Below are positions 1 through 64,000 of a stretch of 64,000 nt of DNA, one piece after another. A program made the position numbers and the translations under genes. The notes beneath the pieces were generated by a model, which saw only the letters and a list, made by a program, of their open reading frames with translations, was not told the origin of the DNA and searched no databases. Source of the DNA: Candidatus Omnitrophota bacterium (GTDB lineage Bacteria > Omnitrophota > Gorgyraeia > Gorgyraeales > Gorgyraeaceae); NCBI GenBank assembly GCA_030649895.1, contig JAUSEX010000037.1, positions 3,815 to 67,814 on the forward strand, read 5' to 3'. Every line of letters starts with the position of its first letter. The stretch's first letter is position 1.

Positions 1-3000
1 CTACATATAAACATGCTGCTGATGGAACTCTATTGGAGCCACCTACGATCGAAAGACATTATCCGCTTAAAACAGGAAAAGAAGATGTAACAGCTCTTAA
101 TCAGCCTGATAGGAAAGATAATACAGCAGTCCTGGTTTCTTATAATCCTCCTGATGGAGGGAGTATAGGAAGTGACCTAGATAATTATGGTCCTGTAGGG
201 GGCGGTTCTGATTTCAGTTCAAGTGGAATAACAATAGGAGATAAGACTTATTTCAGAACGGATAGCAATGATAAAGTGATATTTACTGCCACAGATGGAA
301 GTTATCTTATTGTTGATAAAGAAGCTGATAAGGCAATTGAGCGATATGATGCATCTAATAATGCGCGTATTATTTATAACTCTGACGGGTCAGTTAATAA
401 AGTGTATGAAAATGGTGTGGAGAGAGGATATAAAAATAATATTGTTTATTTTGCTAGAGCATATAAAGATGTGGAGATAGCAGATGGTTATATTGTTCCT
501 GAGGGCACTAATTTTAAAGTTGAGAACGGAGAAATAAGATTAGCAGAAATAATAGTGGTTACAAATAAGCCTGTATGGTTAGCTGATAAAGTGCAAGTGG
601 GCATAGGAAGCACATTCAAGGTAGAGAGTGACGGCAAAATGAAATTAGTTAAGGCAAAAGATAGTTATGCATATGCAGAAGCAAAGTTTGGTAATTATAT
701 CCTTGTAAATAGCGGATCGTTGAATGAAGATATGAGCCCTAAGGCAGGCATGGAGCTGAAATACGATGGAAAAAGCTATTGGGTGGGGGGTGATGGAAAG
801 ACGCTTCTTGATAAAGGTCCTGAAAATAAAAAACAGGACAATCGTTCATGGTGGGAATCAGCAGTTGGCGCTATAGGAGATGCAGCTGGTGCTGTGGGGA
901 ATGCAATAGGAACGATCTATGATTATTCTATAGTAGGCCCGTTACTTGAATGTGTCTTTATGGGCATGGGTCACGAGACTCCTGAGTCATGGAAAGAACT
1001 TACGGGTAGAGATACCCCGCTGAAATTTACGAGTGATATGAAAGGTGTTTGGAGAGTTATTAGCGGCAGTTGGGATAAGGCCTACGGCAGCCAGCTAATA
1101 GAAGGTAGTAATGCGAGAGAAGAAGGTGCTATGCAGGTGTGGTTGGTCGATGAATTAAGAAAAAAAGGATTTTACAAAGATGATGTGACAAGAAAGGAAA
1201 CAGATCCAAAAAATGACATTTGGAGGACGAATCTTAGAGGAAAACCCACAGAAGAGATTTTAGAAATGATAGATCCTAATGATAGAGAAGCTGCTACACC
1301 TTTAGTGGAGAAATATGTTGAAGGAATAAAAAATCTTGATAAAAGAGCAGCTAATGCTGATGCAAATATTGCTGAAGCAAGCTCAAAAATAGGCCCATCA
1401 GGTAATGCTATTTTATTTCTCTTGCCTAACAATGGCGCTATATTTCAATTTGAAGATTATTCTGTTATAGACTGGGTTTCTTTAGTGACTATTCCGTTAA
1501 TGTTTATACCTGGAGTCGGCACGGCTGCCGGCGCCGCAATTAAGGTAGGCGCCACTGCGTTAAAGGCACTACCAGGCGCATTAAAACTTATGTCAGTTAT
1601 ATCAAAAGTAGCTCCGGTTGCAGTTAAGCTGGCGCCAGTCGCAGAGAAAGCAGCTCCGGTTGCAGTTAAGTCAGCGTCAGTTGCAGAGAGACTAGCGCCA
1701 CTAGTTAGAGGGGCAAATTTCTTCCTTGAGACTGGAAAGAATTTTATTATCTCTCCAGTTAAGGATTTTCAGGCTTTATCTAAATTAGTTAGAGGAGTTA
1801 GGCCAGCGCTTCGAGTTCCGAATTTAACAACTATTTGGAGAAGTATAATAGGAGCGCCAGGAGAAAATATTTTGAGTAAAATAATAAGGATACCAGCAAG
1901 GGCAGCCAATCAGTTATTATTACGGCCGGCAGCTTTTGGAGTTAGTGAAATTGCGCCACGAATCTTTGCATATGGGACGCTAGGTGCTCCGTTTTTTGGT
2001 ATCACTGGTATTGGAATAGGTGACACTGGGCCATTAGGAGTTTGGGCTAATATTTCTAGCGGGATGTGGGCAACAATGAATCGGGTTTTCTATAGTCTTC
2101 CTGTGGCACCTTGGCGTAATAGTGAAAAAGCACAGGAATTCAAGAATATAGCCAATGAACATTCTCAGGCTCGGGATAAAATATTAAAAGGATGGATTGA
2201 AAGCGTTGGTTCTATTCCTGTGGCTGGATTTGTACTTCAAATTCCGCTTATGATAATGAGTTCGCTTTTTAGCTTTGCTGAGTTTCCTTATAGTTTTATT
2301 GGTACCAGTGCAGAATATGGATTGCTTAAAGGAATTACTAGCAGCGTTGCGGGATTGCTTAAATTTATGGTCAGCGTACCAGAGGCAGGGATTAATGGTA
2401 TGCTTTACCTATTTACAGGTAAAAATAGAGTATATCAAGGCAATCTTTCTGATTGGATAACATTGCAGCTAGGCGAAGGATACCTTAACTGGACTTCTCC
2501 AGATGAGAGTTATAAAGACGTTGAAGGTCGATTTAGTACGCTTGAAAATGTTGAATATCAGGGTTTCGCATATGCTATAGCAAACGCAGTATTGCTCCCG
2601 ATGTTTAATCCTAAGATGAAAGGGGAAGGAAAGTCAAATCGCGCTGAAGGACGCAATCGAGAATTAACAGCTAATGAAGCTAGTAGTGTCGTAACTAGGA
2701 CTGTTCTTATGCCAGTAAATATTGCTACAGGAGTCGTGTATGCGCCAATTCGGATACTTTGGTCTGGGATAAAAGGTGAAAAAAGAGGCGGAGGCTGGAA
2801 AAAAGGCTTTGTTGAGGCTGGCAGTGGCATTATGTCGCCAATTGTAGGCCCATTCAGGGGTAGATCCTCTATATCTCAAAAAGCCTATCGCTCAACAGAG
2901 CTTGGGCGCGGACCTTTACTAAATGCATCCGGCAGACCTCTTAACGCTCCCAATGAAACAGGTGGGCCTTTACTAAATGCATCCGGCAAACCTTTTTATG

Positions 3001-6000
3001 AACCTTCAATTGCAATGTTAGGCGAAGATACGCTCAGCTATAGGCCAGAAATAAAAGAACAGGCTGATAAGCAAGCTTTCGATAGGACAGTACATAAACT
3101 TGAAAAAGCTCGTGAGAAAGCAAGAACAGCGCAAGAAGATTATCAAAAAGGCAGAACTGACAAAGATAGACTGCCATCAGAAAAAAGAGAATTAGCCAGG
3201 AGAACGAGAGAGGCTCAGGTGGATTTTCTTACTTTAAAAAGTAGAATAGAAAAAGGTATATGGACATATGGGTTGCTTGATTCATTAAGAAATCCCATAG
3301 AGGCATGGAAAGCAAGAAATAATGCGGCAAAGATTAATCCTACGAATGAATTAATAGGCTCAACCATTAGAGAATATCTAAAGTATGATACAGCAGAGCT
3401 CAGGAATGGTTTTAAGAATGCCCTTGAAGCAGGAGATTTAGTAGATGCTTTGTCTTATGGTTTAGCTTTGTTTGGCAAAGATTTGGAAATCAAAGGTAAA
3501 GAATTAGATACTAAACCTGATCAGTTAAATGCTCAATTGGATTTTGGCTGGAAATTAGGGGAAGCTTTAAAAGAAATAACAGAAAAAGGCGGCTTAGAAA
3601 GTCCTTTAGCTCTTATATTTGAAATGGGCGGAGGAAAGACAGCCTCTGCAATCATTATGAATCTTTTCGCAATAGAATATGCAATAAGAAACGGCCGCAC
3701 AGGATATAATCTTTACGTAACTGAAAAAGCGCTTTTAGCGCGGCAGTTTATTGAGGGGAATACATGGGCATTTTTAGAGTTTGATAAGACAAGCGGCGAA
3801 TTTACCACTATAACTGGCAGAAAAGGAAGGGTTGTTACTGGCATGGACCCTGAAAGTGAATCAAGATTCTTAAATGCTGCTAGCGATAAAGATGTCGAGT
3901 TAATTGTTATGGATGGCCAGGCAGCTGATAGCATAAAATTAGCTGTAGATCGTAGCAATAATTCTCAAGAGTTAAGGGAAGCGCTTGGCAGGATGAGGGC
4001 TGCTTCAGGTGATGAATTTGATAGCATGTTAAAAGGAACTCCTGCCATAATAGGCACAGGCGAACTGCTTGACCAAATGAAAAGATATGCAGATGAAGGA
4101 AACGAAAAAGCTAAAGGACTAGTTGCTGCTGCAGAGCTACAAACTACTGTAATGATTGATATTTTGAATATAGTGCAGAAATATGGTGGGTTTAAGGATA
4201 TAAATCAAGTAGCGATTGATACACAGCTTAGCAGGTTTGGCAGGCTAAAAAGACAATTTGGTTTTGGTGGGCCAAAAAATGAAACTGAAATAAGAGGGCG
4301 CTATGCTGCTAATGATAAAGTTATAGCAGAAGTTGTAAGTTTATTGGAAAGAAAAGGAATGTCATCAGATGGGGCTAGGAGCTTAGCTAATGAAGCAGTA
4401 AATGCGTTATCTTTAAAGGAAGGTATAGATTATTATTTGAAATACAATGAAATTGGTAAACTTATTGGCTATGAAGTGACAGATAAAGCTACGATAAGGT
4501 TGGAAAATACACGGTTTGGTAGTTCAAAGCTTGCTGCCTTTGTTATGGCTAAAGAAGCGCTTGTGAAATTTAATGAAGGGAGAATGTCACTAGATGAAAT
4601 TAAACAACTGGTAAATGAAGAGCTCCTGAAAACAACTCTTGCTTCTGCGGATTTTGCTAGTTTTGTTGAACTAACAGGAAAGAATAAATGGGTACTATTC
4701 AGCGGTACTAAAGGTATGCCTAAAACTATGAAAAGGCTTGGAGTTAACGCAGTAGAAATTAAAACTAGTGAAATTAACTGGGATGAAAAAGGCTTGCTCA
4801 AAATAATAGCAGCAAGAGGCCAAAAAGCGCAATCTGACAAGATTCTAGCAGAAATTAAAGACGCAAAAACCCAGAAGAGAGCCATTGTTATTGTGCATAG
4901 AGGCAATGTTGAAGAGCTTAAACAGCTTGCAAGGGATGCAGGTATTTCGGAAGAGAATATTCATGCTATGACAGGTGAAAATCCCGCAAAGCTTGCTGAT
5001 TTTGAAAAAGAAGCGCGTTCTCGGCTTCAAAATACTGAAGGCGAATTCGAGGTCATAATACTTCCTGGTTTTGAAGCAGGTTCCAATATGTTGGAAATAG
5101 GAAGCAAAAATTATAAGGTTTCAGTTGTTGTTACTCATTTTAAAGATAGAGATCGCCTTGCTCAAACATTTGGGCGCGCAAATATTGAAGGGCGCAGAGC
5201 TTCAGCGGACTTTAGAGTGATAGTTGACGTGATGAAGGATGATAGCTTGGTTATGAAAGCTGAACGTGAAGTCATTCTTGAAATGTTAGACAGCGGAAAA
5301 ACCGAGACAGAGATTGAGATGGATATCCAGAATAAAATGAAAGAGATAGCAGAACAAATACTTGCGGAGTCAGATATTGCTACAGTAAGGACATTAGAAG
5401 AAAGAGAACAACCTGTCCGCGTAGCGGAGACACAAAATGAACTGACGCCTGAATTATTCAGTAAAGTCGAAAATAATTTTTATAGAGAGTTTGGGAGAGC
5501 TGAAACAGGTAGAAAAACGCTTGTAGATACTTTTAGAGAAGCAGTTGCTAAGGTTATTGAAGAAGGAAAAACACCGGAAGCATTTAACGCTGCTATAAAA
5601 GGTATGGCTTCAGAGTTTCGAGGGAGGGCAATGCAAATAGGCGCTATAGCTAACCCGGCAATTGCTAGTCAGATCAGGGGGTCCAATAATGAAGATGATA
5701 AAAATAGGTTAAGTTTTAGGTTATTACTTGAAGGTGTAAAGATATTATTTGCAATGAGGTCTTTTACAGATGAGGGCCTCTTTGAACAAATGCCGGTTTT
5801 AGCAGTTTTGGCTATGCCAACCATGCCTGCTGTGACTGAAAAACAAAAGAATAGGCTTGTGGAAATAGAAGCAGCTTTGATGGATAAAAATGTTACTTCA
5901 GAGGAAAGGCAAAAGCTATTAAATGAAAAAAAATCTATATTAGAAATGGTATTTGGTAAGATCAATGATTATCTTGAATCAGAATTAAAATTTGAAAAAG

Positions 6001-9000
6001 AGCAAAAAGAAACAGTAATGGAAGGCGTTAAGTTCTTATCTGGAAATTTTAAAAGCAATGATCCTGCGTTTGAGCAGTTTAGGGTTAATCCATTGGCAGT
6101 GATGCAGCAAATCGCTACTGGTAAAGTAAAAGGAGTTGAATCCGTTGTTGTAAAAGCTATAAGAGAACTGGTTGGAGAGCCGCGAGAAAATTTACCTCTG
6201 TGGTCAAAAACATGGGATAGAATAACAAGGCGGACTTCTCCGCAAATTAATTTTGCTCGTGTTGAGATTGCGGTAAATGATATTGCCAATGCGCTTGGTG
6301 TTGATAGAGATATAGTTGAAACCAATTTATTAAAACTCATGGGATATACATTGTCTCAGATAGGCACTATACGTGAGCAGCATAGTTTATTACTTGAATT
6401 AGGAGGCGAAGAATTTGGCAAGACTCTCGCAAATACTCTTCCTATAGCAGATATTTTGATAAAATTAGGCTCTAAATCAATATCACAAAGAGTTGAGTTT
6501 ATTAATAGCCTGGTTATGGGTGAAAAAACAGCGAAGCAATATGGCGTAACCAAAGGATCGGACGCTGTATTGAAGGTTTCTTCGGCAATACTAGGTATCT
6601 TGAAAGCGAAATCTGGCAAGTTAACATGGAGAGATTTATGGACTGACAAAGAAATAGAAAGCTCCGGCCTGGATAAAAGACAGGTTGCTATTATTATGGG
6701 TATTAATTATTCTATTCTCGAAAATTTGCCTGCTGATTTAGTTGATTTATATGATATTAATATATTGGCAGATTCTGAAATGATGGGCAAGGTTGTGGGC
6801 GTATATAAAATATTTGAAAAAATTGACCCTGAATTTGCAAAATGGTTAGTTGAGCCAGTAAAGACAGCGTTGCCTTCAGGGCTTGCCGAGTTGCAGCGAG
6901 ATGATCCGGAGATGTTTGCTCTGATAGAAGCATTACAAAGGAACCAGGGGGCGCCAAGCAGGGTATTCGGAATTTCCAATCTTATAGGCGAGTCAGATTC
7001 GGAGGAGCTTAAAAAAGTCCTTACGAGATTGTTAATACCAGGGGTTTCTAAAGAAGCGCCTAAAGAAGAAAAAGAAAATATTTATAGCCGTAGATTGGAT
7101 ATTTTGACTTCATCTATAGGAGAAGAAGGATTGGAATCTGAATATTCCCCAGCTGCCAGGATAGAGATGGCTATTGGAGTTTACGATTTTTTATCTTCTG
7201 TAGGAGTCAATGCAAGAGGGGTATCATGGGAAGATGTGAAGAAATTAAAAAGCTTTGCTGATATGGCGCAAGCGATTGAATCAGCTAGTTATAGAGAAAT
7301 AATTAAAGCAATAAAGCAAGGAATGCCGCAGGAAGAGAAATTAGAATATCTATTTAAAGTTGCCAAGGCAATAGAAAATAAAGATGAAATATTGTTAAAA
7401 AGTTTGGGAGTATTAAATGATGAAGATTGGCTAAGCCAATTCGATCCTGCTGATCAGGGGTTGCTTAGGAGATTGCTTGCAGGGGAAAGCTCAATAGAAG
7501 AAATTAGAGAAGAGGTTGTTGAGAGCGGTAGATTGGTTGGAACAGGCGCTCATGCAATGGCAATACGTTTGTTAAATGAAAAAGGTATTCTAAAATTGCT
7601 GGATTCGTCTGATCCTGAGCTTATTGAACGCGCAAGCCAAAGATATCAGGATGCCAAGAAATTAATACCTGAGTTGGTTATTCCTTATGTAATAAGAACA
7701 GATAAGGGCGAAGATATTACTATTATAATTCAGGAAAAAGTTGTGACGTCTAGATATGAGTTGGATAGTTTAATCGAGGCAAAAGACATGGAAGGCGCAA
7801 AAACATATGTCAGGAAATTAGTAGAGCTGGTTTATAAGCTGGCGGAAAAAGGTATTGTTTTTGACAGCGCTGTTGTTAATTCAGGCCTTGATATATTGGC
7901 TAATACAGCTGTAGATGCTAACGGCAATGTTAAAGTGCTTGATGTGGCAAATTTAAATCTTAAACCCAACAAAGAAGAAGACATAAGAGCTGGTGTGAAT
8001 AAAGTGCTTGAACGACTGCAGACTGATATTGGTGACGGCCTATTGAAGCAAGAATTTGCTATGGAACGCCAAACGCAGGATGCAATATATGACATTAATA
8101 AAGAAAGAGGCGAAAAACAAGTTGAATTGGCAAAAAATATTGCAAGTAAATGGCTTGAGGAGGCGCTTGCAGATATTACAAGAGGCGGCCCGAAAAAAAT
8201 AGATAGGCTTTTACATGATCCTGCTAGAATTCCTCCTAATATATACTTTGCATTTACCTATATAAAACAGTCTTTCCTAGATTTCCAAACACTTTTATTA
8301 AAACCAGAAGTAGAATATGCTTCGATAATCAATCTCTTTATAGAAAGGGCATTTACCCATGCGGAAGATATAGTCTCTTCAGGTATTAATGGCGTATACG
8401 AGGAAAAAATGGGAGTTTTTATAGATGAAATCCGCAAAGATCCTGCAAAATTAAAGATGCTTGCTGATTTATTAGGCCGCCGTTCAAGTGATATGGCTGG
8501 CATAGATAATTTTACTATCACAAGGGCTATCGGAGGCGTTTCTGCTGTAAACTGTGGTGTCCAGGCACTGCAGGTTGTTCTGGAACAGTGGGCGCCAGGC
8601 GCGATAAAGGGGTTAACACCAGAAGAATTAAGGAAGAAATTGGCAGGTGAGATAACGGATGAAGTTATAGCTATAATTGAAGCTGGATTTGGAGATCCTG
8701 AATCCGAATCAGCAAAGCTCTCCAGAGAGATAGTAATGAATCTGATGGAAGGCAAAATCGGGCACGATATAATTATTGCAGTTGCAGAAAAAGAATACGG
8801 AGTGAAAAACGTAAATCCAGTCACTATAGAAATTGACGAAGCAGCGCTTGAAAAATCGCTTGAAGGTATAGGCACAAGTTTTATCCTCTGGGTGCCTGGC
8901 CACTTTATGCCTATTGTTGGGTATAGAGGCGGGTTATTCGTTACAAAGACACTGAAAGGCGAAGATGTAGGCATAGATGTTAGAGATATACTTAATAAAT

Positions 9001-12000
9001 ATATACATGAAGCTGGCCAAGCCAGCGGTGGGACGATAACTATAATCATACCAGGCAACGACACAAAAGATAATAAGAGGTATTATGGCGCAACGCCGGA
9101 TTTATATTCACTCTTTAAGCCTGAACCTATAACAAGCGATGCAGGCGTAACATATTTTGGCAGCTTAGCTTCTTCAGGAAAAGCTATTTCTTCTGCAGGA
9201 GCAGGGCAGGAAAAAGCTGCTGAGCAAAAGGAGAGAGGGTTTGTAAGGAATTTAAGAAAAATCTTTGAGAAACACAGAAAATTAACCGCAGCTCTTATTA
9301 TAGGAGCGACAATAGCAGCAGGGATTGTGGCGCTGCCGGTTATTGTACCGATAATTTTACCTGCGATGGTAACTGCATTGCCAATCTTATTGGGAGGGGG
9401 AGCGGTTATTATGCTTTTTGCAGCTCCCGGTATATTTAAATTTGTAAGAAGCCTGAGGACAAGGGCGCCACCGCAGTTTACCCCGATTACCAGGAAGTCA
9501 GATGAAGCGCAGATAAAATCCCGCATTGAGGAGCAATTTGGAGTTGACCTAAAAGATATTAATTCCGATGACTGGAAAGAAATTCTCGTCCAGGCAGTTC
9601 TTGCCGATTACAGGGCATACCAACTTGGAAGCCATAAAGAGTATCACAAAAACAAAACTGTCAATTATTTCATAGAATATCCTATGATGATTGTTAATGT
9701 TCTGACCTTGCGCGTACTTGACCAGTTTTTCTTCAAACATTGGAGACAGCCGTTTAGTTATTTCCTGTCGCGTAGAGGCGATAAGAAGCATTATCTTGGT
9801 GAGCAGGCGCAGGCAGTCATGGAAGCGCTCATCAGCCAGCAAATAGCTAAAAAATCAGGCGACGTAGCTCAAAAGAATACCTTGGAATCGGTGCATAGCA
9901 AGCTTAAGACAGAGCTAGTAAGCGTTATTCCTACTTCCATAGTTGCCAATAGAGTTGCCGGCTTACTTGAGAAAAGATTAGCGATATCAAGCCTTGAAGA
10001 GCGTTCAGCGCTAAATATCGCAGGTTCAATATTAACTGGAGTAGTGTTAGGAGCTGTCAGCCTGGCCAATCAGCGATTGCGATTCGCAATTTTCAGCGCT
10101 ATTTCTTCCGGAATTCTCTTTGGGTTACTGGGGCCGGCAGGGTTATTCGGCAGCCTGGTAGGGGCAGGGTTCTTAACAGGTACGTTAGTTACTATAGGTA
10201 TGCCGCTTGGCCTGGCTGCGCTGAGTATCAGCCCGCTTATTCTATTGAGCCCGTTATTACTATTGGCATTCTTGAATTTCCCTGTCAGCTATGCAAAACA
10301 CCGCAGGGCAAATCCCGATGAAAATATTGTTAAATCGCTTTTGATTGTCTTAATGTCTCCTAAGTATTGGGCTGCAAACATTATGTCTGTGCCGATGTTG
10401 ATTATGGTAGGGCCGGAGATAGAGGGGACTATAAGGTACACCGAACATATTCCTTTAGTGGGTGATTTTGCCGCATGGATGGAAAAAGCTATATACGGGG
10501 CGCATGATAAGGAAACAGGGCAGCCTACTGTACCAGTGGGGCAGAAGCTTCTTGAGAGACTCCCAGGCGGTTCGCAGCTCAGCGATTTTACTTATCGTAT
10601 CTTTTCTCTGGGGCGAGGCGGTGATCTGCAAAGCGCGCATATGAAAAGTCAGATCGCCGCTATTGTTGCTACGGCTAAGATAGACGATAAGAGTTTCAAA
10701 GAAGAGCCAGCCGCTTTAAAGGAAGCGCCTGTAAGCGATGCTAAAGGATCTGAACAGGGAGTTACGGTTGAAGGGTATCAGCTCTTAGTTGATGGTAAAC
10801 CCTATCAGATGAAGGGGGTAACGTGGAGACCTTCCGAGGATAATAATTTCAGCCAGTGGTATCAGAAAGATATTACCCTGATGAAGGAGATGGGAGTAAA
10901 TACAGTAAGAACATACAGGCCTATAGATGACCAGAAGGTGCTTGATTATCTTGCCATGAACGGCATAAAGGTAATTATAGGATTTGACTACGGTAAAGAT
11001 ATACAAACAGGCGCTTATAAGGATTATATTAATAAATTTAAAGGACACCCCGCGATTCTATTGTGGGAATTTGGGAATGAATATAATTATCATTCAGACT
11101 GGTTCGGAGGAGATATTAATAATTGGTATAACACGTTAGAGAAGACTGCTCAGGAGGTCCATAAAATAGATAAAAGTCATCCTGTAGCCACTGCTCATGG
11201 CGAAATACCTGATAAGAATGCCTTAGTTAAAGTTCCCTCTGTAGATATATGGGGCATGAATGTCTATCGTTCGGATAGTCCGCAGGCCATATTTGATGAA
11301 TGGGGAGCCAGATCTAATAAACCTATGTATTTCTCGGAGGCTGGCGCGGATTCTATTGACAATAGGGTAGACAAAGAAGTACAAAGCGTTCAGGCCAATG
11401 CTAATGTGCATATCTGGTCGCAGGTAAATGCAGCAAGCAGTAAACTTCATCCAAATAACGTCTCAGCCGGAGCCGTATTTATGGAGTTTAATGACGAGCC
11501 GTGGAAGCCTAAAGGTTTTCAACACGATGGAGTTTATCCTGATAATTTTGCTAATGAACAGCATTTTGGTTTTGTAGATAAGGATCGTAACCCCAAAGAA
11601 GCCTTTTCTAAAATGAAGGATGGATGGAGCGAATCACCTTTTTCTGAAGCGCTGACAGGAGCTAAATCTATAACTAAAATATACGAAGGCGACAAGCATA
11701 CTAAGACAGCTTACAACATGGGTGCTGTAAATATTCTTGAAGAAAAGCTTCTTTTATCTCCAGAGGCCCAAATATTTCCGGAGGTCCAAAAAATTCTGGT
11801 AAGCGATATTCGGCAGGTTTTAAAAGTACCAGCTGATAAGAAAATCGAACTTAAAGATGTCAAGTTCGATAAGATTATAGAGGTGGATACGGTAACCGGC
11901 GCTAGAACCGTTAAATACGACTATGGGTTCCTGCCTGGCAAGCAAGACAAGACTATTATCAAGATATCCCAGGGGGCGCATGAAATTTTTGTGAGACGGG

Positions 12001-15000
12001 TAGCGGGCGCAATAGATAAAAACGAAAACTATCCTTATATGGAAAACGCAGGCTGGGATATATTGGACGAGAAAGGAAAGATAGTGCAGTATGATGCCGA
12101 ATCTCCGGAAGTATTGGAAAGATTGAAAAAGTTAGCCCAGAATAAGGATAGCAAATTACCTGATGAAGTTAAGAAAAGTATATTCAATGCGCAGGTAGCA
12201 GTTCGCGTCTATAAGCTTGTAGAAGGCGGTAGATTTGTAGAGGATAGGGTGAGCGCGATTGAAGCGAATAGGGAAGCTATAAGATTCTATGCCAAGCCGG
12301 AAACAGTAACATCAGGCGGCAGGACATTTGAAGTTTCTGGAAAGGCAGTTGTGGATACGTATGAGGCCATAAAAGCCATTTATTACTATGATAGTAGCTA
12401 TCAACTTATGACCAGTAAAGGTGAGGCGTTAACCAAAGACAATGCCGGAGACGTTATAGGCTGGGTCAGAGTAACCGGTGATAAACTTTTAATGAGTGAT
12501 GGAGCAGAATATAGCGTAATAGAAGAGCTTAAACCTGATAAAACTACTATGGTAAGACGCTTTGCTTCTGACGATAAAGGCAATGAACGGGCCAAGATAT
12601 CCAATCTTCCTGAAGGAGGGTATCTTATTCAGGTGGTTGATGAAAACGAAGTCATCGGAGACGATAAGGCTGACATGTTGACATATAACGGCACTAAAGA
12701 AGGTGGCTTGTATAAATTTAGCACAGATAAGCCTTATCTTACATCGCTTCTGAAGGATAGTTTTGAAATTAAAGTTGATGAAAAAGGCATTGCTACGGAA
12801 GAGGGCGTAAATAGCGTTCTTTCAGATTTTACCTTTGCAAATGAATCACTAAAGAATGCAGCGAGAGATGCTCTTAATAAAGGATTAAACGAGATAATAA
12901 ACAGTTTAGGGTTAAAAGATGGAAAGGTTCACGTAATGCATATAGTAAAGGAAGAGGTGCGCATAGCTAATGATGGAGTTAAATTTAATTATAGAGTCGA
13001 AGAAGACCCTGCCGCGAAGATTGTTGCCTATGTATCAAGTGATATGAAAGAAAAGGCAGACGTTATTATTAACACTAAGTGGGAAGGAGAAAATTCCTTA
13101 GAAGGGTATCAGTTCTCTCCGATAGGGCAGATTTTTAAATTGAAGACAGAAGGCGATATATTATCTCCTGATGATGTATTAAAAGATCTGGATATACAGT
13201 TGCGCGAACAACTGGAACAAAAAGGGATTAAGGTAAAAGAGCTGTCTTTATCCAAACTTAATCAGTATCTGGTGGTCCATAAAGACGGCAAAGATAAAGA
13301 TTATGAGGTGCTCTTCCATACGCGATATATTATGCGCGACGACCCGCTGAAAAGAGACTATGCAAGGTACGATAGAGGCGCTTTAAGGTTTATCAAGTTT
13401 GCCCATAATAAAACTGATATACCGTTTGGAGTTCCTGACGGGGAAGTAATTGTGGCTCCTGAAATACAAAGGATAATCAGGGAGACAGAATATTTCGAAC
13501 ACAGGCCGGGAGATAATGAGTATATATATAAAGTTATATTTGAATATAGAAACGGACAGGAGTATAAAAATGAGCCGATATTTATAGGGTACGATTACAA
13601 GACAGCTGTTGTATGGGAGCATTATGTTAATGAAGAATGGAAGCTTTATAGCAGGGATGGCCTGCCGTTTGAGGTTTCAAGGGTGGACGGCGCCAAAGAA
13701 TATCTCTACAGCGTTTTTGCTATTACAGTATTTGAAGACGGAGGCAATAGTTATATTATGGCTTCTGAAAATATAAAATCTTCTACGCCTGTTACTCCTC
13801 CTACTACGAGGATCAGCAGGGACAATACACTGTGGCGCATAATCGAAGGGAGGGGTATTGACAGTTTCATACATCAGGATGTCTACGCTACAAGCATGAC
13901 TGATAAGTTCTTAAATTCCGCTCCAGGAAGATTGGTCAAGCGTATTATGGGCAGCGATGATTTAGAAAAACTTATGGATAAGATCGAAAAACAAGGGATG
14001 GAAATTGACATAGATTATAGAAGATGTTTTGACAAATTAGAAGAAGGAGTATTTGTCGATAAAACAAGGTATCTTATGAACCAGGCGTGGATCGGAGCGA
14101 TAGGGTTTTTGGCGCTATTAGTATCTTTGCCTATCTTTAGAAGATTTTTAGGGTCAAAAGGCATAAGATGGATTTTTAGAAAAACAGGTAGAAGAATAGT
14201 GAATGTGAATGCTACAGAAGCAGATAGGCTTAGAGAAGTTATTGGTACTCCGGGCCTTGCTGATAAGCTTATAGTTCTGCGCGAACTTTCAGGCCCTATT
14301 ATTATAAATAGTAATCTGCCTGCGGCGGATAAAGGTGATTTTTTGCGTGATTATCTGTCGGTCTCTGGTTTTGATCCAGAAGAAGTCAATGAAATAGTTG
14401 GTTTATTTAATAGCGGAAAAATTACAATGGAAGATAAAGATGTGGATCCGAAATCTCTCCCGCGTGCTCCTCCTATTGATACTCTTCAGCACCTGGAAGA
14501 AGCTATTGCTAAGAAAAATTATCCCGCGGCAATTGTTATCAAGGCATTACTTGAAAAAAAGTTAATCACCCAGGACGACTTAGAAGGTACCTTTAGGAAA
14601 GAGGGGGCTTTAAGAGAAGGGGCTTTAAAGTGGGATTTGCTTGTAAAGGTATTGCTTAATAAGGCTCAGGATAAGGTCTTAGGAGAAATAAAGGAAGGGG
14701 ATTTTACAAATGTAGATAAACTTCTTCCTACGCCGGAAGCAAAAGTATTACAGTATGTGGTAAAGAACGATTTAATTGCCAAACCTGACTTAATAGAACT
14801 TTCCCATAAAGATAGTGGATATAGCGGTTTTACTGGTTTTGCCATTGGGCTCATAAAAGAGAAGTTTATTCAGCCGGTATTTGATGATGTGTTTAGCAGG
14901 ACCTTTGGAGCTGAAATAACAGAAGGGATCAAAGATATAACACTCGAGACCGTATTTGCAGAAATCCATCCTTTTATCTTCAAAGACCCTTCTTTACTCA

Positions 15001-18000
15001 AACAGATAATAGATACAAAAGATGCAGAATATAATCCTAATCCTATGAATAAGGCAATTGAAACTACCACGTTAAAAGAATTTATACTTTTAAAATTCAT
15101 ACAGCTGAATCCGTCACAGACAAACAATCATTCAATAGGGCAATTCTCAGCTATATGGCCATTTGCTCTATATGTAGTAAGAGAAGCTAAAAATGCGCTA
15201 GATAACGAAAGGAGCCCGGAGGAAATACTTTCTATAATCACTGCTTATAAGGATGTATTTATACCTCTTGTATCGCAAGAGGTGCTTAAAAAATATAAAA
15301 AGCAGATTACTGAACGTGACCCATGGGAAGAAATTGAAGGCGCTGAAAAAATTTTATTGGATGTGTTCTCTGATCTGGACTTCTATGATTTATTTGAGCG
15401 TTTATCTAAAAAAGAAACAAATCTTTTAGATCGCTTATCTGTAAATGGAACAAGTTTTGCTTTAGTTGAAGATTTAAGAAATGCCATAACAAACGGGAGA
15501 ATTAGTCAAGACGATTTGGCTAAGGAGCTTAAAAAGCTCACTTTAGATTTATCAATGGAGGATGCTCCTGAAGCAGTGCAGGCAGACGAAGCTACTGAGA
15601 AAGGTTTAATTTTTGGTTGGTTTAAATTAGGATTAGTTCATTTATATGTCAGCAGGATATTTAAGCCATTATTCAGTTCAAAATTCTGGGGTATTGATAG
15701 CCGAGCGAAAAAGATCGGTTTTACAGTAATGCTTTTTGGCTTAACAGGCCTTGGTATAGTTATAATGCCTCATTTTCTAGCTCTCGGGGCGGTATTAATA
15801 TCTTTTGGGGTTATGCTCTCTCCTATTATATGGGGCAAGTCATCAAGCCCGAAAGAGAAAATCTTCTGGGCATCAATATTTGGCGCAACTTCAATATACA
15901 CCTTTGGCATAATGACGCACTTTTTATTCTGGAAGCTTAGCCTGGTGGCCCTTACTTTTGGCACTGTGGCTACTGGAGGATTGCTTGTCTTGGTATTTAT
16001 ACCAACTCTTATTTCCTTCTATCATCTTGCTGTTAGCTTAAGGAGCTATATAGGGTTACATAAGGAACTTTGGAGCGGCACTGCAAGGTCTTTGACAGGG
16101 TGGCGGTCAATAGCGCCTTGGCCCACAAGATGGAATAGTTTATTCAAGAAATGGTACGTGGAATTCAAGGATGTTGAAAGAGATCATATGGCGCTTACCT
16201 CTAATGGCGAGTCAATAACAGAGTATTTGGAGCGGCTCGTAAATCTTCTACATGAAAGATATCTATTCTCGGATGACGAGAAGAGCGACTGGATCAAAGC
16301 ATTGAATAGTGAAGGAAAAGAAGGAAAGTTCAGAAAACCTCGCTCACCCAAAGCATTTGAGATCCTTTATAATGCGTTCTTTGCTATAAGCCAGAAAAAG
16401 CCTGCTCCTGATGTTTATTCCTTGCTGCAGCCTACTTCTACGCATGTCCAGGCAGCAGGAGAATTATTTACACATACGTTTGAAAATAGCGCTTTATTGG
16501 GAACTTTCGACGATCACCCGCTGTTAGATGAATTAATATACAGCTTGAAACAAAGAATTGGACTTAACGACGAAGATTCGGTAAAAAATAAAAAATGGGG
16601 TGATATTAATAGTTTAGGAAAAATGCTTAGTATTGAAAAGTTAGAGAGAAGGCTAGCTGACTGCGAAAACTTGAATGAAGAAGAAAAGCAAATTATCAGA
16701 GAGCGTATTCTAGACTTTTCAGAAAAGCATAATTGGACAAGTATGAAGCGTTCGCTTTTGGGTTACATGGCAAGAACCCAAAAGCCAGAGTGGGAAAATC
16801 TAATGGATAGGATAAAACAACAGATAATAAAAGACAAAGACAAAGAAACATTTCTTGAGGAATTAAGAGGGATAACGGAAAAATACGATATATATACTTT
16901 ATTGTTCGTAACAAACTATGGATTAACGCAGGAAGAAAGGCAATTTATTATAGAGTCTATGATGAAATGGCTCAATGAACTGCGTCCTACTGATGCGGCT
17001 GTTATTGAATCTATGGCATTGGATTATGTGGAATATCATTTATCAATATCTTATCAGTCAGGCGATTTAGAATACCATGGAGCAGCAAGAGAAATCTCTA
17101 TGAAATACCCGTCTCTTAAAGAGGCCTATGAAGTAATAAGTTCTAAAGCTGAAGGAGATAGAGACAATACAGAAAAAATCTTTTTTAGCGGATACAAAAA
17201 GTATAAATTTCTTGTCAGTATCAAGCTTAGACAGCTATTCCAGGACCAGACTGTATGGGCAGCTGATGCTGATTTGGCAAAGAATAGAATACCGCCTGTA
17301 GATAAGTTTGTAAAAAGTTTAAAAAATATACAAAAGGATACTGCGACTTCTGATATTATTAGAGAACTTTTAAGTGGCGGAGATATGAACCCTCTTCTAA
17401 AGTATAACATTACTGATTTAGATGATTGGGCAGAGAAATTTATCAGCTGGAGAAGAGCAAACTACGATAATATTGTCGCTCTGATTAATGCTTATTCTGC
17501 GCTTGCAGATGATTGGAATAAGATTTCTTCTCAATTAGCAACTATGGTTCATCAGAGTAGCAGTTCCGGCGTAAAATACGCTTTTTATAAACAAGAAGAT
17601 AATTTTATTCCCAAACTTAAGAATCCAGGCATAGGGAATGAGCTGTGGTTATATTATGGGAAATCAGTGAACTTTGATGCTCATGTAAGGAATTATCCGG
17701 GCCAGAATGTCTGGAGGTTTAACTGGGCGGCTCTGCAGGGAAGAAATCCCAATATAGCAGTAGTTAATACAATGATGAAGATATGGGCGAGCAGCAACAG
17801 CGCCTTTCCTGCAACTAATATCTATTCCATAGCACAGGAGGTCTTTACCTCGGATGTCCAGAGGGCAAGAAGAGGCATGCTGACTTTTTATGGCAAGGCC
17901 TGTGTGGTGCCGCAGGCAGTCAGCGTAGTTACTCCTCCTGGAGAAGATTCTGCGGCATTTCTTTTGCTTCAGAGGACAAATCCTTCATATACATCTACCC

Positions 18001-21000
18001 AGATAGACTGGTTTGGCTTTGAATGGGGAAGGATGTCATTCGCAGGCTCTATCATAGGGACAGAGATGAGGTATGCTTATAATGTTACGAGATTTTTGAT
18101 GGATAGGGGCCAGTTTGAATTGTTTTATAATAAAGATTTAGGATTCGACAAAAAATTATCTCATTTATTCCTATGGGCTCACTATTTTGTAGTGCCTTTC
18201 TCCCTAGGATTACTAGTGCTTCTTCCTATTCTTGCGCCATTTAGCGCATTTGCTTTTTTGACGCCTGTTATCTTTTTCGTAGCCGCGAGCTTTCTCCTTA
18301 TGGAAGCAATAAACACTAATAATTTTGTAAGGCACTGGAGGCAGACAGGCAATCTATGGGTTGCTGCTGTTTATACTATAAAAGATATTGTCCGAGCTTT
18401 TCCATTATATGTCGTGCTGTTGCCTTTCTTCTTGAGAGGGGTATGGTCTGCTTCCAAAGAGATATTTTCTTTTATAAGGACACAAAAGGAAGCGCGCCTT
18501 GCAATGGAAAATAAAAAAGATTGGTATAGCGATAAAATGCTATTTAAACTCTGGAATAAAAGCGGATTTCCTTTCAGCGGCGTTGTGGGCATATGGGGGC
18601 TTATCTCTTGGGTGGCAGCATTATTTACCATGACCCCCTGGGGGCCTATTATTTTACTGCCTTATCTCATGGCGTCTATTGCTTTCTTAACAGGCATGTA
18701 TGTATTTACAACGTCTGCTGATAGTAAAGGGAATTTAAAAGGCATGAGCTTGTCGGCTTTATTCCGGATGCTGCCCTATTCAATCGGAAAGACTATTTAT
18801 TATCTCTGGTTATTTGGTAAAGATAGGATAGGAAAATTTAGAAATAAGCCGTCTGCGCCAGCTGCGCCAACAGGTACCATAGGCAGTGAAGGTTCGGAAA
18901 AATATATACCAGGTATCAGGACCAGCAAACTAAGCGAAGACGCCAGAGTTTTAGTGCAGGCGAAGATTGGCGAAATAGAATCAAGGGTCAAAAATGCTTC
19001 TAACTTGAATATTGACGAGAGAAGTAAAATTAGCGACGCTATTTTAAAACTCAGGGAATATTTTGCCAGAGGCGATATTGTATCTTTCACTGCATTCGTT
19101 AATGGCCCTGAAGATTATTTACTTGCCTTTGCTACCTCTGCCCAGATTGTAATTATGAGCGATTTCTTTAATCGTCCGGAACTTCATACATATCTCGACG
19201 AAGTTCTTTTCCATGAAGCTTATGTAGCAGCGCACGGAGAGAAAGACTATGAAGCCCACCGCGCGATATACTTAGGTATCCAGAGAAAGATATTCGGCGA
19301 AGAAAACCCATTAAAAGGAATATTAAGAGAGATAATAAATAGCAAAAATCAAGCCAACGAATCAAGCGCTGCTGTGGGTTTAGCAGGGAAGAAAGGTTCA
19401 GCTGCAAGATCTTTCAGAGCTTTGCTTGACAGGTTATTTGGCAGAGAAGAGCGGTTAGGCCGCTTGAAGGTGTTAAGAGAGGTAGCATCTGAGCTTAACG
19501 ATGAAACTATAGCAGAGATGGTATATACGTTTGCAACAGATTTTCTGGGAGACGAAAGTAAGGTCCTGATAGGCGATACGCCAGGGGATCCGGTCATGCA
19601 GGTTAAAATTATTCTCGGAGCAAACGGAGAGATAGAGAAAAAGACACTTCAGGTTCATAAGATGTTCCTGGATAGGGTTATAAGCAAGGAAGGGACGCCT
19701 GAATATGATACCTATAAGAAGATACTTAAGTTTCTGTTGATTAAAGAAGGCGAACATTACAAAACTTCTTCCAGTTATGACCTTATTAAGATCGCGCATC
19801 TTAAGAGACAATACGAGCAAAATCCAAAAGATATAGAAGCTGCAAAGAGACTGGCTGCAATACAGATGTATTACGAAGCGGATAAATACGGGATGCTTTA
19901 TGACAATCTTCTTAGCCAGGGCATCACCGCTGAAGGCCTCAAGGAAATAGCCAATCAAGAGAATGACGAGTTCCTGAGAGATGTCCTGTCAGGCCTTGCT
20001 GGCTTAATGACGAATTACGAAAAATCCGGATACTTAGCGATAGCTAAAGACCTTGCCCAGGGCACAGGATACATTGCGGAATCAGTACGAGCAGCTCTAA
20101 CTGATGAAAGATTCAGCAATAATCTTGCGGAGTTGACTGATAAGTCTGGATTAGAAGATTATTATAGGTATGTAGAAACAGGGGTCAAGGAAATGCCTTA
20201 CAAGAAAGGACTTGTTTTTGGCTCTTCTAATCTTTTAGTCCAAACCCCTAAGAGGTTGCTTGAGGATATATATGCTCAGATAGAGGAAGGGCAGATAAAA
20301 AATGATAACTTGGAAAAACTCAAAGAAGGATATGCGGTTATTATATGCAGATTAGCTGCAACTGACGTTAAAACTTTTGATCTCCTGGAAGAAGGGCTCA
20401 ATAGGCTGCTTGACTCAGAAATGGTAAGGCGAAAAGCGGAAAAAACAGTCAACGGCTCTACTATGGTGTTTGTTAATATCGTTGATAAAAACGCGAATGA
20501 ACTTTTAAAATTTTTACTAGCTGAACTGCGCAAAGCAGCGCCTGTGTATTCCGGGAAAATAGAGAAGCTTTATCAGAATCTTGCGGCCGGAGATTTACCG
20601 CGGGATTCGCAGGGAAACTTCAGAGCCTTTACTAAAGAGGAATTAACCGAAAGGTTAAAGGCCCGGGCAGAAGAGATTAAAAAGGCTCGTCACAGCTTGA
20701 AGGGATACAGGATAGATCAGGCAGTGAGCATGCTAATAGAGTTATTGGAAGGCAGTAAACTGAGCGAACGAGAGCTAAATGAGCTTTATCCGGATATTGC
20801 TAGCGCATTATATGGGGAATACGAAAAACTGCAGGGCGCTTTTATGTTATACCCACAGGTGGTAAAGGCTATTACGGAAAGATTTCCTGGAGCGCATAAG
20901 GTATTTATTGCCAGAGATGCCGGGGTATTTTACGAAGCCGCATATCTGTATAGTTTAATAAATGGAATAAAACTTGATTCATCTCTGGTTTATGCAGGCG

Positions 21001-24000
21001 GTGTTGACGTAGCAGGGATGGGGAATCTCTCTCACAGTATATATATCCTGCGCCAGCTAGTCGAGACAGCAAAAACGCGAGGGTATCCAGAAGAAGAAGT
21101 GGAGAAAATAGTGAAAAAAGCGATAGAAAATCGTTTGAATCCTGAAAGCAAGAATTTTGATAGGCTGTTCGCAGATGATACTGAAAGACTATTCCAGATA
21201 ATTAGAGAGTCCGGCATACTGGAACATGAAAACGAGGTTCTTATAGATACCTTTAGCTCAGGAGCCACCCCGTTATTTATTAAATACGCTATCGAACGCC
21301 TGAGGCAAGACAAGGTAAGCCCGAAGATATTCATACTAAAAAGTAAGTACGGATTTTTTGACAATCTAAAAAATGCGGGGTTTGACTGGGGCTTCATCAA
21401 TAAAGTTACCCAGGAATATAAAAAGACGCATCCTGTTATGCCAGGCCTTAAATTAGCCCAGCCTGAGGCGGAGTTATTTTCATATCTGCGCGCCATGATA
21501 ACTTATAACGCTATGGTAGAATACAAGAGCCGAGTTATTGCTGCTAGAGGCGGATTTATCCGCGAAGGTGATGCACGCTTTTTTTTTGGAACGAAAAAGA
21601 AAACGCTTACTCCTGCTAGCGGAACAGCTGCCAAAGGTAAGGCCTTGCTTCCTCCTCATGAGCATGGAAGCGTAAATAGAGCTATAGCGCAAGCGCGTTC
21701 AGAAAATCGCGGATATATTATACAAAGAAGCGGCACTAAACTCGCGAGGGGGTGGAAAGATGGAAAATACGCGGATAAAATTAAACTTAGAAAGGCGATT
21801 GAACTTTTAATGGTGGAGCATATTCGTGAATTAGGTAGAATAGTTTTACCAAGCGGTTTGGGCGAAATTATACTAGCTGAAGACCTCGGCGCCCTTAATA
21901 TTATTTTGATCCAGCCTCGCAATAAATCTCCAGGTTTGATGGTAGAAAGCAAGAATGCCTTCCATGTTGCGCACCCAGGGATATCCTATAATTCTATTTA
22001 TATTGATAGACTTACCTTTGACCAGCTTGATATTCGGGAACTGGCCGCCTTAATCCTTTACGAAATAATAGAATTAAAAACTAAGAATTTGTCTTTGGGG
22101 AAAAAACGAAATTGGAGACCAGAACTGGCAGAAGAAATCCATCGATTAGCCGAAGAATACGAACAAATTATCGTTGGGCCAAGTCAAACCGGGACCGGCA
22201 GCCTTCTGGATGATAAGGTCCAGCAAATTTTAGAGGATTCTTTTGTCTTTAGAATTCAAAATTTAATTGATCCTTATATGAGCGAATTAAAGCCGCTTCT
22301 TGATAAATATCATAGAATGGCTACGGAAATTAAAGAGGCTGAAGCAATAATAGCGGAAGAAGCCGAGAGAGTAAAGGCCTTGCTGAACGAATTATCCAGC
22401 CTTTCAAGAGATAGAATTAAATCACTGCATGAAGAATTGAAGAGTCTTATGGAAGCATATTCTGGAGAAAATGCTGCGAAAACAGAATCAGCCAGAAAGA
22501 TAATAGAAAAAAGAGAAATCAATAAAGTTATAGATAAGATCAATGTTTTTTCGAGGGTTCCAGAAAATCAGATTGAGTTAGCTGAAGCCGGAGATGTAGG
22601 AAGTTTAGACGAATTTTTAGAAAGAAGCGATGCCGATGAATATATAAAACGGGCTGAAGATAGCATTATTCATGGCGAGCATGTTGTAGAATTCTTCTTT
22701 GCGGGAGCAGCCACCCGCTTTATAGAAGACCTCAGGGCATCAGGCAGGACAATAGAAAAGAAAGACGAACCACAATACCGTATGTATGGACTGGATATCT
22801 GGGATTTTGCCGGCCCGGCCAGAAAAGATTCTTCAGACTTAGGTTTAGGAATGGCGCAAAGGCAGCTATTTGCGTATAGAACTTTCCTGAAAAACTTGGC
22901 CCTGAAAAAAGGATTACATCCCGATGAGGTTCTGAAGCGCCAACGCCTTATTTTGCATATAAATGAAGATGTCGAAGAGATGGTTTTGAAGGACTTTATG
23001 GATAATGTTTTCTATGGTTTTGATCCAGATAATATTTTCTTTATGGTGCAGGAAACTTTACACGGGTATTCCCTTAAAGACGGTAAAATAGTTTTTGCCG
23101 AAGATAGCCCAAAACTTCCTTTTGGACATGGTTACGCCACAGAGCAATTGAACGTACCAGGTGTCGCTTTTCACCTTAAGGTAAAAAATGGAATAATGCA
23201 CAGAGAATATCTTTCAGAAGCAGTTTTGACAGAACTGGAACTTAAAACCGCCGGTTATTATATCGATACTCATAGAGTTAATGATTTGACTAAATTTTTA
23301 GTTGATGAGGTAGTGGATGTAAGAAAACTCGCCTTTAAAATATTTCTTATTGAACAAGAAAATGACGTCATTATAGAGCTGGTAGAAAACCCTGGAAAAC
23401 AAAAAGGGGGTAATCTTATCAAGGATAAAAGAACCGGCAAATACTTTCTTATAGAGACTTCTAATACAGAAGGCTCAGACCGGTTAAAGGAATTGCTGAC
23501 CAAGGCAAGCGAAGACAGTGCGCCTTATAACGCCTTTAGAATTATGTATAGACGTAGAGGCTTAGAGGAACTGTTAAAGAAGAGATTCCCTTATAACCTG
23601 CGATTTAAAAATGGCTATTTCTACTTGGAAGCAGTTACAGGAGACATAACTCAATTGGAAGAGGCCAACGCAGCTGCCTTTAAAGAAAAAGGCGCGGTTA
23701 TCAAAGACTTCAAACGACTGGGAGATTTAGGAATTGCTATTCCTGTATTGACAAAGAGTGATAAGGACCTTGCTGATGTAGTCAACCAGACAAGACATAA
23801 ACAAAGTTTGGCTGGTAGAAAGTTAAAAGACGTAATATCGCGACTACTTAGGCAAGGCCTTCCTCATGATTTTATAGAAAGAGCTATTTTATCAATGCCG
23901 CTTGAACATACTTCATCGGATACCGTGTCTGTGGATAGGCTTGTGGCTCAGATTGTGGAATGGCGCACTTTGATGGATAATTGTCTCGCAGAAAAAGGAG

Positions 24001-27000
24001 AGATACGAGTAGCTATAAAAAATCCAAAAGATGTTTATTATAAAGATGTGCCCGAAGAAGAAATCCCCTCATCTATTGACTATACGGAACTTACGATCGT
24101 TTCTAGAGATAGGCCGGGATTGGTCAGAGATATAGAGACCGTAATTGCTGAATACGGGGGCAATTTAACACGGCCGGCATTTGGGGCGATGAATGATGAA
24201 GGAATGGCGCGGTTGATTTATGAAATTAACCATGCTGAACGAAAAAATGCTTTTAATAGTAGAGAAATAGAAGAATTACGAAAAGCACTTTTAAAAATAA
24301 AGGTCGGCTTGGCGCCTCTTTCTATTAAACCAGAGTATGGATTCGAGGGTTGGAGAAAGGTCGAAGGGGATGCGGATGCTTATGAAGGAAAATTAGTTAT
24401 TGATGGCAATGTCATGGATCTGAAAGTTGTAAAATCTGCAAGTTCTTTCGAATATTTTCTGGGGTATGAAGGGGGGCCTGCGGGGTATGCTAGGATTTTA
24501 TTTAACAACAAAAAGCTTAAAGTCCATTATTTAGAACTTTCCCCTTCGTTTAGAAAGGCGATTGGCGATATTTCAGCAGCCAAAGTATTAATGAATATTA
24601 TGATCAGAGATTTATTCTTTATCGGAAGCCAGGATTTATCAGGGCTAATAGTCCAGGTAGTCATGAATGAAGATTCATCTACGCCTAAAGTAAATAATCT
24701 AATCGGAGGATTCGGGATAACCGAGTTTAACAGAGAAAAAGTAATGTCTATAATAATGGATGAAAAATCTAAAATTAGTATCGAAGAGACTAAGGCTCCT
24801 CATGAAGGCGTGCCGTATTTCAGGGTAGTATTGGAAGGAAAGCTGCCGCTAAAGATTTTTCTTAAAGCACGTTTAGAATATTCGTACAAAGACAAAAGGA
24901 CTTGGATTATTAGCAGGAAGATTTACGAACAAATGGAATCAGATGCAAGGTATAAACTAGGACAGGCTCCTCTGCAAGTCAAAGAACAGGCCCGGCTTAA
25001 AGGAGAATTAGCAAGAAGGCTCCAAGAAGACGAGGTTTTTGTCGGAGGAGTTGATTTTTATATGGATCCTGACAAAGTAGAGTGGCTTGAAGAGCATACT
25101 GCATCGTTGCCAGAGAATCCTTGGTTAGTAATTGATGACCTTGGTTCTGCTCATGCTCCAAGAGAGCAAAATGCGCCATCTCTTTTAGCCAATCTTTTCA
25201 CCGGAAAATGGAGTAAGTTTAATTGGGCGACAAGGGCTGTTTTTTCACTTGCTATAGTGCCGCATGAGGTTGGACATCTTTTTATGGCAAAAATAACCAA
25301 AACCCCTTTATTAAGAAAACTCTATATAGAAGATTTATCCAGTAAGATGCCTATAGCCGAAAGAGCCTCTCCAATAGTTCATTTAGCAGGATTGTTTGTA
25401 AATGCCTCTGTCGCTATTGCTTCAGCCTTTACTTTGCATTTCTTTGGCCACGCAGTTATAGATTTTACAAATCCTTTAGCTGGAATCCTCTCTTACGTCT
25501 TTCTTGCCAATAGCATTCTTTTTGCCTTAGAAATAATATTAGATGCTACCACTAAGCTTAGAGGAGATGTAACTAACGCAATTTTTGGACGCTCAGGATT
25601 TGCTAGTCAAATTAATGTACAGAGAGCTAAAAATATATTTTTCACATTCAAGGAATATATGAACGAGGCCTTGTATAACCCGGATTGGGGGTATTATGCA
25701 AGCGGCCGCGTAAAAATAGGGACTGTCAGAAAGGGGAGCGATTTTATTACTTACCCTTTGAAGCTATCTCCGCTATTTGGCGGAATGATTGCTGAACAGG
25801 CATTTAAGATGTGGGAGGGGATGGTCAGGGCAGGCACAATTACAGAAAATGAACAGTTTACTATTTTAGAGTTTGGCGGCGGAGACGGAACGCTGGCTTA
25901 TGATATTCTTTCACGCGCAAGCCAGAAGGCCCTGGATAATCCTGACTGGGCAAAGTTTTACAGAGCCCTACTTTATACTATAGGTGACCGCTCGCCTCCC
26001 TTGATTGAAATCCAAAAAAAGAAAAATGCGCGGTTTAATGGTAAATTTAATACGGTTTTAGTTGATGCGCTGAATCCTCTCGAGGGAGGCGTTTTCAAGC
26101 CCTCCTCTATAAAAGGCCTGATTCTTTCCAATGAATTGCTGGACGTTTCCGGCCACCAGAAACTTATCGTTTATCCGGACGGAGATATCAAGGTAACGCT
26201 ATCTATCCCAAAAATATCTTTAGCCTTGCTAGGCAATTTACCTAAAGACAAACAGAATGAGTTAGTTAAAAGAAATGAAGAGTTAATCTCGGAATTTAAG
26301 CTCCCTTTAACCGACGGGATATATCTTTCCAGGGATGATTTCTTGGCCCTGAAGGCTTATCTTAGGGATCTGGGCCCTGAGCAGGAGAATCTGTTTAATC
26401 AGGAAATAAGATTTATAGAAATTTATATTGACCCTATATATGTTCCGGAGGTCCTTAGCTATATTCAGGAGAATAAAGAAAGCATAGATGGATTTGTAGC
26501 TGATAATGAAAAGCCATTCGCTGTTTATATTAATCCTGATGGGGCGGGATACATCCAGGGCGCCGGAGAGATCCTGGATAAAGGCTACATCCTGACCATA
26601 GATTATGGCGGGTTATCGGATTATATTCTTGACCCTCAATATGAGCACCTTCTTATAATAAAAAATGGCTCAAGGGACGCTGATCCCTATAGCCTTCCTG
26701 GCCAACGAGATATCTCCGCTGAACAAAATTTTACTGATCTGGCAGCCGCTGGCCAAAAGATAGGGCTCAATACAGTATTTTACGGTAACCAGGCCCATCT
26801 TGAAGAAGGCGTGACTCCTTTAACGAGCCAATCTCTTTTGGAGGAGCTGGCAAAAAGGTTTCAGGGCCAGGAGCCTGGCTTATCTTCAGAGGAGGCTATG
26901 AAAAAAGCCAGGAGAGAAGTTGATGAATTCAGGCTTAGCGGAATCATTAATGATCCAGGTAGGAGCCCGTATAAGATGCTCATTCAACAGAAACCAGGGA

Positions 27001-30000
27001 CTGATAGCAAATATGTGTTTCCCGCTAGCTTGCTTCAATATACCGGGGAGAATAAAAGTAATGCTGGTCAGTCAATGCTCAAAATATTAGCTCCTTTTAT
27101 CGCAATAGTATTTATTGCCTGGTTCTTTATCAGCATTGTATTAGCGGCGCATACTGCGAATGCAGCTGGCTCTGGCAGCGCGGGGGCGCAGAACCGTGTT
27201 ATCCATCAACAGGAGGATGCGCGGATGATCCAGACTCCCGAGGTTGACATTCGTCCTGACGGTTTCTATGTTGAGAATAGAAGGATATTTATTGGGGCGG
27301 GAGTAAATTTCAGGATTTTGGATTATGACAACAATTTTGGGGCATATAGGCGGGTAACTGATTATCCTGAACAAGTAAAGGCTGAGCTGGCTGCTATACG
27401 CAGTATATCTCAGAGAGGGACTGTTGTTATCCGCGTGGGGTTATTGGATTCAGGGGTTAATTACTTTAAAGGCGAAGGTAATTATGCAAATATTCGGGAT
27501 GATGTGATTGCTTTCCTGCAATGGGCAAAGGATAACAATGTTATGGTAGAGTTTGTTCTAGCTGATTACCTGTTGGCTGCTCGTCATTCTGATGCCTTGA
27601 CCCATGATATTACCAGACAGGATATCACCCAAAGATTCTTAGGGGATTTGGTAAGGGATATCAAAGCTGATCCTAAGGCATTTTTAAGCCTCTGGGGATT
27701 TGATTTATACAATGAACCGGAATGGTCTGTCAGCCAAAGCTTTGGCGGTGGATGGGAGTATGTTACAGGAGAAAGGCCTGAACAGCCGATACCAATTGTG
27801 GATATGAACGCCTATTTTAATGAGGCTTACGAAACTATAAAGTCTATTGCTCCTGAAAAGTTCGTCACTATCGGCGTTTCAGCAAAGCATTTTAGCGTCA
27901 TAGGCGCAATAAAGGATAGGTTAGATTATTTTGCCCTGCATTACTATGCTTGGATGGGGCCTTTAGAAAGCTATGTCAGTCAGCTCCCGGAGAATAAACC
28001 TTGGCTATTAGAGGAATATCCCAGCAGAGACGAAGGTATGAATATCGAACCCGCTGTTTACTTGGATAATCTCTTAAATCTATGGAATACAGGTAAGCCT
28101 GCTTCAGGCGGATTAATCTGGATGTGGAGGCCAATCATAGGGCAGGCGGATGAAAATACCTCTGATGAAATGGTCGCTAAGCTTAGAGATTGGACTGCGC
28201 AACATCAAAATGAATTGGAAGGTAAATTTGGCCTGTTTCTTCCTCTAGTGTTCGGTTTTGCTTTAAAGCGTAAAGGAAACTTCTCGGAAACAGGAGAAGA
28301 TTCCTCGGAATTAGTTGATTGGAAAGCAGAATGCGATAGCCTTCCTATTCAGGCATATGATTCGGATTATTTTGTCGCTGCCAAGATATGGTCTTATAAA
28401 GGACTCAAGGTATTTTTTATTCCAGACCACAAATTCGAACACACCTTATTAAACCTGATGCGAAAGGCCTTAGGTTTTAAGTTTAGAGAGATACTTTCAG
28501 ATGCGCACGATGACGCAAGCTATCCGACTGAATATAAACCTTTGGATCCCGGAGAAGCCAGCGAGGGAGAAATTATTGATCGTTCCAATGCCTTAACTTC
28601 TGCGAATTGGCGTATGGCTCTTATAAAAGACGGGACCATCGCGGATTCTTATGACTTGTCGGTAATTAAGGCAGATGAGGGCGAAGGCCGGATACTTAAA
28701 CTGCGTTTAGCGCAATTTCCGGCAGTTACGCCTTCGAAAACAGATGAGACTATTTTAATTATTGAGAATGATTCTTTTGGTATATTTGACAGTAAAGAAC
28801 TTGAAAGAGCAATTAGTGAGTATGTCGACGCGCTTTTTAAACTTAATATTGAATTTGACGATGTTATTTTTGTAGACGCAGGAGATAAACTGTCTAACTG
28901 GATGATCGGCCCGCCAAGCACGCGTTATTATAGAGAACATATCTTGCGATTTTTATTGGCTAAACTTGCTGAGAAATACGAAGGCGGCGTAGATTATTCT
29001 ACGCAAAGAAGAAATGATCCCGCAAAAGAGATTAAAGGCGCAGAGGGAGATAGAATGGCAAATGGGGGTGTTCCCCGATCTGAGATGCAATCCGAGGCAT
29101 CAAAAGAAGAGCGGCAGCGTGATATCGATACGCAATTTATAGGCTTATTATACAGGGCTGCGTTTAATAGGCTGCCTGACATAAGGCATGATTTCGCTAG
29201 CGTGGTACGGGAAATGATAAGGGCAATGGCGGCTTACCGCGAATACTATCTTCTTTCTTCCACTCCCGTCAGAAGCCCGGATTCTATTACGCTGAAACTG
29301 CTCAAGGAAAGTATCGGCCAGGATGGAAAATTCCTTAATGTTAATTCTCATGCAGTTATGCAGCTGCGCATGGTAAGAGAGGTTTTTTCAGCAGATGCAA
29401 TGGTAGCAGCAATTGGTTATGATGACAAGAATGCCGAACTTCCGGTTATCGATCGCGTGTTATCATTAAAAACCGATGACTTGATTCGATATATTGAGAA
29501 GAATAAAAATAATATTGGTAAATCAAGGTTCAAAATATTACCTCTAGCGATACTATTTGGCGGATTTGCAGAAATGTTTTGGGGTTTTCCCTCTATTGCT
29601 CAGTCAGCGGGCTTAGAGGAGGCAGTAAATCAGAGAGCGTTCTTTCAGTCATTATTTTCCGAAACAACCTTGATAACCTTGGGGGCAATACTATTTACAT
29701 CTGTATCAATTGTAGGAGTAACTTTATCTTTATATAGGGTTTTTAAGCATAACTCCAAAAATGTAAGAGAACCTTCTCCTGCTCCTGACAAAGATCTAGC
29801 AAATGCTTCTGTTTGGGCTTTAGAAAGGATTTTGCATATTATAGATGAATTAAGCCGTGCAGGGGAAGAAGGAATCAGGCAGCTATTAGAGGAGATGAAA
29901 AAGAATTCTGAGAGCGTAGGCGTTGGAACAAGCCATGTAGAAGTTGCTGAAGAAGCTGATAGATCAAAAAATCAAGGACTAGGCGTTACGTTATACTCTG

Positions 30001-31868
30001 ATATACTGTTTGGGCTTGGAGGGGTTATTTCCAGAAAGATTACGCAGCTGATACAGCTGGTGCGGCTGGCTCGCGCTCCTGAAATAAAAAAATCAGCTTT
30101 TGAAGAAATAAGTTCGGATATCGAGCAGCTTAAGAAGAGTGGATGGTGGGAGAAGCAACCATTAAGCGAGAGATTGCGTTGGTTAATAGAACAGCCTAAG
30201 TACTACAGTCTACAGATTGATGAATGGGAAGAGCTTCTGGGTGTGAGTGGCCTGTTATATGGTACTTTGCGAGCCATACTCAAAGACCCTGAGCATGCGG
30301 TGCGAGTCAGAATGGACAAGATTGGTACGCTAAAGGCCCCCAGCAAACGACATGACTTTCCTCTTAGAATACTACCAAAATATCTTAAGACATATGGTCT
30401 TTGTGATTGCATAGCAGTGGCCTTGTATGATCCAGAGGCCAAAATAGGGAAGATGCTGCATATTACAGTTAAGAGCGATGCTGTAGGCATGATTAATGAG
30501 ACTATAAAAGAATTCAATTCTCGCGGACTAGAGGCTCATCTTATTGGCGGATGGCCGGATAGTTCACAGAAGCTTGCTGTCACTATATTGCGCGCACTGG
30601 AAGAACAAGGCGTTTCTGTGAAAAGTTTGGACATCTTAAACTATCTTGATAGATTTATATGGGATGAAAGAGACGCATTGCATGGCGACAGATCCATTGC
30701 CATGGATGTTGAGACGGGTACGCTCTTCAATCTGGTGGATTTAAGGCCCTCACAGCTTTCGTTCGGGGAACGGCTTTCTCAGCACTTGAGAATCTTGAGT
30801 TGGAGAACTCAATGGATATTCAGACGAGCGCATTCTTATTTATTTTTTAGATTGGTAAGCCGATTGACAGGCTATCTTAAGGACTTAGGTAGACTTCACG
30901 CTGAAAGCAGAGCTGATTCGCCTATACCGTTAGTAGGATTATTTACAGGTATACAAAGGGATAATATTTCGTCAAATTTACCCAGCAGCAGTCCGCATCC
31001 CTTGTCCCAGGGAATAGTAAATGGAATTATTAATTTATCAAGACTTCCTTTGGCAATTCGCCTTGATGCGCTGGTTTTAGACGGATCGTTCTACGCAGGC
31101 GAAGCAGGAAGCCTATTGAGAAAAAAATTAGGGCATATAGTGGATTCAGTAAGGAGTATAATTGGCCCAGATAAGTTAAAAACTTTGAGTGCAGGTAGCC
31201 CTGATGCCGGCATAAGCGAAATAAGCGATTTAGCAAACGGTGAGCCGGAACAAAATGACGTATCATCTCAAGGTCCTGTATTGCACAAAGGCTATCAACA
31301 CCACGAATTTTATGGATGGCTTAAAGAAAGAATAGAAAAAGGTGAGATTGAAAGGGGTTTGCCTCTTATTGTTTTTGACTATCATTCTGACGCCAGCTTA
31401 ATGGATGAAGGCAAAGTTACCAGGCGTAACTTTCTTACTCATTTAAAAGCGGAAGGTTTGGTCGGTGATATATATTGGGTCCAGCCGTCATGGAGCGAAC
31501 CTTTTTATCCTACAAAAGAGCAATCAGGGATTGAGTATAAAAGAATCATCCGCGATCTTCAGGAATTGTCAGAGATAAAAGGCAGGGTATTGGTAAGTAT
31601 AGATTATGATTATTTTTCAATTGCTGAGAGAAGCGGGTTTGCTCGTATAGTTCACGAGGTCAGCGCAAAAAGGGAAACCAGGGAAGTGATGGAAGTTTTA
31701 TTCGGGAATGAGAGCTTGGAGATAGTGGCCATTGATTTAACCTGGACCGGATCCGAGTTTATGTACCATGGCCAGGCAGAGTATATTGACAAAGGTTTAG
31801 AAGATAGTCTTAAGGCTGTCTTCGAAAAAGATATTTTAAGAAAGCCTGGTACCCTGACGAGCATATAA
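1..31868 (+). CDS. giant multi-domain membrane-anchored protein, 5'-partial (reading frame open to window start; at least 10,611 codons in window)
   Basis: Frame-3 reading frame has no stop from nt 3 to TAA at 31866-31868. The ORF-track TTG at 33 has sense codons upstream, so the true start lies beyond the window edge. At least 10 clusters of hydrophobic TM-like helices, long K/E-rich helical linkers and several recognisable enzyme-like modules (see sub-features). All minus-strand and off-frame ORFs inside it are short shadow ORFs. Confidence 0.85.
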   Translation, partial: TYKHAADGTLLEPPTIERHYPLKTGKEDVTALNQPDRKDNTAVLVSYNPPDGGSIGSDLDNYGPVGGGSDFSSSGITIGDKTYFRTDSNDKVIFTATDGSYLIVDKEADKAIERYDASNNARIIYNSDGSVNKVYENGVERGYKNNIVYFARAYKDVEIADGYIVPEGTNFKVENGEIRLAEIIVVTNKPVWLADKVQVGIGSTFKVESDGKMKLVKAKDSYAYAEAKFGNYILVNSGSLNEDMSPKAGMELKYDGKSYWVGGDGKTLLDKGPENKKQDNRSWWESAVGAIGDAAGAVGNAIGTIYDYSIVGPLLECVFMGMGHETPESWKELTGRDTPLKFTSDMKGVWRVISGSWDKAYGSQLIEGSNAREEGAMQVWLVDELRKKGFYKDDVTRKETDPKNDIWRTNLRGKPTEEILEMIDPNDREAATPLVEKYVEGIKNLDKRAANADANIAEASSKIGPSGNAILFLLPNNGAIFQFEDYSVIDWVSLVTIPLMFIPGVGTAAGAAIKVGATALKALPGALKLMSVISKVAPVAVKLAPVAEKAAPVAVKSASVAERLAPLVRGANFFLETGKNFIISPVKDFQALSKLVRGVRPALRVPNLTTIWRSIIGAPGENILSKIIRIPARAANQLLLRPAAFGVSEIAPRIFAYGTLGAPFFGITGIGIGDTGPLGVWANISSGMWATMNRVFYSLPVAPWRNSEKAQEFKNIANEHSQARDKILKGWIESVGSIPVAGFVLQIPLMIMSSLFSFAEFPYSFIGTSAEYGLLKGITSSVAGLLKFMVSVPEAGINGMLYLFTGKNRVYQGNLSDWITLQLGEGYLNWTSPDESYKDVEGRFSTLENVEYQGFAYAIANAVLLPMFNPKMKGEGKSNRAEGRNRELTANEASSVVTRTVLMPVNIATGVVYAPIRILWSGIKGEKRGGGWKKGFVEAGSGIMSPIVGPFRGRSSISQKAYRSTELGRGPLLNASGRPLNAPNETGGPLLNASGKPFYEPSIAMLGEDTLSYRPEIKEQADKQAFDRTVHKLEKAREKARTAQEDYQKGRTDKDRLPSEKRELARRTREAQVDFLTLKSRIEKGIWTYGLLDSLRNPIEAWKARNNAAKINPTNELIGSTIREYLKYDTAELRNGFKNALEAGDLVDALSYGLALFGKDLEIKGKELDTKPDQLNAQLDFGWKLGEALKEITEKGGLESPLALIFEMGGGKTASAIIMNLFAIEYAIRNGRTGYNLYVTEKALLARQFIEGNTWAFLEFDKTSGEFTTITGRKGRVVTGMDPESESRFLNAASDKDVELIVMDGQAADSIKLAVDRSNNSQELREALGRMRAASGDEFDSMLKGTPAIIGTGELLDQMKRYADEGNEKAKGLVAAAELQTTVMIDILNIVQKYGGFKDINQVAIDTQLSRFGRLKRQFGFGGPKNETEIRGRYAANDKVIAEVVSLLERKGMSSDGARSLANEAVNALSLKEGIDYYLKYNEIGKLIGYEVTDKATIRLENTRFGSSKLAAFVMAKEALVKFNEGRMSLDEIKQLVNEELLKTTLASADFASFVELTGKNKWVLFSGTKGMPKTMKRLGVNAVEIKTSEINWDEKGLLKIIAARGQKAQSDKILAEIKDAKTQKRAIVIVHRGNVEELKQLARDAGISEENIHAMTGENPAKLADFEKEARSRLQNTEGEFEVIILPGFEAGSNMLEIGSKNYKVSVVVTHFKDRDRLAQTFGRANIEGRRASADFRVIVDVMKDDSLVMKAEREVILEMLDSGKTETEIEMDIQNKMKEIAEQILAESDIATVRTLEEREQPVRVAETQNELTPELFSKVENNFYREFGRAETGRKTLVDTFREAVAKVIEEGKTPEAFNAAIKGMASEFRGRAMQIGAIANPAIASQIRGSNNEDDKNRLSFRLLLEGVKILFAMRSFTDEGLFEQMPVLAVLAMPTMPAVTEKQKNRLVEIEAALMDKNVTSEERQKLLNEKKSILEMVFGKINDYLESELKFEKEQKETVMEGVKFLSGNFKSNDPAFEQFRVNPLAVMQQIATGKVKGVESVVVKAIRELVGEPRENLPLWSKTWDRITRRTSPQINFARVEIAVNDIANALGVDRDIVETNLLKLMGYTLSQIGTIREQHSLLLELGGEEFGKTLANTLPIADILIKLGSKSISQRVEFINSLVMGEKTAKQYGVTKGSDAVLKVSSAILGILKAKSGKLTWRDLWTDKEIESSGLDKRQVAIIMGINYSILENLPADLVDLYDINILADSEMMGKVVGVYKIFEKIDPEFAKWLVEPVKTALPSGLAELQRDDPEMFALIEALQRNQGAPSRVFGISNLIGESDSEELKKVLTRLLIPGVSKEAPKEEKENIYSRRLDILTSSIGEEGLESEYSPAARIEMAIGVYDFLSSVGVNARGVSWEDVKKLKSFADMAQAIESASYREIIKAIKQGMPQEEKLEYLFKVAKAIENKDEILLKSLGVLNDEDWLSQFDPADQGLLRRLLAGESSIEEIREEVVESGRLVGTGAHAMAIRLLNEKGILKLLDSSDPELIERASQRYQDAKKLIPELVIPYVIRTDKGEDITIIIQEKVVTSRYELDSLIEAKDMEGAKTYVRKLVELVYKLAEKGIVFDSAVVNSGLDILANTAVDANGNVKVLDVANLNLKPNKEEDIRAGVNKVLERLQTDIGDGLLKQEFAMERQTQDAIYDINKERGEKQVELAKNIASKWLEEALADITRGGPKKIDRLLHDPARIPPNIYFAFTYIKQSFLDFQTLLLKPEVEYASIINLFIERAFTHAEDIVSSGINGVYEEKMGVFIDEIRKDPAKLKMLADLLGRRSSDMAGIDNFTITRAIGGVSAVNCGVQALQVVLEQWAPGAIKGLTPEELRKKLAGEITDEVIAIIEAGFGDPESESAKLSREIVMNLMEGKIGHDIIIAVAEKEYGVKNVNPVTIEIDEAALEKSLEGIGTSFILWVPGHFMPIVGYRGGLFVTKTLKGEDVGIDVRDILNKYIHEAGQASGGTITIIIPGNDTKDNKRYYGATPDLYSLFKPEPITSDAGVTYFGSLASSGKAISSAGAGQEKAAEQKERGFVRNLRKIFEKHRKLTAALIIGATIAAGIVALPVIVPIILPAMVTALPILLGGGAVIMLFAAPGIFKFVRSLRTRAPPQFTPITRKSDEAQIKSRIEEQFGVDLKDINSDDWKEILVQAVLADYRAYQLGSHKEYHKNKTVNYFIEYPMMIVNVLTLRVLDQFFFKHWRQPFSYFLSRRGDKKHYLGEQAQAVMEALISQQIAKKSGDVAQKNTLESVHSKLKTELVSVIPTSIVANRVAGLLEKRLAISSLEERSALNIAGSILTGVVLGAVSLANQRLRFAIFSAISSGILFGLLGPAGLFGSLVGAGFLTGTLVTIGMPLGLAALSISPLILLSPLLLLAFLNFPVSYAKHRRANPDENIVKSLLIVLMSPKYWAANIMSVPMLIMVGPEIEGTIRYTEHIPLVGDFAAWMEKAIYGAHDKETGQPTVPVGQKLLERLPGGSQLSDFTYRIFSLGRGGDLQSAHMKSQIAAIVATAKIDDKSFKEEPAALKEAPVSDAKGSEQGVTVEGYQLLVDGKPYQMKGVTWRPSEDNNFSQWYQKDITLMKEMGVNTVRTYRPIDDQKVLDYLAMNGIKVIIGFDYGKDIQTGAYKDYINKFKGHPAILLWEFGNEYNYHSDWFGGDINNWYNTLEKTAQEVHKIDKSHPVATAHGEIPDKNALVKVPSVDIWGMNVYRSDSPQAIFDEWGARSNKPMYFSEAGADSIDNRVDKEVQSVQANANVHIWSQVNAASSKLHPNNVSAGAVFMEFNDEPWKPKGFQHDGVYPDNFANEQHFGFVDKDRNPKEAFSKMKDGWSESPFSEALTGAKSITKIYEGDKHTKTAYNMGAVNILEEKLLLSPEAQIFPEVQKILVSDIRQVLKVPADKKIELKDVKFDKIIEVDTVTGARTVKYDYGFLPGKQDKTIIKISQGAHEIFVRRVAGAIDKNENYPYMENAGWDILDEKGKIVQYDAESPEVLERLKKLAQNKDSKLPDEVKKSIFNAQVAVRVYKLVEGGRFVEDRVSAIEANREAIRFYAKPETVTSGGRTFEVSGKAVVDTYEAIKAIYYYDSSYQLMTSKGEALTKDNAGDVIGWVRVTGDKLLMSDGAEYSVIEELKPDKTTMVRRFASDDKGNERAKISNLPEGGYLIQVVDENEVIGDDKADMLTYNGTKEGGLYKFSTDKPYLTSLLKDSFEIKVDEKGIATEEGVNSVLSDFTFANESLKNAARDALNKGLNEIINSLGLKDGKVHVMHIVKEEVRIANDGVKFNYRVEEDPAAKIVAYVSSDMKEKADVIINTKWEGENSLEGYQFSPIGQIFKLKTEGDILSPDDVLKDLDIQLREQLEQKGIKVKELSLSKLNQYLVVHKDGKDKDYEVLFHTRYIMRDDPLKRDYARYDRGALRFIKFAHNKTDIPFGVPDGEVIVAPEIQRIIRETEYFEHRPGDNEYIYKVIFEYRNGQEYKNEPIFIGYDYKTAVVWEHYVNEEWKLYSRDGLPFEVSRVDGAKEYLYSVFAITVFEDGGNSYIMASENIKSSTPVTPPTTRISRDNTLWRIIEGRGIDSFIHQDVYATSMTDKFLNSAPGRLVKRIMGSDDLEKLMDKIEKQGMEIDIDYRRCFDKLEEGVFVDKTRYLMNQAWIGAIGFLALLVSLPIFRRFLGSKGIRWIFRKTGRRIVNVNATEADRLREVIGTPGLADKLIVLRELSGPIIINSNLPAADKGDFLRDYLSVSGFDPEEVNEIVGLFNSGKITMEDKDVDPKSLPRAPPIDTLQHLEEAIAKKNYPAAIVIKALLEKKLITQDDLEGTFRKEGALREGALKWDLLVKVLLNKAQDKVLGEIKEGDFTNVDKLLPTPEAKVLQYVVKNDLIAKPDLIELSHKDSGYSGFTGFAIGLIKEKFIQPVFDDVFSRTFGAEITEGIKDITLETVFAEIHPFIFKDPSLLKQIIDTKDAEYNPNPMNKAIETTTLKEFILLKFIQLNPSQTNNHSIGQFSAIWPFALYVVREAKNALDNERSPEEILSIITAYKDVFIPLVSQEVLKKYKKQITERDPWEEIEGAEKILLDVFSDLDFYDLFERLSKKETNLLDRLSVNGTSFALVEDLRNAITNGRISQDDLAKELKKLTLDLSMEDAPEAVQADEATEKGLIFGWFKLGLVHLYVSRIFKPLFSSKFWGIDSRAKKIGFTVMLFGLTGLGIVIMPHFLALGAVLISFGVMLSPIIWGKSSSPKEKIFWASIFGATSIYTFGIMTHFLFWKLSLVALTFGTVATGGLLVLVFIPTLISFYHLAVSLRSYIGLHKELWSGTARSLTGWRSIAPWPTRWNSLFKKWYVEFKDVERDHMALTSNGESITEYLERLVNLLHERYLFSDDEKSDWIKALNSEGKEGKFRKPRSPKAFEILYNAFFAISQKKPAPDVYSLLQPTSTHVQAAGELFTHTFENSALLGTFDDHPLLDELIYSLKQRIGLNDEDSVKNKKWGDINSLGKMLSIEKLERRLADCENLNEEEKQIIRERILDFSEKHNWTSMKRSLLGYMARTQKPEWENLMDRIKQQIIKDKDKETFLEELRGITEKYDIYTLLFVTNYGLTQEERQFIIESMMKWLNELRPTDAAVIESMALDYVEYHLSISYQSGDLEYHGAAREISMKYPSLKEAYEVISSKAEGDRDNTEKIFFSGYKKYKFLVSIKLRQLFQDQTVWAADADLAKNRIPPVDKFVKSLKNIQKDTATSDIIRELLSGGDMNPLLKYNITDLDDWAEKFISWRRANYDNIVALINAYSALADDWNKISSQLATMVHQSSSSGVKYAFYKQEDNFIPKLKNPGIGNELWLYYGKSVNFDAHVRNYPGQNVWRFNWAALQGRNPNIAVVNTMMKIWASSNSAFPATNIYSIAQEVFTSDVQRARRGMLTFYGKACVVPQAVSVVTPPGEDSAAFLLLQRTNPSYTSTQIDWFGFEWGRMSFAGSIIGTEMRYAYNVTRFLMDRGQFELFYNKDLGFDKKLSHLFLWAHYFVVPFSLGLLVLLPILAPFSAFAFLTPVIFFVAASFLLMEAINTNNFVRHWRQTGNLWVAAVYTIKDIVRAFPLYVVLLPFFLRGVWSASKEIFSFIRTQKEARLAMENKKDWYSDKMLFKLWNKSGFPFSGVVGIWGLISWVAALFTMTPWGPIILLPYLMASIAFLTGMYVFTTSADSKGNLKGMSLSALFRMLPYSIGKTIYYLWLFGKDRIGKFRNKPSAPAAPTGTIGSEGSEKYIPGIRTSKLSEDARVLVQAKIGEIESRVKNASNLNIDERSKISDAILKLREYFARGDIVSFTAFVNGPEDYLLAFATSAQIVIMSDFFNRPELHTYLDEVLFHEAYVAAHGEKDYEAHRAIYLGIQRKIFGEENPLKGILREIINSKNQANESSAAVGLAGKKGSAARSFRALLDRLFGREERLGRLKVLREVASELNDETIAEMVYTFATDFLGDESKVLIGDTPGDPVMQVKIILGANGEIEKKTLQVHKMFLDRVISKEGTPEYDTYKKILKFLLIKEGEHYKTSSSYDLIKIAHLKRQYEQNPKDIEAAKRLAAIQMYYEADKYGMLYDNLLSQGITAEGLKEIANQENDEFLRDVLSGLAGLMTNYEKSGYLAIAKDLAQGTGYIAESVRAALTDERFSNNLAELTDKSGLEDYYRYVETGVKEMPYKKGLVFGSSNLLVQTPKRLLEDIYAQIEEGQIKNDNLEKLKEGYAVIICRLAATDVKTFDLLEEGLNRLLDSEMVRRKAEKTVNGSTMVFVNIVDKNANELLKFLLAELRKAAPVYSGKIEKLYQNLAAGDLPRDSQGNFRAFTKEELTERLKARAEEIKKARHSLKGYRIDQAVSMLIELLEGSKLSERELNELYPDIASALYGEYEKLQGAFMLYPQVVKAITERFPGAHKVFIARDAGVFYEAAYLYSLINGIKLDSSLVYAGGVDVAGMGNLSHSIYILRQLVETAKTRGYPEEEVEKIVKKAIENRLNPESKNFDRLFADDTERLFQIIRESGILEHENEVLIDTFSSGATPLFIKYAIERLRQDKVSPKIFILKSKYGFFDNLKNAGFDWGFINKVTQEYKKTHPVMPGLKLAQPEAELFSYLRAMITYNAMVEYKSRVIAARGGFIREGDARFFFGTKKKTLTPASGTAAKGKALLPPHEHGSVNRAIAQARSENRGYIIQRSGTKLARGWKDGKYADKIKLRKAIELLMVEHIRELGRIVLPSGLGEIILAEDLGALNIILIQPRNKSPGLMVESKNAFHVAHPGISYNSIYIDRLTFDQLDIRELAALILYEIIELKTKNLSLGKKRNWRPELAEEIHRLAEEYEQIIVGPSQTGTGSLLDDKVQQILEDSFVFRIQNLIDPYMSELKPLLDKYHRMATEIKEAEAIIAEEAERVKALLNELSSLSRDRIKSLHEELKSLMEAYSGENAAKTESARKIIEKREINKVIDKINVFSRVPENQIELAEAGDVGSLDEFLERSDADEYIKRAEDSIIHGEHVVEFFFAGAATRFIEDLRASGRTIEKKDEPQYRMYGLDIWDFAGPARKDSSDLGLGMAQRQLFAYRTFLKNLALKKGLHPDEVLKRQRLILHINEDVEEMVLKDFMDNVFYGFDPDNIFFMVQETLHGYSLKDGKIVFAEDSPKLPFGHGYATEQLNVPGVAFHLKVKNGIMHREYLSEAVLTELELKTAGYYIDTHRVNDLTKFLVDEVVDVRKLAFKIFLIEQENDVIIELVENPGKQKGGNLIKDKRTGKYFLIETSNTEGSDRLKELLTKASEDSAPYNAFRIMYRRRGLEELLKKRFPYNLRFKNGYFYLEAVTGDITQLEEANAAAFKEKGAVIKDFKRLGDLGIAIPVLTKSDKDLADVVNQTRHKQSLAGRKLKDVISRLLRQGLPHDFIERAILSMPLEHTSSDTVSVDRLVAQIVEWRTLMDNCLAEKGEIRVAIKNPKDVYYKDVPEEEIPSSIDYTELTIVSRDRPGLVRDIETVIAEYGGNLTRPAFGAMNDEGMARLIYEINHAERKNAFNSREIEELRKALLKIKVGLAPLSIKPEYGFEGWRKVEGDADAYEGKLVIDGNVMDLKVVKSASSFEYFLGYEGGPAGYARILFNNKKLKVHYLELSPSFRKAIGDISAAKVLMNIMIRDLFFIGSQDLSGLIVQVVMNEDSSTPKVNNLIGGFGITEFNREKVMSIIMDEKSKISIEETKAPHEGVPYFRVVLEGKLPLKIFLKARLEYSYKDKRTWIISRKIYEQMESDARYKLGQAPLQVKEQARLKGELARRLQEDEVFVGGVDFYMDPDKVEWLEEHTASLPENPWLVIDDLGSAHAPREQNAPSLLANLFTGKWSKFNWATRAVFSLAIVPHEVGHLFMAKITKTPLLRKLYIEDLSSKMPIAERASPIVHLAGLFVNASVAIASAFTLHFFGHAVIDFTNPLAGILSYVFLANSILFALEIILDATTKLRGDVTNAIFGRSGFASQINVQRAKNIFFTFKEYMNEALYNPDWGYYASGRVKIGTVRKGSDFITYPLKLSPLFGGMIAEQAFKMWEGMVRAGTITENEQFTILEFGGGDGTLAYDILSRASQKALDNPDWAKFYRALLYTIGDRSPPLIEIQKKKNARFNGKFNTVLVDALNPLEGGVFKPSSIKGLILSNELLDVSGHQKLIVYPDGDIKVTLSIPKISLALLGNLPKDKQNELVKRNEELISEFKLPLTDGIYLSRDDFLALKAYLRDLGPEQENLFNQEIRFIEIYIDPIYVPEVLSYIQENKESIDGFVADNEKPFAVYINPDGAGYIQGAGEILDKGYILTIDYGGLSDYILDPQYEHLLIIKNGSRDADPYSLPGQRDISAEQNFTDLAAAGQKIGLNTVFYGNQAHLEEGVTPLTSQSLLEELAKRFQGQEPGLSSEEAMKKARREVDEFRLSGIINDPGRSPYKMLIQQKPGTDSKYVFPASLLQYTGENKSNAGQSMLKILAPFIAIVFIAWFFISIVLAAHTANAAGSGSAGAQNRVIHQQEDARMIQTPEVDIRPDGFYVENRRIFIGAGVNFRILDYDNNFGAYRRVTDYPEQVKAELAAIRSISQRGTVVIRVGLLDSGVNYFKGEGNYANIRDDVIAFLQWAKDNNVMVEFVLADYLLAARHSDALTHDITRQDITQRFLGDLVRDIKADPKAFLSLWGFDLYNEPEWSVSQSFGGGWEYVTGERPEQPIPIVDMNAYFNEAYETIKSIAPEKFVTIGVSAKHFSVIGAIKDRLDYFALHYYAWMGPLESYVSQLPENKPWLLEEYPSRDEGMNIEPAVYLDNLLNLWNTGKPASGGLIWMWRPIIGQADENTSDEMVAKLRDWTAQHQNELEGKFGLFLPLVFGFALKRKGNFSETGEDSSELVDWKAECDSLPIQAYDSDYFVAAKIWSYKGLKVFFIPDHKFEHTLLNLMRKALGFKFREILSDAHDDASYPTEYKPLDPGEASEGEIIDRSNALTSANWRMALIKDGTIADSYDLSVIKADEGEGRILKLRLAQFPAVTPSKTDETILIIENDSFGIFDSKELERAISEYVDALFKLNIEFDDVIFVDAGDKLSNWMIGPPSTRYYREHILRFLLAKLAEKYEGGVDYSTQRRNDPAKEIKGAEGDRMANGGVPRSEMQSEASKEERQRDIDTQFIGLLYRAAFNRLPDIRHDFASVVREMIRAMAAYREYYLLSSTPVRSPDSITLKLLKESIGQDGKFLNVNSHAVMQLRMVREVFSADAMVAAIGYDDKNAELPVIDRVLSLKTDDLIRYIEKNKNNIGKSRFKILPLAILFGGFAEMFWGFPSIAQSAGLEEAVNQRAFFQSLFSETTLITLGAILFTSVSIVGVTLSLYRVFKHNSKNVREPSPAPDKDLANASVWALERILHIIDELSRAGEEGIRQLLEEMKKNSESVGVGTSHVEVAEEADRSKNQGLGVTLYSDILFGLGGVISRKITQLIQLVRLARAPEIKKSAFEEISSDIEQLKKSGWWEKQPLSERLRWLIEQPKYYSLQIDEWEELLGVSGLLYGTLRAILKDPEHAVRVRMDKIGTLKAPSKRHDFPLRILPKYLKTYGLCDCIAVALYDPEAKIGKMLHITVKSDAVGMINETIKEFNSRGLEAHLIGGWPDSSQKLAVTILRALEEQGVSVKSLDILNYLDRFIWDERDALHGDRSIAMDVETGTLFNLVDLRPSQLSFGERLSQHLRILSWRTQWIFRRAHSYLFFRLVSRLTGYLKDLGRLHAESRADSPIPLVGLFTGIQRDNISSNLPSSSPHPLSQGIVNGIINLSRLPLAIRLDALVLDGSFYAGEAGSLLRKKLGHIVDSVRSIIGPDKLKTLSAGSPDAGISEISDLANGEPEQNDVSSQGPVLHKGYQHHEFYGWLKERIEKGEIERGLPLIVFDYHSDASLMDEGKVTRRNFLTHLKAEGLVGDIYWVQPSWSEPFYPTKEQSGIEYKRIIRDLQELSEIKGRVLVSIDYDYFSIAERSGFARIVHEVSAKRETREVMEVLFGNESLEIVAIDLTWTGSEFMYHGQAEYIDKGLEDSLKAVFEKDILRKPGTLTSI
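1607..1705 (+). repeat. in-frame tandem short repeats (~21-33 nt units) inside giant ORF encoding K-V-A-P-V-A-V-K / L-A-P-V-A-E-K-like units
   Basis: gtagctccggttgcagttaag / ctggcgccagtcgcagagaaa / gcagctccggttgcagttaag / tcagcgtcagttgcagagaga read directly. Confidence 0.7.
2910..2993 (+). repeat. 30-nt direct repeat x2 (ggRcctttactaaatgcatccggcaRacct) separated by 24 nt, in-frame (GPLLNASG(R/K)P)
   Basis: two near-identical 30-mers at 2910-2939 and 2964-2993. Confidence 0.8.
8478..8960 (+). other. papain-like cysteine peptidase-like module within giant ORF (C39-like arrangement)
   Basis: ...ITRAIGGVSAVNCGVQALQVVLEQW... followed ~115 aa later by ...ILWVPGHFMPIVGY...: Cys-Gly near the start of a helix and a downstream His in a hydrophobic beta-strand, as in papain-fold peptidases. 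Motif-level only. Confidence 0.3.
10761..11630 (+). other. clan GH-A (4/7 TIM-barrel) glycoside hydrolase module 1 within giant ORF (GH2/GH72-like motif pattern)
   Basis: LLVDGKPYQMKGVTWRP ... MKEMGVNTVRTYRP ... ILLWEFGNEYN (acid/base Asn-Glu) ... KPMYFSEAGAD (nucleophile Glu position) ... FMEFNDEPWK. Same motif order as the free-standing genes at 57450 and 60712. Confidence 0.6.
21680..25140 (+). other. ~3.5-kb internal module of giant ORF paralogous to free-standing CDS 42725..46426
   Basis: Colinear protein similarity over ~1,100 aa. Example: GYIIQRSGTKLARGWKDG...NIILIQPRNKSPGLMVESKNAFHVAHPGISYNSIYIDRLTFDQLDIRELAALILYEIIELK versus GYIIRRNKTTISRGWKEG...NIILIQPRNRSPGLIVKDRNAFQVAHAGVAYNSIYIDKITFDHLNIEELAALVLHEIIEIK. 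Similarity continues through the nucleotidyltransferase-like, ACT-like and C-terminal regions. Confidence 0.8.
22681..23175 (+). other. UDP-sugar pyrophosphorylase (UDPGP family)-like nucleotidyltransferase module, Gly-loop degenerate
   Basis: EFFFAGAATRF (cf. LLAGGQGTRLG loop of UAP1/UGPase), DNIFFMVQETLHG (cf. NVxFFQQ motif), LPFGHGYAT (cf. APDGNGG). The Gly-rich loop is replaced by AGAATR. Confidence 0.4.
25255..25300 (+). other. HExxH motif embedded in hydrophobic TM segment (site-2-protease/M50-like arrangement)
   Basis: AVFSLAIVPHEVGHLFMAKI inside a cluster of TM-like helices (25230-25560). Confidence 0.3.
25630..26780 (+). other. MidA/NDUFAF7-like (Methyltransf_28) class I SAM methyltransferase-like module
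   Basis: YMNEALYNPDWGYYASG ... FITYPLKLSPLFGGMIAEQAFKMWE ... FTILEFGGGDGTLAYDIL ... LSNELLDVSG ... ILTIDYGG. Motif order typical of the MidA/NDUFAF7 family. Confidence 0.55.
27227..28140 (+). other. GH5/GH26-like (clan GH-A) glycoside hydrolase module 2, preceded by a TM helix (27080-27170)
   Basis: RIFIGAGVNFRILDYD ... VIRVGLLDSG ... LWGFDLYNEPEW (NEP acid/base motif) ... HYYAWMG ... LLEEYP. Confidence 0.45.
31290..31800 (+). other. C-terminal arginase/deacetylase-fold-like (UPF0489-like) module
   Basis: LPLIVFDYHSD ... VLVSIDYDYF pattern resembles the DxHxD / SxDxD metal-binding motifs of the arginase-deacetylase fold. Weak. Confidence 0.2.
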
Positions 31869-32007
31869 AGATTTTAGCAAACCTTTTGGGTGGAACTGGG
31901 CGGAATGCGCTATTCGGGCAATAGAAAACAGGCGTTCTGCTTATAAAGAATATATTTGTACGCCAAGACTATGTGGAGGAGATAATTGGTAAACAATTTT
32001 GAATTTA

Positions 32008-32040
32008 TGTATAGTAGGATGTCCCCGGATAGGACGTCCC
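32008..32040 (-). repeat. REP-like element copy (reverse orientation) with 5' GTAG, just upstream of the HExxH gene's probable start
   Basis: tgtataGTAGgatgtccccggataggacgtccc. Near-identical to 33891-33922. Confidence 0.6.
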
Positions 32041-32042
32041 AT

Positions 32043-33179
32043 ATGCATAGTCCTAGGCCTATTCTAAAGTTTATCTCTATTCTTATTGTTTTTATCTTTA
32101 ACTTTGAAAGTGTGGGACATTGCTTGCGGGTGCCGATGGTAATTAATGAAGATAGGTTTAGAAAAGCTGAAAGCGATGTTGCGGGGAAAACAATAAAAAT
32201 AAAATATCAAAGCATTAATGATGTTGTCTTGCAAGAGGTTAAAGAAGGCGAAGCAGGCTTTGAATTAGCAATGCAAGTTAGATATCATGCATATGATTCA
32301 ATGGGGAAAGTTGAAAATGATTTACGAGAACAGTTAATTAGAAATAACTGGTGGCTTAAAGCTATGTGGACACAAAAAGGATTGCCAAAGGAGCAGATTT
32401 CTATAACTATAAATGGACATATAATTGATGCTTACAATTGGAATAATGAAAGATTATCAGAAGAACAAATATCTCAGATAAGAGATGTCTTAAGTAAGTT
32501 TGCAATAATTGCAGGCGGGATTGCTTTGAAAAGAGTTCGCTATATTCTTATTGATAATCTAAGGGAGATAAATCCAAAATCTAGAGAAGAAATAAATGGT
32601 CGTGGAACGGGTCATGATCAGGTGATTTGGCTATATTTAAGAGCCATTCGTCCTATTTCTCACCGCGTGGAAGGAGCTACGAATCTTGAAGGAACATTGA
32701 TTCATGAACTGTCTCACAGTCTTACGTATATTATAGAGATTGATTGGGCAAAAAAATTTGGATGGAGACGCTTAGGAAGCCCTAATAAAATATTTCTAGA
32801 TGGCTCATATAGTATGTGGCAATTAGAAATTCCTGCACGCGCTGTAACTACGTATGCTGGAGAGTTTGATCCAGGGGAAGATATTTGTGAGAGCATGGTA
32901 GCTGCTCTGAAAAATCCAGAAATCTTAGACAGGGAACGCCTTGATTTTTTAAGAGGAAGTTTTTTGCAACCTTTAGATGAAAGAGATAACGAAATTCATA
33001 TTTCTGTAGAAAGATTTTATAAAAATAATATAGTATTACCTGCTGTTGCATCGCCGGTTAGATTTAAGAGGCATATATTAGAGCTTGAAGAAATTCCTGT
33101 TGAGTACCAGGTTGATGAGGAGTCCCTAGCTAGTTGGTTCCCATCTTTTCAGCCAAGAGTTATTGACAACGCTATTTAA
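32043..33179 (+). CDS. HExxH-motif putative zinc metallopeptidase with N-terminal signal/anchor
   Basis: ORF 31986(TTG)-33179. I prefer the ATG at 32043 (MHSPRPILKFISILIVFIFNF... signal-like) because the REP-like element at 32008-32040 lies just upstream, as for neighbouring genes. GGAGGAG at 31973-31979 would support the 31986 TTG instead. Single HELSH motif (GTLIHELSHSL). Confidence 0.55.
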   Translation: MHSPRPILKFISILIVFIFNFESVGHCLRVPMVINEDRFRKAESDVAGKTIKIKYQSINDVVLQEVKEGEAGFELAMQVRYHAYDSMGKVENDLREQLIRNNWWLKAMWTQKGLPKEQISITINGHIIDAYNWNNERLSEEQISQIRDVLSKFAIIAGGIALKRVRYILIDNLREINPKSREEINGRGTGHDQVIWLYLRAIRPISHRVEGATNLEGTLIHELSHSLTYIIEIDWAKKFGWRRLGSPNKIFLDGSYSMWQLEIPARAVTTYAGEFDPGEDICESMVAALKNPEILDRERLDFLRGSFLQPLDERDNEIHISVERFYKNNIVLPAVASPVRFKRHILELEEIPVEYQVDEESLASWFPSFQPRVIDNAI

Positions 33180-33190
33180 ATCTATGAGAC

Positions 33191-33220
33191 GGGGGACGTC
33201 CTATAAAGGGACACCCTATA
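33191..33220 (+). repeat. REP-like element copy (forward orientation) upstream of rayT
   Basis: gggggacgtcctataaagggacaccctata. Confidence 0.6.
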
Positions 33221-33305
33221 GTTAAAAAATAATTAATTTATTTGAAAGAATTCACCCTATTTATGTGTCTATATAGTAGATACATAAAAAAAGGAGGGTG
33301 GATTT

Positions 33306-33896
33306 ATGCCAAGGGCAAAAAGGCTTGTAAGCGATGATACAGTGTTTCATATTGTACAAAGAGGCAATAATAAACAAACTATTTTTAAGGAAGATGAAGA
33401 TTTTGAAAGATTCCTATCCATAATAAGAAAATATCTATCTAAGTTTAAGGTAGAAATTTACCATTATTGCCTTATGAGAAACCATATACACATTCTATTG
33501 AAGATATTTAAAAAAGAAACATTAGCAAAGATTATGCAGGGGATTTTTCAGTCCTATAGGTTTTACTATAAGCGTAAATATGGCTATATAGGCTATCTAT
33601 ATCAAGGTAGATACAAAAGCGAATTAATCCAAGATGATAGCTATTTATCAGAGTGTGGCCGTTACATAGAAAGAAACCCTGTAAGGGCTGGTATAGTAAA
33701 AAAACCTTATGAATATAGATGGTCAAGTTGTAAGCATTATACATCTGGCCAAAAGGATGATATGGTTACAGAAAACCCACTTTATGAAAGCTTTGGTAAG
33801 ACTATAGAGGCTAGGCGCTATAGTTACGAAGAATATGTTTCTACGGCAAGGCCGTATGAGGAAATGATTGACAGGCAATTTGGGATTTATATATAG
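33306..33896 (+). CDS. rayT: IS200-like Y1 (HUH) transposase of the REP-associated (RAYT/COG1943) type
   Basis: Strong AGGAGGG RBS 8 nt upstream. Family signature is MPRAKR...FHIVQRGNNKQTIF.DEDFERFL...YHYCLMRNHIHILL (HUH = H-I-H) ... YLYQGRYKSELIQDDSYLSECGRYIERNPVRAGIV...YRWSS. Flanked by inverted REP-like elements at 33191-33220 and 33891-33922. Confidence 0.8.
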   Translation: MPRAKRLVSDDTVFHIVQRGNNKQTIFKEDEDFERFLSIIRKYLSKFKVEIYHYCLMRNHIHILLKIFKKETLAKIMQGIFQSYRFYYKRKYGYIGYLYQGRYKSELIQDDSYLSECGRYIERNPVRAGIVKKPYEYRWSSCKHYTSGQKDDMVTENPLYESFGKTIEARRYSYEEYVSTARPYEEMIDRQFGIYI

Positions 33897-33951
33897 CAGG
33901 GTGTCCCTGAATAGGACGTCCCGGATGTCGCGCGGATGTCGCGGATGTCGG
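33891..33951 (-). repeat. REP-like element copy (reverse orientation) immediately 3' of rayT, followed by 3 tandem ggatgtcgc units
   Basis: atatagcagggtgtccctgaataggacgtccc then ggatgtcgcgc-ggatgtcgc-ggatgtcgg. Forms an imperfect 8-bp hairpin GGGTGTCC...GGACGTCC. Confidence 0.6.
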
Positions 33952-33964
33952 ATTAACAAAAAGT

Positions 33965-35863
33965 ATGTTAAATTTAAAAAAAACTTTAAGCATAAAAATA
34001 ACATCATTAATTGTAGTTTTAACATTATTTGTTACGAGCTTAGCGTATTGTATAGAGCTGCCTGAAAGAAGTTATCTTAGGGTTCCTCTTTTAGGTAATT
34101 CAGATGAAGGAAGAGATAGATTAGCGAGAATAGGGACGTCTTATTCAGGGACAAATCCCGGCCAAAATATTTTTATTGGCGAAGAAAAGAAAACATTTTT
34201 AAATGTTTTAGGAGGGGCAGGAAAATCAGCTGTAATATTGCTTGCGGGTATTACTCTGCTGATTCTTCCAGCGTTAGCTGCTTGCGTACCAGAATCCAAG
34301 CCGGCGGTATCAGCGCCAACTGCTCAACTAACAGCTCAAGCAATTATTCAGCCGACTCAGACACCGAGGGCAACAGGGGCGCCATTGACTCCTACTCAGG
34401 CGGCGACTGTGAACAATCAAATAGCGATAGTAAATTGGATTAACGCTAATGTAGCTACGAATACAGGGTTACCTTTGAGTTTTAGAGTGCCTAAGAATTT
34501 TGATTGGAATAAAACGTTAGACGCGGATCATCGAATTATATTAAAGGAAGGATTGGTGCTTTATGACGCCGGGCTTGCCATGATAGTCTGGGCGAATACT
34601 AAGAATATTGCGCAAACAGATAGATTAATTAATGTTCTATGGAAAGATTCTTTAGGAGAGTTTAAAACTTTGCGGGCGTATTATGATCCTGCTGATATTC
34701 CAGGGCACCCATTTATCTACAGGGACCCTCGAGGTAATGATATCAGTCCTTTTGAACCAGGTAAGCGTGGGTATATATTCAAGATAATTAATGCAGAAGG
34801 CCATTATAGGATTACTGATCCGCTTACCGGCAAGCAGGTAACTTGGCAGCAATGGCAGCCTATTAGCGGTGAGAATAGCTGGTTTGCTAATATAGGAACG
34901 ATGCATACGTATTATAGCAAATACGGCTTAACATATAATCCTAATTCATTGGAGCTTAAATTAGCGGAAGAGGTTGCGCGGGCAGCGCTTTTATTGCAGG
35001 CTGATGATATTGGCGGCATACGCATGGCGCCTATTGGCACCTCGTCAGAAGGTGAAACCGGTAAAGACCCTCTTAAATTTAGGTTATTTTATGATGAAAT
35101 TTCCACAGAGAATAATCTTTCGGGTTATGCAGGATTGCGGATGCTTGCGCAAGTTACCGGAAAAGCAGAATATAAAAAGGCTATGTCAGGCATTGAAGCG
35201 TATTTTAAATGGGCATATGTGCCTGAGCTTGGTATTTTTGCTCAGGGCGCTCATTTTTATCCGGATAAAGGCTGGGTAAAAAATACCCTATTTGCTACGG
35301 ATGTCCAGACATGGGCAATTGATGCATTGGGACCTGATGTTATAGATGCTTGGTTTGGAGAAGGGACTGCTTACAGGATGTGGCAAAAAACAAAAGAATT
35401 AGCGGGCGTCCGCGATAGCAGCGGCAGGCTTATTGGCCTTGATTTTGCTGATTATCGCGCGATCGGGCGCCAACCTTTGAATAGCGGAGAATGGACAGGA
35501 GGGGGGATTACTGGCGTACTGGAGGCAGCAAAATTTTACGCCGTGTCTCATCCTGATTGGGCAGATGAGTTACAAAAAGATGCAGAAGCTATGCGCCTAG
35601 GCATGGAGAGCTTAAGGCTGTCAGAAGGAGACAAAACAGGGTATTCCTATTTTTCATGCGTGGTAACGCCTCGTGAATGTCCTGCAAATTACGGCTGGTA
35701 TTCTCCGCCGGAGGTGGGAAGTTTGGCGTCCACTGCATGGGCGTATTTTGTGGATACAGGATTTAATCCTTTTTTCTTTGGTGGAAAATCACCCGTGGAT
35801 CAAAAGAAGAAAACCAGCATGGCTGCGCCATTTCGCGTTACTGATATCCGAGGCGCTATTTAG
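33965..35863 (+). CDS. secreted/signal-anchored hypothetical protein (possible alpha-helical glycosidase-like fold, unassigned)
   Basis: ATG with N-terminal MLNLKKTLSIKITSLIVVLTLFVTSLAYC leader shared with the next gene. Pro/Thr/Ala-rich linker, then a W/Y-rich globular region. No family confidently recognised. Confidence 0.7.
   Translation: MLNLKKTLSIKITSLIVVLTLFVTSLAYCIELPERSYLRVPLLGNSDEGRDRLARIGTSYSGTNPGQNIFIGEEKKTFLNVLGGAGKSAVILLAGITLLILPALAACVPESKPAVSAPTAQLTAQAIIQPTQTPRATGAPLTPTQAATVNNQIAIVNWINANVATNTGLPLSFRVPKNFDWNKTLDADHRIILKEGLVLYDAGLAMIVWANTKNIAQTDRLINVLWKDSLGEFKTLRAYYDPADIPGHPFIYRDPRGNDISPFEPGKRGYIFKIINAEGHYRITDPLTGKQVTWQQWQPISGENSWFANIGTMHTYYSKYGLTYNPNSLELKLAEEVARAALLLQADDIGGIRMAPIGTSSEGETGKDPLKFRLFYDEISTENNLSGYAGLRMLAQVTGKAEYKKAMSGIEAYFKWAYVPELGIFAQGAHFYPDKGWVKNTLFATDVQTWAIDALGPDVIDAWFGEGTAYRMWQKTKELAGVRDSSGRLIGLDFADYRAIGRQPLNSGEWTGGGITGVLEAAKFYAVSHPDWADELQKDAEAMRLGMESLRLSEGDKTGYSYFSCVVTPRECPANYGWYSPPEVGSLASTAWAYFVDTGFNPFFFGGKSPVDQKKKTSMAAPFRVTDIRGAI
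33991..34128 (+). repeat. leader module A copy 1 (~138 nt; 5' coding region incl. signal peptide), ~90% identical to 35895-36032
   Basis: cataaaaataacatcattaattgtagttttaacattatttgttacRagcttagcgtattgtatagagctgcctgaaagaagttatct... shared. Confidence 0.8.
34130..34153 (+). repeat. REP-like element copy inside the 5' coding region of CDS 33965-35863
   Basis: atagggacgtcttattcagggaca equals the reverse complement of the 33899-33922 core with one mismatch. Confidence 0.5.
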
Positions 35864-35886
35864 AGTTAGAATAAGGGCGTTTTATT

Positions 35887-38800
35887 ATGTTAACTATAAA
35901 AATAACATCATTAATTGTAGTTTTAACATTATTTGTTACAAGCTTAGCGTATTGTATAGAGCTGCCTGAAAGAAGTTATCTCAGGACCCCTCTTTTAGGG
36001 AATTCAGATAAAGGGAGAGTCAGGTTAGCGGATGGATTGGGGCTAATGCCTTTGAACAGCAGGGTTATTGTGGGCATGCATGAAGGCGAATTGAATCTTT
36101 ATATCGAGGGCGTTGTCTCTGAGCAGGTAAAGCAGGATTTAAGAACTCTCTTGAATGCAAATCCGTATATTATAACGTATTCAATTAAAAGCATCTTTGA
36201 TGCCGACTCATTGGAATTCGAACCCTCTGAAATAACGGGTTTAAAATTAAAGAAGATCGGAGAAGGTATATATAAACGGGTTTTTTTGATAGAGGGAATC
36301 ATAACTCGCGACGGCCGTATTTTTCATAATTATCCTTTTGTCATGAAGATAACCAAGGGAGTGGATTTTGGCGATGTCCATTTGACAGAGGCGCATATAG
36401 GAGAAACTGCAAAGGCTGCGAATGAGTTAGCGCATAGCGATCCGCCGCTTCATCCAAGATTAGGAGGAGATTGGTTTTTTAATTTTGAGAATAGGAAATT
36501 TTGGGTCTTAACCGAAGGGTATGTCAGAGGCGTCAATTCAAAGATAAAAAGCGAAAGAATCGTAGAGGATGCTATATTGGGCAATGGTGATCCTGCTGCA
36601 AGAGATAAAATATTTTTAGAAACCGAAGAGAACGCTTTTTATGCGTATATTAAGGCGTGGAAGATATGGCGGGGACAGGAGCCGGTTGATACTGAAACGC
36701 TTTCTAGATTTATTGCTGACCCAAATCTGGAAAATATCGTAGATAAAATGCTGGTAGATCTGGATCTTTTATCCAGCAGCGCTAATGCCGGCTATCTCGT
36801 AAAAATTCTCTCGGAATGGTCAGACCTGGCTGACCGAGATAAAGGCCGTGTTATCTCGCGGGCTGCTCTCCGGGCCATTGGCAGAGAAGAAGGTATGAAG
36901 TTTTTAGCCGCAGCGAAGGATCAGATCGAAAATGGCATAAGCTATAAATATATCGCAAAGGCAATAGGTAATTTTTTGGAAGAGCAGTCTAAAGCGTTTT
37001 TGGCTTATTTTTATATTTTTAACGGCGAATTTAAAAAATTTATCAGGGTAAACCCAGTAATATTTAGAGGCATAGTAATGGATTTACAAAAAAATGAGCC
37101 GCTGAGAAAAGAACAGGAGGAAGGGATTGAAAAATTTTCCAAAGCTATGGATGAAATTTTTGAGCTAAGGGAGCTATATCTCATGGAAGAAGAGTATCCT
37201 AGCATTTGCGATTCTTATGCCGCAAGAGTAACGCAGATATTAAGGGATCATGGCATTGACGCGTCGCATGAAGTTTGTCGATGGCCAGAGCTGCAGATTC
37301 TCATGAGAGCCCCAAGCTATAATCCCGAGCATTATTTTGTTTTATCAAGAATCGCAGGATATGAATTTATCATTGATATTACAGCTGATCAGTTTGAAGT
37401 AAAAGATCTGTATGGAAATCCGCAGCAGTTAGGGTTGGTAGTGATACCCCTGGAAGTCGTCAGAAATAATCCGGATAAATTCTGGATGTACAATGGAAGA
37501 TTGTCTGCTTCTTTTGTTAATGTGCCGCTGGAGGAAAGATTGGATGCAGTTGAGATGCTATCCAGCGTGTTAAGGATATATGATGATGCAAAAAAAAGAA
37601 GCCTATCTTTAATCTTATGGCCTCAAACAGGAGAAAGCGTTTGGACGCGAGATCAGGCCAGGGTTAGAGTAGAAACGTTGCTGTTAGATATGAACGGTGA
37701 GGATGTAAACATAGCGAGGCGAGCGAGACATGAATTGGCGGCATCGAGGCAAAGAGCTGTTGAACCGTTATTAGATATTTTGAAAGAAACGGATGACTGG
37801 GAGCTAATGGAGAAGATTTATAAGGCTTTATTGATCGCCTGTGATCTTGTCAGCATCAGAAAGCTTCAGGATTTATATTTTAAACTGGAAGACGAATGGA
37901 AAAAAAATTGGATTCGTATCGCTTTAGAAAAGTTGATGCAATTAGATAGTTTTATTATGACCTATTCGCCAAAAGAAGGTAATGCGATCGAAAAAACTAC
38001 TTTTAAGAATAGGCTTGAAAAAGCGGAAGAATATATTTTAGGTTTAATCAGGGCTGACCCCGGAAGGATTAAGGTGATATTGGACTGCTGCGCTTCAGAT
38101 AGCAGCACTACCCTGGATATCGCAAAAAAAACCCATGGCGAAGATGAGGGCATAAAGATTATTGGAATGGATATCAATGAGATTCTTTATGTGGTCAGTG
38201 ACGCAGGAGGCAATGTGGCTGTATTTGATTCGCTGGATAACCTGGTTAGGTTAGATACGAAAGATGGATATTGGATAAGAAATTCCGAGGGTTGGGTTAA
38301 AGACGGCTATCATTTAGTTGAAGACGGGCCGGATAAAGAGGCTGTATCCTTATATGGAAGATTAAAGGAAACCTTACAGGCGCATCTGAGAAGAAAAATT
38401 GATATTTCAAAAAATGGCGTAGAACCTGATGCGTATAGCGATGGCCAGGGCAATAGAATAGAAGCTATATATCTTGTTAACCCTGAAGCTATAGAATGGG
38501 CAATGAGCCATAATTTAGAATTTATGCAGGGAGATTTTTTTAATTTAACAAATACCGTTGCGCAAAAAAGCGTAGATATAGCTATTGTCGGCAATGTTTT
38601 GGGGGAATATTATGAATATTATAGCCAAGATTCTACTTATGAGGCGCTAAAAGAAATAGGCCTTACGCTGAAAGAGGGCGGGAGGCTTATTATAGGAAAC
38701 AATCCTTCAAGAGTGATGACGGTAGATTTTCAGTTTCTTGTCTATGAACGCAAAGGCGATAATCTGGTATTAGTAGATATTGTTGGGCAGCCGCATATAT

Positions 38801-38895
38801 GGAAAGGTGAAGAAATAAAACAGATCGCTCTTAAATCGATTGAAAAAAGAGCGATTTCTATGCCTTTTTATTCTAATACCAGAGATCAGTTGTAG
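35887..38895 (+). CDS. secreted/signal-anchored multi-domain protein: transglutaminase-like Cys-protease-like core + C-terminal class I SAM-MTase-fold module
   Basis: N-terminal 30 aa almost identical to the previous gene. SICDSYAARVTQILRDHGIDA...HYFVL...IIDITADQ resembles the transglutaminase-like Cys-His-Asp core. The C-terminus has the MTase-fold motif order (ILDCCASDSS / IIGMDIN / VDIAIVGNVL / LKEGGRLIIG), with a degenerate motif I. Confidence 0.7.
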   Translation: MLTIKITSLIVVLTLFVTSLAYCIELPERSYLRTPLLGNSDKGRVRLADGLGLMPLNSRVIVGMHEGELNLYIEGVVSEQVKQDLRTLLNANPYIITYSIKSIFDADSLEFEPSEITGLKLKKIGEGIYKRVFLIEGIITRDGRIFHNYPFVMKITKGVDFGDVHLTEAHIGETAKAANELAHSDPPLHPRLGGDWFFNFENRKFWVLTEGYVRGVNSKIKSERIVEDAILGNGDPAARDKIFLETEENAFYAYIKAWKIWRGQEPVDTETLSRFIADPNLENIVDKMLVDLDLLSSSANAGYLVKILSEWSDLADRDKGRVISRAALRAIGREEGMKFLAAAKDQIENGISYKYIAKAIGNFLEEQSKAFLAYFYIFNGEFKKFIRVNPVIFRGIVMDLQKNEPLRKEQEEGIEKFSKAMDEIFELRELYLMEEEYPSICDSYAARVTQILRDHGIDASHEVCRWPELQILMRAPSYNPEHYFVLSRIAGYEFIIDITADQFEVKDLYGNPQQLGLVVIPLEVVRNNPDKFWMYNGRLSASFVNVPLEERLDAVEMLSSVLRIYDDAKKRSLSLILWPQTGESVWTRDQARVRVETLLLDMNGEDVNIARRARHELAASRQRAVEPLLDILKETDDWELMEKIYKALLIACDLVSIRKLQDLYFKLEDEWKKNWIRIALEKLMQLDSFIMTYSPKEGNAIEKTTFKNRLEKAEEYILGLIRADPGRIKVILDCCASDSSTTLDIAKKTHGEDEGIKIIGMDINEILYVVSDAGGNVAVFDSLDNLVRLDTKDGYWIRNSEGWVKDGYHLVEDGPDKEAVSLYGRLKETLQAHLRRKIDISKNGVEPDAYSDGQGNRIEAIYLVNPEAIEWAMSHNLEFMQGDFFNLTNTVAQKSVDIAIVGNVLGEYYEYYSQDSTYEALKEIGLTLKEGGRLIIGNNPSRVMTVDFQFLVYERKGDNLVLVDIVGQPHIWKGEEIKQIALKSIEKRAISMPFYSNTRDQL
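35895..36032 (+). repeat. leader module A copy 2
   Basis: see 33991-34128. Confidence 0.8.
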
Positions 38896-38896
38896 A

Positions 38897-38960
38897 GAGT
38901 TGTAGGGGGACGTTCTATTTGGAGTTGTAGGGGGACGTTCTATTTGGGGACACCCTATAC
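38897..38960 (+). repeat. two tandem 25-nt REP-like copies (AGTTGTAGGGGGACGTTCTATTTGG x2) + GGACACCCTATAC, overlapping stop codon of upstream gene; AGTTGTAG occurs 3 times
   Basis: Read directly at 38888-38960. Confidence 0.65.
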
Positions 38961-39125
38961 AAAGACAGGCTTTATGTTGAATATTAAAAAAATATTATTA
39001 ATCAGGGTAATAAGCTTATTACTTTCAATAAGCGTCGCGCTTCCAGACGCTGCCTATTCTCTATCTGAAAGCCTAAGAGTTCCATTAAATACCCCGGAAC
39101 TTAAAGAGCGGCAGGAAGAAGTTCA
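38923..39125 (+). repeat. leader module B copy 1 (REP-like motif + RBS + signal-peptide coding + LR[VA]PLNT.ELKERQEE), ~90% identical to 42680-42885
   Basis: ...tttatgttgaatattaaaaaaatattattaatcagggYaataagcttattRctttcaataagcgtcgcgcttccagRcgctgcctattctct... shared. Confidence 0.8.
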
Positions 39126-42100
39126 ACGATTTCTAACGCAGGACAAGGCAACTTCCACGCTTTTATCTCCTACGGTTTTAGTTACTGGTGGAGCAGGGTA
39201 TATTGGAAATTTTGTTGTCAGGCAGCTTCGCAGCAAAGGTTACAATGTGATTATTTATGACAGGGCTACTCGCCCGGAACTTGCATTGGAAAAGCTTAAA
39301 TATATACAAGGGGACTTGGGTGATCGCAAGCGTTTGGATGAAGTTTTTAAGGCGGAGCATGTTAATGCAGTTATCCATTTGGCTGCTTTAATTCAAGTGC
39401 CGGAATCAGTCAGGCGGCCAGCGGCTTACTATGAAAATAACTTTATTAATACGCTCGCTCTTCTAGATACTATGGCAAAGCATAGGGTAAGAAGTATTGT
39501 GTTTTCATCATCTGCCGCAGTGTATGGCGAGGGCTCTGAAGAGCTGCTGACAGAACAAACCAATGTTAATCCGGCTAATCCTTATGGTGAAACAAAATGG
39601 CTTATGGAAGAAGCTATGCGGGCCTATGAAAAACGTTATGGTATTCATTCAGTGGCGTTACGCTATTTTAATGCAGCCGGGGCAGCAATGGATGGCTCGG
39701 TTGGCGAAGCCCATCAGCCTGAAACGCATATTATTCCGAGTTTATTGGAGAAGGCGGTTAAAAAAAGAGAGAAGCTGCCTATCCGCAGAGGTTATCCTAC
39801 GCCGGACGGTACAGCGATCCGGGACTTTGTCCATGTGGAAGATTTAGCGCGAGCACATACCCTTGCATTAGACTACATAGTTCGCGAACAGCATAGCGAT
39901 ATTTTTAATCTTGGTACCGGGTCTGGGACATCAGTGCGGGAGATAGTAGAAAGCATTGAAAGGCTGACCGGGGAAGATGTCCCAATAGAGCTTTCTGCTC
40001 CGCGATCAGGAGGCGTAGCGCGGCTTGTAGCTAGTTTTACAAAGGCGCAGGCGCGTTTGGGCTGGATGCCTATATTAGGTATTGAGCAGATTCTTGAGTC
40101 TGCATTGAAATGGCATAGCAACAGGCCTATCATGACTCAGCAGCAAGGCGAAAATATTTTTATGGGCAGCCATGGCGAAGCTCAGGCATTTGAGCGCGTA
40201 ATATCACAGCTTAGGTCTAATTTTGTAATTGGTGATTCATTGCGCGAAGAAGTCATGGTTCGTCTTGCAAAAAGGATGCAGGTATTACTTAAAGAAGCGG
40301 ATCAGGCTGACGCAGAAGAGATATTGCGCGTTATATTTGCAAGTAACACGTGGCTGGTTAGCAGAGAAAAGCGCATTGTCAATGACCAGGAGTTAATGGC
40401 GCTGCTTGCAAAAAGCCTGGCTATTTCGCTGCGGCGCGAAGACGCAAAAGAAATTGCAGAATTCCTTAACGCGCTTCTGAACCATTATCCTGAAAATTTA
40501 CTGCCTGAAGCTAAGCGATTAATTCATTCATATTTAGTTGTCTATAATATCGATAGGCCATTGAAGATAGCTACTGTTGTTTCCCGCTATGGAGGCCAGA
40601 TCAGAATATTAAGGCCGGAAAATCATCCTCTTGGGGAGAATAATCTGCGGTTGAAACTAGAGCAGCTGGAAGAGCTTTACGGTATAAATACTAATGTTTA
40701 CTGGGAGTTGATTTTAGTTCAGGATGGGGACGATAGGAAGCCTGAAGATCCACTCAGGCGCCTGCGCACTATTGATATGGATAGGGATATTGTATTGGTT
40801 GAGCATCCTGATTACTTTGCTTCAGGAAGAGTGAGGCTTTATGAGCTGGATCAACAAGAGAAGCTGCGTTTAGGCAGCGTGCGTACCGGGGCTACTACTT
40901 ATGGCGCCCGCCAAGCCATAAGAAATGGCGCTGATTTTGTAGTTATTACAGATGGCGATGTATCAGCCCATATTGGACAGGAAGGACTTTTGCTTGAGCC
41001 TCAATTGAAAGGTGAAAAAATAGTTGCTGTTGGGTCACGCAGCGCTAGCGGTTCAATAGTGCGCGGCCGCAAACTTATCCGTCGTATTATAAGCCCGGGG
41101 TTTAATATTTTTTCCCGCTTGTTTTTGTCTTTGGGGCCTATCCGTGATACTCAATGTGGTTTTAAAGCTTACAGCCGTCAAGTGTTAGAAGATATTTTAC
41201 CTGTAAATAAGGATAATAGATTTGATATCGAATTTGCCTATAATTTTTCTGGCGAAGTAAATCTCCTTTGGAGGGCCAGGCTTTCCGGATATCAATTAAA
41301 AGAAATACCTATTGCCTGGTTTGATACTCCTACAACTACAGTAAAGCGCAGCGATATTATAAATATGGCCAAAGGCGTTTTAAGGCAAAGAGCTTATTTG
41401 GACAAATGGAAAAAAAGAACACCATCTGGCCAGGAGACAGAGACTATTTCTCTTCCAGGCAGCACAAAGGCGTGGGACCTTCAGTATAGAATAATGCCTA
41501 TAGAAGAAAAAATCAAAGTAGCCATGTCTAAATATGATTTAGGCGTTGCTTCTTTTGAAGATATCCGTTACGAAGAACTAAGGGGTGGAGTTCCTAACAG
41601 GCTTCCATTGAGACTGGAAACTCCTTTGGGAAATTTTGCCTTAAAACAGATTGCGCTTACATTGGAAGAGGCAAGATTTTGCGTTTCAGTGCTTCGCAGG
41701 CTTCAAAAAGAAAAGTTGCCTATCCCGGCATTAGTAAAGACTAAAGATTTTCCTGACGAGAAAACAGACAGCTATTTTATAAAAATAGGCACTTATTTTT
41801 ATATCTTGGAAGAATTTAAGGAGGGCCGATATGTTGATCGCTTACAGGCTGAGCCAGCCCATTTTTATAGCATAGGAAAGATAATGGCGGATATCCATCA
41901 TATTCTTGCTGGCTTTACACCGGAGGGGCAGAAAACAGCTGCTCCTGTAATAGATATCTTACGGCATAGGCGCGAGTTTCAGCAGCTAAGGGGAAGATTA
42001 AGAAACAGGGAAACTTTACAATTAAAAGCAGGAGAAATTTTATTTTTATATTTATATGAAGAAATTATGCAGCAGTTCGATATTTTAGAGAATAATCTTT

Positions 42101-42666
42101 CCGAATCAATTTACAATAGTTTGCCCAGAGTTGTTGTCCATGGAGACGCTTCTTTTCCAAATATATTATTTTCTGATACGGGAGAAGTTGTTGCTTTGCT
42201 TGACTGGGAACGGTCCAGGATTCAGCCGCGCGTAGAAGATTTTAAGAATACTATAATGACGGTTGATCCGATACAGGGCCGCACCTATGATTTTGACAGC
42301 TTGGTAGAACTGGTAGCTGCTTATCAGGCACATACTGCTGATAAGCTTACAGAGGCAGAATTGCGGGCTATACCCGAAGTTTTAAGGGCAACGTTTCTCT
42401 GGGAATTCGCTTCTCGTTTTATGTCTAGGATTTCAGAATTGGAACAAAAAGAAGGAATGGACAGGCTTGACAATATGCTTTTAAAGTTTCAGAGTTTTAA
42501 AAAAGATTTCCCTGGTACAAATGAGAGTATTCAAAGATTTATAAAGGAAGTAAACTCAAAAAGCCGAGAAATATTAATAGGCCCTGCTGAATCCCAGGAG
42601 CCTGTCTTTGAGATAAAGAGGGCGCTTGAAGAAGATGGATCGCCTGTTTTGCGTAATCAGATTTAA
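38974..42666 (+). CDS. signal-peptide-bearing tri-domain fusion: NAD-dependent sugar epimerase (GalE-like) + family-2 glycosyltransferase (DPM1-like) + APH/choline-kinase-like phosphotransferase
   Basis: ATG at 38974 (ORF-track TTG 38944 overlaps the repeat element). Signal peptide MLNIKKILLIRVISLLLSISVALPDAAYS. Epimerase: VLVTGGAGYIGNFVV (Rossmann GxxGxxG) ... YGETKW (YxxxK) ... matches GalE. GT2: LVQDGDD ... FVVITDGD ... DTQCGFKAYSRQ. Kinase: VVVHGDASFPNILF ... LLDWERS. Confidence 0.8.
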   Translation: MLNIKKILLIRVISLLLSISVALPDAAYSLSESLRVPLNTPELKERQEEVQRFLTQDKATSTLLSPTVLVTGGAGYIGNFVVRQLRSKGYNVIIYDRATRPELALEKLKYIQGDLGDRKRLDEVFKAEHVNAVIHLAALIQVPESVRRPAAYYENNFINTLALLDTMAKHRVRSIVFSSSAAVYGEGSEELLTEQTNVNPANPYGETKWLMEEAMRAYEKRYGIHSVALRYFNAAGAAMDGSVGEAHQPETHIIPSLLEKAVKKREKLPIRRGYPTPDGTAIRDFVHVEDLARAHTLALDYIVREQHSDIFNLGTGSGTSVREIVESIERLTGEDVPIELSAPRSGGVARLVASFTKAQARLGWMPILGIEQILESALKWHSNRPIMTQQQGENIFMGSHGEAQAFERVISQLRSNFVIGDSLREEVMVRLAKRMQVLLKEADQADAEEILRVIFASNTWLVSREKRIVNDQELMALLAKSLAISLRREDAKEIAEFLNALLNHYPENLLPEAKRLIHSYLVVYNIDRPLKIATVVSRYGGQIRILRPENHPLGENNLRLKLEQLEELYGINTNVYWELILVQDGDDRKPEDPLRRLRTIDMDRDIVLVEHPDYFASGRVRLYELDQQEKLRLGSVRTGATTYGARQAIRNGADFVVITDGDVSAHIGQEGLLLEPQLKGEKIVAVGSRSASGSIVRGRKLIRRIISPGFNIFSRLFLSLGPIRDTQCGFKAYSRQVLEDILPVNKDNRFDIEFAYNFSGEVNLLWRARLSGYQLKEIPIAWFDTPTTTVKRSDIINMAKGVLRQRAYLDKWKKRTPSGQETETISLPGSTKAWDLQYRIMPIEEKIKVAMSKYDLGVASFEDIRYEELRGGVPNRLPLRLETPLGNFALKQIALTLEEARFCVSVLRRLQKEKLPIPALVKTKDFPDEKTDSYFIKIGTYFYILEEFKEGRYVDRLQAEPAHFYSIGKIMADIHHILAGFTPEGQKTAAPVIDILRHRREFQQLRGRLRNRETLQLKAGEILFLYLYEEIMQQFDILENNLSESIYNSLPRVVVHGDASFPNILFSDTGEVVALLDWERSRIQPRVEDFKNTIMTVDPIQGRTYDFDSLVELVAAYQAHTADKLTEAELRAIPEVLRATFLWEFASRFMSRISELEQKEGMDRLDNMLLKFQSFKKDFPGTNESIQRFIKEVNSKSREILIGPAESQEPVFEIKRALEEDGSPVLRNQI

Positions 42667-42679
42667 AAAAAGCAAAGGA

Positions 42680-42711
42680 CTAGGGACGTTCTATTCGGGG
42701 ACACCCCATAC
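42680..42711 (+). repeat. REP-like element copy upstream of CDS 42725
   Basis: ctagggacgttctattcggggacaccccatac. Confidence 0.6.
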
Positions 42712-42885
42712 AAAGAGAGGTTTTATGTTGAATATTAAAAAAATATTATTAATCAGGGCAATAAGCTTATTGCTTTCAATAAGCGTCGCGCTTCCAGGCG
42801 CTGCCTATTCTCTGCCTGAAAACCGCTCTAATGCCTTAAGAGCTCCATTAAATACGCTGGAACTTAAGGAGCGGCAGGAAGAAGC
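42680..42885 (+). repeat. leader module B copy 2
   Basis: see 38923-39125. Confidence 0.8.
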
Positions 42886-45800
42886 TTTAAAGGCGATAAT
42901 ATCTCCTATAGGTGCGTATTTGGAAGCCGATGAAATGACAGTTGGTGATGAAGCGGAATTAGGCAAAACACCTGCTGATCAAAGAAATGATGCCAATATT
43001 GCCAAAGGCGAGGGAATATTTGCTCCGGACGAACACGCTGAAGCAAATACTATAATAAGACAGGCAAGAAGAGAGAGGCGGGGATATATCATCAGAAGGA
43101 ATAAAACTACGATTTCCAGGGGCTGGAAAGAAGGTAAAGATGAGGATAAGGCTAAACTTAATAAGGCTATTGATTTATTGCTGGATGGGCATATGGGTAA
43201 GTTTAAGAGCATAGCTTTGCCAAAGGGACTGGGCGAAATTAACTTATCCGACAGGCTCCATATCCCAAATATTATATTGATTCAACCGAGAAATAGATCT
43301 CCCGGCCTAATTGTAAAAGATAGAAATGCCTTCCAGGTTGCCCACGCAGGAGTAGCCTATAATTCTATTTATATTGATAAGATTACTTTTGATCATCTCA
43401 ATATTGAAGAATTGGCCGCTTTAGTTCTTCATGAGATAATAGAGATAAAAGCAAAGAGCTTGACCTTGGAGAAAGGCGTAACTTGGACTGAACTGGCAAT
43501 GGATGTTCATCAACTGGCTGAGAGATACGAGATAGATGTTGCAGGGCCCAGCCTAAGCGGCGTTGGCAGTAGGTTGGATGATAAAGTAAGAGAGGTTTTG
43601 CAAAGTGCTTTTGCATTCAGGATTCAAAGCTTGATCGAGCCTTACGTTAGCCAGCTACAGCCTCTTATTGATAGATATCATCAGGCAAGTGATAAAAAGG
43701 ATAGAGAAGAAATAGAAAAAGAAATTAATAAAATAGTAAACAAAATCAATGTCTTCTCCGTGGTTCCAGAAGATCAGATTGTTCTGGCCGAGGACGAAGA
43801 TATAGAAGCTTTAGATAAGTTCTTAAAGAGAAAGCGCGCCAAAGAGCATATAAAGTTTGCAGAAGATACAATTATTCAAGGCAGGTATATCCCGGAATTT
43901 TTCTTTGCTGGCGCAGCTACTCGCCTCATCGAAGACCTTAAGGGGTTGGGCATAAAGATAGAGGATAGAGATGAATACAAGTATCGTATGTATTCTTTGG
44001 ATCCCTGGGATTTTGCCGGGCCGGCCAGAGCGGCTTCCTTAAATTTAAATTTAGGAATGGGCCAGAGGCAGCTTTTTGCCTATAGAGCCTTCTTAGAGAA
44101 ATTGGCTAAAGAAAGAGGCTTAAACCCGCGTGATGTTATAAAGAGGCAGCGTCTTATCCTGCACGTAAGCGCAGAGATAGCGGATGAAGTTCAGGAAGAT
44201 TTCTTAGCTAGCAACCTTTTGGGTTTTGACCCTCAATATGGTTTTGATCTTCAGAACGTCTTCTTTATTATGCAGGAGAATTTACCCGGTTATCTTCTTA
44301 AAGATGGCCAGGTAAATTTAGCTCAAGATAGCAAAAAACTTCCATTTGGGCATGGCTATGCGACAATGCAGGTAAACATACCTTCCGTAGCTTTTCGCCT
44401 TATAGCAAGGGACAACAAGGTATATCGAGAATATCTATCAGAGGATATATTGACTGAGCTGGAAGGCGAGGGCGCAGACTGCTTTGTTGGCACACATAGG
44501 GTTAATGACTTAACTAAATTTCTGGTCGATGGGGTAGTAGATATACAAAAGCTAGCTTTTAGCATATATCTTATTAAGAAAGGTAATGATCTTGTTGTAG
44601 AGCTGGTTGAGAATCCCATGGACCAAGAAGGCAAGAGACAGAAAGGAGGAAATCTTATTAAAGATAGAAGGACCAATAGAAAGTTTTTGATCGAAACTTC
44701 TAATACAAGCGGTTCAGTTAAATTGGATGAGATGTTAACTAAAGCCAGTCAAGAAGGCGCCCCCTATAATGCCTTTCGTCTTACATATGGATTGAGGCCT
44801 TTAAAGAAATTATTAAGGAAAGATTTATCTTACAATTTGAGGTTTAAGAATGGTTATTTCTATTTGGAGGCGGTTACTGGAGATTTAACTCAACTGGAAG
44901 ATGTAAAGTCAGCGGCATTCAAGAGGAGAGGAGATGTTATCAAAGATTTTAAAAAGCTATCTAATTTGGATATTGCCACACCTATCCTTACAGAAAGTGA
45001 TAAAGCTTTAATAGGGTCGTTTGATCAATTAAAACATAGGCAAGCCTTAAGCAATGGGAAGATAACAGAATTGATATATAGATTACAAAGAGAAGGTATT
45101 CCCGCAGATTTCATAAATACTGTTATCTTATCTATGCCTCTTGAGCATACGTCAGCTGATACTGTTCCTGCGGATAGGCTCAGGGATCAAGTTATGGAGC
45201 TATACGGTTTAATGAAGCGGTATCTTGAAAACCCAGGGCAGATTCAATATTCTGTCAAGAATCCGAAAGATACTTACTATAAGGGAGTCCCTGAAGAAAA
45301 AATTCCTCAGCCGATTAATTATTCCGAAATTATGGTGGTTAGCAAAGACAGGGCCGGACTGTTAAGAGATATACAGGCTGAAATTGCTAAACTCAGAGGC
45401 AGCGGCGGTTCGCTTTATTTTTCTATCTATAAAGACACAATTTTATTGGTTTGTGAAGTGCAGCATGTTCAGAGAAAGGATGCTTTCAGCGGCCAAGAAA
45501 TAAAGATGCTGGAGTTAGCGCTCTCGCAGATAAAGGTGGAAGAGAAAATGCCTCTCATTAGGCCTGAGTATCGCTTTGACGATTGGGGTGAGGACGAAAG
45601 GCATGATAATGTTTACGAGGGCGAGGTAATTGTCGATAGCAGGGTTTTAAATTTACGGGTGGAGAAGTACGAAGATGGCTTTAAGTATTTTCTTACTTAT
45701 AAAGGCGAAGGCGTTGGATATGGTAGGATTTTATTTGGGACAGGCAAGTTTGAAATCCATTATTTAGAGACCCAAGACTGGTTTAGAAAAAAGGTCGCCG

Positions 45801-46426
45801 ATATTTCTATAGCTAAACTATTAATGAATATCATGATTAAAGATTTATTGCTGATAGGAAATCAGAATCTATCGGGTTTAACTGTTCGCATGGTTATGGG
45901 AATGCCTGGTACGATTCCAAGGGTAAATAATCTTATCGGGGATTTTGGGATAACCGATTTTGATAAAGATGCTGTAAGAGATATGATAATGGACAGAGAA
46001 TCTAAAATCGCTATCAGCGAAACAGAACCCCCGAAGCAAGGCGTACCATATTTTGAGATAAGATTAGACAATAGATTTTCGCTGAAGATTTTTCTCAAGG
46101 CGCCTAAGGAATATTCATATAAAGATAAGAGAACATGGATCATTAACAGGCAAATTTACGAGCAAATGAAGTCAGAATATACAGTTCGGATCGCCCCGGA
46201 TAGATGGCTGCAGGATAAGCTTAAGGAAGAATTAGTAAGGAGGCTTGAAGAGGACGAGATTTTTGTGGGAGGGGTTGATTATTATGTTGATCCTGATAAG
46301 GTTGAGGGGCTAGAAAGTTATGCTATACTATTGCCGATCAACCCTTGGTCAATAAATGCAAACTATGATACTCAGAAAAAACCAGGCCGATTTTTAGGCC
46401 GGAAGAAGATAGATTCCGCGTTATAA
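42725..46426 (+). CDS. secreted multi-domain protein, free-standing paralogue of giant-ORF module 21680-25140 (UDPGP-like nucleotidyltransferase + ACT-like + unknown regions)
   Basis: ATG at 42725 preferred over ORF-track start 42626, which overlaps the upstream gene and the repeat element. Leader MLNIKKILLIRAISLLLSISVALPGAAYS is near-identical to the previous gene. EFFFAGAATRL ... NVFFIMQENLPG ... LPFGHGYAT ... EIMVVSKDRAGLLRDIQAEIA (ACT-like). Confidence 0.8.
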   Translation: MLNIKKILLIRAISLLLSISVALPGAAYSLPENRSNALRAPLNTLELKERQEEALKAIISPIGAYLEADEMTVGDEAELGKTPADQRNDANIAKGEGIFAPDEHAEANTIIRQARRERRGYIIRRNKTTISRGWKEGKDEDKAKLNKAIDLLLDGHMGKFKSIALPKGLGEINLSDRLHIPNIILIQPRNRSPGLIVKDRNAFQVAHAGVAYNSIYIDKITFDHLNIEELAALVLHEIIEIKAKSLTLEKGVTWTELAMDVHQLAERYEIDVAGPSLSGVGSRLDDKVREVLQSAFAFRIQSLIEPYVSQLQPLIDRYHQASDKKDREEIEKEINKIVNKINVFSVVPEDQIVLAEDEDIEALDKFLKRKRAKEHIKFAEDTIIQGRYIPEFFFAGAATRLIEDLKGLGIKIEDRDEYKYRMYSLDPWDFAGPARAASLNLNLGMGQRQLFAYRAFLEKLAKERGLNPRDVIKRQRLILHVSAEIADEVQEDFLASNLLGFDPQYGFDLQNVFFIMQENLPGYLLKDGQVNLAQDSKKLPFGHGYATMQVNIPSVAFRLIARDNKVYREYLSEDILTELEGEGADCFVGTHRVNDLTKFLVDGVVDIQKLAFSIYLIKKGNDLVVELVENPMDQEGKRQKGGNLIKDRRTNRKFLIETSNTSGSVKLDEMLTKASQEGAPYNAFRLTYGLRPLKKLLRKDLSYNLRFKNGYFYLEAVTGDLTQLEDVKSAAFKRRGDVIKDFKKLSNLDIATPILTESDKALIGSFDQLKHRQALSNGKITELIYRLQREGIPADFINTVILSMPLEHTSADTVPADRLRDQVMELYGLMKRYLENPGQIQYSVKNPKDTYYKGVPEEKIPQPINYSEIMVVSKDRAGLLRDIQAEIAKLRGSGGSLYFSIYKDTILLVCEVQHVQRKDAFSGQEIKMLELALSQIKVEEKMPLIRPEYRFDDWGEDERHDNVYEGEVIVDSRVLNLRVEKYEDGFKYFLTYKGEGVGYGRILFGTGKFEIHYLETQDWFRKKVADISIAKLLMNIMIKDLLLIGNQNLSGLTVRMVMGMPGTIPRVNNLIGDFGITDFDKDAVRDMIMDRESKIAISETEPPKQGVPYFEIRLDNRFSLKIFLKAPKEYSYKDKRTWIINRQIYEQMKSEYTVRIAPDRWLQDKLKEELVRRLEEDEIFVGGVDYYVDPDKVEGLESYAILLPINPWSINANYDTQKKPGRFLGRKKIDSAL

Positions 46427-46571
46427 TTTTTTGCAAGCAAAAGGTGATTATTACTTGCCAAGAAAACTTTTCTAGTGCAAAAGAAGGCCTATTGCCGTAG
46501 ATTTTCTTAATTCTTTGATTTTCTCGTTAAGGGGCTTTTGCCTCTAATTTCTTACTATTTTGCAGTAAAGA

Positions 46572-46580
46572 TGGTATAAT
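46572..46580 (+). promoter_or_regulatory. extended -10 promoter element TGGTATAAT upstream of small ORF 46620
   Basis: atggtataat read directly, in an AT-rich 190-nt intergenic region. Confidence 0.3.
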
Positions 46581-46619
46581 AAAAAAATAAAAAAAGGATA
46601 GCTGTTTCTAAAAATTGTT

Positions 46620-47051
46620 ATGAATTTTCCAATTTTTTACACATTGTTTTTCTGGATTGCGTGGATCAGCATTATTACGATTATTTTAAAGGTTGTCCCT
46701 ATGGGGGCCGAGCTGATAACTATTTGTATATGCGCTATTTTAGGGGTTGCCCTGTATTTTTCAGCTCCTTCCATAGTAACCGAATGCCTGGAAAACCTGC
46801 GGGATAAGAAGCCAGATAAGAATAAAATGATAAGCGAGAGTAGAAAAAAATTTTTAAATGAGCAATATCTTAGAAAAAGATACAGGTATATAAAATTAAA
46901 CAAAAAAGAAAATATAATATCCAGTACTATAGATAAAAAAGATAAAATATCCCTCATGGAAGTTGTGCATGGAGATACTCCTGAATTTGCGCAGCAGTTA
47001 ATCCAGGAGTACGAAAATAAAAAAGAGGTATTTAGTTCCCGAGATTTATAA
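46620..47051 (+). CDS. small membrane protein (2 TM), K-rich C-terminus, hypothetical
   Basis: Two hydrophobic helices at the N-terminus. Extended -10 TGGTATAAT 40 nt upstream. AT-rich region, so the opposite-strand ORF 46637-46957 is also open. Weak call. Confidence 0.35.
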   Translation: MNFPIFYTLFFWIAWISIITIILKVVPMGAELITICICAILGVALYFSAPSIVTECLENLRDKKPDKNKMISESRKKFLNEQYLRKRYRYIKLNKKENIISSTIDKKDKISLMEVVHGDTPEFAQQLIQEYENKKEVFSSRDL

Positions 47052-47101
47052 TGAGGGATACCGTAGTAATAATTTGCTGGGGCTGATAGCGGGGGGGCAG
47101 C

Positions 47102-47500
47102 ATGAGGATAGATAAAGAAGAAGCGCTAAAAGCAAAGATGGATTCACTGGGGATAAAAGAAACAGACCTGGAGGAGAAATTTATACGTTCGAACAAGAAG
47201 GGCGGGCAAAAGGTCAATAAGACATCCTCGTGCGTCTACCTCAAATACAAGCCTACGGGCATAGAGGTTAAGTGCCAGGAAGAACGTTCCCAGGCCCTTA
47301 ACAGATTTCTTGCCAGAAGGATACTCGTTAATAAAATCGAATCGCTTGTCCTGGGCAAAGAAGCGGAGATAGAGAAGAGGATAGAAAAGATAAGACGCCA
47401 GAAACGAAAACGTTCCAGGAGGGCCAAGGAAAAAATGCTCAGGTATAAAAAAATGCGCTCTGAAAAAAAAGAACTGCGAAAATTTCAGGCTGAAATATAA
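47102..47500 (+). CDS. arfB: alternative ribosome-rescue factor ArfB (YaeJ/ICT1 family peptidyl-tRNA hydrolase, GGQ motif)
   Basis: KETDLEEKFIRSNKKGGQKVNKTSSCVYLKY ... QEERSQALNRFLARRIL plus a basic C-terminal tail (RRQKRKRSRRAKEK). Matches the E. coli YaeJ pattern GGQHVNKTSTAIHLRF ... QEYRSQELNRE. Confidence 0.8.
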   Translation: MRIDKEEALKAKMDSLGIKETDLEEKFIRSNKKGGQKVNKTSSCVYLKYKPTGIEVKCQEERSQALNRFLARRILVNKIESLVLGKEAEIEKRIEKIRRQKRKRSRRAKEKMLRYKKMRSEKKELRKFQAEI

Positions 47501-47505
47501 AAGAT

Positions 47506-49269
47506 ATGAATATCGGATTACCGCTTATAATTTCTTTACCCGTCTATTTTTTAGCGTACCGGTTTTACGGCGGGTTTATCTCCCGGGTGTTTGAGGCGAA
47601 TGATAAAACTCAGACTCCGGCTGTTGCTATAAAAGATGGAGTGGATTACGTCCCTACTAAATTAGGAGTGGTTTTTTCTCATCATTTTGCCTCTATAGCG
47701 GGAGCAGGCCCGATTATCGGGCCGACAGTCGCCCTCATATTTGGTTATGCGCCGATATGGTTATGGGTTGTTTTAGGAACGGTATTTATAGGAGCTGTAC
47801 AGGATTATACAGCTCTTTTTGTAAGCATCCGGGAGAAGGGCCATTCCATTGCAGAGGTAGCTGATCGCACCTTAGGTAGGTTCGGATTTTTCCTGCTCAT
47901 CTCTTTTACAATTATAATGCTTCTTTATGTTACATCTGCTTTCTTGTGGCTGACTACCATATCCCTAACATCGCTGGTGCCACTGGAATCAATGAGGGTC
48001 GCGCCCGGGGAAACAATACTAAAAACATTGACTGATTCTGACGGCATAATTAAAGCACGCATTGGCGGCATTGCTTCCACTTCAGTGATTATTATGACTT
48101 TATTTGCCCCGCTAATAGGTTTTTTTCTTTATAAAAGACAGCGCAATATCCTGCTGGTTGGGCTTTTTGCTTTGATAATAGGAGTTTTTTCGATAATTAT
48201 TGGAGTAGTTTTTCCGCTAACTCTTAATCTTCACGTATGGATGGTCCTGCTTACATTTTATGTGATCTTGGCAGCTGGTATTCCGGTATGGGTACTTTTG
48301 CAGCCAAGGGACTTTATTAACTCTCTTTTACTTTACCTGGGGATTTGCTTTCTTTTTGTCGGAATAATCGCCGGAGGGTTTCTGGGGATAAAACTTCAGG
48401 CGCCAGCTTTCAATATTGCTAATGGCACAAATATTTTAGGGCCTATTTGGCCGTTTCTTTTTATTACTGTTGCCTGCGGCGCGATATCCGGGTTCCACGC
48501 GCTGGTCGCAGGAGGGACTATTTCCAAGCAGATATCCAGGGAATCTGACGCCAAAAGAGTGGGCTATGGCGGAATGATACTGGAATCGCTTCTGGCCGTG
48601 CTTGTAATATTAACAGTGGCAGGCGGATTGGATTTTGCCACTTATAATAGTATCGTTAATCCTGCAGCAAAAGGTGCGATAGGCAATCCTATCCTGGCTT
48701 TTTCATTGGCAATGGGTACATTACTGAACAAATCTATAGGGCTTCCTGTATCCGGTGGGACAGTTTTAGGAATCTTGATGATAGAAGGATTTATAATCAC
48801 TACATTGGATACGGCAGTAAGGCTTAACCGTTATTTATTCGAAGAACTCTGGGCGATTATTATGACAAAACCGCCGAAAATATTTAAGTCGTATATGTTT
48901 AATGCGTCTCTTTCCGCAGGTCTTATGTTGTTTTTATGTTACACTAACACGTTTAAACAGATCTGGCTGCTTTTCGGTTCAGCAAATCAGCTTTTGGCTG
49001 CATTAAGCTTGATCGTGGTATCCGTATGGCTGGCCAAGCGCAAAAAAGCCAGTTTTTTTACTATTTTGCCCGCTGTATTTATGATGGTAACTACTATTTA
49101 TTCGCTTTGGCATATGCTGATCAAACAGTACGTGCCGGAACATAATTATTCACTGAGTATTACTGTGATCTCGCTTATATTATTATCCGCAGGCGTAATC
49201 TTTTTAGCTGTAAACAAGTTAAGCAGCCATATCTTTCCTAGGCACAGGTTACCTTCGCACAAATTATAA
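47506..49269 (+). CDS. cstA: carbon starvation protein A family peptide/pyruvate transporter
   Basis: HHFASIAGAGPIIGPTVALIFGYAPIWLWVVLGTVFIGAVQDY is the CstA N-terminal signature. Multi-pass membrane protein of 587 aa. Confidence 0.8.
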   Translation: MNIGLPLIISLPVYFLAYRFYGGFISRVFEANDKTQTPAVAIKDGVDYVPTKLGVVFSHHFASIAGAGPIIGPTVALIFGYAPIWLWVVLGTVFIGAVQDYTALFVSIREKGHSIAEVADRTLGRFGFFLLISFTIIMLLYVTSAFLWLTTISLTSLVPLESMRVAPGETILKTLTDSDGIIKARIGGIASTSVIIMTLFAPLIGFFLYKRQRNILLVGLFALIIGVFSIIIGVVFPLTLNLHVWMVLLTFYVILAAGIPVWVLLQPRDFINSLLLYLGICFLFVGIIAGGFLGIKLQAPAFNIANGTNILGPIWPFLFITVACGAISGFHALVAGGTISKQISRESDAKRVGYGGMILESLLAVLVILTVAGGLDFATYNSIVNPAAKGAIGNPILAFSLAMGTLLNKSIGLPVSGGTVLGILMIEGFIITTLDTAVRLNRYLFEELWAIIMTKPPKIFKSYMFNASLSAGLMLFLCYTNTFKQIWLLFGSANQLLAALSLIVVSVWLAKRKKASFFTILPAVFMMVTTIYSLWHMLIKQYVPEHNYSLSITVISLILLSAGVIFLAVNKLSSHIFPRHRLPSHKL

Positions 49270-49350
49270 GACAGTCGTTTAAACTAAGTTCCGATGTTTT
49301 TCAATTATGCTTGATATTTACTGCCGGATTTTATATAATAGGGCTTGCTT

Positions 49351-49435
49351 GCGCGGGTGGTGGAATTGGCAGACACGTACGTTTGAGGGGCGTATGGCTT
49401 CGGCCTTGTGGGTTCAAGTCCCACCCCGCGTACCA
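49351..49435 (+). tRNA. tRNA-Leu (anticodon GAG), long variable arm, CCA encoded
   Basis: GCGCGGG acceptor / GTGGAATTGGCAGAC D-arm / anticodon loop TTGAGGG / long variable arm GGCTTCGGCC / GGGTTCAAGTCCCAC T-arm / ACCA. Folded by eye; G1-U72 wobble assumed. Confidence 0.7.
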
Positions 49436-49457
49436 AACTTTGCAAAGCAAAGTTTGG
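49433..49457. terminator. perfect 11-bp hairpin (ccaaactttgc-aaa-gcaaagtttgg) overlapping tRNA-Leu 3' end; possible bidirectional terminator between convergent tRNA and GGDEF gene
   Basis: Inverted repeat read directly. No strong U-tract on either side. Confidence 0.35.
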
Positions 49458-49629
49458 TATTGAAGCAGCGTTAAATAATCCGACTAAAAGTGGGATTATA
49501 GCTGCTGAAATATCTTTCCAAAGTATCTTTGCGAAGGCGAATTTGATCTTGAGCTGTCATAGTTCTTAAATGTTTGCGGTGAGAGATATTCTCCGAACTT
49601 CTTCAGCCGCGTAGAAAGCCTACGGCCAC

Positions 49630-50568
49630 CTACACGGTTTTTTCCCGCCGCTCTTTTACGTAGTTGCTTCCAGGAAGGCTTTTGGCGTGTTCTTTTAGCT
49701 CGGCTCCCAATTCACTCACTTCTCCTACGTGATTGATTTTTATTTTCTCGTTTGTTACCACTCCTATAGATATTGAAAGAAGAGGTATTTTTCTAATTTT
49801 TTTCTGCCGATCTTTTCCGACTATATAACCTTTTTCCAGATCTTCTTTATTATATAATCCCGGAACCATTGAGGTAAAATCAGCTATGATTTTTTTACAC
49901 AATTCATCTACTTTATCAGGGATTGTCACTACGACAAAATCGTCCCCTCCTATATGGCCTATAAAATCTTGCGGGGTACCTTTCTCCTGCGCGGAGCTTA
50001 TCAATATTCTGGCGGTATTTTTTATTACCTCGTCGCCTTTTTCAAAGCCATATTTATCGTTAAACGCCTTGAATTTATCAAGATCAACATAACATACCGC
50101 GAATAATTCATTTTTGGTTATGCGAATGCGAAGTTCGTTTATTATGGAAACATTCCCCGGAAGCCTTGTGAGCGGGTTTGCGTCCAGGTCCCTGGCTGTT
50201 CTCCTGAGCACCATTTTTACTCTGGCTACCAGCTCCTGGGGCTCAAAAGGTTTTACCATGTAATCGTCTGCGCCTGCGTTGATGCCGTGTATCTTATCGG
50301 TTGTTTCGCCTTTGCCCGTGAGCATTATAATAGGCATGTGTTGTATTAATATGTCCTGTTTTAGAATCCTGCAGACTTCGTCGCCGCAGATCTTGGGCAT
50401 TTTAAAGTCTGTTATGAGAAGATCAGGGGTGGATTTTTTTATCATATCCACAGCTTCCTGGCCATCGTGCGCTTCTATTATCTCATAGCCTTCCGCCTCA
50501 AGCGTTATTCTTATAACATCCAGTATATCAGAATCATCATCTGCTATAAGTATTTTTTCTTTTAGCAT
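49630..50568 (-). CDS. response regulator: REC receiver + GGDEF-family diguanylate cyclase domain (motif GGDDF)
   Basis: ILIADDDSDILDV ... DLLITDFKMP ... YMVKPF (REC). RLPGN ... FAVCYVDLDKFKAFNDKYG ... GHIGGDDFVVV (GGDEF domain with GGDDF; no RxxD I-site upstream). Confidence 0.85.
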   Translation of the reverse strand: MLKEKILIADDDSDILDVIRITLEAEGYEIIEAHDGQEAVDMIKKSTPDLLITDFKMPKICGDEVCRILKQDILIQHMPIIMLTGKGETTDKIHGINAGADDYMVKPFEPQELVARVKMVLRRTARDLDANPLTRLPGNVSIINELRIRITKNELFAVCYVDLDKFKAFNDKYGFEKGDEVIKNTARILISSAQEKGTPQDFIGHIGGDDFVVVTIPDKVDELCKKIIADFTSMVPGLYNKEDLEKGYIVGKDRQKKIRKIPLLSISIGVVTNEKIKINHVGEVSELGAELKEHAKSLPGSNYVKERREKTV

Positions 50569-50605
50569 TTATTTGACCTTTCTTTACACTTCGTAAGTGT
50601 ATTGT

Positions 50606-52075
50606 TTAGTATTTGGGCAATGTAAAGGTGAATCTGGTGCCTTTGCCTAGTTCGCTGTTGAACCAGATTTTGCCCTTGTGGGCCTCTACTATTTTTTTAA
50701 CAAGAGATAGCCCCAGTCCAGATCCTTTTATTTTCTGATCCAGGGCATTGTCCGCCCTGAAAAATTCCTGAAAAACTTTTGACATATCCTGGGGAGGGAT
50801 GCCTATGCCGGTATCTTCCACGCTGAATTGGATAACGTCATCAGTTTCTTCTATAAAAACGGTTACCACGCCTTTTTCCGGGGTGAATTTTACTGCGTTA
50901 CTTAAAAGATTCAGAAATACTCTTTCTATCTGGCTGTGATCAGCTTTTATTTTGTCGAATTTTATTTTGGAGTTTATTTTTAGCGAGATATTTTTTTCTT
51001 TAATTTGAGGTGTGATTATATCTATGATAGAATCCAGCAGCTCTTCTATGGAGAGATCTTTCAGCTCCATCTGGATCTTCCCGGATTCTATTCTGGCTAT
51101 ATCCAGGAGGTTGTTTATCAGATGAACCAGGCTGTTGGAGTGCTTATCTATTTTTTCCAGTCTCTCTTTCTGGGCCGGTAATACATCCCCTAGTTTACCT
51201 GTCATCAGTATGGAGGCGTAACCTTTTATAGATGTTAAAGGGGTCCTGAGCTCATGGGATACGCTGGATATGAAATCAGATTTCATTTTATTAAGATTTT
51301 TAAGATCTTCGTTTAAGTCCTCCAGTTCTTTGGTGCGTTCAGCAACTCTTCTTTCCAATTCTCTATGCGAACTGAAAAGTTCCGTATATAGCTTTGCATT
51401 TTCAATAGCTGTACCTATCAGGCCTGAGAGCATGGACACAAGGTCAGTATCGTCTTCTCCTGTTTTTCCGTACATAGAAGTATTCCCTATGATTAAGAAC
51501 CCGACGGGCTCCTCTCTTACCACAATAGGAGCCGATAGAAAAGATTCTACTTTCAGGAGATCCAGGAGATCCCATTTTCTGTCTATGTTTTCCAGCAATA
51601 TATTGACGAGCAGGGTTTTTTCTTTTTTAAATAGAAAATTTGCAAATTTTGTTTTATTGAGTTCCATTTCTATTGCTTTTATTTCAATATCGGAGTAACC
51701 CACAGAGCTTTTTATTGCCATGGTTGCCGAGGAATCGTCCTTAAACATAACAATTAATTTTGAAAAGCCTAGTTTTAACACAAAAGGATGATTTATCATG
51801 CTAAAGATAGTGTCTATATTAAAAGTGGAACTCACCTTTCTGCTAAGTTCGTGAAGCGTATACAGGCTGGCTATTTTTTTGTCCAGGTCTTCCTGCACCT
51901 TATTGAGAGCGAGGTCGGTTTTTATAATTATCTTTGCCTGGCTATCCAGCTGGTCTACGATATTTTGCAGCCTTTTGTTAAATTTTTCTGATTTTATGCG
52001 CCTGGTGATTTCAAAGTGATATAACATATAGAGAATCACGGTTGCCAGAGAGAATGCCGTTATAGGCATATTCAT
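50606..52075 (-). CDS. membrane sensor histidine kinase with GAF-like domain
   Basis: N-terminal TM. FISSVSHELRTPLTSIKGYASIL (H-box). LLSNAVKFTP ... DTGIGIP ... GSGLGLSLVKKIVEAHKGKI (HATPase N/G1/G2 boxes). Confidence 0.85.
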   Translation of the reverse strand: MNMPITAFSLATVILYMLYHFEITRRIKSEKFNKRLQNIVDQLDSQAKIIIKTDLALNKVQEDLDKKIASLYTLHELSRKVSSTFNIDTIFSMINHPFVLKLGFSKLIVMFKDDSSATMAIKSSVGYSDIEIKAIEMELNKTKFANFLFKKEKTLLVNILLENIDRKWDLLDLLKVESFLSAPIVVREEPVGFLIIGNTSMYGKTGEDDTDLVSMLSGLIGTAIENAKLYTELFSSHRELERRVAERTKELEDLNEDLKNLNKMKSDFISSVSHELRTPLTSIKGYASILMTGKLGDVLPAQKERLEKIDKHSNSLVHLINNLLDIARIESGKIQMELKDLSIEELLDSIIDIITPQIKEKNISLKINSKIKFDKIKADHSQIERVFLNLLSNAVKFTPEKGVVTVFIEETDDVIQFSVEDTGIGIPPQDMSKVFQEFFRADNALDQKIKGSGLGLSLVKKIVEAHKGKIWFNSELGKGTRFTFTLPKY

Positions 52076-52077
52076 AG

Positions 52078-53274
52078 TTACTCCGAAAATAATGTTATAG
52101 AAATACTATGGTTATTAAAACAATACTGGCTGCCGGCGGATTCAGTTGCGTTAAAAAGCCCGTATTCTCCGAGAGTATAGCAGCCCAGGATAGGCGTTTC
52201 TTTGCCTATAGTTTCTTTTACGATGTCTATTTCTTTATAAGCGTCATTTCTCAGGAGCAAAAGCCTGCTTATGTCGCTAAACATAACCGCAAATTTTATT
52301 TTTGTATCTTTTATATAGCTTAAGGCTTCTTTTGCAGCATTTTTTGCTGATTCAAGGATCAGATCTTTATCGCTTATCATCAGGCTGATATCTTCATCTT
52401 CTTTGATGTCTGCATTTAGCGCCAGGCTTCCGTTGTCCCCCGCCATCAAAGGTATCCTCGTGATATAGTTTTTGTTTTCATCTGTTTGGCGTATTCCTAA
52501 AGGATATCTTATGCCTAATTTAAAAATCCAGTCATTTGTAATTTCCTGAGGGGATATTTCAAAATAATCTTCATATATTTTTACAGCTGCTTTTTTGTCT
52601 ATTTCTTTTATAATATTAGAGTTAGCCTTTGTGACTTTATGCGGTTTTCCTATAGGCTGCCAGCAACTGGATTGCCCCATGCCTAGTACCAAATTTCCTG
52701 ATATAATAGCCCCTATTACGGAATCATTATGTATTTCATTGTCAGCGTACTGGGATGCCTTTGAACCGTATAAGTTGTTGCACGCGCCTCCCCCTATTAT
52801 GGGAAAATATGTTCCAAGCACTTCTTGCGCGCCTCTTAAGATATCAGCGCTATTTCCGGAAACGCCGTCGGAAAACATTAGATAGGCCTGCTTAATGCCG
52901 CGGTTTTTTATTGAGCCAAAAGCTTTTAAGGCTGCCTTGCTTCCAGCCAAACGGGAATTATTGCTTACTTTGTCGCCTGTCCCACAGAAAAATTTGATAG
53001 AATCGGAACTGATTATAAAAACAGTTACTGAGTTTTGATTAGAGCCATAGCTTGAGATAGATCCTATGCTAGAACATCCTATCAGAGGCGTATCTTTTAT
53101 TATAGAACGCACCCCTTTTATTGCCTCATGTTGGATGTATATTGCAGATATGAATATAATTAATATACTGGGGTTATTTTTTTCAATTTGATGATAGGCG
53201 CTTAAGGCAGCTTCTTTACCTGCAGCGAGGGAATCTAATTTAGTGCTTATACCTGTTCCTATTAGAGTGGCCAT
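52078..53274 (-). CDS. FIST (FIST_N/FIST_C) sensory domain protein, first gene of FIST-HK-GGDEF operon
   Basis: ~400 aa with Gly/Ser-rich motifs typical of the FIST N and C domains (...GCSSIGSISSYG..., ...ILGCYTLGEYG...). Stop is 3 nt before the HK start. Confidence 0.5.
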   Translation of the reverse strand: MATLIGTGISTKLDSLAAGKEAALSAYHQIEKNNPSILIIFISAIYIQHEAIKGVRSIIKDTPLIGCSSIGSISSYGSNQNSVTVFIISSDSIKFFCGTGDKVSNNSRLAGSKAALKAFGSIKNRGIKQAYLMFSDGVSGNSADILRGAQEVLGTYFPIIGGGACNNLYGSKASQYADNEIHNDSVIGAIISGNLVLGMGQSSCWQPIGKPHKVTKANSNIIKEIDKKAAVKIYEDYFEISPQEITNDWIFKLGIRYPLGIRQTDENKNYITRIPLMAGDNGSLALNADIKEDEDISLMISDKDLILESAKNAAKEALSYIKDTKIKFAVMFSDISRLLLLRNDAYKEIDIVKETIGKETPILGCYTLGEYGLFNATESAGSQYCFNNHSISITLFSE

Positions 53275-53292
53275 ATTTTTATACTCATCAAG

Positions 53293-53321
53293 AATAATAC
53301 CTAATAAGGCATACTATGTCA
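53293..53321 (-). promoter_or_regulatory. sigma70-like promoter for FIST-HK-GGDEF operon (minus strand TTGACA-N17-TATTAT)
   Basis: Reverse complement of 53293-53321 reads TTGACAtagtatgccttattaggTATTAT. The -10 lies ~20 nt upstream of the FIST start codon. Confidence 0.45.
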
Positions 53322-53364
53322 ATAGTTTTATTGATTTCCTGGCCCAAAAAAGGTAAATTTCATC

Positions 53365-53392
53365 TTGACAAAATCAAAAAAATCATTAAAAT
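53365..53392 (+). promoter_or_regulatory. sigma70-like promoter TTGACA-N16-TAAAAT upstream of tRNA-Glu
   Basis: ttgacaaaatcaaaaaaatcattaaaat read directly, ~100 nt upstream of the tRNA. Confidence 0.35.
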
Positions 53393-53494
53393 AGTACTAG
53401 TACTTTATAAGATATATAAGACTTTAATGCTGTTCTTTAATATAATTTTAAATTAACCAAGAGGCCGGGTAATGATGCGGATTAGAGAACTATA

Positions 53495-53572
53495 GGCCCT
53501 ATCGTCTAGCCTGGTCTAGGACAGGTGGTTCTCAGCCATCAGACAGGGGTTCAAATCCCCTTGGGGCTACCA
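53495..53572 (+). tRNA. tRNA-Glu (anticodon CUC by my fold), CCA encoded
   Basis: GGCCCTA / TCGTCTAGCCTGGTCTAGGAC D-arm closely resembles bacterial tRNA-Glu / anticodon loop TTCTCAG / AGGGGTTCAAATCCCCT T-arm / TGGGGCT-A-CCA. Confidence 0.6.
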
Positions 53573-53629
53573 AACCGTATTAAAAGCATAGTTGCTTAAT
53601 AATGGATAAACTAAAGAAAGGGGGATGTA

Positions 53630-53878
53630 GTGGATAAAAAGTACAAGGTCTTGGGAATTAGTTCTGTGGTATTTAAAGTTTTATCTTGGGCTTCTCTGGC
53701 AATAGGAATAGTAGCTGCTATCATTATATTCATAGGAGGTGGCACGCCAGATGCACCTAGAGCAACGGGTTTTATAGGGATTTTATTAGGAGTGATTTAT
53801 TTTTTTATATTCCTTGTTGCGTCAGAGGTAATAACGCTACTTTTAGAGATACACTCAAAAGTTGAAAAGGGCGCATAA
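53630..53878 (+). CDS. small membrane protein (2 TM), hypothetical
   Basis: GTG start 7 nt after AAGGGGGA RBS. Two hydrophobic helices. Confidence 0.4.
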   Translation: MDKKYKVLGISSVVFKVLSWASLAIGIVAAIIIFIGGGTPDAPRATGFIGILLGVIYFFIFLVASEVITLLLEIHSKVEKGA

Positions 53879-53969
53879 TTTTTTAAGATATCTAATAAGT
53901 TATTTTTAATAATATATTTAGAAATAGAAGTTATCTATGAAGTATATAGTACGTAAGGGGGGCGCATAA

Positions 53970-54305
53970 ATGAAAATGAGTGATTTCGTAGAGAAGAGAA
54001 GATCCAGGAGATTGAATTTGTCTCTTCCTATGGTGCTCAGGCGGCTTACCGGGGAAGGCAAAGAAGAAGTCGTAGAAGCAGTAACCTCCAATGTAAGCTA
54101 TGATGGGGTATGTATAAGTGATGTGGATTTAAAAGATATAAAGCCGAATGATAATTTACAGATAACCCTTTCAGTGCCACGAGATGATTCAAGAGATTTC
54201 CCCTTTTCCCGTATTATTGGCAAGGCAAGGGTAGTTAGGGCCGGGATGGAAACTTACGCACTTGAGTTTAGCGAAGATGTATCTCGGCTTTGTATCGCTA
54301 ATTAA
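53970..54305 (+). CDS. PilZ-domain c-di-GMP-binding protein
   Basis: EKRRSRRLNL (RxxxR) ... NVSYDGVCI (D/NxSxxG): the two PilZ c-di-GMP binding motifs at canonical spacing. Good RBS. Confidence 0.6.
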   Translation: MKMSDFVEKRRSRRLNLSLPMVLRRLTGEGKEEVVEAVTSNVSYDGVCISDVDLKDIKPNDNLQITLSVPRDDSRDFPFSRIIGKARVVRAGMETYALEFSEDVSRLCIAN

Positions 54306-54385
54306 AGAACTGTTTCTTGTTTCGTTCCTTTCAGTGGCAAGATTCGGAATTAAATTTGCAAAGCAAATTCAAAAGGATGAAATGC

Positions 54386-55702
54386 ATGAATAAGAAGCTT
54401 TGTATTTTTTTTATACTTTCTTTGTTTATCGTTTTTTTAAGTCTTTCTTTAGTGGGATGCGGGCCTAAAGCACAGAATAAAGAGCAGGTTAAAACAATAA
54501 AAGTGTGGCATTGGATGAGCGACAGGGAGAAAGCATTCCTTGAGCTTGCCAAAAGATATGAAATTGAAACAGGCATAAGGGTGAATTTTGAGCTTTATGC
54601 GCCTTCCGATGCATATGCCCAGAAAGTAAGAGCAGCCGCCCAGACAAACACCCTTCCGGATATATACGGGATCTTGGGAGAAAAAAGAGATTTTGCAAGT
54701 TTTATAAAGGCAGGCTATGTATATGACATTACAGAAGAAATGGATAAAAATGAGGGCGCCTGGAAAAATAAGTTATTTGCAAAGGCCCTTAGCGTAAATG
54801 AATTTGGGCAGGGTAATAGTTTCGAAGTCAAGCCGGGCATATATGGCGCGCCTATAGATGTCACTAATATGCAGATGCTTTATAATAAGGATTTACTGAA
54901 AGCAGTTGGCGTTGACCCGTCAAATCCTCCAAGGACATGGAAAGATTTGGTAGCTGTAAATAGAAAACTGAAAGCAAAGGGTATTCAAGGGTTGGTGAGC
55001 GGATGGGGAGAGACATGGATGATAGATTGTTTCGCGTCTAATTACGCGTTTAACATAATGGGCAAAGACAAGGTTCTTGATACTATACGCGGCAAAATCC
55101 CTTATACGGATCCCGATTGGATAAAAGTTTTTGACCTGTTCCGCGAGATGAGAGACGAAGGAATTTTTGCTTCCGGCATAGTCACCATGGTCAACAAAAC
55201 AGCAGAGCAGCTTTTTGCAAATAACAGGGCTGCGTTTGCATTTAACGGTTCGTGGTGTGTTAACGTTTATAGAGGCATGAACCCTGATTTAAATTACGGG
55301 GCGATGCTTCCCCCTGAGGCTTCAGACAAATATCCCATGACCATCTGGGGCGGGGCAGGGTCCAGCTTTATGGTGAATAAGCAATCCAAAGAGGCTCAGC
55401 TGGCAGTGGATTTTTTAAAATGGATAACAGACGCGCCTCAGCAGGTTTTTCTTTCAAAAGAGACGCAGGATTTACCTTCTAATAAAAACAGTTTAAAGGA
55501 TATGCCCATGGTGCTTTCTCAGTTTGCGAATGCCATGGATAACACCACTCATCCGAACGCTTGGGGCGTATCGGAGTTTCCTGTTGTCATAGAGGCGTTT
55601 GACAAGGGCATACAGTCCATTATTATAGGCGAGAAAACCCCGGAACAACTTGCAAGGGAAGTGCAGCAGGTTAAAGAACGCGAAATAGCTAAGAAGCAAT
55701 GA
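54386..55702 (+). CDS. ABC transporter substrate-binding lipoprotein, carbohydrate (family 1 SBP)
   Basis: ATG 54386 with AAAAGGA RBS. MNKKLCIFFILSLFIVFLSLSLVGC lipobox. Sugar-SBP-like W/Y-rich fold. Start of a three-gene ABC operon. Confidence 0.8.
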   Translation: MNKKLCIFFILSLFIVFLSLSLVGCGPKAQNKEQVKTIKVWHWMSDREKAFLELAKRYEIETGIRVNFELYAPSDAYAQKVRAAAQTNTLPDIYGILGEKRDFASFIKAGYVYDITEEMDKNEGAWKNKLFAKALSVNEFGQGNSFEVKPGIYGAPIDVTNMQMLYNKDLLKAVGVDPSNPPRTWKDLVAVNRKLKAKGIQGLVSGWGETWMIDCFASNYAFNIMGKDKVLDTIRGKIPYTDPDWIKVFDLFREMRDEGIFASGIVTMVNKTAEQLFANNRAAFAFNGSWCVNVYRGMNPDLNYGAMLPPEASDKYPMTIWGGAGSSFMVNKQSKEAQLAVDFLKWITDAPQQVFLSKETQDLPSNKNSLKDMPMVLSQFANAMDNTTHPNAWGVSEFPVVIEAFDKGIQSIIIGEKTPEQLAREVQQVKEREIAKKQ

Positions 55703-56592
55703 ATAATATGCGCACCAAGACAATTTTTCAAAATTATCTATTTGTGTTACCCGCGGTTTTAATATTTTCAATATTCTACATCTACCCTTTCTATAAGGTA
55801 TTTACCTTATCTTTGTGCCAATGGGATGGCATTGCGAGATTTGATTTTGCCGGAAATTTTATAGGCTTAAGAAATTTTATTGAACTGTTCCAGGATAAGA
55901 TCTGGTGGGGCGCAATGCTTCAGGCAGGTTACATAACCCTGATAGCTTTGACGTTTCAAAATGCCCTCGCGCTGATCCTGGCTTTTGCGTGCGACAGAAA
56001 TATAAAAGGCGGGCATATCTATAGGGTTATATTTTATTTACCGCTTGTTCTTTCAGAAGTTGTAGTAGGCCTTGTATGGAAATGGATATATGACGGCAAT
56101 TATGGGCTTTTGAATCACTGGCTTGCATCTATGGGGTTTTCAAACCTTGTTACTGACTGGCTCTCAAACCCGAATACAGCGCTTACCTGCGTAGCTATAA
56201 TACATTGCTGGAAAGGCTTCGGATGGGGGTTTATCATTTTTTTGGCAGGACTACAGACAATCCCCAGACAGTTATACGAGGCAGCCAGGGTTGATGGCGC
56301 GTCAAGCTGGCAGATGTTTAAGAGCGTCACAATGCCTCTTATGGTACCTGTATTTATACTCGTGTCTATTCTGACAATCCTTGGCACAATGCAGGTATTT
56401 GTCCTGATACTTTCAATGACAGACGGCGGGCCTGGATATCACACAGAGGTGCCTGTCACAAGGATCCTTGCGTCAATGGTAGATTCTTCAAGATTCGGAT
56501 ACGCGTGCAGTCAGGGCGTGATGTTTGGAATGGTTCTTCTGGCTGTTTCGTTTGTGCAGATAAAGTTATCGAAATATATGAAACAAGCATAG
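55699..56592 (+). CDS. carbohydrate ABC transporter permease (MalF/UgpA-like)
   Basis: ATGA overlap with the SBP stop. Six TM helices. EAA-like loop YEAARVDGASSWQMFKSVTMP. Confidence 0.85.
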   Translation: MNNMRTKTIFQNYLFVLPAVLIFSIFYIYPFYKVFTLSLCQWDGIARFDFAGNFIGLRNFIELFQDKIWWGAMLQAGYITLIALTFQNALALILAFACDRNIKGGHIYRVIFYLPLVLSEVVVGLVWKWIYDGNYGLLNHWLASMGFSNLVTDWLSNPNTALTCVAIIHCWKGFGWGFIIFLAGLQTIPRQLYEAARVDGASSWQMFKSVTMPLMVPVFILVSILTILGTMQVFVLILSMTDGGPGYHTEVPVTRILASMVDSSRFGYACSQGVMFGMVLLAVSFVQIKLSKYMKQA

Positions 56593-56604
56593 TATGGGAA
56601 AATT

Positions 56605-57453
56605 ATGAAAGAAGGCGCGAAGTATAAAGTAGAGAAATTTTTAAAAGACAGCGTGATACATATTCTGCTTATCATTGTGTCTATCGGATGCCTTTTCCCG
56701 CTTTTGTGGATGGTTGGTTCCAGCCTTAAAACACAGCAGACGATATTTTCAGATATGAGCGTCTTCCCTAAAAATCCTGCGTGGGGTAATTTTTATAGCG
56801 CGTGGACAAAAGGCGAATTTGGGATGTATTTCCTGAACAGTCTGTTTTATACTGTAACAGTTGTATTTTGCATAGTCATTATTTCGTCTCTGGCAGCTTT
56901 CGCATTTTCCAGGCTGAAGTTTCCAGGTAAGAATATCCTTTTTTATATGTTTCTTGGGGCTATGATGATACCTCTTCCGGGAAGCTTTGTGCCTCTTTAC
57001 GTCCTTATGACAAGGCTTCATCTGGTAAATACGAGGATAGGTTATATACTCTGCATGATAAACGTAGGGCTTTCTTTCAGTATATATCTGCTAAAGACGT
57101 TTTTTGACAAAATGCCGACTGAGCTGGAAGATGCGGCCCGCATAGACGGATGCTCGAGATTAGGGATATGGTGGAACATGGCTCTTCCGCTTGCAAGACC
57201 TGCAATAGCTGTTATAGTGATATTTAATTCCCTTAATGTATGGAACGAATATATACTAGCTACGTTGATATTTTCAAGTAAAAATCTGATGCCTTTACAA
57301 AGAGGCCTTATGATATTCCAGGGGATCCATGTTACCGAGTACCCGCTTTTAATGGCAGGCATGACAATTACCGCCTTGCCGATAATTTTAGTGTATCTGA
57401 TAATGCAGAGGCATATTATTAAAGGTATAACAGCTGGAGTGATAGTAGGATGA
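56605..57453 (+). CDS. carbohydrate ABC transporter permease (MalG/UgpE-like)
   Basis: EDAARIDGCSRLGIWWNMALPLARPA EAA motif. Six TM helices. Confidence 0.85.
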   Translation: MKEGAKYKVEKFLKDSVIHILLIIVSIGCLFPLLWMVGSSLKTQQTIFSDMSVFPKNPAWGNFYSAWTKGEFGMYFLNSLFYTVTVVFCIVIISSLAAFAFSRLKFPGKNILFYMFLGAMMIPLPGSFVPLYVLMTRLHLVNTRIGYILCMINVGLSFSIYLLKTFFDKMPTELEDAARIDGCSRLGIWWNMALPLARPAIAVIVIFNSLNVWNEYILATLIFSSKNLMPLQRGLMIFQGIHVTEYPLLMAGMTITALPIILVYLIMQRHIIKGITAGVIVG

Positions 57454-59798
57454 AACTAAATAGAGGTTGCAAGAGTTTGCTGGGGGCGGCGTTAATTGCA
57501 TTATTTGTGCTATGCCCTGGCCGTCATGCTCAATCCGAAGAGACGGGCGATGCAAATTTGTCTCCCAAGGACATGATTGTCCGCGCGTGGGAGGCGTGGG
57601 GCGCAAAGAATTATGAGAGGACTTTTTACTGGACTGATAAGTGCATAGGCGAGTATAGCGAGGAGGCGAAAAAAGAGCAGGCGTCTTTAAGCGATTTTCC
57701 TCCAACAGATATTATGGATCAATACGAGACCCTGAACGCAGTAGGCACGAGTTTTTTTATTCAGGGCGAGGCGTATCTTTCCCAGGGAAAGATTGGAGAG
57801 GCAAAGAAGGCCTTTAGTATGGCTATAAAAGATTATAGTTTTGCCCAGAACTGGGATCCAAGAGGCTGGTACTGGAGCGTAAAGGAAAAAAGCGAGGCCA
57901 CCATAGAAAAATCAGAGAAAAAACCTGATGTGGCTGATGAAAAAAGGCCAAAACCAGCGCCTGGTTTTAAGAAAAAACCCAGCACCACTATCACGCTTTA
58001 CGATCCAGGCAAAGAGGCAATTGTAGATTATAAAAAATATGGATATTTTAAAAATGTCGGCACTGATAAATATGCATATGTCACAAAGGACCAGGAAGGG
58101 CTTTCACAGGCAGCAGGGGAGGCCATATATCCAAACACATCGAGCGTAAACTGGGATCTGAACTATAAAAAGGTCAAGGACGAAGGTAGGCTGGAAGGAA
58201 GCCACTGGGATTTTGTGAATACGGATGACCTGGAGGCAAATTTTTACAAATGGTCCGGCGCGCCTGAACCTCAGGGCGTGCGTATGTTTTATACGGGGTT
58301 AAGCCTTGAGAAATCAGGCCTTCTAGAACACGCGATAAAAGCGTATTATTCCATAGTTATACACTTTCCAAAGTCAGTAGGCTGGACTTATTTTCGTACG
58401 CCATGGTACATATCCCAGGTTGCCATTGACAGGATAGATTTTTTATTAAGGACCCATCCTGAACTTAAGATGGAGCTAACGGGAGCCAGGATAAAGGTAG
58501 AGAACGGTTTTGACGATATTCTTGCAAACGACAGGTTAGTTGTTAATCCGGGAGAACTCAGGAAAATAGATTTTTTATATAGGGTAAAAAGTATTGTAAA
58601 AAATAGTATACTTAAAGGCTATATCGCAAAAAAAGGCAGGGTTGTGAAGCAGATAGGTGACGGAAAAGTGGATCTTGTTAAATACGAAAACAACCACTGG
58701 CAGTTAAGGGTGGAAGGCAAGCCTTATATTATCAAAGGCGTTGCGTATTCCCCGAGTAAAATAGGCCAAAGCCCTGACGAAGGCACCCTGGAAGACTGGA
58801 TGCAGGCGGACTACAATAAAAATGGAAAGATAGACGGGCCTTATGACACGTGGGTGGATAAGAATTTAAATAACACGCAGGATTCGGATGAAAAGGCAGT
58901 GGGCGATTTTCAATTATTAAAGGAAATGGGATGCAATACAATCAGGCTATATCATCACGCCTCAAATAAGGAGCTTTTAAAGGAACTTTATCGGCGTTAT
59001 GGTATAATGGTGATAATGGGGGATCTCCTGGGGGCGTATACGGTGGGTTCAGGCGCAGGCTGGTATGAAGGAACGGATTACGCAAATCCTGAACACAGGA
59101 AGAATATGCTTGAGAGCGTCAAAAAGATGGTGGAGGAGTTTAAAGACGAGCCATATGTGCTTTTCTGGATGCTCGGAAATGAAAATAATTATGGCGTAGC
59201 TAATAATGCAAAAAGAAACCCAAAAGCTTATTACGAATTCGTAAACGAAGCGGCTATTATGATAAAGTCTATGGACAGAGACCATCCGGTGGGAATCTGT
59301 AATGGAGATCTTACATTCCTGGATATATGCTCCAGCTTGGCGCCTAACGTGGACATATACGGTTCAAACGTATACAGAGGTAAATACGGGTTCGGCACGA
59401 GTTTCTGGGAGAATGCGAAAGATATATGGGGAAAACCTGTTGTGATAACGGAATATGGTTGCCCTGCATACATGGAAGGAAAATCCGAAGAGATCGCTCA
59501 GGAAGCTCAGGCAGAATATCTTAAAAACGCGTGGCAGGATATTGTGTATAATTCAGCCGGTAGTTCTGGCACAGGAAACTCTATAGGCGGGATGCTTTTT
59601 GAATGGGTTGACGAGTGGTGGAAGGCGTATGAGTCTTCAGTGCATGACTCGAAAAGAAACTGGTCAGGCCCTTTTCCTGACGGGTGGAATTACGAAGAGT
59701 GGCTTGGCGTATGCAGCCAGGGTGACGGGAAATCCAGCCCATTTTTAAGACAGCTCAGAAAGACTTATTTTACTTATAAGGAAATGTGGAATAAGTAG
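57450..59798 (+). CDS. secreted clan GH-A glycoside hydrolase (GH2/GH72-like motifs) with N-terminal TPR-like region
   Basis: ATGA overlap with the permease stop. Signal peptide. LRVEGKPYIIKGVAYSP ... LKEMGCNTIRLYHH ... VLFWMLGNENN ... KPVVITEYGCPAY ... MLFEWVDEWWK. Confidence 0.75.
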   Translation: MKLNRGCKSLLGAALIALFVLCPGRHAQSEETGDANLSPKDMIVRAWEAWGAKNYERTFYWTDKCIGEYSEEAKKEQASLSDFPPTDIMDQYETLNAVGTSFFIQGEAYLSQGKIGEAKKAFSMAIKDYSFAQNWDPRGWYWSVKEKSEATIEKSEKKPDVADEKRPKPAPGFKKKPSTTITLYDPGKEAIVDYKKYGYFKNVGTDKYAYVTKDQEGLSQAAGEAIYPNTSSVNWDLNYKKVKDEGRLEGSHWDFVNTDDLEANFYKWSGAPEPQGVRMFYTGLSLEKSGLLEHAIKAYYSIVIHFPKSVGWTYFRTPWYISQVAIDRIDFLLRTHPELKMELTGARIKVENGFDDILANDRLVVNPGELRKIDFLYRVKSIVKNSILKGYIAKKGRVVKQIGDGKVDLVKYENNHWQLRVEGKPYIIKGVAYSPSKIGQSPDEGTLEDWMQADYNKNGKIDGPYDTWVDKNLNNTQDSDEKAVGDFQLLKEMGCNTIRLYHHASNKELLKELYRRYGIMVIMGDLLGAYTVGSGAGWYEGTDYANPEHRKNMLESVKKMVEEFKDEPYVLFWMLGNENNYGVANNAKRNPKAYYEFVNEAAIMIKSMDRDHPVGICNGDLTFLDICSSLAPNVDIYGSNVYRGKYGFGTSFWENAKDIWGKPVVITEYGCPAYMEGKSEEIAQEAQAEYLKNAWQDIVYNSAGSSGTGNSIGGMLFEWVDEWWKAYESSVHDSKRNWSGPFPDGWNYEEWLGVCSQGDGKSSPFLRQLRKTYFTYKEMWNK

Positions 59799-59888
59799 GA
59801 AGGAGGTGTATTTTATAGAAATAAAAATAAATGTTAATCGCGCGTAGATAGCGCGGGGAAATAAAGCAGCAGAACAAAGGAGGGAAAG

Positions 59889-60605
59889 GTGAAAAAAAGT
59901 TTGAGTTTAACATTATTGGCAGCAGCGGGACTGATAGTATTCAGCGTAGCTAGTTGTGGCGGATCAAGTCAACCGCAGGCAAAGTCCAATGTTTCGGAAG
60001 AAGCAAAGCAGGTTGCAAAAGCAAATTATTCTTATGATGAAGAAAATGCTTATAGTACGGTTTCTTCCGGCAAGGGAACAATATCGGGCTTTAAGGGTTT
60101 TTCTGTTTATACGGACGCAAGATCTCCTGATAACCATTACATAGCTTCAGGTTACATGGGGGATTACTCAGACGTTAAGATAGATAACGCAAGTTTTGAC
60201 AACCCGCACAGTGGCACTACCTGCATCAAGGTTGCTTATTCAAACGCCTCGAGCCAGGGCGCAAGATGGTCAGGCATGTATTGGCAGAGCCCTGCAAATA
60301 ATTGGGGTGATAAAAAAGGCGGGTTTGATCTGACAGGCGCCACAAAACTCACATTGTGGGTAAGAGGCGCAAAGGGCGGGGAGAGGATAGAGGAGTTCAA
60401 GATAGGCGGTATAACAGGCCTTTATCCTGATTCAGATATAGCAGGTATAGGACCCGTGCTATTGACTACAGAATGGCAGAGGCACGAAATAGACCTGAGC
60501 GGCAAGGACCTCAGCTACATAAGCGGAGGATTTTGCTGGTCAAGCAATTTAGACGTGAATCCTGACGGCGTTACTTTTTATCTAGATGATATAAAGTACG
60601 AATAG
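59889..60605 (+). CDS. lipoprotein with carbohydrate-binding-module-like beta-sandwich (hypothetical)
   Basis: GTG start after AAGGAGGG. LLAAAGLIVFSVASCGG lipobox. Aromatic/Gly-rich beta-sandwich-like sequence (GTTCIKVAYSN ... WSGMYWQS ... LTLWVRGAKGG). Confidence 0.5.
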   Translation: MKKSLSLTLLAAAGLIVFSVASCGGSSQPQAKSNVSEEAKQVAKANYSYDEENAYSTVSSGKGTISGFKGFSVYTDARSPDNHYIASGYMGDYSDVKIDNASFDNPHSGTTCIKVAYSNASSQGARWSGMYWQSPANNWGDKKGGFDLTGATKLTLWVRGAKGGERIEEFKIGGITGLYPDSDIAGIGPVLLTTEWQRHEIDLSGKDLSYISGGFCWSSNLDVNPDGVTFYLDDIKYE

Positions 60606-60655
60606 TGGCGTAAATACTTAGCAGAAAAACAAGGTATTCTTAGAGCGAAGCCGAA

Positions 60656-60682
60656 GGTCGAGTCGAGAGGCTCTCGACTCGA
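60656..60682. repeat. perfect 13-nt inverted repeat (gtcgagtcgagag / ctctcgactcgac) in intergenic region, flanked by cgaag / tcgctcg tandem motifs; possible terminator or regulatory hairpin
   Basis: Read directly. No U-tract. Confidence 0.4.
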
Positions 60683-60711
60683 CTCGCTCGCTCGAAGAAT
60701 ATTAATGAATT

Positions 60712-61935
60712 ATGAAAACTAAAATTATTTGTGTAGTTTTTATGGCGTTGGTTGTGTTGGTGGCCGGCGCATTTGCTTTTTCTATCTTTTCTAAGATTGG
60801 CGAGCCATCCAGGGTTTATATAAAAACTATAGATGGAAAACGTTTTCAGCTAGTAGTCAAGAATCGTCCTTATGTTATTAAAGGTATGGTCTATAACCCT
60901 GTGCCCATAGGAGAGAATCATTTATATGATTTCTGGAGCGATTCGCGTAAGCCTCATATGGTGGATGGCAAGCTCATGAAAGATGCAGGCGTGAATACTA
61001 TAAGGGTTTATCAGCCGGGTAAATATGCGGAAAATACGAAAGAGACAATGAGGGATTTATACAATATATTCGGGATCAGGGTGGCAATGGGGCATTGGCT
61101 TGGATTCTGGGATAGTCCTAATTACGCAGACCCTGTTTTCATGGAACGGGTCAAGAAAGACGTCCTTGATATGGTGAGAACCTATAAGGATGAAAAGGGA
61201 ATATTGATGTGGATACTGGGCAACGAGAATAATATATCGTTCTCATACAGTCCGCAGAGCATGAATCTATGGACTACAGATGAGATAGAAAAATTAGATG
61301 ACCCGTTTTTGAAAAGGCAGGCGAGGGCAAAATTTTATTATTCTTTCGTAAACGAGATTGCCAGGGAAATACATAAGATAGACAAAAATCACCCCGTGGT
61401 TTTAGCCAACGCAGAGCTTACAGACATAGATGCTGCAACGGATGTTGCGTCTGATATAGATATACTCGGGTGTTCGATATATAGAGGAAAATCATTTGGA
61501 AGTTTTTTCAGGGAGGCTCAGAAAAAGCTTAATAAACCTGTGCTTATAACAGAGTTCGGGTGCGATAGATACGATGCATTTTTGGAAAAAGAAGATCAGT
61601 CTGTCCAGGCTGAATTCATAGAGGCGGAAGTAAAAGAGGTGAAAAAAAATCTTTTTAACGGGACCGGCGTGGGAAATTCAATAGGTTGTTTTGTGTTTGA
61701 ATGGACGGACGAATGGTGGAAAGCAGAGGAGAATGACGCTAGCAAATGGGGCATTCATGACACTACGGCCTGCTGGTCTAACGGCGCATATTATTGCGAT
61801 ATAAAAGCTTCTCAGAATATGAATATAAACGAAGAATGGTGGGGCGTATGTTCCCTGAAAAAAAATAAGGCTGGCCTTGACGAACGTGTGCCTACTCAGG
61901 CATACTTTAAGTTAAAGGAACTATGGAAAAAATAA
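60712..61935 (+). CDS. membrane-anchored/secreted clan GH-A glycoside hydrolase (GH2/GH72-like motifs)
   Basis: FQLVVKNRPYVIKGMVYNP ... KDAGVNTIRVYQP ... ILMWILGNENN ... KPVLITEFGCDRY ... FVFEWTDEWWK. N-terminal hydrophobic helix. Confidence 0.75.
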   Translation: MKTKIICVVFMALVVLVAGAFAFSIFSKIGEPSRVYIKTIDGKRFQLVVKNRPYVIKGMVYNPVPIGENHLYDFWSDSRKPHMVDGKLMKDAGVNTIRVYQPGKYAENTKETMRDLYNIFGIRVAMGHWLGFWDSPNYADPVFMERVKKDVLDMVRTYKDEKGILMWILGNENNISFSYSPQSMNLWTTDEIEKLDDPFLKRQARAKFYYSFVNEIAREIHKIDKNHPVVLANAELTDIDAATDVASDIDILGCSIYRGKSFGSFFREAQKKLNKPVLITEFGCDRYDAFLEKEDQSVQAEFIEAEVKEVKKNLFNGTGVGNSIGCFVFEWTDEWWKAEENDASKWGIHDTTACWSNGAYYCDIKASQNMNINEEWWGVCSLKKNKAGLDERVPTQAYFKLKELWKK

Positions 61936-61936
61936 G

Positions 61937-64000
61937 ATGATAAATCTAATCGCGGAAAGTAAAGAGTCAAAAGTAAAGAGTCAAAACCGAAAGGTAAAAT
62001 TTAAAACCTTTGGATTTCTGATCGCAGTTTTTACTTTTTCGTTTTTACTTTTTAATTTTTATTGCTATGCCCAGGAGCAGGATATCGCAGAGAGTTTCGG
62101 CCTGTACAGCAAAGGTATAGATTATTATCATAAAGGCAGATTATATGAAGCGCAGGAGATTCTCGAACAGTCCGTGAGGCTTGACCCTAGAAACTACGAG
62201 GCCCAGGGATATCTGGATCTGGTGAACGCAGAGATCAATATGCGCGGCAAAGGCAAGTTGGATATCTACCAGCAGGCAGATAAATTGACAAGGGAAATGG
62301 ATTTTGACAATAGGAAGCAATACGCGGAAATAGAAGAGTATAGGCAGTATGGAAATGATCCCCAGCCGCAAATAGAATCCTACGAAGATTCTGATAATCC
62401 GGAATACTATTCCGAAGAAGAGGTTGTTGAAAGCAGCCCTAATAATAAAGGCAAGATTAGCGGTGAGCTCAGGGTTTCTATGGGCGTTACTTCAGAGGAT
62501 TTTATATGGAAAGACGCCAATGGTGATAAGATTGGAGTGCCTTTTGAAAAAAATTGGAGATATCTGTGGGGTCAGGACAGGTACAATACATATGATAAAA
62601 AGATTTACGATAGTTTAAAAATTAATGTAGATACAATGAAGGAGTATGGTTTTAATTTTTACAGCCAGATTACAATAGACCCTTGGACATTCGTAGGCAC
62701 AGAAGACGTGAGGATTAATTCTACTTTAGGCGGGGATTACGCAGATATTAATTTAAAATACTGGTCAGGCACAAGAAGCACTATAAATGAGATCTACAGG
62801 ACTAACAAAGGAAATATTATAAATCTTAAGGAGATAAAGATCAAACATGGCCTTACAAGCCCTAATACCCCGACCGGCCTTACAGACTGGTCCACAAATT
62901 TTACATCTATTCCGACAGGCACAGAGATAGACTGGAAATATATGCCTGTAAGGAAACTATGGGTGGATTACGCCAACGAAGATAAGACATTTGATGGAAG
63001 GGTGTTTTTCATGGCTGACCAATATCAGGCGCTAACTTCCGATGATCCATTAAGGCTTTCCAATAACCATGTTTACTGGGAGGAAAGTCCCTGGCTGGAT
63101 GAGTATGAGCCAAGCAGGATATTTTATCCTGACAGCGGTCTCAGGCCTGTTAAGCAAGGAAGGTGGGTTCGCAGGCTTTCATTTTTTGCCAAGGATAGCG
63201 AACAGGACAGGCTTACTTTTTTAAGAGGGGTGTCGCTTAACGGAGATATTTTTTCCGGCTCTAATTATAAGATGACAGTCGCCACTCCTATGAACTTATG
63301 GGATGATTATGAAAATGTTACAAGCATTCCTGCCGCGTTCAGGACAAAGACAGAAATCACTCCGGAATTTACGCTCGGGTCTATCTATACTTTTAAAGGA
63401 GGCATGCGTTCCGACAGCCTGGAGGCAATGAATCAGGTTTTAGGCATTGACGCTGATTACAGCATCTCTCCTGAATGGGATATTGTGGCAGAGGCCGCGG
63501 GGTCAAAAACAGATGTGGACGAGGCAAATGGGATGGGAACTTCTTATGACGGGGCGGCGTATAGCGTAGGTATAAAAAGCGAAGCGTATAAAACAGCCTT
63601 AACTGCGAATTACATGGCCCAGGATTTCTACCCCGGGCTTTCCAATTACAGGTATACAAGGAAGGACCAGTTTTATTCCAGTCACATCAGATTTTCTAAA
63701 ATTCCAGATCAAGATGAGGCTATAAGCGTAGGGGACGGTATTGACAGAGGCAGGATAACGGCTAATTTTAAAACAGAGGGGGATTTTTTAGACGGGGATT
63801 TAAACGCAAAATTAAATCTCAGGGATGTGCATAAAGATAACGGCAAGAATGTGGAAACAGCAGGAAGAACTGAGGCCACGCTTAAAGTGACGCCGCAGAT
63901 GACGCTGAAGGCCCTGGGAGGATATCGAAAACTTCCAAAAACAATAGCAGGCTTGGACCCTCTGTTTTACGCTAAAAGCTCTTACGCGTTTACGGATTAT
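61937..64000 (+). CDS. secreted hypothetical protein, 3'-partial (runs off window end; not in supplied ORF track)
   Basis: ATG at 61937 immediately after the TAA of the previous gene. 688 sense codons to the window end with no stop (translated by hand). N-terminal signal-like FGFLIAVFTFSFLLFNFYCYAQEQ. TPR-like helix pair, then a Y/W/G/D-rich beta-rich sequence reminiscent of an outer-membrane or surface protein. Confidence 0.6.
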   Translation, partial: MINLIAESKESKVKSQNRKVKFKTFGFLIAVFTFSFLLFNFYCYAQEQDIAESFGLYSKGIDYYHKGRLYEAQEILEQSVRLDPRNYEAQGYLDLVNAEINMRGKGKLDIYQQADKLTREMDFDNRKQYAEIEEYRQYGNDPQPQIESYEDSDNPEYYSEEEVVESSPNNKGKISGELRVSMGVTSEDFIWKDANGDKIGVPFEKNWRYLWGQDRYNTYDKKIYDSLKINVDTMKEYGFNFYSQITIDPWTFVGTEDVRINSTLGGDYADINLKYWSGTRSTINEIYRTNKGNIINLKEIKIKHGLTSPNTPTGLTDWSTNFTSIPTGTEIDWKYMPVRKLWVDYANEDKTFDGRVFFMADQYQALTSDDPLRLSNNHVYWEESPWLDEYEPSRIFYPDSGLRPVKQGRWVRRLSFFAKDSEQDRLTFLRGVSLNGDIFSGSNYKMTVATPMNLWDDYENVTSIPAAFRTKTEITPEFTLGSIYTFKGGMRSDSLEAMNQVLGIDADYSISPEWDIVAEAAGSKTDVDEANGMGTSYDGAAYSVGIKSEAYKTALTANYMAQDFYPGLSNYRYTRKDQFYSSHIRFSKIPDQDEAISVGDGIDRGRITANFKTEGDFLDGDLNAKLNLRDVHKDNGKNVETAGRTEATLKVTPQMTLKALGGYRKLPKTIAGLDPLFYAKSSYAFTDY

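Follow-up and report, generated by a model that had tools for sequence, protein, structure and literature searches.

Between 43 and 94% of Omnitrophota genomes encode one or more proteins of at least 10 kAA, and 5,761 such proteins have been catalogued (10.64898/2026.06.07.730766). The earlier note on the present DNA had called proteins above 10,000 aa very rare, which is true of bacteria at large but not of this phylum, where they are common. In the same catalogue, these proteins carry 22 transmembrane (TM) helices on average (10.64898/2026.06.07.730766), and 94% have TM helices and/or a signal peptide (Nielsen & Lui 2026, 10.64898/2026.06.07.730766); 80% of clusters are singletons, and a 15% fraction is 'Pfam-dark' (10.64898/2026.06.07.730766). 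The Archaeovorins are the other point of reference. Their type protein, of 39,678 aa, comes from Velamenicoccus archaeovorus LiM (West-Roberts et al. 2023, 10.1101/2023.11.21.568195; Kizina et al. 2022), and West-Roberts et al. placed the 'giant' cut-off at 30,000 aa (10.1101/2023.11.21.568195). Most Archaeovorins have a divergent SecA DEAD / preprotein-binding domain, and full-length giants show C39 and S8 peptidase domains near their N-termini (10.1101/2023.11.21.568195). The published genes adjoin T2SS/T4P-like loci upstream and are followed downstream by pilZ, binding-protein-dependent carbohydrate transport and glycosyl hydrolases, and their domain predictions are mostly extracellular (10.1101/2023.11.21.568195). 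According to the literature, the abundance of the V. archaeovorus giant protein goes up on prey contact, and giant genes are hard to assemble.

Part of one such gene lies in the 64-kb stretch of DNA analysed here (the window). Judging from sequence identities of neighbouring proteins, the host can be placed in the Omnitrophota: the CstA of the window is 83-90% identical to that of five Candidatus Omnitrophota MAGs only, the next best matches being at most 69% identical, and the neighbouring histidine kinase, response-regulator-GGDEF and FIST proteins show 63-92% identity in the same MAGs. With the Archaeovorins the locus has in common the phylum, a single very large ORF free of repeats, numerous TM segments, and glycosyl hydrolase (GH) and methyltransferase modules within long unannotated sequence. 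PilZ, a solute-binding protein with ABC transporter and glycosyl hydrolases also lie downstream here, but they begin 22 kb past the stop. Archaeovorins exceed 30,000 aa, whereas the visible part of the present protein is shorter, its 5' end lying outside the window. The SecA-DEAD, HEAT/TPR, glycosyltransferase (GT1/GT5), NUDIX and peptidase domains of Archaeovorins were not detected in this visible part by Pfam and NCBIfam; overlapping tiles of 1,000 aa gave no match to PF07517 or other SecA models at E<=0.1, and such a domain may be upstream or too divergent. Conversely, the UDPGP-type module of the present protein is not mentioned in West-Roberts et al. 2023 (10.1101/2023.11.21.568195).

Class 1 of Nielsen & Lui, the 'multi-enzyme metabolic cluster', has in common with our protein a length of at least 10 kAA, different enzymes tiled without a dominant repeat, a TM count near the mean, near-unique sequence, and GH2-type and transposase flanks. 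However, its large examples hold tens of Pfam families and the present protein 2, which brings it near the 15% 'Pfam-dark' fraction. Dockerin-type giants and tandem-repeat scaffolds have repeated dockerin/TSP3 domains, of which none were found here by Pfam, self-BLASTP and TRF. The earlier note had assigned the gene to the Omnitrophota type and not to the adhesins, and both the CstA matches and a downstream context that fits the published loci bear this out. The giant protein is a genuine new example of the documented Omnitrophota giant kind, not a new kind. We favour, with a probability of about 0.75, the reading that it is a membrane-threaded mosaic protein of the Archaeovorin-like or 'multi-enzyme metabolic cluster' class, and that its locus would serve glycan harvesting together with UDP-sugar salvage or remodelling.

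The giant reading frame

The gene occupies the first half of the window as follows.

3..31868, + strand: giant ORF, 10,621 sense codons plus stop, 5' end open at the window edge

Frame +3 is stop-free from nt 3 to 31865, and the stop lies at 31866-31868. The earlier note had given at least 10,611 codons over nt 3-31868; the frame is as described, but that count was started from the TTG at nt 33 and the stop-free run is 10 codons longer. An alternative genetic code as the cause of the long frame was ruled out, since it is stop-free under codes 11, 4 and 25. The remaining five frames hold 311-1,104 stops each over this length against 0 in frame +3, and a chance stop-free frame is therefore excluded, as had been argued before. 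The DNA, previously described as AT-rich, is only moderately so (GC 40.6%). The codon-position signature is even along the frame (GC1 ~0.50, GC2 ~0.36, GC3 ~0.35), purines make up 62-74% of codon position 1 in each 3-kb tile, and with a codon log-likelihood trained on the window's non-giant genes only, each of the 105 windows of 600 nt scored best in frame +3. Within the gene, antisense ORFs of 163-274 aa were rejected as genes, their codon-usage score being below that of the sense frame. The earlier claim of genuine coding sequence is upheld: frame +3 is confirmed as one genuine very long Omnitrophota gene of more than 10,600 residues, its 5' end cut by the window.

In-frame TTG and ATG codons are present, the first TTG at nt 33. 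No mark of a start is seen there and the first residues are unlike an N-terminus; therefore, the gene most likely continues upstream of the window, and the visible 10,621 codons are a minimum. The earlier note had asked for an upstream extension in which to find the start. None was obtained: peptide scans with aa 1-600 matched nothing in species-representative genomes or JGI metagenomes, and an exact-protein look-up of the downstream ORF g632, aimed at the same extension, had no match. A metagenome scan with the module alignment likewise gave no match. Looking up CstA gave a single match, a Logan contig of 7.2 kb from SRR13727527, which corresponds to nt ~42.7-49.9 kb. This independent contig spans the downstream region only, not the 31.8 kb frame.

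The long frame might have arisen by chimeric misassembly, or from adjacent genes fused by sequencing errors that removed their stops. The source organism is uncultured, giant genes are hard to assemble, and homology queries with aa 1-1500, 7150-8400 and 9422-10621 returned 0, 2 and 0 matches respectively, so that relatives offer no cross-check of continuity in these segments. However, such an artefact would need about ten genes in the same frame, no intergenic spacers and the loss of every stop. GC, GC skew and codon signature are uniform along the frame, none of the 600-nt windows favoured another frame, and ORFs this large are the norm in Omnitrophota. Moreover, a distant relative from another MAG, P0111, a 4,381-aa ORF that fills its whole 13,142-bp contig, has the counterpart of aa 4827-6262 and the UDPGP module collinear in one ORF, the blocks keeping their order over more than 3,000 aa. 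We consider an artefact very improbable.

Architecture and enzyme modules

The features of the giant chain discussed below are these.

1464..2759, + strand: three TM-like segments (aa 488-506, 738-756, 901-919), by Kyte-Doolittle scan (crude)
9291..10292, + strand: TM cluster of six segments (aa 3097-3139 and 3336-3430), by hydropathy scan
10773..11621, + strand: predicted clan GH-A (GH2/GH158-like) TIM-barrel module, aa 3591-3873, by Pfam, PDB, alignment and BLASTP
14481..18788, + strand: region aa 4827-6262, collinear with P0111 at 23-34% identity in four blocks
21609..25160, + strand: 1,184-aa block, aa 7203-8386, with sub-modules A-D, 52.8% identical to stand-alone g1266
22320..23882, + strand: sub-module B, predicted divergent UDPGP-type nucleotidyltransferase flanked by long helices, by profile, AlphaFold and Foldseek
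25374..25541, + strand: TM-like pair (aa 8458-8513) separating the UDPGP-like block from the methyltransferase, by hydropathy scan
25785..26777, + strand: COG1565/NDUFAF7-type SAM-dependent methyltransferase (Pfam Methyltransf_28), aa 8595-8925, by Pfam and PDB
27084..29726, + strand: two strong TM-like segments, each isolated (aa 9028-9046, 9890-9908), on either side of an unannotated stretch, by hydropathy scan

A Kyte-Doolittle scan for hydrophobic 19-mers carrying no more than one charged residue, which is a crude predictor, gave about 20-22 TM-like segments in about nine clusters across the visible chain. The number is near the published mean of 22, and the TM clusters noticed earlier are thereby recovered. 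Within the region collinear with P0111, segments lie at aa 5238-5333 and in a five-segment cluster at aa 6068-6234 (nt 18204-18704). Between the clusters lie large soluble stretches of non-repetitive, high-complexity sequence, and in three of them there are enzymes of carbohydrate or cofactor chemistry. The scan is ambiguous, for example between 1 and 2 helices at aa 5238-5280, which makes TM parity between modules unreliable; assigning modules to membrane faces from this parity was abandoned.

Self-BLASTP of the giant protein gave 0 internal matches at E<1e-5, and TRF found in the gene four tiny arrays only (five overlapping rows), of 29-85 bp. The earlier statement that the protein is not repeat-dominated agrees with both. 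The Pfam and NCBIfam scans recovered none of the Ig, cadherin, RTX, dockerin and TSP3 domains, nor any condensation, adenylation, KS or AT domain. Identity as a repeat-built adhesin (RTX, Bap, Ig-like, cadherin) or as an NRPS/PKS megasynthase, the usual explanations of bacterial proteins above 10,000 aa, with which the protein has size alone in common, is refuted by the lack of internal repeats at protein or DNA level, by the lack of their domains in these scans and by the many TM clusters within the chain; its probability is practically nil.

The earlier note had described a mosaic of enzymatic modules with recognisable domains. Three enzyme modules are indeed present, but the description was overstated: a Pfam scan of overlapping 1,000-aa tiles, with matches kept to E<=0.1, placed two families above threshold in 10,621 aa (GH-A glycosidase and COG1565 methyltransferase), and about 90% of the visible protein is without annotation. 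With NCBIfam, the GH module alone rose above noise in the first 10,000 aa. The C-terminal motifs ('FDYHSD…IDYDYF') resembled UPF0489 below threshold (E=0.12) and matched nothing in PDB.

The GH module scores 34 bits with Pfam Glyco_hydro_2_C (GA 21), its best PDB match is the GH158 structure 9oro (E=3.4e-10), and in BLASTP two stand-alone hydrolases of the window, at 57450 and 60712, show 27% identity to it. It keeps the GNE and SEAG glutamates, aligned with TE[YF]G of the paralogues, which we take to be acid/base and nucleophile respectively, as known for clan GH-A. With this clan (GH2 TIM barrel; GH158) it shares the match to the GH2 barrel model and the NE and E catalytic motifs; in contrast to GH2, the sugar-binding and Ig-like domains are missing and only the barrel is present. 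These data show a predicted clan GH-A retaining glycosidase with both catalytic glutamates. The methyltransferase module was matched by Pfam at 86 bits (GA 23.3; E=3.4e-24) and by PDB entry 4f3n at E=1.6e-9.

A block shared with a neighbouring gene

The segment aa 7203-8386 of the giant protein and the product of the downstream gene g1266 are 52.8% identical over 1,199 aligned positions. The block consists of sub-modules A (aa 7203-7450), B (aa ~7462-7932), C (aa ~7943-8124) and D (aa 8125-8386). Sub-module C gave a weak ACT-like match at aa 8028-8080 (E ~5e-4 to 1e-3), under the gathering score. An AlphaFold model of the full block, built with a 4-sequence alignment, reached a pLDDT of 43.6 and was kept out of the fold search.

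Sub-module B is better defined. A custom profile of 27 sequences matched 17 entries in PDB, and 17 of the 17 were UDP-sugar pyrophosphorylases (best E=1.5e-8). The AlphaFold model of B has a pLDDT of 88.9 and a pTM of 0.87, and its top 50 Foldseek matches in PDB were all UAP/UGP/USP proteins (E 3.8e-15 to 2.4e-12), with probability 1.00 and TM 0.5-0.57 over ~450-500 columns. Pfam UDPGP (PF01704) gave no match in the giant tiles or in five stand-alone homologues. Thus B shares with the UDPGP family (UAP1/AGX1, UGPase, USP; PF01704) the fold and a profile-level sequence similarity, but it is 12-17% identical to the top PDB matches and is missed by the Pfam model. It has counterparts of the …TRLG loop, the P-x-G-H/N-G loop and the K-G-G motif; these presumably keep the roles known from the family, nucleotide binding in the case of …TRLG. 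In alignments of the module's own family, T-R (nucleotide-binding loop), G-H-G and Q-K-G-G are (nearly) invariant. Where the UDPGP family has the glycine-rich loop GGxGTRLG, B reads AGAATRL, and unlike that family it forms part of giant or long multidomain proteins, with long helices on each side. Profile and model together show B as a predicted sugar-1-phosphate nucleotidyltransferase of UDPGP type, divergent and invisible to Pfam.

The UDPGP-type module is known from 235 cluster representatives, the majority inside long proteins, and elsewhere its homologues form fusions with phosphoglucomutase, nucleoside-diphosphate kinase and PEP-utilising domains. Of 151 related proteins, 20 contain sub-module A, 134 contain B and 5 contain C, in differing combinations, and in another MAG the 1,184-aa block is preceded by 583 aa of unrelated sequence. 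The block exists both within the giant and as an ordinary gene (53% identity), and its sub-modules are arranged differently elsewhere. In the favoured reading, the giant gene and its ordinary-sized neighbours exchange modules by duplication.

The existence of the block as a separate gene product, and of sub-modules alone elsewhere as proteins of ~450-550 aa, also bears on the possibility that the long chain is a polyprotein precursor, cut into many ordinary-sized enzymes whose mature products the stand-alone paralogues would resemble. The C39 and S8 peptidases reported near the N-termini of full-length giants might process such a chain. However, the visible 10,621 aa contain no above-threshold peptidase domain; the only hint is the profile of sub-module A, whose best PDB match is the minimal metallopeptidase MJ1213 at a non-significant E of 0.27. 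In addition, no recurring cleavage-like motif was found, and the motif LR[VAT]P[LMI] is absent from the giant chain. A polyprotein seems improbable to us, and we prefer the membrane-threaded mosaic, in which many enzymes would be kept at the membrane by one giant chain.

Downstream genes and the proposed role of the locus

Downstream of the giant gene the window contains the following.

32007..33179, + strand: g397, unannotated ORF with hydrophobic leader and LRVPM motif, by sequence scan
33306..33896, + strand: IS200-like Y1 transposase (Pfam Y1_Tnp, E=5.9e-15)
33965..38895, + strand: g632 and g1002, large unannotated ORFs whose leaders (signal-peptide-like plus LR[VT]PL) are 91% identical, by sequence comparison
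38974..42666, + strand: g1240, leader, GalE (UDP-glucose 4-epimerase), weak GT2-like region and APH/CotS-type kinase, by TIGR01179 and Pfam
42725..46426, + strand: g1266, leader plus stand-alone paralogue of giant aa 7203-8386, by sequence comparison
49630..53274, - strand: operon of FIST sensor, GAF histidine kinase and response-regulator-GGDEF (c-di-GMP signalling), by annotation
53970..57453, + strand: PilZ, then ABC sugar importer (solute-binding protein and two permeases), by annotation
57450..61935, + strand: a pair of GH-A hydrolases that look secreted (one of 782 aa with TPR, one of 407 aa), paralogous to the GH module of the giant, with a 238-aa ORF between them

The GalE part of g1240 is an equivalog match (TIGR01179, 364 bits against a cutoff of 262), and Pfam found Epimerase, APH and a weak Glycos_transf_2. 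An identical copy of g1266 is present on the independent Logan contig from SRR13727527. PilZ starts at 53970, 22 kb past the stop of the giant gene, and the solute-binding protein and two permeases follow at 54317-57453. By sequence, both hydrolases (GH782 and GH407) and the 238-aa protein (g238) look secreted.

Under the favoured reading, the partners of the giant protein would be the stand-alone UDPGP block, the GalE/GT2-like/APH-kinase fusion, PilZ, the ABC sugar importer and the two GH-A hydrolases. The route would run from hydrolysis through uptake, 1-phosphorylation, UDP-activation and 4-epimerisation to transfer, so that the locus would harvest glycans and salvage or remodel UDP-sugars at the envelope of a host-dependent cell. 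The sugar theme has its footing in three giant modules and the downstream neighbours, about 90% of the visible protein being unannotated. The UDPGP-like enzyme and GalE need cytoplasmic cofactors, but their stand-alone versions bear signal-peptide-like leaders, a poor fit to simple cytoplasmic salvage.

These leaders are found on g397, g632, g1002, g1240 and g1266. Each has a positive n-region, a hydrophobic core of 12-17 residues and the motif LR[VAT]P[LM]; those of g1266 and g1240 are 80% identical, and in a related Omnitrophota genome the same leader is found on an ORF of 1,292 aa. The shared leader fits an exported effector platform, in which the giant and its five leader-tagged neighbours would leave via Sec and then a T2SS-like system and act at the surface or in the cytoplasm of a host or prey cell, as West-Roberts et al. 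propose in their model of predation. Cofactors for the nucleotide-dependent enzymes (UDPGP-like, GalE, kinase, methyltransferase) would be available in the host or prey, and the hydrolases would digest its wall. The secreted-looking GH782, g238 and GH407 point the same way, as do literature giants that adjoin T2SS-like loci, are predicted mostly extracellular and, in V. archaeovorus, increase on prey contact. On the other hand, no secretion system was seen within the 64-kb window, the leader could be a membrane anchor, and enzymes dependent on UTP, ATP, NAD or SAM are seldom exported; the cited authors themselves doubt such localisations. We regard this platform as possible but unlikely. Its sole difference from the glycan-harvesting and UDP-sugar reading is the site of enzyme action.

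Taken further, the leader (signal-peptide-like sequence plus LR[VAT]P[LM]) might be a hitherto undescribed mark of a family of exported free-standing modules of giant proteins in this Omnitrophota lineage. The tagged proteins, which include GalE, an APH-type kinase and a UDP-sugar-pyrophosphorylase-like enzyme, would then form with the giant a nucleotide-sugar/glycan machine outside the producer's cytoplasm, in the periplasm, in the contact zone or inside the host cell, and modules would be swapped by duplication. This idea is speculative, and we give it little credence.

The picture of the phylum is unchanged by this locus; its annotation is refined and experiments are suggested. The Omnitrophota giant genes, most of whose sequence lacks annotation, raise the question of how a cell makes, inserts and uses chains of 10,000-150,000 residues, and the locus is a new, almost orphan member of this group. 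The UDPGP-type module links these long proteins to nucleotide-sugar chemistry and is assayable as a 520-aa fragment. The 1,184-aa block, present both in the giant and as an ordinary gene, is a natural experiment on the growth or shedding of modules, and the conserved leader on five neighbouring genes is a candidate sorting signal.

Coding character of the giant frame

On the + strand, the frame opening at nt 3 contains 10,621 stop-free codons (nt 3–31865) and is closed by a stop codon at 31866–31868; this extent is unchanged under genetic codes 11, 4 and 25. Because the remaining five frames over the same stretch contain 311–1,104 stops, chance is excluded as the origin of the giant frame. The GC content of the window is 40.6%, and along the frame GC, GC skew and codon-position signature are even throughout (GC1 about 0.50, GC2 about 0.36, GC3 about 0.35), with purine-rich first codon positions. 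A codon log-odds table was trained on eleven other window genes only, the giant gene being left out. It placed the giant frame top in every one of 105 windows (600 nt each; mean +0.20 vs −0.49 and −0.74 in the other two frames), and antisense ORFs inside the gene (163–274 aa) scored below the sense frame. The single long stop-free frame described in the earlier note was thus borne out by the absence of stops, the codon signature and all 105 windows; the 10,611 codons given there, however, are counted from a TTG at nt 33, and the full frame has 10,621. This TTG is the earliest in-frame start codon. Since it lacks any start-marking feature and the initial residues are unlike an N-terminus, the gene most probably extends upstream of the window. 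The frame is shown to be a genuine gene of great length from an Omnitrophota bacterium.

Architecture and enzyme modules of the giant protein

Self-BLASTP detected no internal repeat at E<1e-5, and Tandem Repeats Finder reported just four small arrays (five overlapping rows) of 29–85 bp. Sequence complexity is high, with an amino-acid entropy near 4.0 bits in each block of 250 aa. About 20–22 clustered TM-like segments were seen in a hydropathy scan, and blocks rich in E/K/R/Q/L/A lie at aa ~1000–2750 and ~6250–7500 (numbered from the window edge). The protein is thus shown to be non-repetitive, with many membrane segments. No relative was detected for aa 1–1,500 or for the last 1,200 residues, which agrees with the report of 80% singletons, at 30% identity, among long Omnitrophota proteins (Nielsen & Lui 2026, 10.64898/2026.06.07.730766). 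The last ~200 residues of the C-terminus (nt 30900–31865) carry 'FDYHSD…IDYDYF' motifs; a UPF0489 match there was sub-threshold (E=0.12, 13 bits), and a PDB sequence search gave no match.

The whole length was scanned with Pfam in 4,000-aa tiles and then in two overlapping sets of 1,000-aa tiles, and two families only exceeded the gathering score.

Features of the giant protein (+ strand gene)
aa 488–919, 3097–3430, 4694, 5238–5333, 6068–6234, 8458–8513, 9028 and 9890: TM-like segments or clusters (hydropathy scan)
aa 3591–3873: Glyco_hydro_2_C (Pfam, 34 bits vs threshold 21)
aa 8595–8925: Methyltransf_28, COG1565/NDUFAF7 type (Pfam, 86 bits vs threshold 23)

When PDB was searched by sequence, the glycoside hydrolase (GH) module matched GH158 9oro (E=3.4e-10) and GH2 glucuronidases, and the methyltransferase module matched the COG1565 protein 4f3n (E=1.6e-9). 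The GNE and SEAG glutamate motifs of the GH module are kept, aligned with both stand-alone paralogues. NCBIfam yielded nothing beyond the Pfam findings; neither collection detected a SecA, HEAT/TPR, glycosyltransferase, NUDIX, peptidase, dockerin, Ig/cadherin or NRPS/PKS domain.

A third enzyme module lies at aa ~7462–7932 (sub-module B). Its profile, built from 27 sequences and run against PDB, matched UDP-sugar pyrophosphorylases in 17 of 17 cases (best E=1.5e-8); its AGAATRLG loop aligns with GGxGTRLG of these enzymes and its PFGHG with their PxGNG. AlphaFold modelled aa 7440–7960 confidently from a 48-sequence alignment (pLDDT 88.9, pTM 0.87), and the best 50 Foldseek matches in PDB are all UDP-GlcNAc, UDP-Glc or UDP-sugar pyrophosphorylases (E 3.8e-15 to 2.4e-12, probability 1.00, TM 0.44–0.58). 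Long helices are predicted flanking the modelled module on both sides, which fits the coiled-coil-like linkers proposed earlier. The giant protein is therefore shown to carry GH-A glycosidase, UDPGP-type nucleotidyltransferase and COG1565 methyltransferase modules. Pfam gave no match in five stand-alone module-B proteins tested, and the giant-gene papers of West-Roberts et al. (2023, 10.1101/2023.11.21.568195) and Nielsen & Lui (2026) do not mention a UDPGP-type module; the annotation of this dark module family is a modest novelty. Module B has fusion partners in other proteins, namely phosphoglucomutase domains (P0019), nucleoside-diphosphate kinase (P0005) and a PEP-utilising domain (P0090), and these fit a putative role in making nucleotide sugars.

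Shared modules, shared leaders and the downstream neighbourhood

When window proteins were compared by tBLASTN with the loci retrieved for comparison, a paralogy surfaced between the giant protein and g1266, a stand-alone gene downstream (1,266 aa, 42626–46426). Giant aa 7203–8386 and g1266 are 52.8% identical over 1,199 aligned positions. This block comprises sub-modules A (7203–7450), B, C (~7943–8124) and D (8125–8386). A word-indexed search with it in 5.8 billion protein clusters gave no matches but two partial ORFs, both from a single further Omnitrophota MAG (55–57% identity); in one of them the block is preceded by 583 aa that are unrelated to all window sequences. When 1.84 billion representatives were searched exhaustively by profile, 235 proteins matched at E<=1e-3, 94 of them at E<=1e-30. 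Sub-modules were counted in 151 proteins, i.e. the 150 matches listed of the 235 plus P0001. Of the 151, 20 contained A, 134 contained B and 5 contained C; D was in none of them and was confined to the giant protein and g1266. At least 1,000 aa were reached by 81 of these proteins, at least 3,000 aa by 17 and at least 5,000 aa by 5, and 62 are stand-alone (<=650 aa). The paralogy of the giant protein and g1266, together with the shuffling of sub-modules elsewhere, shows an exchange of modules, by duplication, between giant genes and their ordinary neighbours. The paralogy of a giant and a stand-alone gene is new, in a modest way.

Sub-module A (nt 21609–22352) forms a conserved ~220-aa domain, marked by an almost invariant LLAHEAIELGAK motif, and in long proteins it adjoins TPR and M20 peptidase domains; its sole similarity in PDB, to the minimal metallopeptidase MJ1213, was non-significant (E=0.27). 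P0001 and P0002 (ABIG46_01830 and ABIG46_01825, from one Omnitrophota MAG) are partial ORFs on separate short contigs, with near-identical A-B-C copies that stop at the identical residue. Such a pattern suggests that the assembly broke at a repeated module, of which this genome would have two copies or more.

The whole giant protein was also compared with these 151 proteins by local BLASTP and phmmer. P0111 (4,381 aa) matches aa 4827–6262 in four collinear blocks (23–34% identity), with module B further along; it has no Pfam domain and fills the entire 13,142-bp contig JBDRJF010000021.1 (GCA_043815185.1, locus L014), open at both ends. P0111 represents part of a different giant gene and shows distant collinearity with the central portion of the present one. 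The N-terminus of P0090 is equivalent to aa 6107–6266, and module B follows 900 residues on. The order of TM cluster (~6070–6235) and then UDPGP module is thus kept within single long ORFs of other genomes, which independently supports this stretch of the frame as continuous.

Directly 3' of the giant gene lie five ORFs (g397, g632, g1002, g1240, g1266), with an IS200-like transposase in between.

Features downstream of the giant gene
33306–33896: IS200-like Y1 transposase, 196 aa, among the leader-bearing genes
38974–42666: g1240; signal-peptide-like leader, full GalE, weak GT2-like region, APH/CotS-type kinase
49351–49435: tRNA-Leu(GAG) (ARAGORN)
49630–54305: c-di-GMP signalling set; FIST sensor, GAF HK, RR-GGDEF (− strand), then PilZ (+ strand)
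53495–53572: tRNA-Glu(CTC) (ARAGORN and Rfam gathering-threshold scan)

Only tRNA-Glu is in the Rfam gathering-threshold listing; tRNA-Leu(GAG) is missing from it. All five ORFs (window 32007–46426) begin with a leader that starts MLN[IL]KK… and has a positively charged n-region, a hydrophobic core of 12–17 residues and a conserved LR[VAT]P[LM]; leader identity is 91% for g632/g1002 and 80% for g1240/g1266. The motif was found in the first 90 residues of no other ATG-start window ORF of at least 100 aa, is absent from the giant protein interior, and no curated NCBIfam or Pfam model covers the leader. In a related MAG, a 1,292-aa ORF lying upstream of cstA (L004:5122–9000) bears the same leader, with LRPQL. 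The leader common to five neighbouring genes, likewise modestly new, may be a lineage-specific sorting signal on cytoplasmic-looking enzymes. Similarity of g1240 and g1266 reaches upstream of their ATG codons (nt 38944–38973 and 42680–42724 of the window; in frame, …LGTPYTKTGF-M vs …LGTFYSGTPHTKRGF-M), and the duplication therefore took in the gene's 5' leader region. The GalE of g1240 scored 364 bits with TIGR01179 (equivalog cutoff 262), and homologues of its middle and C-terminal parts occur inside P0129 (7,679 aa) and P0053 (2,082 aa).

Farther 3' follow ArfB, CstA, a FIST/HK/RR-GGDEF operon (− strand), PilZ, an ABC sugar importer and two GH-A hydrolases, so ordered that the c-di-GMP set sits between the giant-gene cluster and the importer. 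Both hydrolases, predicted to bear signal peptides, are 27% identical to the GH module of the giant protein. Downstream of giant genes, West-Roberts et al. (2023) reported pilZ, binding-protein-dependent carbohydrate transporters and glycosyl hydrolases, and Nielsen & Lui (2026) found GH2-type and transposase genes in the flanks. The Y1 transposase agrees with such transposase-rich flanks; the PilZ, importer and GH genes begin here ~22 kb past the stop, not immediately.

Lineage, classification and proposed role

CstA (47506–49269) is 83–90% identical to that of five Candidatus Omnitrophota MAGs (next matches <=69%), and the histidine kinase, response-regulator-GGDEF and FIST genes beside it are syntenic and 63–92% identical in three of the five. 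The independent Logan assembly of run SRR13727527 contains window nt ~42.7–49.9 kb with identical proteins. The collections scanned gave no match to the contig of the window itself, and hence no upstream extension of the gene. In the closest sequenced relatives (L004 and L005, CstA 85–87% identical), a giant frame is absent from the 10 kb upstream of cstA, where ordinary or 1,100–1,300-aa genes lie instead. Against the conserved cstA-RR-HK-FIST backbone, the giant-gene cluster therefore represents a variable insertion.

Among Omnitrophota genomes, 43% of the high-quality and 94% of the complete ones encode proteins of at least 10 kAA; the catalogue of these lists 5,761, with a mean TM count of 22 and without Pfam match in 15% of the analysed set (Nielsen & Lui 2026). 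According to the literature, expression of the 39,678-aa protein of V. archaeovorus has been observed, and long ORFs each give rise to a single mRNA. The present gene matches the description of the catalogued proteins in all tested respects. The definition of 'Archaeovorin' is narrower: SecA-DEAD and HEAT/GT/NUDIX were not found in the visible part, and length, N-terminus and upstream locus fall outside the window. For these reasons the gene is placed among the Omnitrophota long mosaic membrane proteins and is not a proven Archaeovorin. The giant gene itself will not surprise a specialist; the side observations provide testable handles.

The cofactor needs of the UDPGP, GalE, kinase and methyltransferase enzymes would point to a cytoplasm, and the Sec-like leaders on the stand-alone copies would point to export, possibly into the host. 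We propose that the giant chain would keep sugar-processing enzymes at the membrane and that, with the neighbouring enzymes and the importer, it would support a route from glycan hydrolysis through UDP-sugar formation and epimerisation to transfer. Such a route would serve a host-dependent lifestyle, in agreement with published predation and episymbiosis hypotheses.

Follow-up and report, generated by a model that had tools for sequence, protein, structure and literature searches.

Giant proteins of the kind analyzed in this work have already been described in tiny, host-dependent Omnitrophota (West-Roberts et al. 2023, bioRxiv 10.1101/2023.11.21.568195; Seymour et al. 2023, PMC10066038; Nielsen & Lui 2026, bioRxiv 10.64898/2026.06.07.730766), the type protein of the Archaeovorins being that of Velamenicoccus archaeovorus LiM, with 39,678 aa (West-Roberts et al. 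2023; Seymour et al. 2023). These giants combine many transmembrane (TM) helices with glycosyl hydrolase, methyltransferase, peptidase, and sugar-metabolism domains, and are followed downstream by genes of solute-binding-protein transporters and glycosidases (West-Roberts et al. 2023; Seymour et al. 2023; Nielsen & Lui 2026). In Archaeovorins, SecA-DEAD, glycosyltransferase, HEAT, and NUDIX domains are frequent, and a divergent SecA DEAD is present in most, although not all, of them (West-Roberts et al. 2023). Length thresholds differ between the studies, i.e., >30,000 aa (West-Roberts et al. 2023) and at least 10,000 aa (Nielsen & Lui 2026); within the latter set a class of "multi-enzyme metabolic clusters" was distinguished, while 46% of long Omnitrophota proteins were "TM-only" and read as membrane-anchored with cytoplasmic domains.

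The window analyzed here, a 64,000-nucleotide stretch of a Candidatus Omnitrophota genome (GCA_030649895.1, JAUSEX010000037.1:3815-67814), carries on its plus strand (as do all modules and membrane segments given below) a giant ORF (3..31868, stop codon 31866-31868) that is open at the left window edge. Its visible part is the C-terminal portion of at least 10,621 aa, the N-terminal part and the 5' end lying beyond the window. Translation of the window revealed a single frame uninterrupted by in-frame stops over 31.8 kb. The protein contains only 10 cysteines (0.09%, versus 0.72% in 16 neighbouring ORFs), and a search for internal repeats gave none. Domain searches over the 10,621 aa left about 80% of the visible protein without any assignment and detected two Pfam domains above threshold. 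The long K/E-rich stretches of the original prediction were reduced to one 60-aa window with 33% K+E, a value that shuffled sequences also reach.

As predicted from its sequence, this gene strings sugar-cutting (two clan GH-A), sugar-activating (UDPGP-fold), and methyl-transfer (MidA) modules, as well as a candidate peptidase-like one, between membrane-spanning segments, and it is a new example of the already described, biochemically uncharacterized class of Omnitrophota giant proteins. The earlier statement that this is not the architecture of any characterized system is thus correct insofar as no biochemically characterized example exists, but the architecture itself had been described for Omnitrophota giants. 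With Archaeovorins the protein shares a very long single ORF, many TM helices, large unannotated stretches, nearest homologs in Omnitrophota, low-similarity glycosyl-hydrolase and methyltransferase domains together with a C39-type peptidase candidate, and the same downstream transporter and glycosidases. Unlike them, it has no SecA-DEAD, glycosyltransferase (GT5/GT1), HEAT, TPR, or NUDIX domain within the visible 10,621 aa, to which this statement is confined, as the missing N-terminal part could hold SecA; moreover, UDPGP-fold and MidA modules do not appear by name in the main text of West-Roberts et al. (2023). The ORF lies above the 10-kAA limit, the comparison with the 30-kAA limit being restricted to its visible part. 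The resemblance to the class of Nielsen & Lui (2026) includes a length of at least 10 kAA, varied enzyme domains without a dominant one, a sugar-metabolism theme, and flanking GH2-type glycosidases together with a mobile element. TM density is similar as well, with about one helix per 450-500 aa here and a mean of 22 helices in proteins of at least 10 kAA there. The two Pfams above threshold, however, are far fewer than the 21-50 distinct ones in multi-enzyme giants of at least 80 kAA (Nielsen & Lui 2026).

Source names were available for 13 of the 16 homolog matches and pointed to Omnitrophota/Omnitrophica in 12 cases and to Endomicrobia in one; among genome loci with homologs, 11 of 17 were labelled Omnitrophota. 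The close homologs (51-63% identical; P0001/L002 and P0016) all carry this label, and so does the majority of the distant ones. Sequence comparison showed each module to be a discrete cassette, which recurs, reordered, in further Omnitrophota proteins of giant or medium size. L002 is collinear with the giant protein over aa 4539-6304 and 7208-8393, whereas aa 6304-7208 are swapped for a stretch with a canonical UDPGP domain. L019, an otherwise unrelated giant whose ORF comprises at least 5,749 aa, shares only aa 9056-9422, its GH5-like cassette being 64% identical, and P0016 shares only aa 8542-9008. Homologous cassettes are located in open frames whose minimum lengths range from 4,499 to 7,152 aa in independent assemblies (L002, L005, L007, L014, and L019). 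The comparison of module order with giant proteins of relatives, which had been proposed earlier, revealed recurring cassettes but a differing order.

Both glycosidase modules named in the original prediction were recovered. The first (M2, 10761..11633) is a predicted clan GH-A (beta/alpha)8 glycosidase with the acid/base E3693 (nt 11079) and the nucleophile E3779 (nt 11337). It scored 27.2 bits against Pfam GH2_C (cut-off 21), matched GH158 in the PDB at 2e-10 as well as GH2 glucuronidases (both glutamates aligned), and its E3693 and E3779 line up with the glutamates in the NE and SEYG motifs of 7kgz. It is also 27% identical to the free glycosidases encoded at 57450 and 60712. As similarity to GH158, GH2, and GH72 is about equal, no single GH family can be assigned. 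The second (M6, 27168..28268; E9238 at nt 27714, E9338 at nt 28014) remained below the Pfam Cellulase (GH5) cut-off (19.2-19.4 bits versus 23.5), but a two-sequence profile (A3) retrieved GH5 mannanases only (first 3vup, 5.5e-6 across 264 positions, followed by 5y6t and 2c0h). Its NEP and (L)EEY motifs align with NEPE and GEF of solved GH5 enzymes, and both catalytic glutamates are conserved. Full-length alignments including both catalytic glutamates thus liken M6 to GH5 endo-beta-1,4-mannanases (3vup, 5y6t, 2c0h) and M2 to GH158/GH2 enzymes; what distinguishes the two from known GH-A enzymes is their location within a giant membrane protein.

The UDP-sugar-pyrophosphorylase-like module with an ACT-like region was likewise confirmed. 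The cassette (M3, about 1,180 aa, 21609..25160) comprises a helical lead-in, the UDP-sugar-pyrophosphorylase-fold domain (22380-23882), an ACT-like piece (24090-24245), and a tail without assignment. The domain, a divergent one, displays the three-domain fold of UAP/UGP/USP enzymes, although none of the 14 family members matched PF01704 (UDPGP) at E <= 1. In contrast to the eukaryote-type PF01704 enzymes (UAP1/AGX1, UGP, USP), its Gly-rich loop reads F-x-F-A-G-A-A-T-R, not G-G-x-G-T, and since a canonical UDPGP domain co-exists with it in L002 and P0013, M3 is considered a separate subfamily. Elsewhere, M3-like domains are accompanied by PGM/PMM, hexokinase, ROK kinase, epimerase, canonical UDPGP, uridine kinase, or cytidylate kinase, and in L017 one forms a 513-aa stand-alone ORF. 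Invariant motifs and this domain co-occurrence suggest a putative sugar-1-phosphate uridylyltransferase. A stand-alone paralog with a signal-peptide-like N-terminus is encoded 15 kb downstream (42626..46426, plus strand); it is 52.8% identical to aa 7203-8386 of the giant protein and ends 13 aa past the homology. Neither of the two copies in the window has lost any motif that is invariant in the family.

A papain-like cysteine peptidase had been proposed at 8478-8960. This region (M1) is a C39_2-like (papain-fold) candidate, in which Cys2851 (nt 8553) precedes His2967 (nt 8901), the order expected for a C39-like papain fold, but the window copy (nt 8478-8960) has no match in Pfam or PDB, and its single-sequence AF2 model (pLDDT 36) was unusable. 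Only one homolog (P0017, 55% identical) was found among 1.84 billion representatives; it keeps both residues, within blocks identical in the two known sequences, and itself reached 23.9 bits (6.7e-5) against Peptidase_C39_2, just below the cut-off of 24. The C39-like assignment of M1 is thus an indirect one. The cassette common to both proteins spans 7533..9203 (BLASTP 33% over 580 columns; core phmmer 4e-32), and P0017, sharing only aa 2511-3067 with the giant protein, has a full SecA module directly after the M1-like cassette.

The MidA/NDUFAF7-like methyltransferase prediction proved sound. This SAM methyltransferase cassette (M5, 25626..27026, Pfam core 25785-26778) scored 82.1 bits against Methyltransf_28 (5.7e-23; cut-off 23.3; profile positions 1-246 of 249), matched 4f3n in the PDB at 2e-9, and is 63% identical to residues 371-837 of P0016. 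Upstream of it, the HExxH motif claimed within a TM helix is real (HEVGH, nt 25263-25277, in a hydrophobic segment; chance expectation of HExxH 0.16), but zinc-peptidase profiles matched M4 only weakly (Zn_peptidase_2 0.01; Peptidase_M50 0.04, 13.7 bits versus a cut-off of 27.2). The second motif typical of M50/S2P (NxxPxxxLDG-type) was not seen in canonical form in M4, and the single homolog of M4, L007, has EExxH, the first His being replaced by Glu. An M50/S2P-like intramembrane zinc metallopeptidase is doubtful on these three grounds (family score, second motif, and first His).

Kyte-Doolittle hydropathy indicated about 20 hydrophobic helices in at least eight clusters along the giant protein, strong helices and long charge-free runs being two to three times as frequent as expected from shuffling. 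These include: a hairpin at 9282..9437 (a 52-aa charge-free run, two helices with KD 2.56 and 2.16, and K/R-rich outer flanks on both sides); a cluster of 3-4 Gly-rich helices at 10005..10295 (charge-free runs of 23 and 71 aa); a single helix at 14070..14138 (6 K/R in the C-terminal flank); a cluster of about four helices at 15714..16040 (hydropathy and flank charges); one of 4-5 helices at 18156..18719 (within aa 5959-6265 of the giant protein, a stretch with a homolog in L015); the HEVGH-containing, doubtful zinc-peptidase-like cluster at 25230..25541; a single strong helix at 27084..27140 (KD 2.76); and a single helix at 29664..29735 (4 K/R in the C-terminal flank). The helix at 27084..27140, preceding the GH5-like module, resembles an internal signal peptide, with a K-containing positive N-flank, a hydrophobic core, and an AxA-like C-region (TANA↓AG), and its L019 counterpart has a lipobox-like end, ISIGC↓GS. 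Cassette borders defined by homologs coincide with membrane segments, which bears out the idea that dissimilar enzyme modules are strung on a chain threaded through the membrane. According to the positive-inside rule, applied to Kyte-Doolittle helices and K/R counts only, most clusters look hairpin-like and would bring the chain back to the side from which it entered; it would change sides only at three single helices (aa 4694, 9028, and 9890). Alternation of modules between the two sides of the membrane therefore seems only partly plausible. A crude reading of the same rule would leave the UDP-sugar and SAM modules on the inner side and put the GH5-like module on the outer one; the GH-A module probably lies outside too, but this is uncertain because the number of helices in the Gly-rich cluster is ambiguous.

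Downstream of the giant ORF, the plus-strand genes at 54317..61935 encode, according to Pfam, a solute-binding protein (SBP_bac_8), two ABC permeases (BPD_transp_1), and two GH-A glycosidases (GH2_C/GH72-like) separated by a 238-aa ORF (59889-60605) without a Pfam match. Both free glycosidases have leader-like hydrophobic N-termini. Unlike in the class of Nielsen & Lui (2026), no type II/IV secretion or pilus genes were found in the 32 kb downstream of the giant ORF, which is flanked by a mobile element, an IS200-type transposase (33306-33896). A leader-bearing epimerase-kinase fusion is encoded nearby.

Taken together, the locus probably encodes a giant membrane-anchored multi-enzyme protein of the Archaeovorin or "multi-enzyme metabolic cluster" type. 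The gene may have grown by end-to-end fusion of genes of secreted or anchored enzymes, whose leader peptides would have become internal junction helices. The glycosidase modules would face outward and the UTP- and SAM-dependent ones the cytoplasm; the protein, the free glycosidases, and the sugar ABC importer may then cut glycans outside the cell, perhaps on the surface of a host or of prey, and the released sugars would be fed into nucleotide-sugar metabolism at the membrane. The export-type leader on ORF 42626, the stand-alone paralog, sits badly with a cytoplasmic placement of M3. Cassettes which are complete autonomous proteins elsewhere (ORF 42626 and the 513-aa L017 ORF), the cleavable-leader-like junction before the GH5-like module, and the C39_2-like candidate would also suit a polyprotein, i.e., a precursor without scaffold function, cut at the junctions by signal peptidase or else by the C39-like or HExxH modules that it carries itself, as was also considered for C39 and S8 domains by West-Roberts et al. 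(2023). However, the junctions are mostly multi-helix clusters and not single leaders, HExxH is not conserved in the one homolog (L007), and the papain-like assignment is indirect, which makes such processing rather unlikely. An artefact, whether a mis-assembled or mis-called frame merging ordinary genes or a decaying pseudogene, is hardly credible, given that a 31.8-kb stop-free frame in DNA of 40% G+C is impossible by chance, homologous cassettes occupy long open frames of independent single-cell and metagenome assemblies, catalytic residues are intact, and antisense ORFs lack Pfam matches, even though the 3' neighbourhood is independently confirmed only by a 7.2-kb Logan contig.

Two further readings concern the sidedness of the modules. 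Almost the entire chain may lie in the cytoplasm, so that sugar and nucleotide-sugar enzymes would be concentrated at the inner membrane face, with the hairpins as anchors and no surface role; most clusters can indeed be read as in-out-in hairpins, K/R being present on either outer side, UTP and SAM are required by the UDPGP-fold and MidA modules, and almost half of long Omnitrophota proteins are "TM-only" (Nielsen & Lui 2026). Yet three charge-asymmetric single helices flip the chain and bracket the GH5-like module, and GH5 and GH2/GH158-type enzymes, like the leader-bearing neighbouring glycosidases, are normally extracytoplasmic, so that we regard this arrangement as improbable. Conversely, the protein might be a chain of former exported-enzyme genes with leaders persisting as junctions, in which whole nucleotide-sugar enzymes would be exposed beyond the cytoplasm or set free there, at the host contact zone, and act on host-derived sugars and nucleotides; an extracytoplasmic UDPGP-fold cassette would have its likeness in the leader-bearing paralog and the leader-bearing epimerase-kinase fusion. 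This is a distinctly speculative proposal that we doubt, but if true, it would mean an extracellular nucleotide-sugar pathway rather than a simple cell-wall-degrading coat.

Near the C-terminus of the giant protein, a further weak candidate, a CheD/N-terminal-amidase-like Cys-His module absent from the original prediction, was noticed (core 30375..30482; Cys10136 at nt 30408, His10153 at nt 30459). It has no CheD Pfam match, and N_Asn_amidohyd was below its cut-off (0.009), while a weak PDB match to CheD (2f9z_C, 0.0021 over 36 residues) has Cys and His at equivalent positions.

The reading frame of the giant protein runs on the forward strand from nt 3 to its first stop codon at 31866-31868, which gives a product of at least 10,621 aa; it is cut by the left window edge, and the region described in the original prediction (nt 8478-28140) is its inner portion. 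The gene has a G+C content of about 40% and a positive GC skew that is uniform along its length, and its product contains only 10 cysteines (0.09%), compared with 0.72% for the window's 16 other ORFs. A search for a longer contig containing the window matched only a 7.2-kb Logan contig, which leaves the 5' end of the gene beyond the sequence considered here. Three antisense ORFs of at least 150 aa inside the gene (8258-9064, 19473-19958, and 21032-21496) had no Pfam match and were therefore taken as spurious. Self-BLAST found no internal repeats in the giant protein, a search of NCBIfam with residues 1-9500 in three overlapping chunks returned 0 matches, and Pfam tiling of the unannotated 7,300 aa returned chance-level matches only (Dak2, DUF7309, and similar). 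In total, about 80% of the visible chain is without a credible Pfam or NCBIfam match, in scans of the entire sequence as well as of 750-aa tiles.

Several of the enzyme-like modules that had been assigned within this chain by eye were confirmed. The UDP-sugar-pyrophosphorylase-like module (nt 22380-23882) gave no Pfam match, even across 14 members of its family, while the top eight matches of a profile of these 14 members were exclusively UDP-GlcNAc pyrophosphorylases (E 0.008-0.3). An AlphaFold model based on the family alignment reached a mean pLDDT of 90.4, and the best 50 PDB matches found with it by Foldseek were all UAP/UGP/USP enzymes (best 3e-14, about 490 columns). As profile, model and structural matches agree, the assignment was right, and the domain is a separate subfamily missed by the PF01704 model. 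The ACT-like piece that follows (nt 24090-24245) had three ACT-family Pfam matches, all sub-threshold (3e-4 to 6e-3). In other proteins, the partners of the pyrophosphorylase-like domain are PGM/PMM, hexokinase, ROK kinase, epimerase, canonical UDPGP, uridine kinase, and cytidylate kinase, i.e., enzymes of the steps making sugar-1-phosphates and UTP and then converting UDP-sugars. The domain adjoins a canonical Pfam UDPGP domain in the single-cell genome locus L002 (about 7150-7960) and in the homologous protein P0013, and uridine and cytidylate kinases in another homologous locus, L007 (about 11450-12720), and it is present in two copies each in the proteins P0002 and P0003 and at the L016 locus. 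Moreover, residues 115-1253 of ORF 42626-46426 (1,266 aa), which has a leader-like N-terminus of its own, are 52.8% identical to residues 7203-8386 of the giant protein, so a free gene 15 kb downstream carries the whole UDPGP-fold/ACT cassette a second time. Every family-invariant motif of the domain is kept in both window copies.

For the first glycosidase module (nt 10761-11633), predicted as a clan GH-A enzyme, the Pfam Glyco_hydro_2_C score (27.2 bits) exceeded the cut-off of 21, and GH72 was weakly matched too. Its best PDB match was the GH158 enzyme 9oro (2e-10), GH2 beta-glucuronidases ranking next, and in the alignment to 7kgz both E3693 (FGNEY) and E3779 (FSEAG) stand opposite the NE and SEYG glutamates. 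The module is thus confirmed at the level of clan GH-A. The second glycosidase module (nt 27168-28268) kept its GH5-like character but not formal Pfam membership (Cellulase, 19.4 bits against a cut-off of 23.5). A two-sequence profile, built with its relative from the metagenome locus L019 (64% identical), had only three matches in PDB, all of them GH5 endo-beta-1,4-mannanases (3vup, 5.5e-6 over 264 positions; 5y6t, 1e-3; 2c0h, 0.5), with E9238 (NEP) and E9338 (LLEEY) facing NEPE and GEF in the alignment; this supports the prediction of a GH5-like enzyme. The MidA/NDUFAF7-like methyltransferase was confirmed, being matched by Pfam Methyltransf_28 over the whole profile (5.7e-23) and by PDB entry 4f3n (COG1565; 2e-9).

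The two peptidase-like candidates fared differently. The window sequence of the putative papain-like module (nt 8478-8960) had no match in Pfam and only unrelated ones in PDB (phmmer and two-sequence profile), and its single-sequence AlphaFold (AF2) model was unusable (pLDDT 36). A word-indexed search with nt 8103-11702 yielded 0 homologs, and one, P0017 (5,059 aa), emerged when 1.84 billion representatives were searched exhaustively. This protein keeps Cys2851 and His2967, both within fully conserved blocks, and its corresponding part, scanned alone, scored 23.9 bits (6.7e-5) with Peptidase_C39_2, for which the cut-off is 24. By transitivity via P0017, a papain-like identity is thus plausible, though not proven. 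In the case of the HExxH motif, HEVGH is indeed present within a hydrophobic segment (nt 25263-25277; 0.16 occurrences expected by chance), but a metallopeptidase was not accepted, and the M50 site-2 protease reading was rejected, given the low Pfam scores (Zn_peptidase_2, 15.8 bits; M50, 13.7 bits) and the replacement of the first His by Glu in the only homolog (L007). A seventh module, absent from the original prediction, was found near the C-terminus (about nt 30345-30780, core 30375-30482). Its top PDB match was CheD (2f9z_C, 0.0021), with Cys10136 and His10153 at equivalent aligned positions, which we take to be the counterparts of CheD's catalytic Cys-His pair, and N_Asn_amidohyd was matched in Pfam (0.009); together they make a weak but coherent case for a CheD/N-terminal-amidase-like Cys-His segment.

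The word-indexed search retrieved 16 proteins, 13 of them with a source name, which reads Omnitrophota or Omnitrophica for 12 and Endomicrobia for one; nt 24900-28400 gave one match. Among the genome loci found with the pyrophosphorylase-like profile, 11 of 17 were labelled Omnitrophota. Homology to the giant protein was always local. Residues 2511-3067 recur in P0017, where a complete SecA module comes next; residues 4539-6304 and 7208-8393 recur in L002, with the intervening part swapped for one carrying the canonical UDPGP domain; residues 5959-6265 and 9056-9422 have counterparts in the loci L015 and L019, respectively; and residues 8542-9008 are found in P0016, flanked there by two other methyltransferase modules. 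The shortest open frame holding a homologous cassette has 513 aa, the longest at least 7,152 aa. Cassette borders match hydrophobic junctions: the border at residue 3067 is followed by a TM segment (aa 3094-3145), and the border at 8386 by a TM segment (aa 8410-8513), the cassette 8542-9008, another TM segment (aa 9028-9046), and a cassette starting at 9056. As judged from these homologies, the pattern shows the predicted modules as discrete cassettes traded between giant and free-standing genes and bordered by membrane segments. We infer that the giant gene may have grown as genes encoding secreted or anchored proteins fused, which would fit the position of cassette borders at TM junctions.

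A Kyte-Doolittle scan located hydrophobic clusters where they had been named and, in addition, two single helices (nt 14070 and nt 27084), about 20 helices per 10.6 kAA. Ten helices had a mean hydropathy of at least 2.0 (shuffled mean 3.4, maximum 10), and there were 25 charge-free runs of at least 18 residues (shuffled mean 10.9, maximum 19), several of them 41-71 residues long. The long K/E-rich helical stretches did not hold as a feature and were dropped, as a single 60-aa window peaked at 33% K+E, inside the shuffle range. Counts of flanking K/R suggest that most clusters are in-out-in hairpins, and that the single helices at aa 4694, 9028, and 9890 reverse the side of the chain; the GH5-like module sits between the latter two. 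The helix preceding it (nt 27084-27194) has a K, a hydrophobic core, and TANA|AG, and thus the look of an internal signal peptide. In L019, whose giant ORF is otherwise unrelated, the leader before the counterpart of this module (about 9900-10010) ends with the lipobox-like ISIGC|GS and runs on into a Pro/Thr/Ser linker (ISIGC|GSKSPTPT). Tentatively, from K/R counts rather than a trained predictor, the glycosidase modules would lie outside and the UTP- and SAM-dependent modules inside. The observation behind the original prediction is largely correct, and its interpretation is partly supported.

The longest polypeptides predicted so far include the giant proteins of Omnitrophota, none of which, to our knowledge, has been biochemically characterised; the present locus adds to them an example dissected in detail. 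The statement that the architecture is not that of any characterised system is literally true, as no such protein is known to have been characterised, but the architecture itself has already been described: Omnitrophota are on record with giant ORFs that combine numerous TM helices with a small set of divergent enzyme domains (Seymour 2023; West-Roberts 2023; Nielsen & Lui 2026). Giant ORFs were reported in 77 of 116 Velamenicoccia genomes, including the 39,678-aa protein of V. archaeovorus with 42 TM helices (Seymour 2023, PMC10066038). Archaeovorins carry GH, GT, methyltransferase, peptidase, NUDIX, and SecA-DEAD domains, with C39 near the N-terminus (West-Roberts 2023, 10.1101/2023.11.21.568195), whereas the visible part of the window protein is without SecA, GT, HEAT, and NUDIX domains. 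Among 916 proteins of at least 10 kAA, 94% were membrane-targeted and a "multi-enzyme metabolic cluster" class was distinguished, with GH2-type flanks and mobile elements near the giant genes; the mean of 22 helices per Omnitrophota protein of this size matches the value found here (Nielsen & Lui 2026, 10.64898/2026.06.07.730766). The window protein resembles the Omnitrophota giants in its length (at least 10 kAA), its density of TM helices, its mixture of domains, the taxon to which its relatives belong, and its downstream context, and the locus belongs to this described class and reveals no new kind of system. The new points are modest: a Pfam-invisible, recurrent UDPGP-fold subfamily with its co-occurring enzymes, cassette borders at TM junctions, a junction resembling a leader ahead of the GH5-like module, the presence of one cassette's paralog as a free gene within the same locus, a possible CheD-like module, and the extreme cysteine depletion. 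Units suited to expression, and bearing on the idea of prey-glycan harvesting, are both glycosidase modules, the aa 7203-8386 cassette, and the paralog of this cassette encoded downstream.

Downstream of the giant gene there are, in order, five genes with similar, leader-like N-termini (31986-46426), CstA, a FIST/histidine-kinase/GGDEF set, a solute-binding protein, two ABC permeases, and two leader-bearing GH-A glycosidases, 27% identical to the GH-A module of the giant protein. The five consecutive leader-like genes, which include an epimerase/APH-kinase fusion and the UDPGP-fold paralog, start with a signal-peptide-like segment followed 5-15 residues on by LR[VAT]P[LM] (nt 32124, 34076, 35980, 39073, and 42836), a motif absent from the giant protein. 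At the N-terminus, ORFs 33965 and 35887 share 91% identity, and ORFs 38944 and 42626 share 80%. The products of two of the five genes are nucleotide-sugar-type enzymes. The motif may serve these genes as a common signal for sorting or docking. The fusion, ORF 38944-42666 (1,240 aa, leader-like N-terminus), combines an NAD-dependent epimerase/dehydratase (1e-58), a weakly matched GT2-like stretch, and an APH-type phosphotransferase (3e-19). An IS200-type Y1 transposase (5.9e-15) is located at 33306-33896, between the first and second leader-like genes. The reverse strand at 49630-53274, between the giant-gene cluster and the genes of the sugar transporter, carries a c-di-GMP signalling set made up of a FIST sensor protein, a histidine kinase with GAF, and a GGDEF-containing response regulator. 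ORF 61916-64000, open at the right window edge, encodes at least 695 aa, with a hydrophobic segment at the N-terminus and a weak match to TPR.

What the first reader, a model, noticed from the sequence alone, without database searches (positions are those of the whole stretch)
21680..46426. A ~3.5-kb internal module of the giant gene also exists as a free-standing, signal-peptide-bearing gene 17 kb downstream
Giant-ORF region 21680-25140 and CDS 42725-46426 are colinear paralogues over ~1,100 aa. By eye, well over half of aligned residues are identical in long blocks such as NIILIQPRN(K/R)SPGL, NSIYID(R/K)(L/I)TFD, EFFFAGAATR(F/L)IEDL, LPFGHGYAT, NAFR, NGYFYLEAVTGD, GVPYF and DKRTWII. The free-standing copy has its own Sec-type signal peptide. 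The internal copy has none and is immediately followed by the HEVGH TM cluster. This records module exchange between the giant gene and its satellite genes, either fusion of a neighbouring gene into the giant ORF or excision from it. Such exchange could be a mechanism by which giant genes grow. The clan GH-A modules at 10761-11630 in the giant ORF and in the free-standing genes at 57450 and 60712 show the same relationship at lower identity.
Basis: seen in the sequence. Interest (0 to 1): 0.8.

Follow-up and report, generated by a model that had tools for sequence, protein, structure and literature searches.

The report
Enzyme module duplicated inside giant gene
A 1,150-residue sugar-activating enzyme module sits inside a giant membrane-protein gene of an Omnitrophota bacterium. 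An old, still-functional copy of it lies 17 kb downstream as a separate gene with an export leader, so giant genes and their neighbours draw on the same building blocks, but which copy came first is unresolved.

Summary
Giant-ORF aa 7193-8376 (nt ~21609-25160) and the free gene 42725-46426 align in one colinear BLASTP segment: 52.8% identity over 1,199 columns, E=0.

The duplication is old. Synonymous sites are saturated (pS 0.72) and dN is 0.33. Both copies keep every family-invariant residue.

The module has four parts:
- domain A;
- a coiled coil plus core B, whose AlphaFold model (pLDDT 87) matches only UDP-sugar pyrophosphorylases (Foldseek probability 1.0);
- an ACT-like domain C;
- an orphan domain D.

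A, B and C occur separately in about 230 other proteins. The full composite is seen only here and in one related MAG.

The satellite's "own" signal peptide belongs to a cassette of REP-like element, ribosome-binding site and leader. This cassette is 93% identical in DNA to the neighbouring gene's, against 65% for the module.

Five consecutive downstream genes carry this leader with an invariant LRxP motif. A RAYT-like transposase sits among them.

In two related genomes the giant gene stops about 450 aa before the point where the module starts here.

Fusion versus fission is not resolved, and there is no sign of ongoing exchange. I file it as a new variant of ordinary domain shuffling, of moderate interest.

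The parts
33..31868 (+). Giant ORF, at least 10,611 aa, open at the 5' window edge. It is of the Archaeovorin type, with about 18 hydrophobic helices.
   Evidence: Pfam finds only GH2_C-like and Methyltransf_28.
18156..18722 (+). TM cluster (giant aa ~6042-6230) that opens the TM-free loop holding the module. It is 57% identical to a giant-gene fragment of another Omnitrophota MAG (L004).
21609..25232 (+). Internal copy of the ABCD module (giant aa 7193-8400).
21615..22337 (+). Internal copy, domain A (unknown fold). Elsewhere it occurs alone in proteins of 760-4,700 aa.
22338..22511 (+). Internal copy, coiled-coil linker. About 55 aa of it are absent from the satellite but present in P0001/P0002.
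22515..23804 (+). Internal copy, core B: a divergent nucleotidyltransferase resembling UDP-sugar pyrophosphorylases.
23820..24380 (+). Internal copy, domain C: helical segment plus an ACT-like domain.
   Evidence: Sub-threshold ACT hits with E 1e-4 to 4e-3; coordinates.
24393..25232 (+). Internal copy, domain D, an orphan with no homologue outside this window.
25263..25541 (+). HEVGH motif (25263-25277) inside a hydrophobic helix, plus two more TM helices directly after the module. Possibly an intramembrane zinc-peptidase-like motif.
   Evidence: Sub-threshold Peptidase_M50 and Zn_peptidase_2 hits at E about 0.015.
42725..46426 (+). Free-standing satellite gene, 1,233 aa: leader head followed by the ABCD module.
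42683..42884 (+). Cassette of REP-like element, Shine-Dalgarno (AGAGAGG), ATG and leader (to ...ELKERQEE). It is 92-93% identical in DNA to 38932-39121.
38932..39121 (+). Partner copy of the REP/SD/leader cassette, at the head of the GalE-kinase satellite.
42725..42964 (+). Satellite head (aa 1-80). It is homologous to the heads of P0003 and P0005, which are satellites of other Omnitrophota giants, and carries a 59-aa deletion. It holds the invariant LRxP motif.
42986..43699 (+). Satellite, domain A.
43721..45043 (+). Satellite, core B (UDPGP fold). A 5-aa insertion lies just before the invariant QKGGN.
45059..45613 (+). Satellite, domain C (ACT-like beta-alpha-beta-beta-alpha-beta in a low-confidence model).
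45626..46423 (+). Satellite, domain D (orphan).
38974..42666 (+). Neighbouring leader-bearing satellite: UDP-glucose 4-epimerase (GalE), a possible GT2, and an APH/CotS-type kinase.
33965..35863 (+). Leader-bearing satellite with no known domain. Its leader is 91% identical in DNA to that of 35887.
35887..38895 (+). Leader-bearing satellite with a weak methyltransferase hit.
32049..33179 (+). First satellite after the giant's stop. It has a divergent leader with LRVPM. The start codon is uncertain.
33193..33922 (+). RAYT-like Y1 transposase gene (33306-33896) flanked by inverted REP-like copies (33193-33217 and 33898-33922, 92% complementary).
32013..42710 (.). Span holding all 8 good copies of the REP-like element (core AATAGGACGTCCC). 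They lie at 32013, 32028, 33193, 33910, 34133, 38907, 38932 and 42683.
   Evidence: 9 matches in the whole window against 0.83 expected, and 0 of 100 shuffles reach 9.
10764..11633 (+). GH-A-like module inside the giant ORF, paralogous at 27% to the free genes at 57450 and 60712.
57450..59798 (+). Free signal-peptide-bearing glycoside hydrolase (GH2_C/GH72-like).
60712..61935 (+). Free glycoside hydrolase (GH72/GH_cc-like) with an N-terminal hydrophobic segment.

Best explanation
**What it is (shown).** A composite ~1,150-aa module was duplicated long ago within an Omnitrophota lineage. Both copies have been kept by selection.
- One copy fills most of a TM-free loop in the 3' third of an Archaeovorin-type giant ORF. 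It ends about 10 aa before a HEVGH-containing membrane helix.
- The other copy is a separate gene. Its first ~80 aa are a Sec-type leader head shared with four neighbouring 'satellite' genes and with satellites downstream of giant genes in other Omnitrophota.

**How it probably works (inferred).**
- Core B is a very divergent UDP-sugar-pyrophosphorylase-type nucleotidyltransferase (NTP + sugar-1-phosphate <-> NDP-sugar + PPi).
- The ACT-like domain C is a small-molecule sensor.
- A, the coiled coil and D are accessory or oligomerisation parts.
- Together with the adjacent leader-bearing GalE/kinase gene, the satellite would complete a route from sugar to sugar-1-P to UDP-sugar to epimer (and perhaps to a glycosyl transfer step). 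The locus' glycoside hydrolases and ABC sugar importer would feed this route.
- The genome therefore runs the same enzyme in two formats: tethered in the giant membrane protein, and as a leader-targeted protein.

**How the pair arose.** One duplication event spanned the whole ABCD unit. Whether a satellite-type gene was welded into the giant's variable 3' end, or a copy left a large ORF and received a REP-linked leader cassette, is not resolved.
For: **Paralogy.** One colinear HSP, 52.8% identity over 1,199 columns, E=0.

**Age and selection.**
- pS 0.72 (saturated), dN 0.33, and no window of high DNA identity.
- Both copies keep all residues that are invariant across 26 family members.
- In the satellite of a 96.5%-identical strain, 48 of 81 differences fall at third codon positions.

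**Composite nature.** HMMER against 1.84 billion representative proteins gave 235 hits. My own domain table shows A alone, B alone or A+C in all of them. The full composite occurs only in the window and in P0001/P0002/P0007. Domain D has no hit in those representatives, and neither pattern-seeded DNA scan of JGI metagenomes, which included D, found a relative.

**Function of B.**
- AF2 model with pLDDT 86.9 and pTM 0.84.
- The 50 Foldseek PDB hits listed (of 79 at E<=0.001) are all UDP-GlcNAc, UDP-sugar or UDP-glucose pyrophosphorylases: probability 1.00, E down to 2e-13, 440-520 aligned columns.
- The two best profile-versus-PDB hits (not significant, E 0.016 and 0.059) are UDP-GlcNAc pyrophosphorylases, and they align the FyGF...P.GHG motif.
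- Family members are fused to phosphoglucomutase/phosphomannomutase (P0028) and to adenylate kinase (P0017).
- A free 545-aa homologue sits next to a mannose-6-P isomerase cupin.
- P0072 combines A and C with a canonical Pfam UDPGP domain.
- The neighbouring gene is a GalE equivalog at 364 bits, with an APH/CotS-type kinase.

**Leader head.**
- Invariant L, R and P of an LRxP motif in 7 of 7 aligned heads.
- The cassette is 92-93% identical in DNA over 142+48 nt, or 87% over one gapped 202-nt BLASTN alignment, and its left boundary is the REP-like element.
- The head is homologous to those of P0003 and P0005. These lie directly downstream of giant genes in L007 and L006.
Against: **Function is inferred.**
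- No Pfam or NCBIfam model reaches threshold on either copy.
- Sequence identity to solved pyrophosphorylases is only 10-16%.
- The glycine-rich loop is degenerate (AGAATR instead of GGxGTR).
- The C+D model is poor (pLDDT 53), so 'ACT-like' rests on sub-threshold hits in the giant copy only.

**Topology conflict.**
- A nucleotide-sugar enzyme needs NTPs, yet the satellite carries an export-type leader.
- Positive charges on both flanks of the giant's loop hint at a cytoplasmic location for the internal copy.
- If both readings are right, the two copies would work on opposite sides of the membrane.

**Database caveat.** The window's own giant protein was not returned by either protein search. 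Embedded copies in other very long ORFs could therefore have been missed.
Confidence: 0.6

Rival explanations
1. Fusion, the giant grows. A leader-bearing satellite-type gene, or a duplicate of one, was joined to the variable 3' end of the giant ORF. It lost its leader and start, so the internal copy is the derived one.
For: - In two related genomes the giant ORF ends about 220-240 aa after the region homologous to giant aa 6380-6734. That is about 450 aa before the module's position here. Those giants are directly followed by leader-bearing satellites (L006, L007).
- The L006 locus looks related to this one: its sugar-binding protein is 73% identical to ORF 54317.
- The window's giant has about 3,870 extra 3' residues that include ABCD.
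- The satellite shares its head, and more distantly an A domain (27%), with P0003. So 'leader ... A' is an inherited satellite architecture.
- Small free B enzymes without leaders are common outside giants.
Against: - No leader or REP remnant lies upstream of the internal copy.
- The 440 aa between the shared region and the module, and the ~2,200 aa after it, have no satellite counterpart.
- The relatives could equally have lost a long 3' part. They carry a JAMM-like tail that is absent here.
- B's closest relatives, P0001 and P0006, are embedded in larger ORFs.
Confidence: 0.4
2. Fission or copy-out. The module was copied out of a large ORF and became an independent gene by receiving a ready-made cassette of REP-like element, ribosome-binding site and leader from a neighbouring satellite.
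For: - The leader cassette is 92-93% identical in DNA to the neighbouring gene's, against ~65% for the module. It starts exactly at a REP-like element.
- A RAYT-like transposase and 8 REP-like copies are confined to the satellite array.
- In a 96.5%-identical strain, a REP doublet abuts the satellite at nt 44287, inside core B.
- The nearest relatives, P0001 (at least 583 aa of unrelated in-frame upstream sequence) and P0006 (tandem B), are embedded.
- NJ places the giant copy outside (satellite, P0001/P0002), though with only 72% bootstrap.
Against: - Cassette identity could reflect gene conversion among neighbours rather than recent acquisition.
- Homology of the head to P0003/P0005 extends beyond the cassette (the SPIxAYLEADE segment). 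That suggests an older head.
- The REP-like elements fold weakly (z -0.5 to -2.0), so they could be shared operators instead.
- The L005 junction comes from a single unverified Logan contig.
Confidence: 0.35
3. A live cassette-exchange system, like the orphan toxin modules downstream of cdiA or rhs genes. The satellite would be a reservoir that recombines into the giant gene to swap modules.
For: There is a superficial resemblance: a very long gene is followed by an array of related, repeat-flanked genes.
Against: - There is no high-identity shoulder to support homologous recombination. The best DNA identity over 100 codons is 0.71.
- The satellite is a complete gene with its own start and leader.
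- No other satellite matches the giant.
- No immunity-like partner gene is apparent.
Confidence: 0.03
4. An artefact: an assembly chimera or collapsed repeat creates a false internal copy, or the similarity is confined to short motifs.
For: None found.
Against: - The two copies differ at about 35% of nucleotides, so they cannot be an assembler duplication.
- The giant frame stays open for 31.8 kb with uniform composition.
- The match is one 1,199-column HSP.
- An independent assembly (Logan SRR22388083) reproduces the 3' part of the satellite locus (window 44287-47416) at 96.5%.
Confidence: 0.01

Closest known systems
UDP-sugar pyrophosphorylases of the UDPGP family (Pfam PF01704), such as human AGX1/UAP1, Leishmania USP and UGP
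   Same: - The predicted fold of core B matches them over 440-520 columns (Foldseek probability 1.00, TM 0.41-0.59).
- Motif resemblance: AG(A/G)xTR(L/M) to GGxGTR, P.GHG(Y/D), and a basic KGG motif.
- Family members are fused or adjacent to phosphohexomutase, a mannose-6-P isomerase cupin and GalE.
   Different: - Sequence identity is 10-16%, and neither copy gets a Pfam hit.
- B is preceded by a long coiled coil and embedded in an A-CC-B-C-D composite.
- It is found mostly in signal-peptide-bearing or TM-rich proteins of 900 to more than 10,000 aa, often in tandem.
- Its activity and substrate are untested.
Archaeovorin-type giant proteins of Omnitrophota (West-Roberts et al. 2023, bioRxiv 10.1101/2023.11.21.568195; Nielsen & Lui 2026, bioRxiv 10.64898/2026.06.07.730766)
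   Same: - An ORF of more than 10,000 aa with many TM helices and with GH and methyltransferase domains.
- Downstream solute-binding protein, ABC permeases and GH2-like hydrolases. This matches the published locus description.
   Different: - In term searches plus the sections I read, I found no mention in either paper of paralogy between internal modules and flanking genes, of a UDPGP-like module, or of a shared leader or REP cassette on the flanking genes. West-Roberts et al. state that the origin of giant genes is open.
- No SecA_DEAD domain is seen in the part of the ORF inside the window.
Composite ('Rosetta stone') proteins arising by gene fusion or fission (my own knowledge: Marcotte et al. 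1999; Enright et al. 1999)
   Same: A free-standing gene is homologous end to end with an internal segment of a much longer protein. The implication is that the free protein and the rest of the composite work together.
   Different: Both forms coexist in one genome, 17 kb apart in the same transcriptional direction. The free form carries an export leader that the fused form lacks.
Orphan toxin cassettes downstream of cdiA, rhs or maf genes (my own knowledge)
   Same: A very long gene is followed by an array of genes related to part of it, with repeats between them.
   Different: Those orphans lack starts, share near-identical recombination shoulders and come with immunity genes. None of these features is present here.
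REP elements with REP-associated tyrosine transposases (RAYTs)
   Same: - A Y1 transposase whose best NCBIfam match is REP_Tyr_transpos (E 1.5e-17).
- It is flanked by inverted copies of a short repeat that recurs in nearby intergenic regions.
   Different: - The score is below the NCBIfam cut-off (63.8 against 80 bits).
- The repeats form only weak hairpins.
- All copies lie within 11 kb, and two are physically joined to a ribosome-binding site and a signal-peptide coding segment.

Membership tests
UDPGP-family nucleotide-sugar pyrophosphorylase | Overall three-domain UDPGP fold (central Rossmann-like nucleotidyltransferase core with N- and C-terminal extensions) | tested here: met
   AF2 model with pLDDT 86.9. 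The 50 Foldseek PDB hits listed are all UDPGP enzymes, probability 1.00, E down to 2e-13.
UDPGP-family nucleotide-sugar pyrophosphorylase | Match to Pfam PF01704 above the gathering score | tested here: not met
   No Pfam family at E<=0.01 on the satellite, and no UDPGP hit on the giant segment. A relative that carries A and C (P0072) does have PF01704, but in a different part of the protein.
UDPGP-family nucleotide-sugar pyrophosphorylase | Glycine-rich nucleotide-binding loop (GGxGTR/S) and the P.G(H/N)G(D/G) sugar-phosphate loop | tested here: inconclusive
   The family consensus is F.FAGAATRL, and L003 has AGAGTRMG. GHG is more than 90% conserved, and it aligns with the P.GHG/P.GNG of UAPs in a non-significant HMM match. 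No residue-level structural alignment was available.
UDPGP-family nucleotide-sugar pyrophosphorylase | Catalysis of NTP + sugar-1-P <-> NDP-sugar + PPi | not testable with these tools
   Needs an enzyme assay.
ACT domain | Beta-alpha-beta-beta-alpha-beta fold and a match to ACT-clan Pfam models | tested here: inconclusive
   Giant copy: ACT_AHAS_ss 1.2e-4, ACT_4 1.3e-3 and ACT 4.3e-3, all below the cut-off. The satellite copy has no hit. The AF2 model shows the topology at satellite aa 866-934, but with pLDDT of only 57-83.
Archaeovorin-type giant-gene locus (Omnitrophota) | Very long ORF with many TM helices in an Omnitrophota genome | tested here: met
   At least 10,611 aa and about 18 hydrophobic helices. 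ORF 38944 is 100% identical to an NCBI Omnitrophota MAG protein.
Archaeovorin-type giant-gene locus (Omnitrophota) | Glycosyl hydrolase, methyltransferase or glycosyltransferase domain content, with downstream solute-binding protein, ABC permeases and GH genes | tested here: met
   GH2_C-like and Methyltransf_28 in the giant. SBP_bac_1/8, a pair of ORFs that look like ABC permeases from their hydrophobic N-termini (not scanned against any family library), and GH2_C/GH72 downstream.
Archaeovorin-type giant-gene locus (Omnitrophota) | Divergent SecA DEAD-helicase domain and an N-terminal C39 or S8 peptidase | tested here: inconclusive
   Neither is found in the first 10,000 of the 10,611 aa inside the window; the last 611 aa were not scanned. 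The 5' part of the ORF lies outside the window.
Gene fusion/fission composite (Rosetta-stone pair) | A free gene homologous over its full functional length to an internal segment of a longer protein | tested here: met
   Satellite aa 82-1233 aligns to giant aa 7193-8400 as a single colinear match.
Gene fusion/fission composite (Rosetta-stone pair) | Polarity established by outgroups | tested here: inconclusive
   Identities are close to a three-way tie and NJ bootstrap is 72%. Context in relatives points both ways.
Orphan-cassette exchange system (cdiA/rhs type) | Near-identical recombination shoulder, no own start, paired immunity gene | tested here: not met
   At most 71% DNA identity in any 100-codon window. 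The satellite has its own SD, ATG and leader. There is no small partner gene.
REP/RAYT | Y1 transposase of the RAYT type flanked by inverted REPs, with further REP copies in intergenic DNA | tested here: inconclusive
   The best NCBIfam hit is REP_Tyr_transpos, but it is below the cut-off. Flanking inverted copies are 92% complementary. There are 9 matches in the window, 8 of them within the satellite array, against 0.83 expected by chance. Hairpins are weak.
Sec-type signal peptide | Positive n-region, 10-15-residue h-region, small residues at -3 and -1 | tested here: inconclusive
   MLNIKKILLIR / AISLLLSISVAL / PGAAYS|L fits by inspection. No signal-peptide predictor was available, and cleavage is untested.

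The most novel reading that the evidence does not exclude
Archaeovorin-type giant genes and their downstream 'satellites' would be two states of one cassette system.
- Enzyme modules would move between a free, leader-targeted format and a giant-tethered format.
- The free format would be created or maintained by a portable cassette of REP-like element, ribosome-binding site and LRxP leader, mobilised with the help of a RAYT-like transposase.
- Giant ORFs would then be, in effect, welded arrays of exported effector enzymes. These would include nucleotide-sugar enzymes that act outside the producer's cytoplasm, for example in or on prey cells.
Probability: 0.15. Interest if true: 0.8.

Novelty: new variant of a known kind. 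Interest (0 to 1): 0.5.

Why it matters
How bacterial genes of 30-250 kb arise is an open question. West-Roberts et al. (2023) say explicitly that the incorporation of new domains into giant genes is unexplored.

This locus gives a concrete, datable case. A 1,150-aa unit with clean boundaries, from a linker to a membrane helix, is kept both inside a giant ORF and as a neighbouring gene. Related genomes have giant genes that stop just before that unit.

The finding also does three practical things:
- It annotates an uncharacterised, widespread domain (235 representative proteins) as a UDP-sugar-pyrophosphorylase-like enzyme.
- It flags a lineage-specific export leader, joined to a REP-like repeat, on five consecutive satellites.
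- It sharpens a paradox already noted for these proteins: nucleotide-dependent enzymes that appear to be exported.

With the 176 complete Omnitrophota genomes now reported (Nielsen & Lui 2026; their Zenodo DOI was still pending), fusion versus fission becomes directly testable.

Tried and rejected
- **Pfam and NCBIfam** on the satellite and on the giant's loop gave nothing above threshold.
- **Sequence search of the PDB** with the 4-sequence profile gave no hit.
- **AF2 of C+D** with a 2-sequence alignment gave pLDDT 53.
- **The afdb50 fold library** was unavailable.
- **Two pattern-seeded DNA scans of JGI metagenomes** for C+D and for the C-terminal 168 aa of D found no relatives.
- **A leader-profile search** of the 5.8-billion-protein database returned only three short proteins and gave no wider picture.
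- **Other satellite-to-giant paralogies.** phmmer of all 13 neighbouring ORFs against the giant found only the two pairs already known.
- **Leader or REP remnants inside the giant.** None found.
- **'Two ancient paralogue types in both genomes'.** I considered this from the 5-aa insertion shared by the satellite and P0001. I dropped it as unproven. P0001's divergent patch is not otherwise satellite-like (60% against 57% identity). P0001 and P0002 could also be strain variants rather than paralogues.
- **Positional orthology of the giant's B with the B cores of L004, P0125 and P0104.** All of these lie downstream of the same conserved TM cluster. This was not supported, because they fall in a distant clade of the NJ tree.
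- **The promoter scan** was uninformative, with 40 sites found against 40.8 expected.

Full report
**1. Where we are**

The window comes from a Candidatus Omnitrophota MAG. ORF 38944-42666 is 100% identical to an NCBI protein annotated 'MAG: UDP-glucose 4-epimerase GalE [Candidatus Omnitrophota bacterium]' on a 111-kb contig.

The + strand carries one ORF from nt 33 to 31868. It is 10,611 aa long and still open at the window's 5' edge. A Kyte-Doolittle scan finds about 18 strongly hydrophobic helices in clusters. Pfam recognises only a GH2_C-like TIM barrel and a Methyltransf_28 domain in its first 10,000 aa.

Downstream, in order:
- five same-strand genes;
- cstA;
- a minus-strand FIST / histidine-kinase / GGDEF response-regulator set;
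- a sugar-binding protein, two ORFs that look like ABC permeases from their sequence, and two glycoside hydrolases.

This is the published layout of 'Archaeovorin'-type giant-gene loci.

**2.

BLASTP gives one colinear segment. Satellite aa 82-1220 aligns to giant aa 7193-8376 at 52.8% identity over 1,199 columns, with E=0. A profile extends the match to giant aa 8400, which is nt 21609-25232.

The satellite's last residues (…FLGRKKIDSAL) align with the giant's juxtamembrane stretch (…FTGKWSKFNWAT). That stretch lies about 10 aa before the helix carrying HEVGH at aa 8411. The duplicated unit therefore runs from a linker to the membrane, which is a clean structural boundary.

The GH-A statement is also correct, at 27% identity (E 2e-26 and 1e-18). 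No other neighbouring gene has a detectable counterpart inside the giant.

**3. Age and selection**

| Measure | Value |
|---|---|
| Aligned codons (Nei-Gojobori) | 1,160 |
| pS | 0.72 (saturated) |
| pN | 0.27 |
| dN | 0.33 |
| DNA identity in any 100-codon window | 0.54-0.71 |
| BLASTN blocks | only 65-69% identity |

The duplication is therefore old, and there has been no recent gene conversion. Both copies have evolved under purifying selection, and both retain every residue that is invariant across 26 family members.

A Logan contig from run SRR22388083 (L005) is 96.5% identical to window 44287-47416. Of its 81 coding differences, 48 lie at third codon positions.

**4. The module is itself a composite**

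I searched a 4-sequence profile against 1.84 billion representative proteins and found 235 hits. Re-scoring them locally gave this pattern:

| Part | Profile positions | Where it occurs elsewhere |
|---|---|---|
| A | 1-245 | Alone, inside proteins of 760-4,700 aa |
| Coiled coil + core B | 250-735 | Free proteins of 430-640 aa; single or tandem in proteins of 900-7,700 aa |
| C | 741-925 | Only together with A, in two proteins (P0069, P0072) |
| D | 930-1195 | Nowhere outside this window |

Two pattern-seeded DNA-level scans of JGI metagenomes, for C+D and for the C-terminal 168 aa of D, also found nothing.

The A-CC-B-C(-D) arrangement is seen only in the window's two copies, in P0001/P0002 and in P0007.
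- P0001 and P0002 are two whole-contig ORFs of another Omnitrophota MAG, GCA_043815385.1.
- P0007 is the L005 strain's copy of the satellite.

One caveat applies. Neither protein database returned the window's own giant, so very long ORFs may be under-represented.

**5. What core B is**

With a 26-sequence alignment, AlphaFold2 gave a confident model: pLDDT 86.9 and pTM 0.84. Foldseek against the PDB listed 50 hits, and all were UDP-GlcNAc, UDP-sugar or UDP-glucose pyrophosphorylases. Probability was 1.00, E-values reached 2e-13, 440-520 columns aligned, TM-scores were 0.41-0.59 and identity was 10-16%.

The family profile's two best, non-significant PDB sequence hits are also UDP-GlcNAc pyrophosphorylases. 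They align FyGF…P.GHG with the enzymes' yFGL…P.G(H/N)G loop.

Independent context agrees:
- family members are fused to phosphoglucomutase/phosphomannomutase (P0028) and to adenylate kinase (P0017);
- a free 545-aa homologue in a PVC bacterium lies next to a mannose-6-P isomerase cupin;
- P0072 joins A and C to a canonical Pfam UDPGP domain;
- the satellite's upstream neighbour is a GalE equivalog (364 bits) fused to an APH/CotS-type kinase.

I therefore read B as a divergent NDP-sugar pyrophosphorylase. It is a relative at the level of fold. It is not a member by the Pfam criterion, which was tested and not met.

Domain C is tentatively ACT-like. The giant copy has sub-threshold ACT hits, and a low-confidence model shows beta-alpha-beta-beta-alpha-beta topology. 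The folds of A and D remain unknown.

**6. The satellite's head is a shared cassette**

All five genes after the giant begin with a hydrophobic leader followed by an invariant L-R-x-P motif. So do P0003 and P0005 from other Omnitrophota.

Between ORF 38944 and the satellite, DNA identity is 92-93% over 142+48 nt. The shared stretch starts 42 nt upstream of the ATG, at a REP-like element. It runs through the Shine-Dalgarno sequence and stops after codon ~53. ORFs 33965 and 35887 share a second cassette at 91%.

Beyond the cassette, satellite aa 57-80 (AIISPIGAYLEADEMTVG…) still aligns with P0003/P0005, after a 59-aa deletion.

The REP-like core AATAGGACGTCCC has 9 matches (up to 2 mismatches) in the 64-kb window, against 0.83 expected by chance. 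Eight of them lie between 32013 and 42695.

Two inverted copies flank ORF 33306. The best NCBIfam match of this ORF is 'REP-associated tyrosine transposase', with E 1.5e-17 but below the cut-off. The elements fold only weakly as single strands, so a shared operator is an alternative reading.

In the L005 strain, a doublet of the same element abuts the satellite at nt 44287, inside B. This may be a rearrangement breakpoint, but the contig is unverified.

**7. Relatives and polarity**

P0005 and P0003 lie immediately downstream of giant ORFs.
- In L006 (GCA_042572045.1) the order is: an 8,163-aa ORF, a 2,462-aa ORF, P0005, a 107-aa ORF, then a sugar-binding protein 73% identical to ORF 54317.
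- In L007 the order is: a giant fragment, P0003, then another gene that begins with a signal-peptide-like segment.

In both, the giant's last conserved stretch corresponds to window-giant aa 6380-6734 (43% and 37% identity). The ORF then ends 220-240 aa later with a JAMM-like tail that has no counterpart in the window. The window's giant instead continues for about 3,870 aa, and the ABCD unit starts about 450 aa past that point. This favours accretion at the 3' end, though a loss in the relatives is equally possible.

Evidence pointing the other way:
- P0001 has at least 583 aa of unrelated in-frame sequence upstream of its module, and P0006 is a tandem-B protein. The nearest relatives are therefore embedded.
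- The leader cassette looks young compared with the module.

The tree of B does not decide the matter.
- The four close copies are monophyletic (100% bootstrap).
- Within them the identities are 0.633 for satellite to giant, 0.647 and 0.678 for satellite to P0001/P0002, and 0.615 and 0.650 for giant to P0001/P0002.
- Bootstrap for (satellite, P0001/P0002) is 72%.
- There is no rate difference towards outgroups.

Other giant fragments share the conserved TM cluster upstream: L004 at 57% identity, and also P0125 and P0104. They too carry a B core a few hundred residues downstream. However, those cores fall in a distant clade. The segment after that TM cluster thus appears to be a variable cargo slot.

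**8. Mechanistic reading and its weak point**

*Shown:* there are two conserved copies of a UDPGP-fold module, one tethered and one free with an export-type leader.

*Inferred:* both copies make or break NDP-sugars. With the neighbouring GalE/kinase gene, the hydrolases and the ABC importer, the locus would process sugars.

The weak point is topology. The leader predicts export. Many large B-family proteins also start with signal-like segments (43 of 88 with a Met start), whereas most of the small free ones do not. The giant's loop, however, has positively charged flanks on both sides, which hints at a cytoplasmic location. West-Roberts et al. already noted implausible extracellular predictions for metabolic domains in these proteins.

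Two possibilities remain. The leader may not export the protein, or these enzymes may act outside the cytoplasm, perhaps in prey. I cannot decide between them.

The HEVGH helix after the module gives sub-threshold M50 and Zn-peptidase hits. The satellite shows that the module can work on its own. Both points fit the published idea of processing into smaller pieces, but neither proves it.

**9. Verdict**

The two regions are a genuine fused/free paralogue pair that bears on how giant genes are built, but the pair is old, its direction is unresolved, and there is no sign of continuing exchange.

In kind this is domain shuffling by duplication with fusion or fission, which is well known. The unusual setting is a giant gene, a REP-linked leader cassette and an unannotated UDPGP-like family. 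I rate it a new variant of a known kind, with interest 0.5.

Noticed in passing
window 32049-46426 (ORFs at 32049?, 33965, 35887, 38974, 42725); also P0003 and P0005: Five consecutive genes after the giant's stop share an N-terminal leader followed by an invariant L-R-x-P motif 8-12 residues after the predicted cleavage site. The same head occurs on proteins directly downstream of giant genes in two other Omnitrophota assemblies. It looks like a lineage-specific sorting signal rather than a generic signal peptide.
   Followed up: partly
window 32013-42710; RAYT-like gene 33306-33896: A REP-like element (core AATAGGACGTCCC) has 8 good copies, all within the satellite array, against 0.83 matches expected by chance in the whole window. 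Two inverted copies flank a Y1 transposase whose best match is 'REP-associated tyrosine transposase'. Hairpin potential is weak, so a shared operator is an alternative.
   Followed up: partly
window 38974-42666: A bona fide GalE (364 bits), a possible GT2 (sub-threshold) and an APH/CotS-type kinase are fused in one 1,230-aa protein behind an export-type leader. These are NAD- and ATP-dependent enzymes that are predicted to be exported.
   Followed up: partly
L005 1-146 and 147-3275 (Logan SRR22388083), matching window 44287-47416: A 96.5%-identical strain has a doublet of the REP-like element abutting the satellite in the middle of core B (window nt 44287). It also has a 1-nt deletion at window nt 45404 that splits the ORF. 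This is either a real truncated allele or an assembly or sequencing artefact.
   Followed up: partly
L001 and L002 (GCA_043815385.1); P0001 and P0002: The two contigs are 92.6% identical in DNA, but a sharply bounded ~200-nt patch is only 60-71% identical. The patch lies around a 5-aa insertion before QKGGN that P0001 shares with the window's satellite. Both contigs end at the same base. They may be mosaic paralogues or strain variants.
   Followed up: partly
window 25263-25541 (giant aa 8411-8503): HEVGH lies inside a hydrophobic helix and gives sub-threshold Peptidase_M50 and Zn_peptidase_2 hits (E about 0.015). This may be an intramembrane metalloprotease-like element directly after the module.
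   Followed up: partly
L006 2481-9869 and L007 1-2310 (C-terminal ~220 aa of each ORF): The giant ORFs of two related genomes end in a domain with a JAMM-like H-x-H…S-x-x-D signature (YHNHSF…SGQD). It has no counterpart anywhere in the window.
   Followed up: no
L006 1-2456 and 2481-9869: An 8,163-aa ORF and a 2,462-aa ORF are separated by only 25 nt and are colinear with the window's single giant ORF. This may be one giant gene split by a stop codon or a sequencing error.
   Followed up: no
P0009, P0014, P0016, P0032, P0034, P0045, P0111 (B-family proteins): Many large B-family proteins share a conserved motif just after their signal peptide ((L/N)LP(A/T/Q)PGTMV). Several also end with a GGIDLN…PLLG segment, which suggests a second, different sorting or anchoring system.
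   Followed up: no
L004 1-3953 (Omnitrophota isolate SO_2016_LW1_34): This giant-gene fragment has the same TM cluster as window-giant aa 5949-6255 (57% identity). It is followed by different cargo: a NadD-like HxGH nucleotidyltransferase motif seen by eye, a distant B core, TM helices and a GGDEF domain. The segment after this TM cluster looks like a variable slot.
   Followed up: partly
window 46427-47505: A 1.08-kb gap with no ORF of at least 150 aa follows the satellite. It contains a terminator-like hairpin at 46530-46545. Shorter ORFs and RNA genes were not checked.
   Followed up: no
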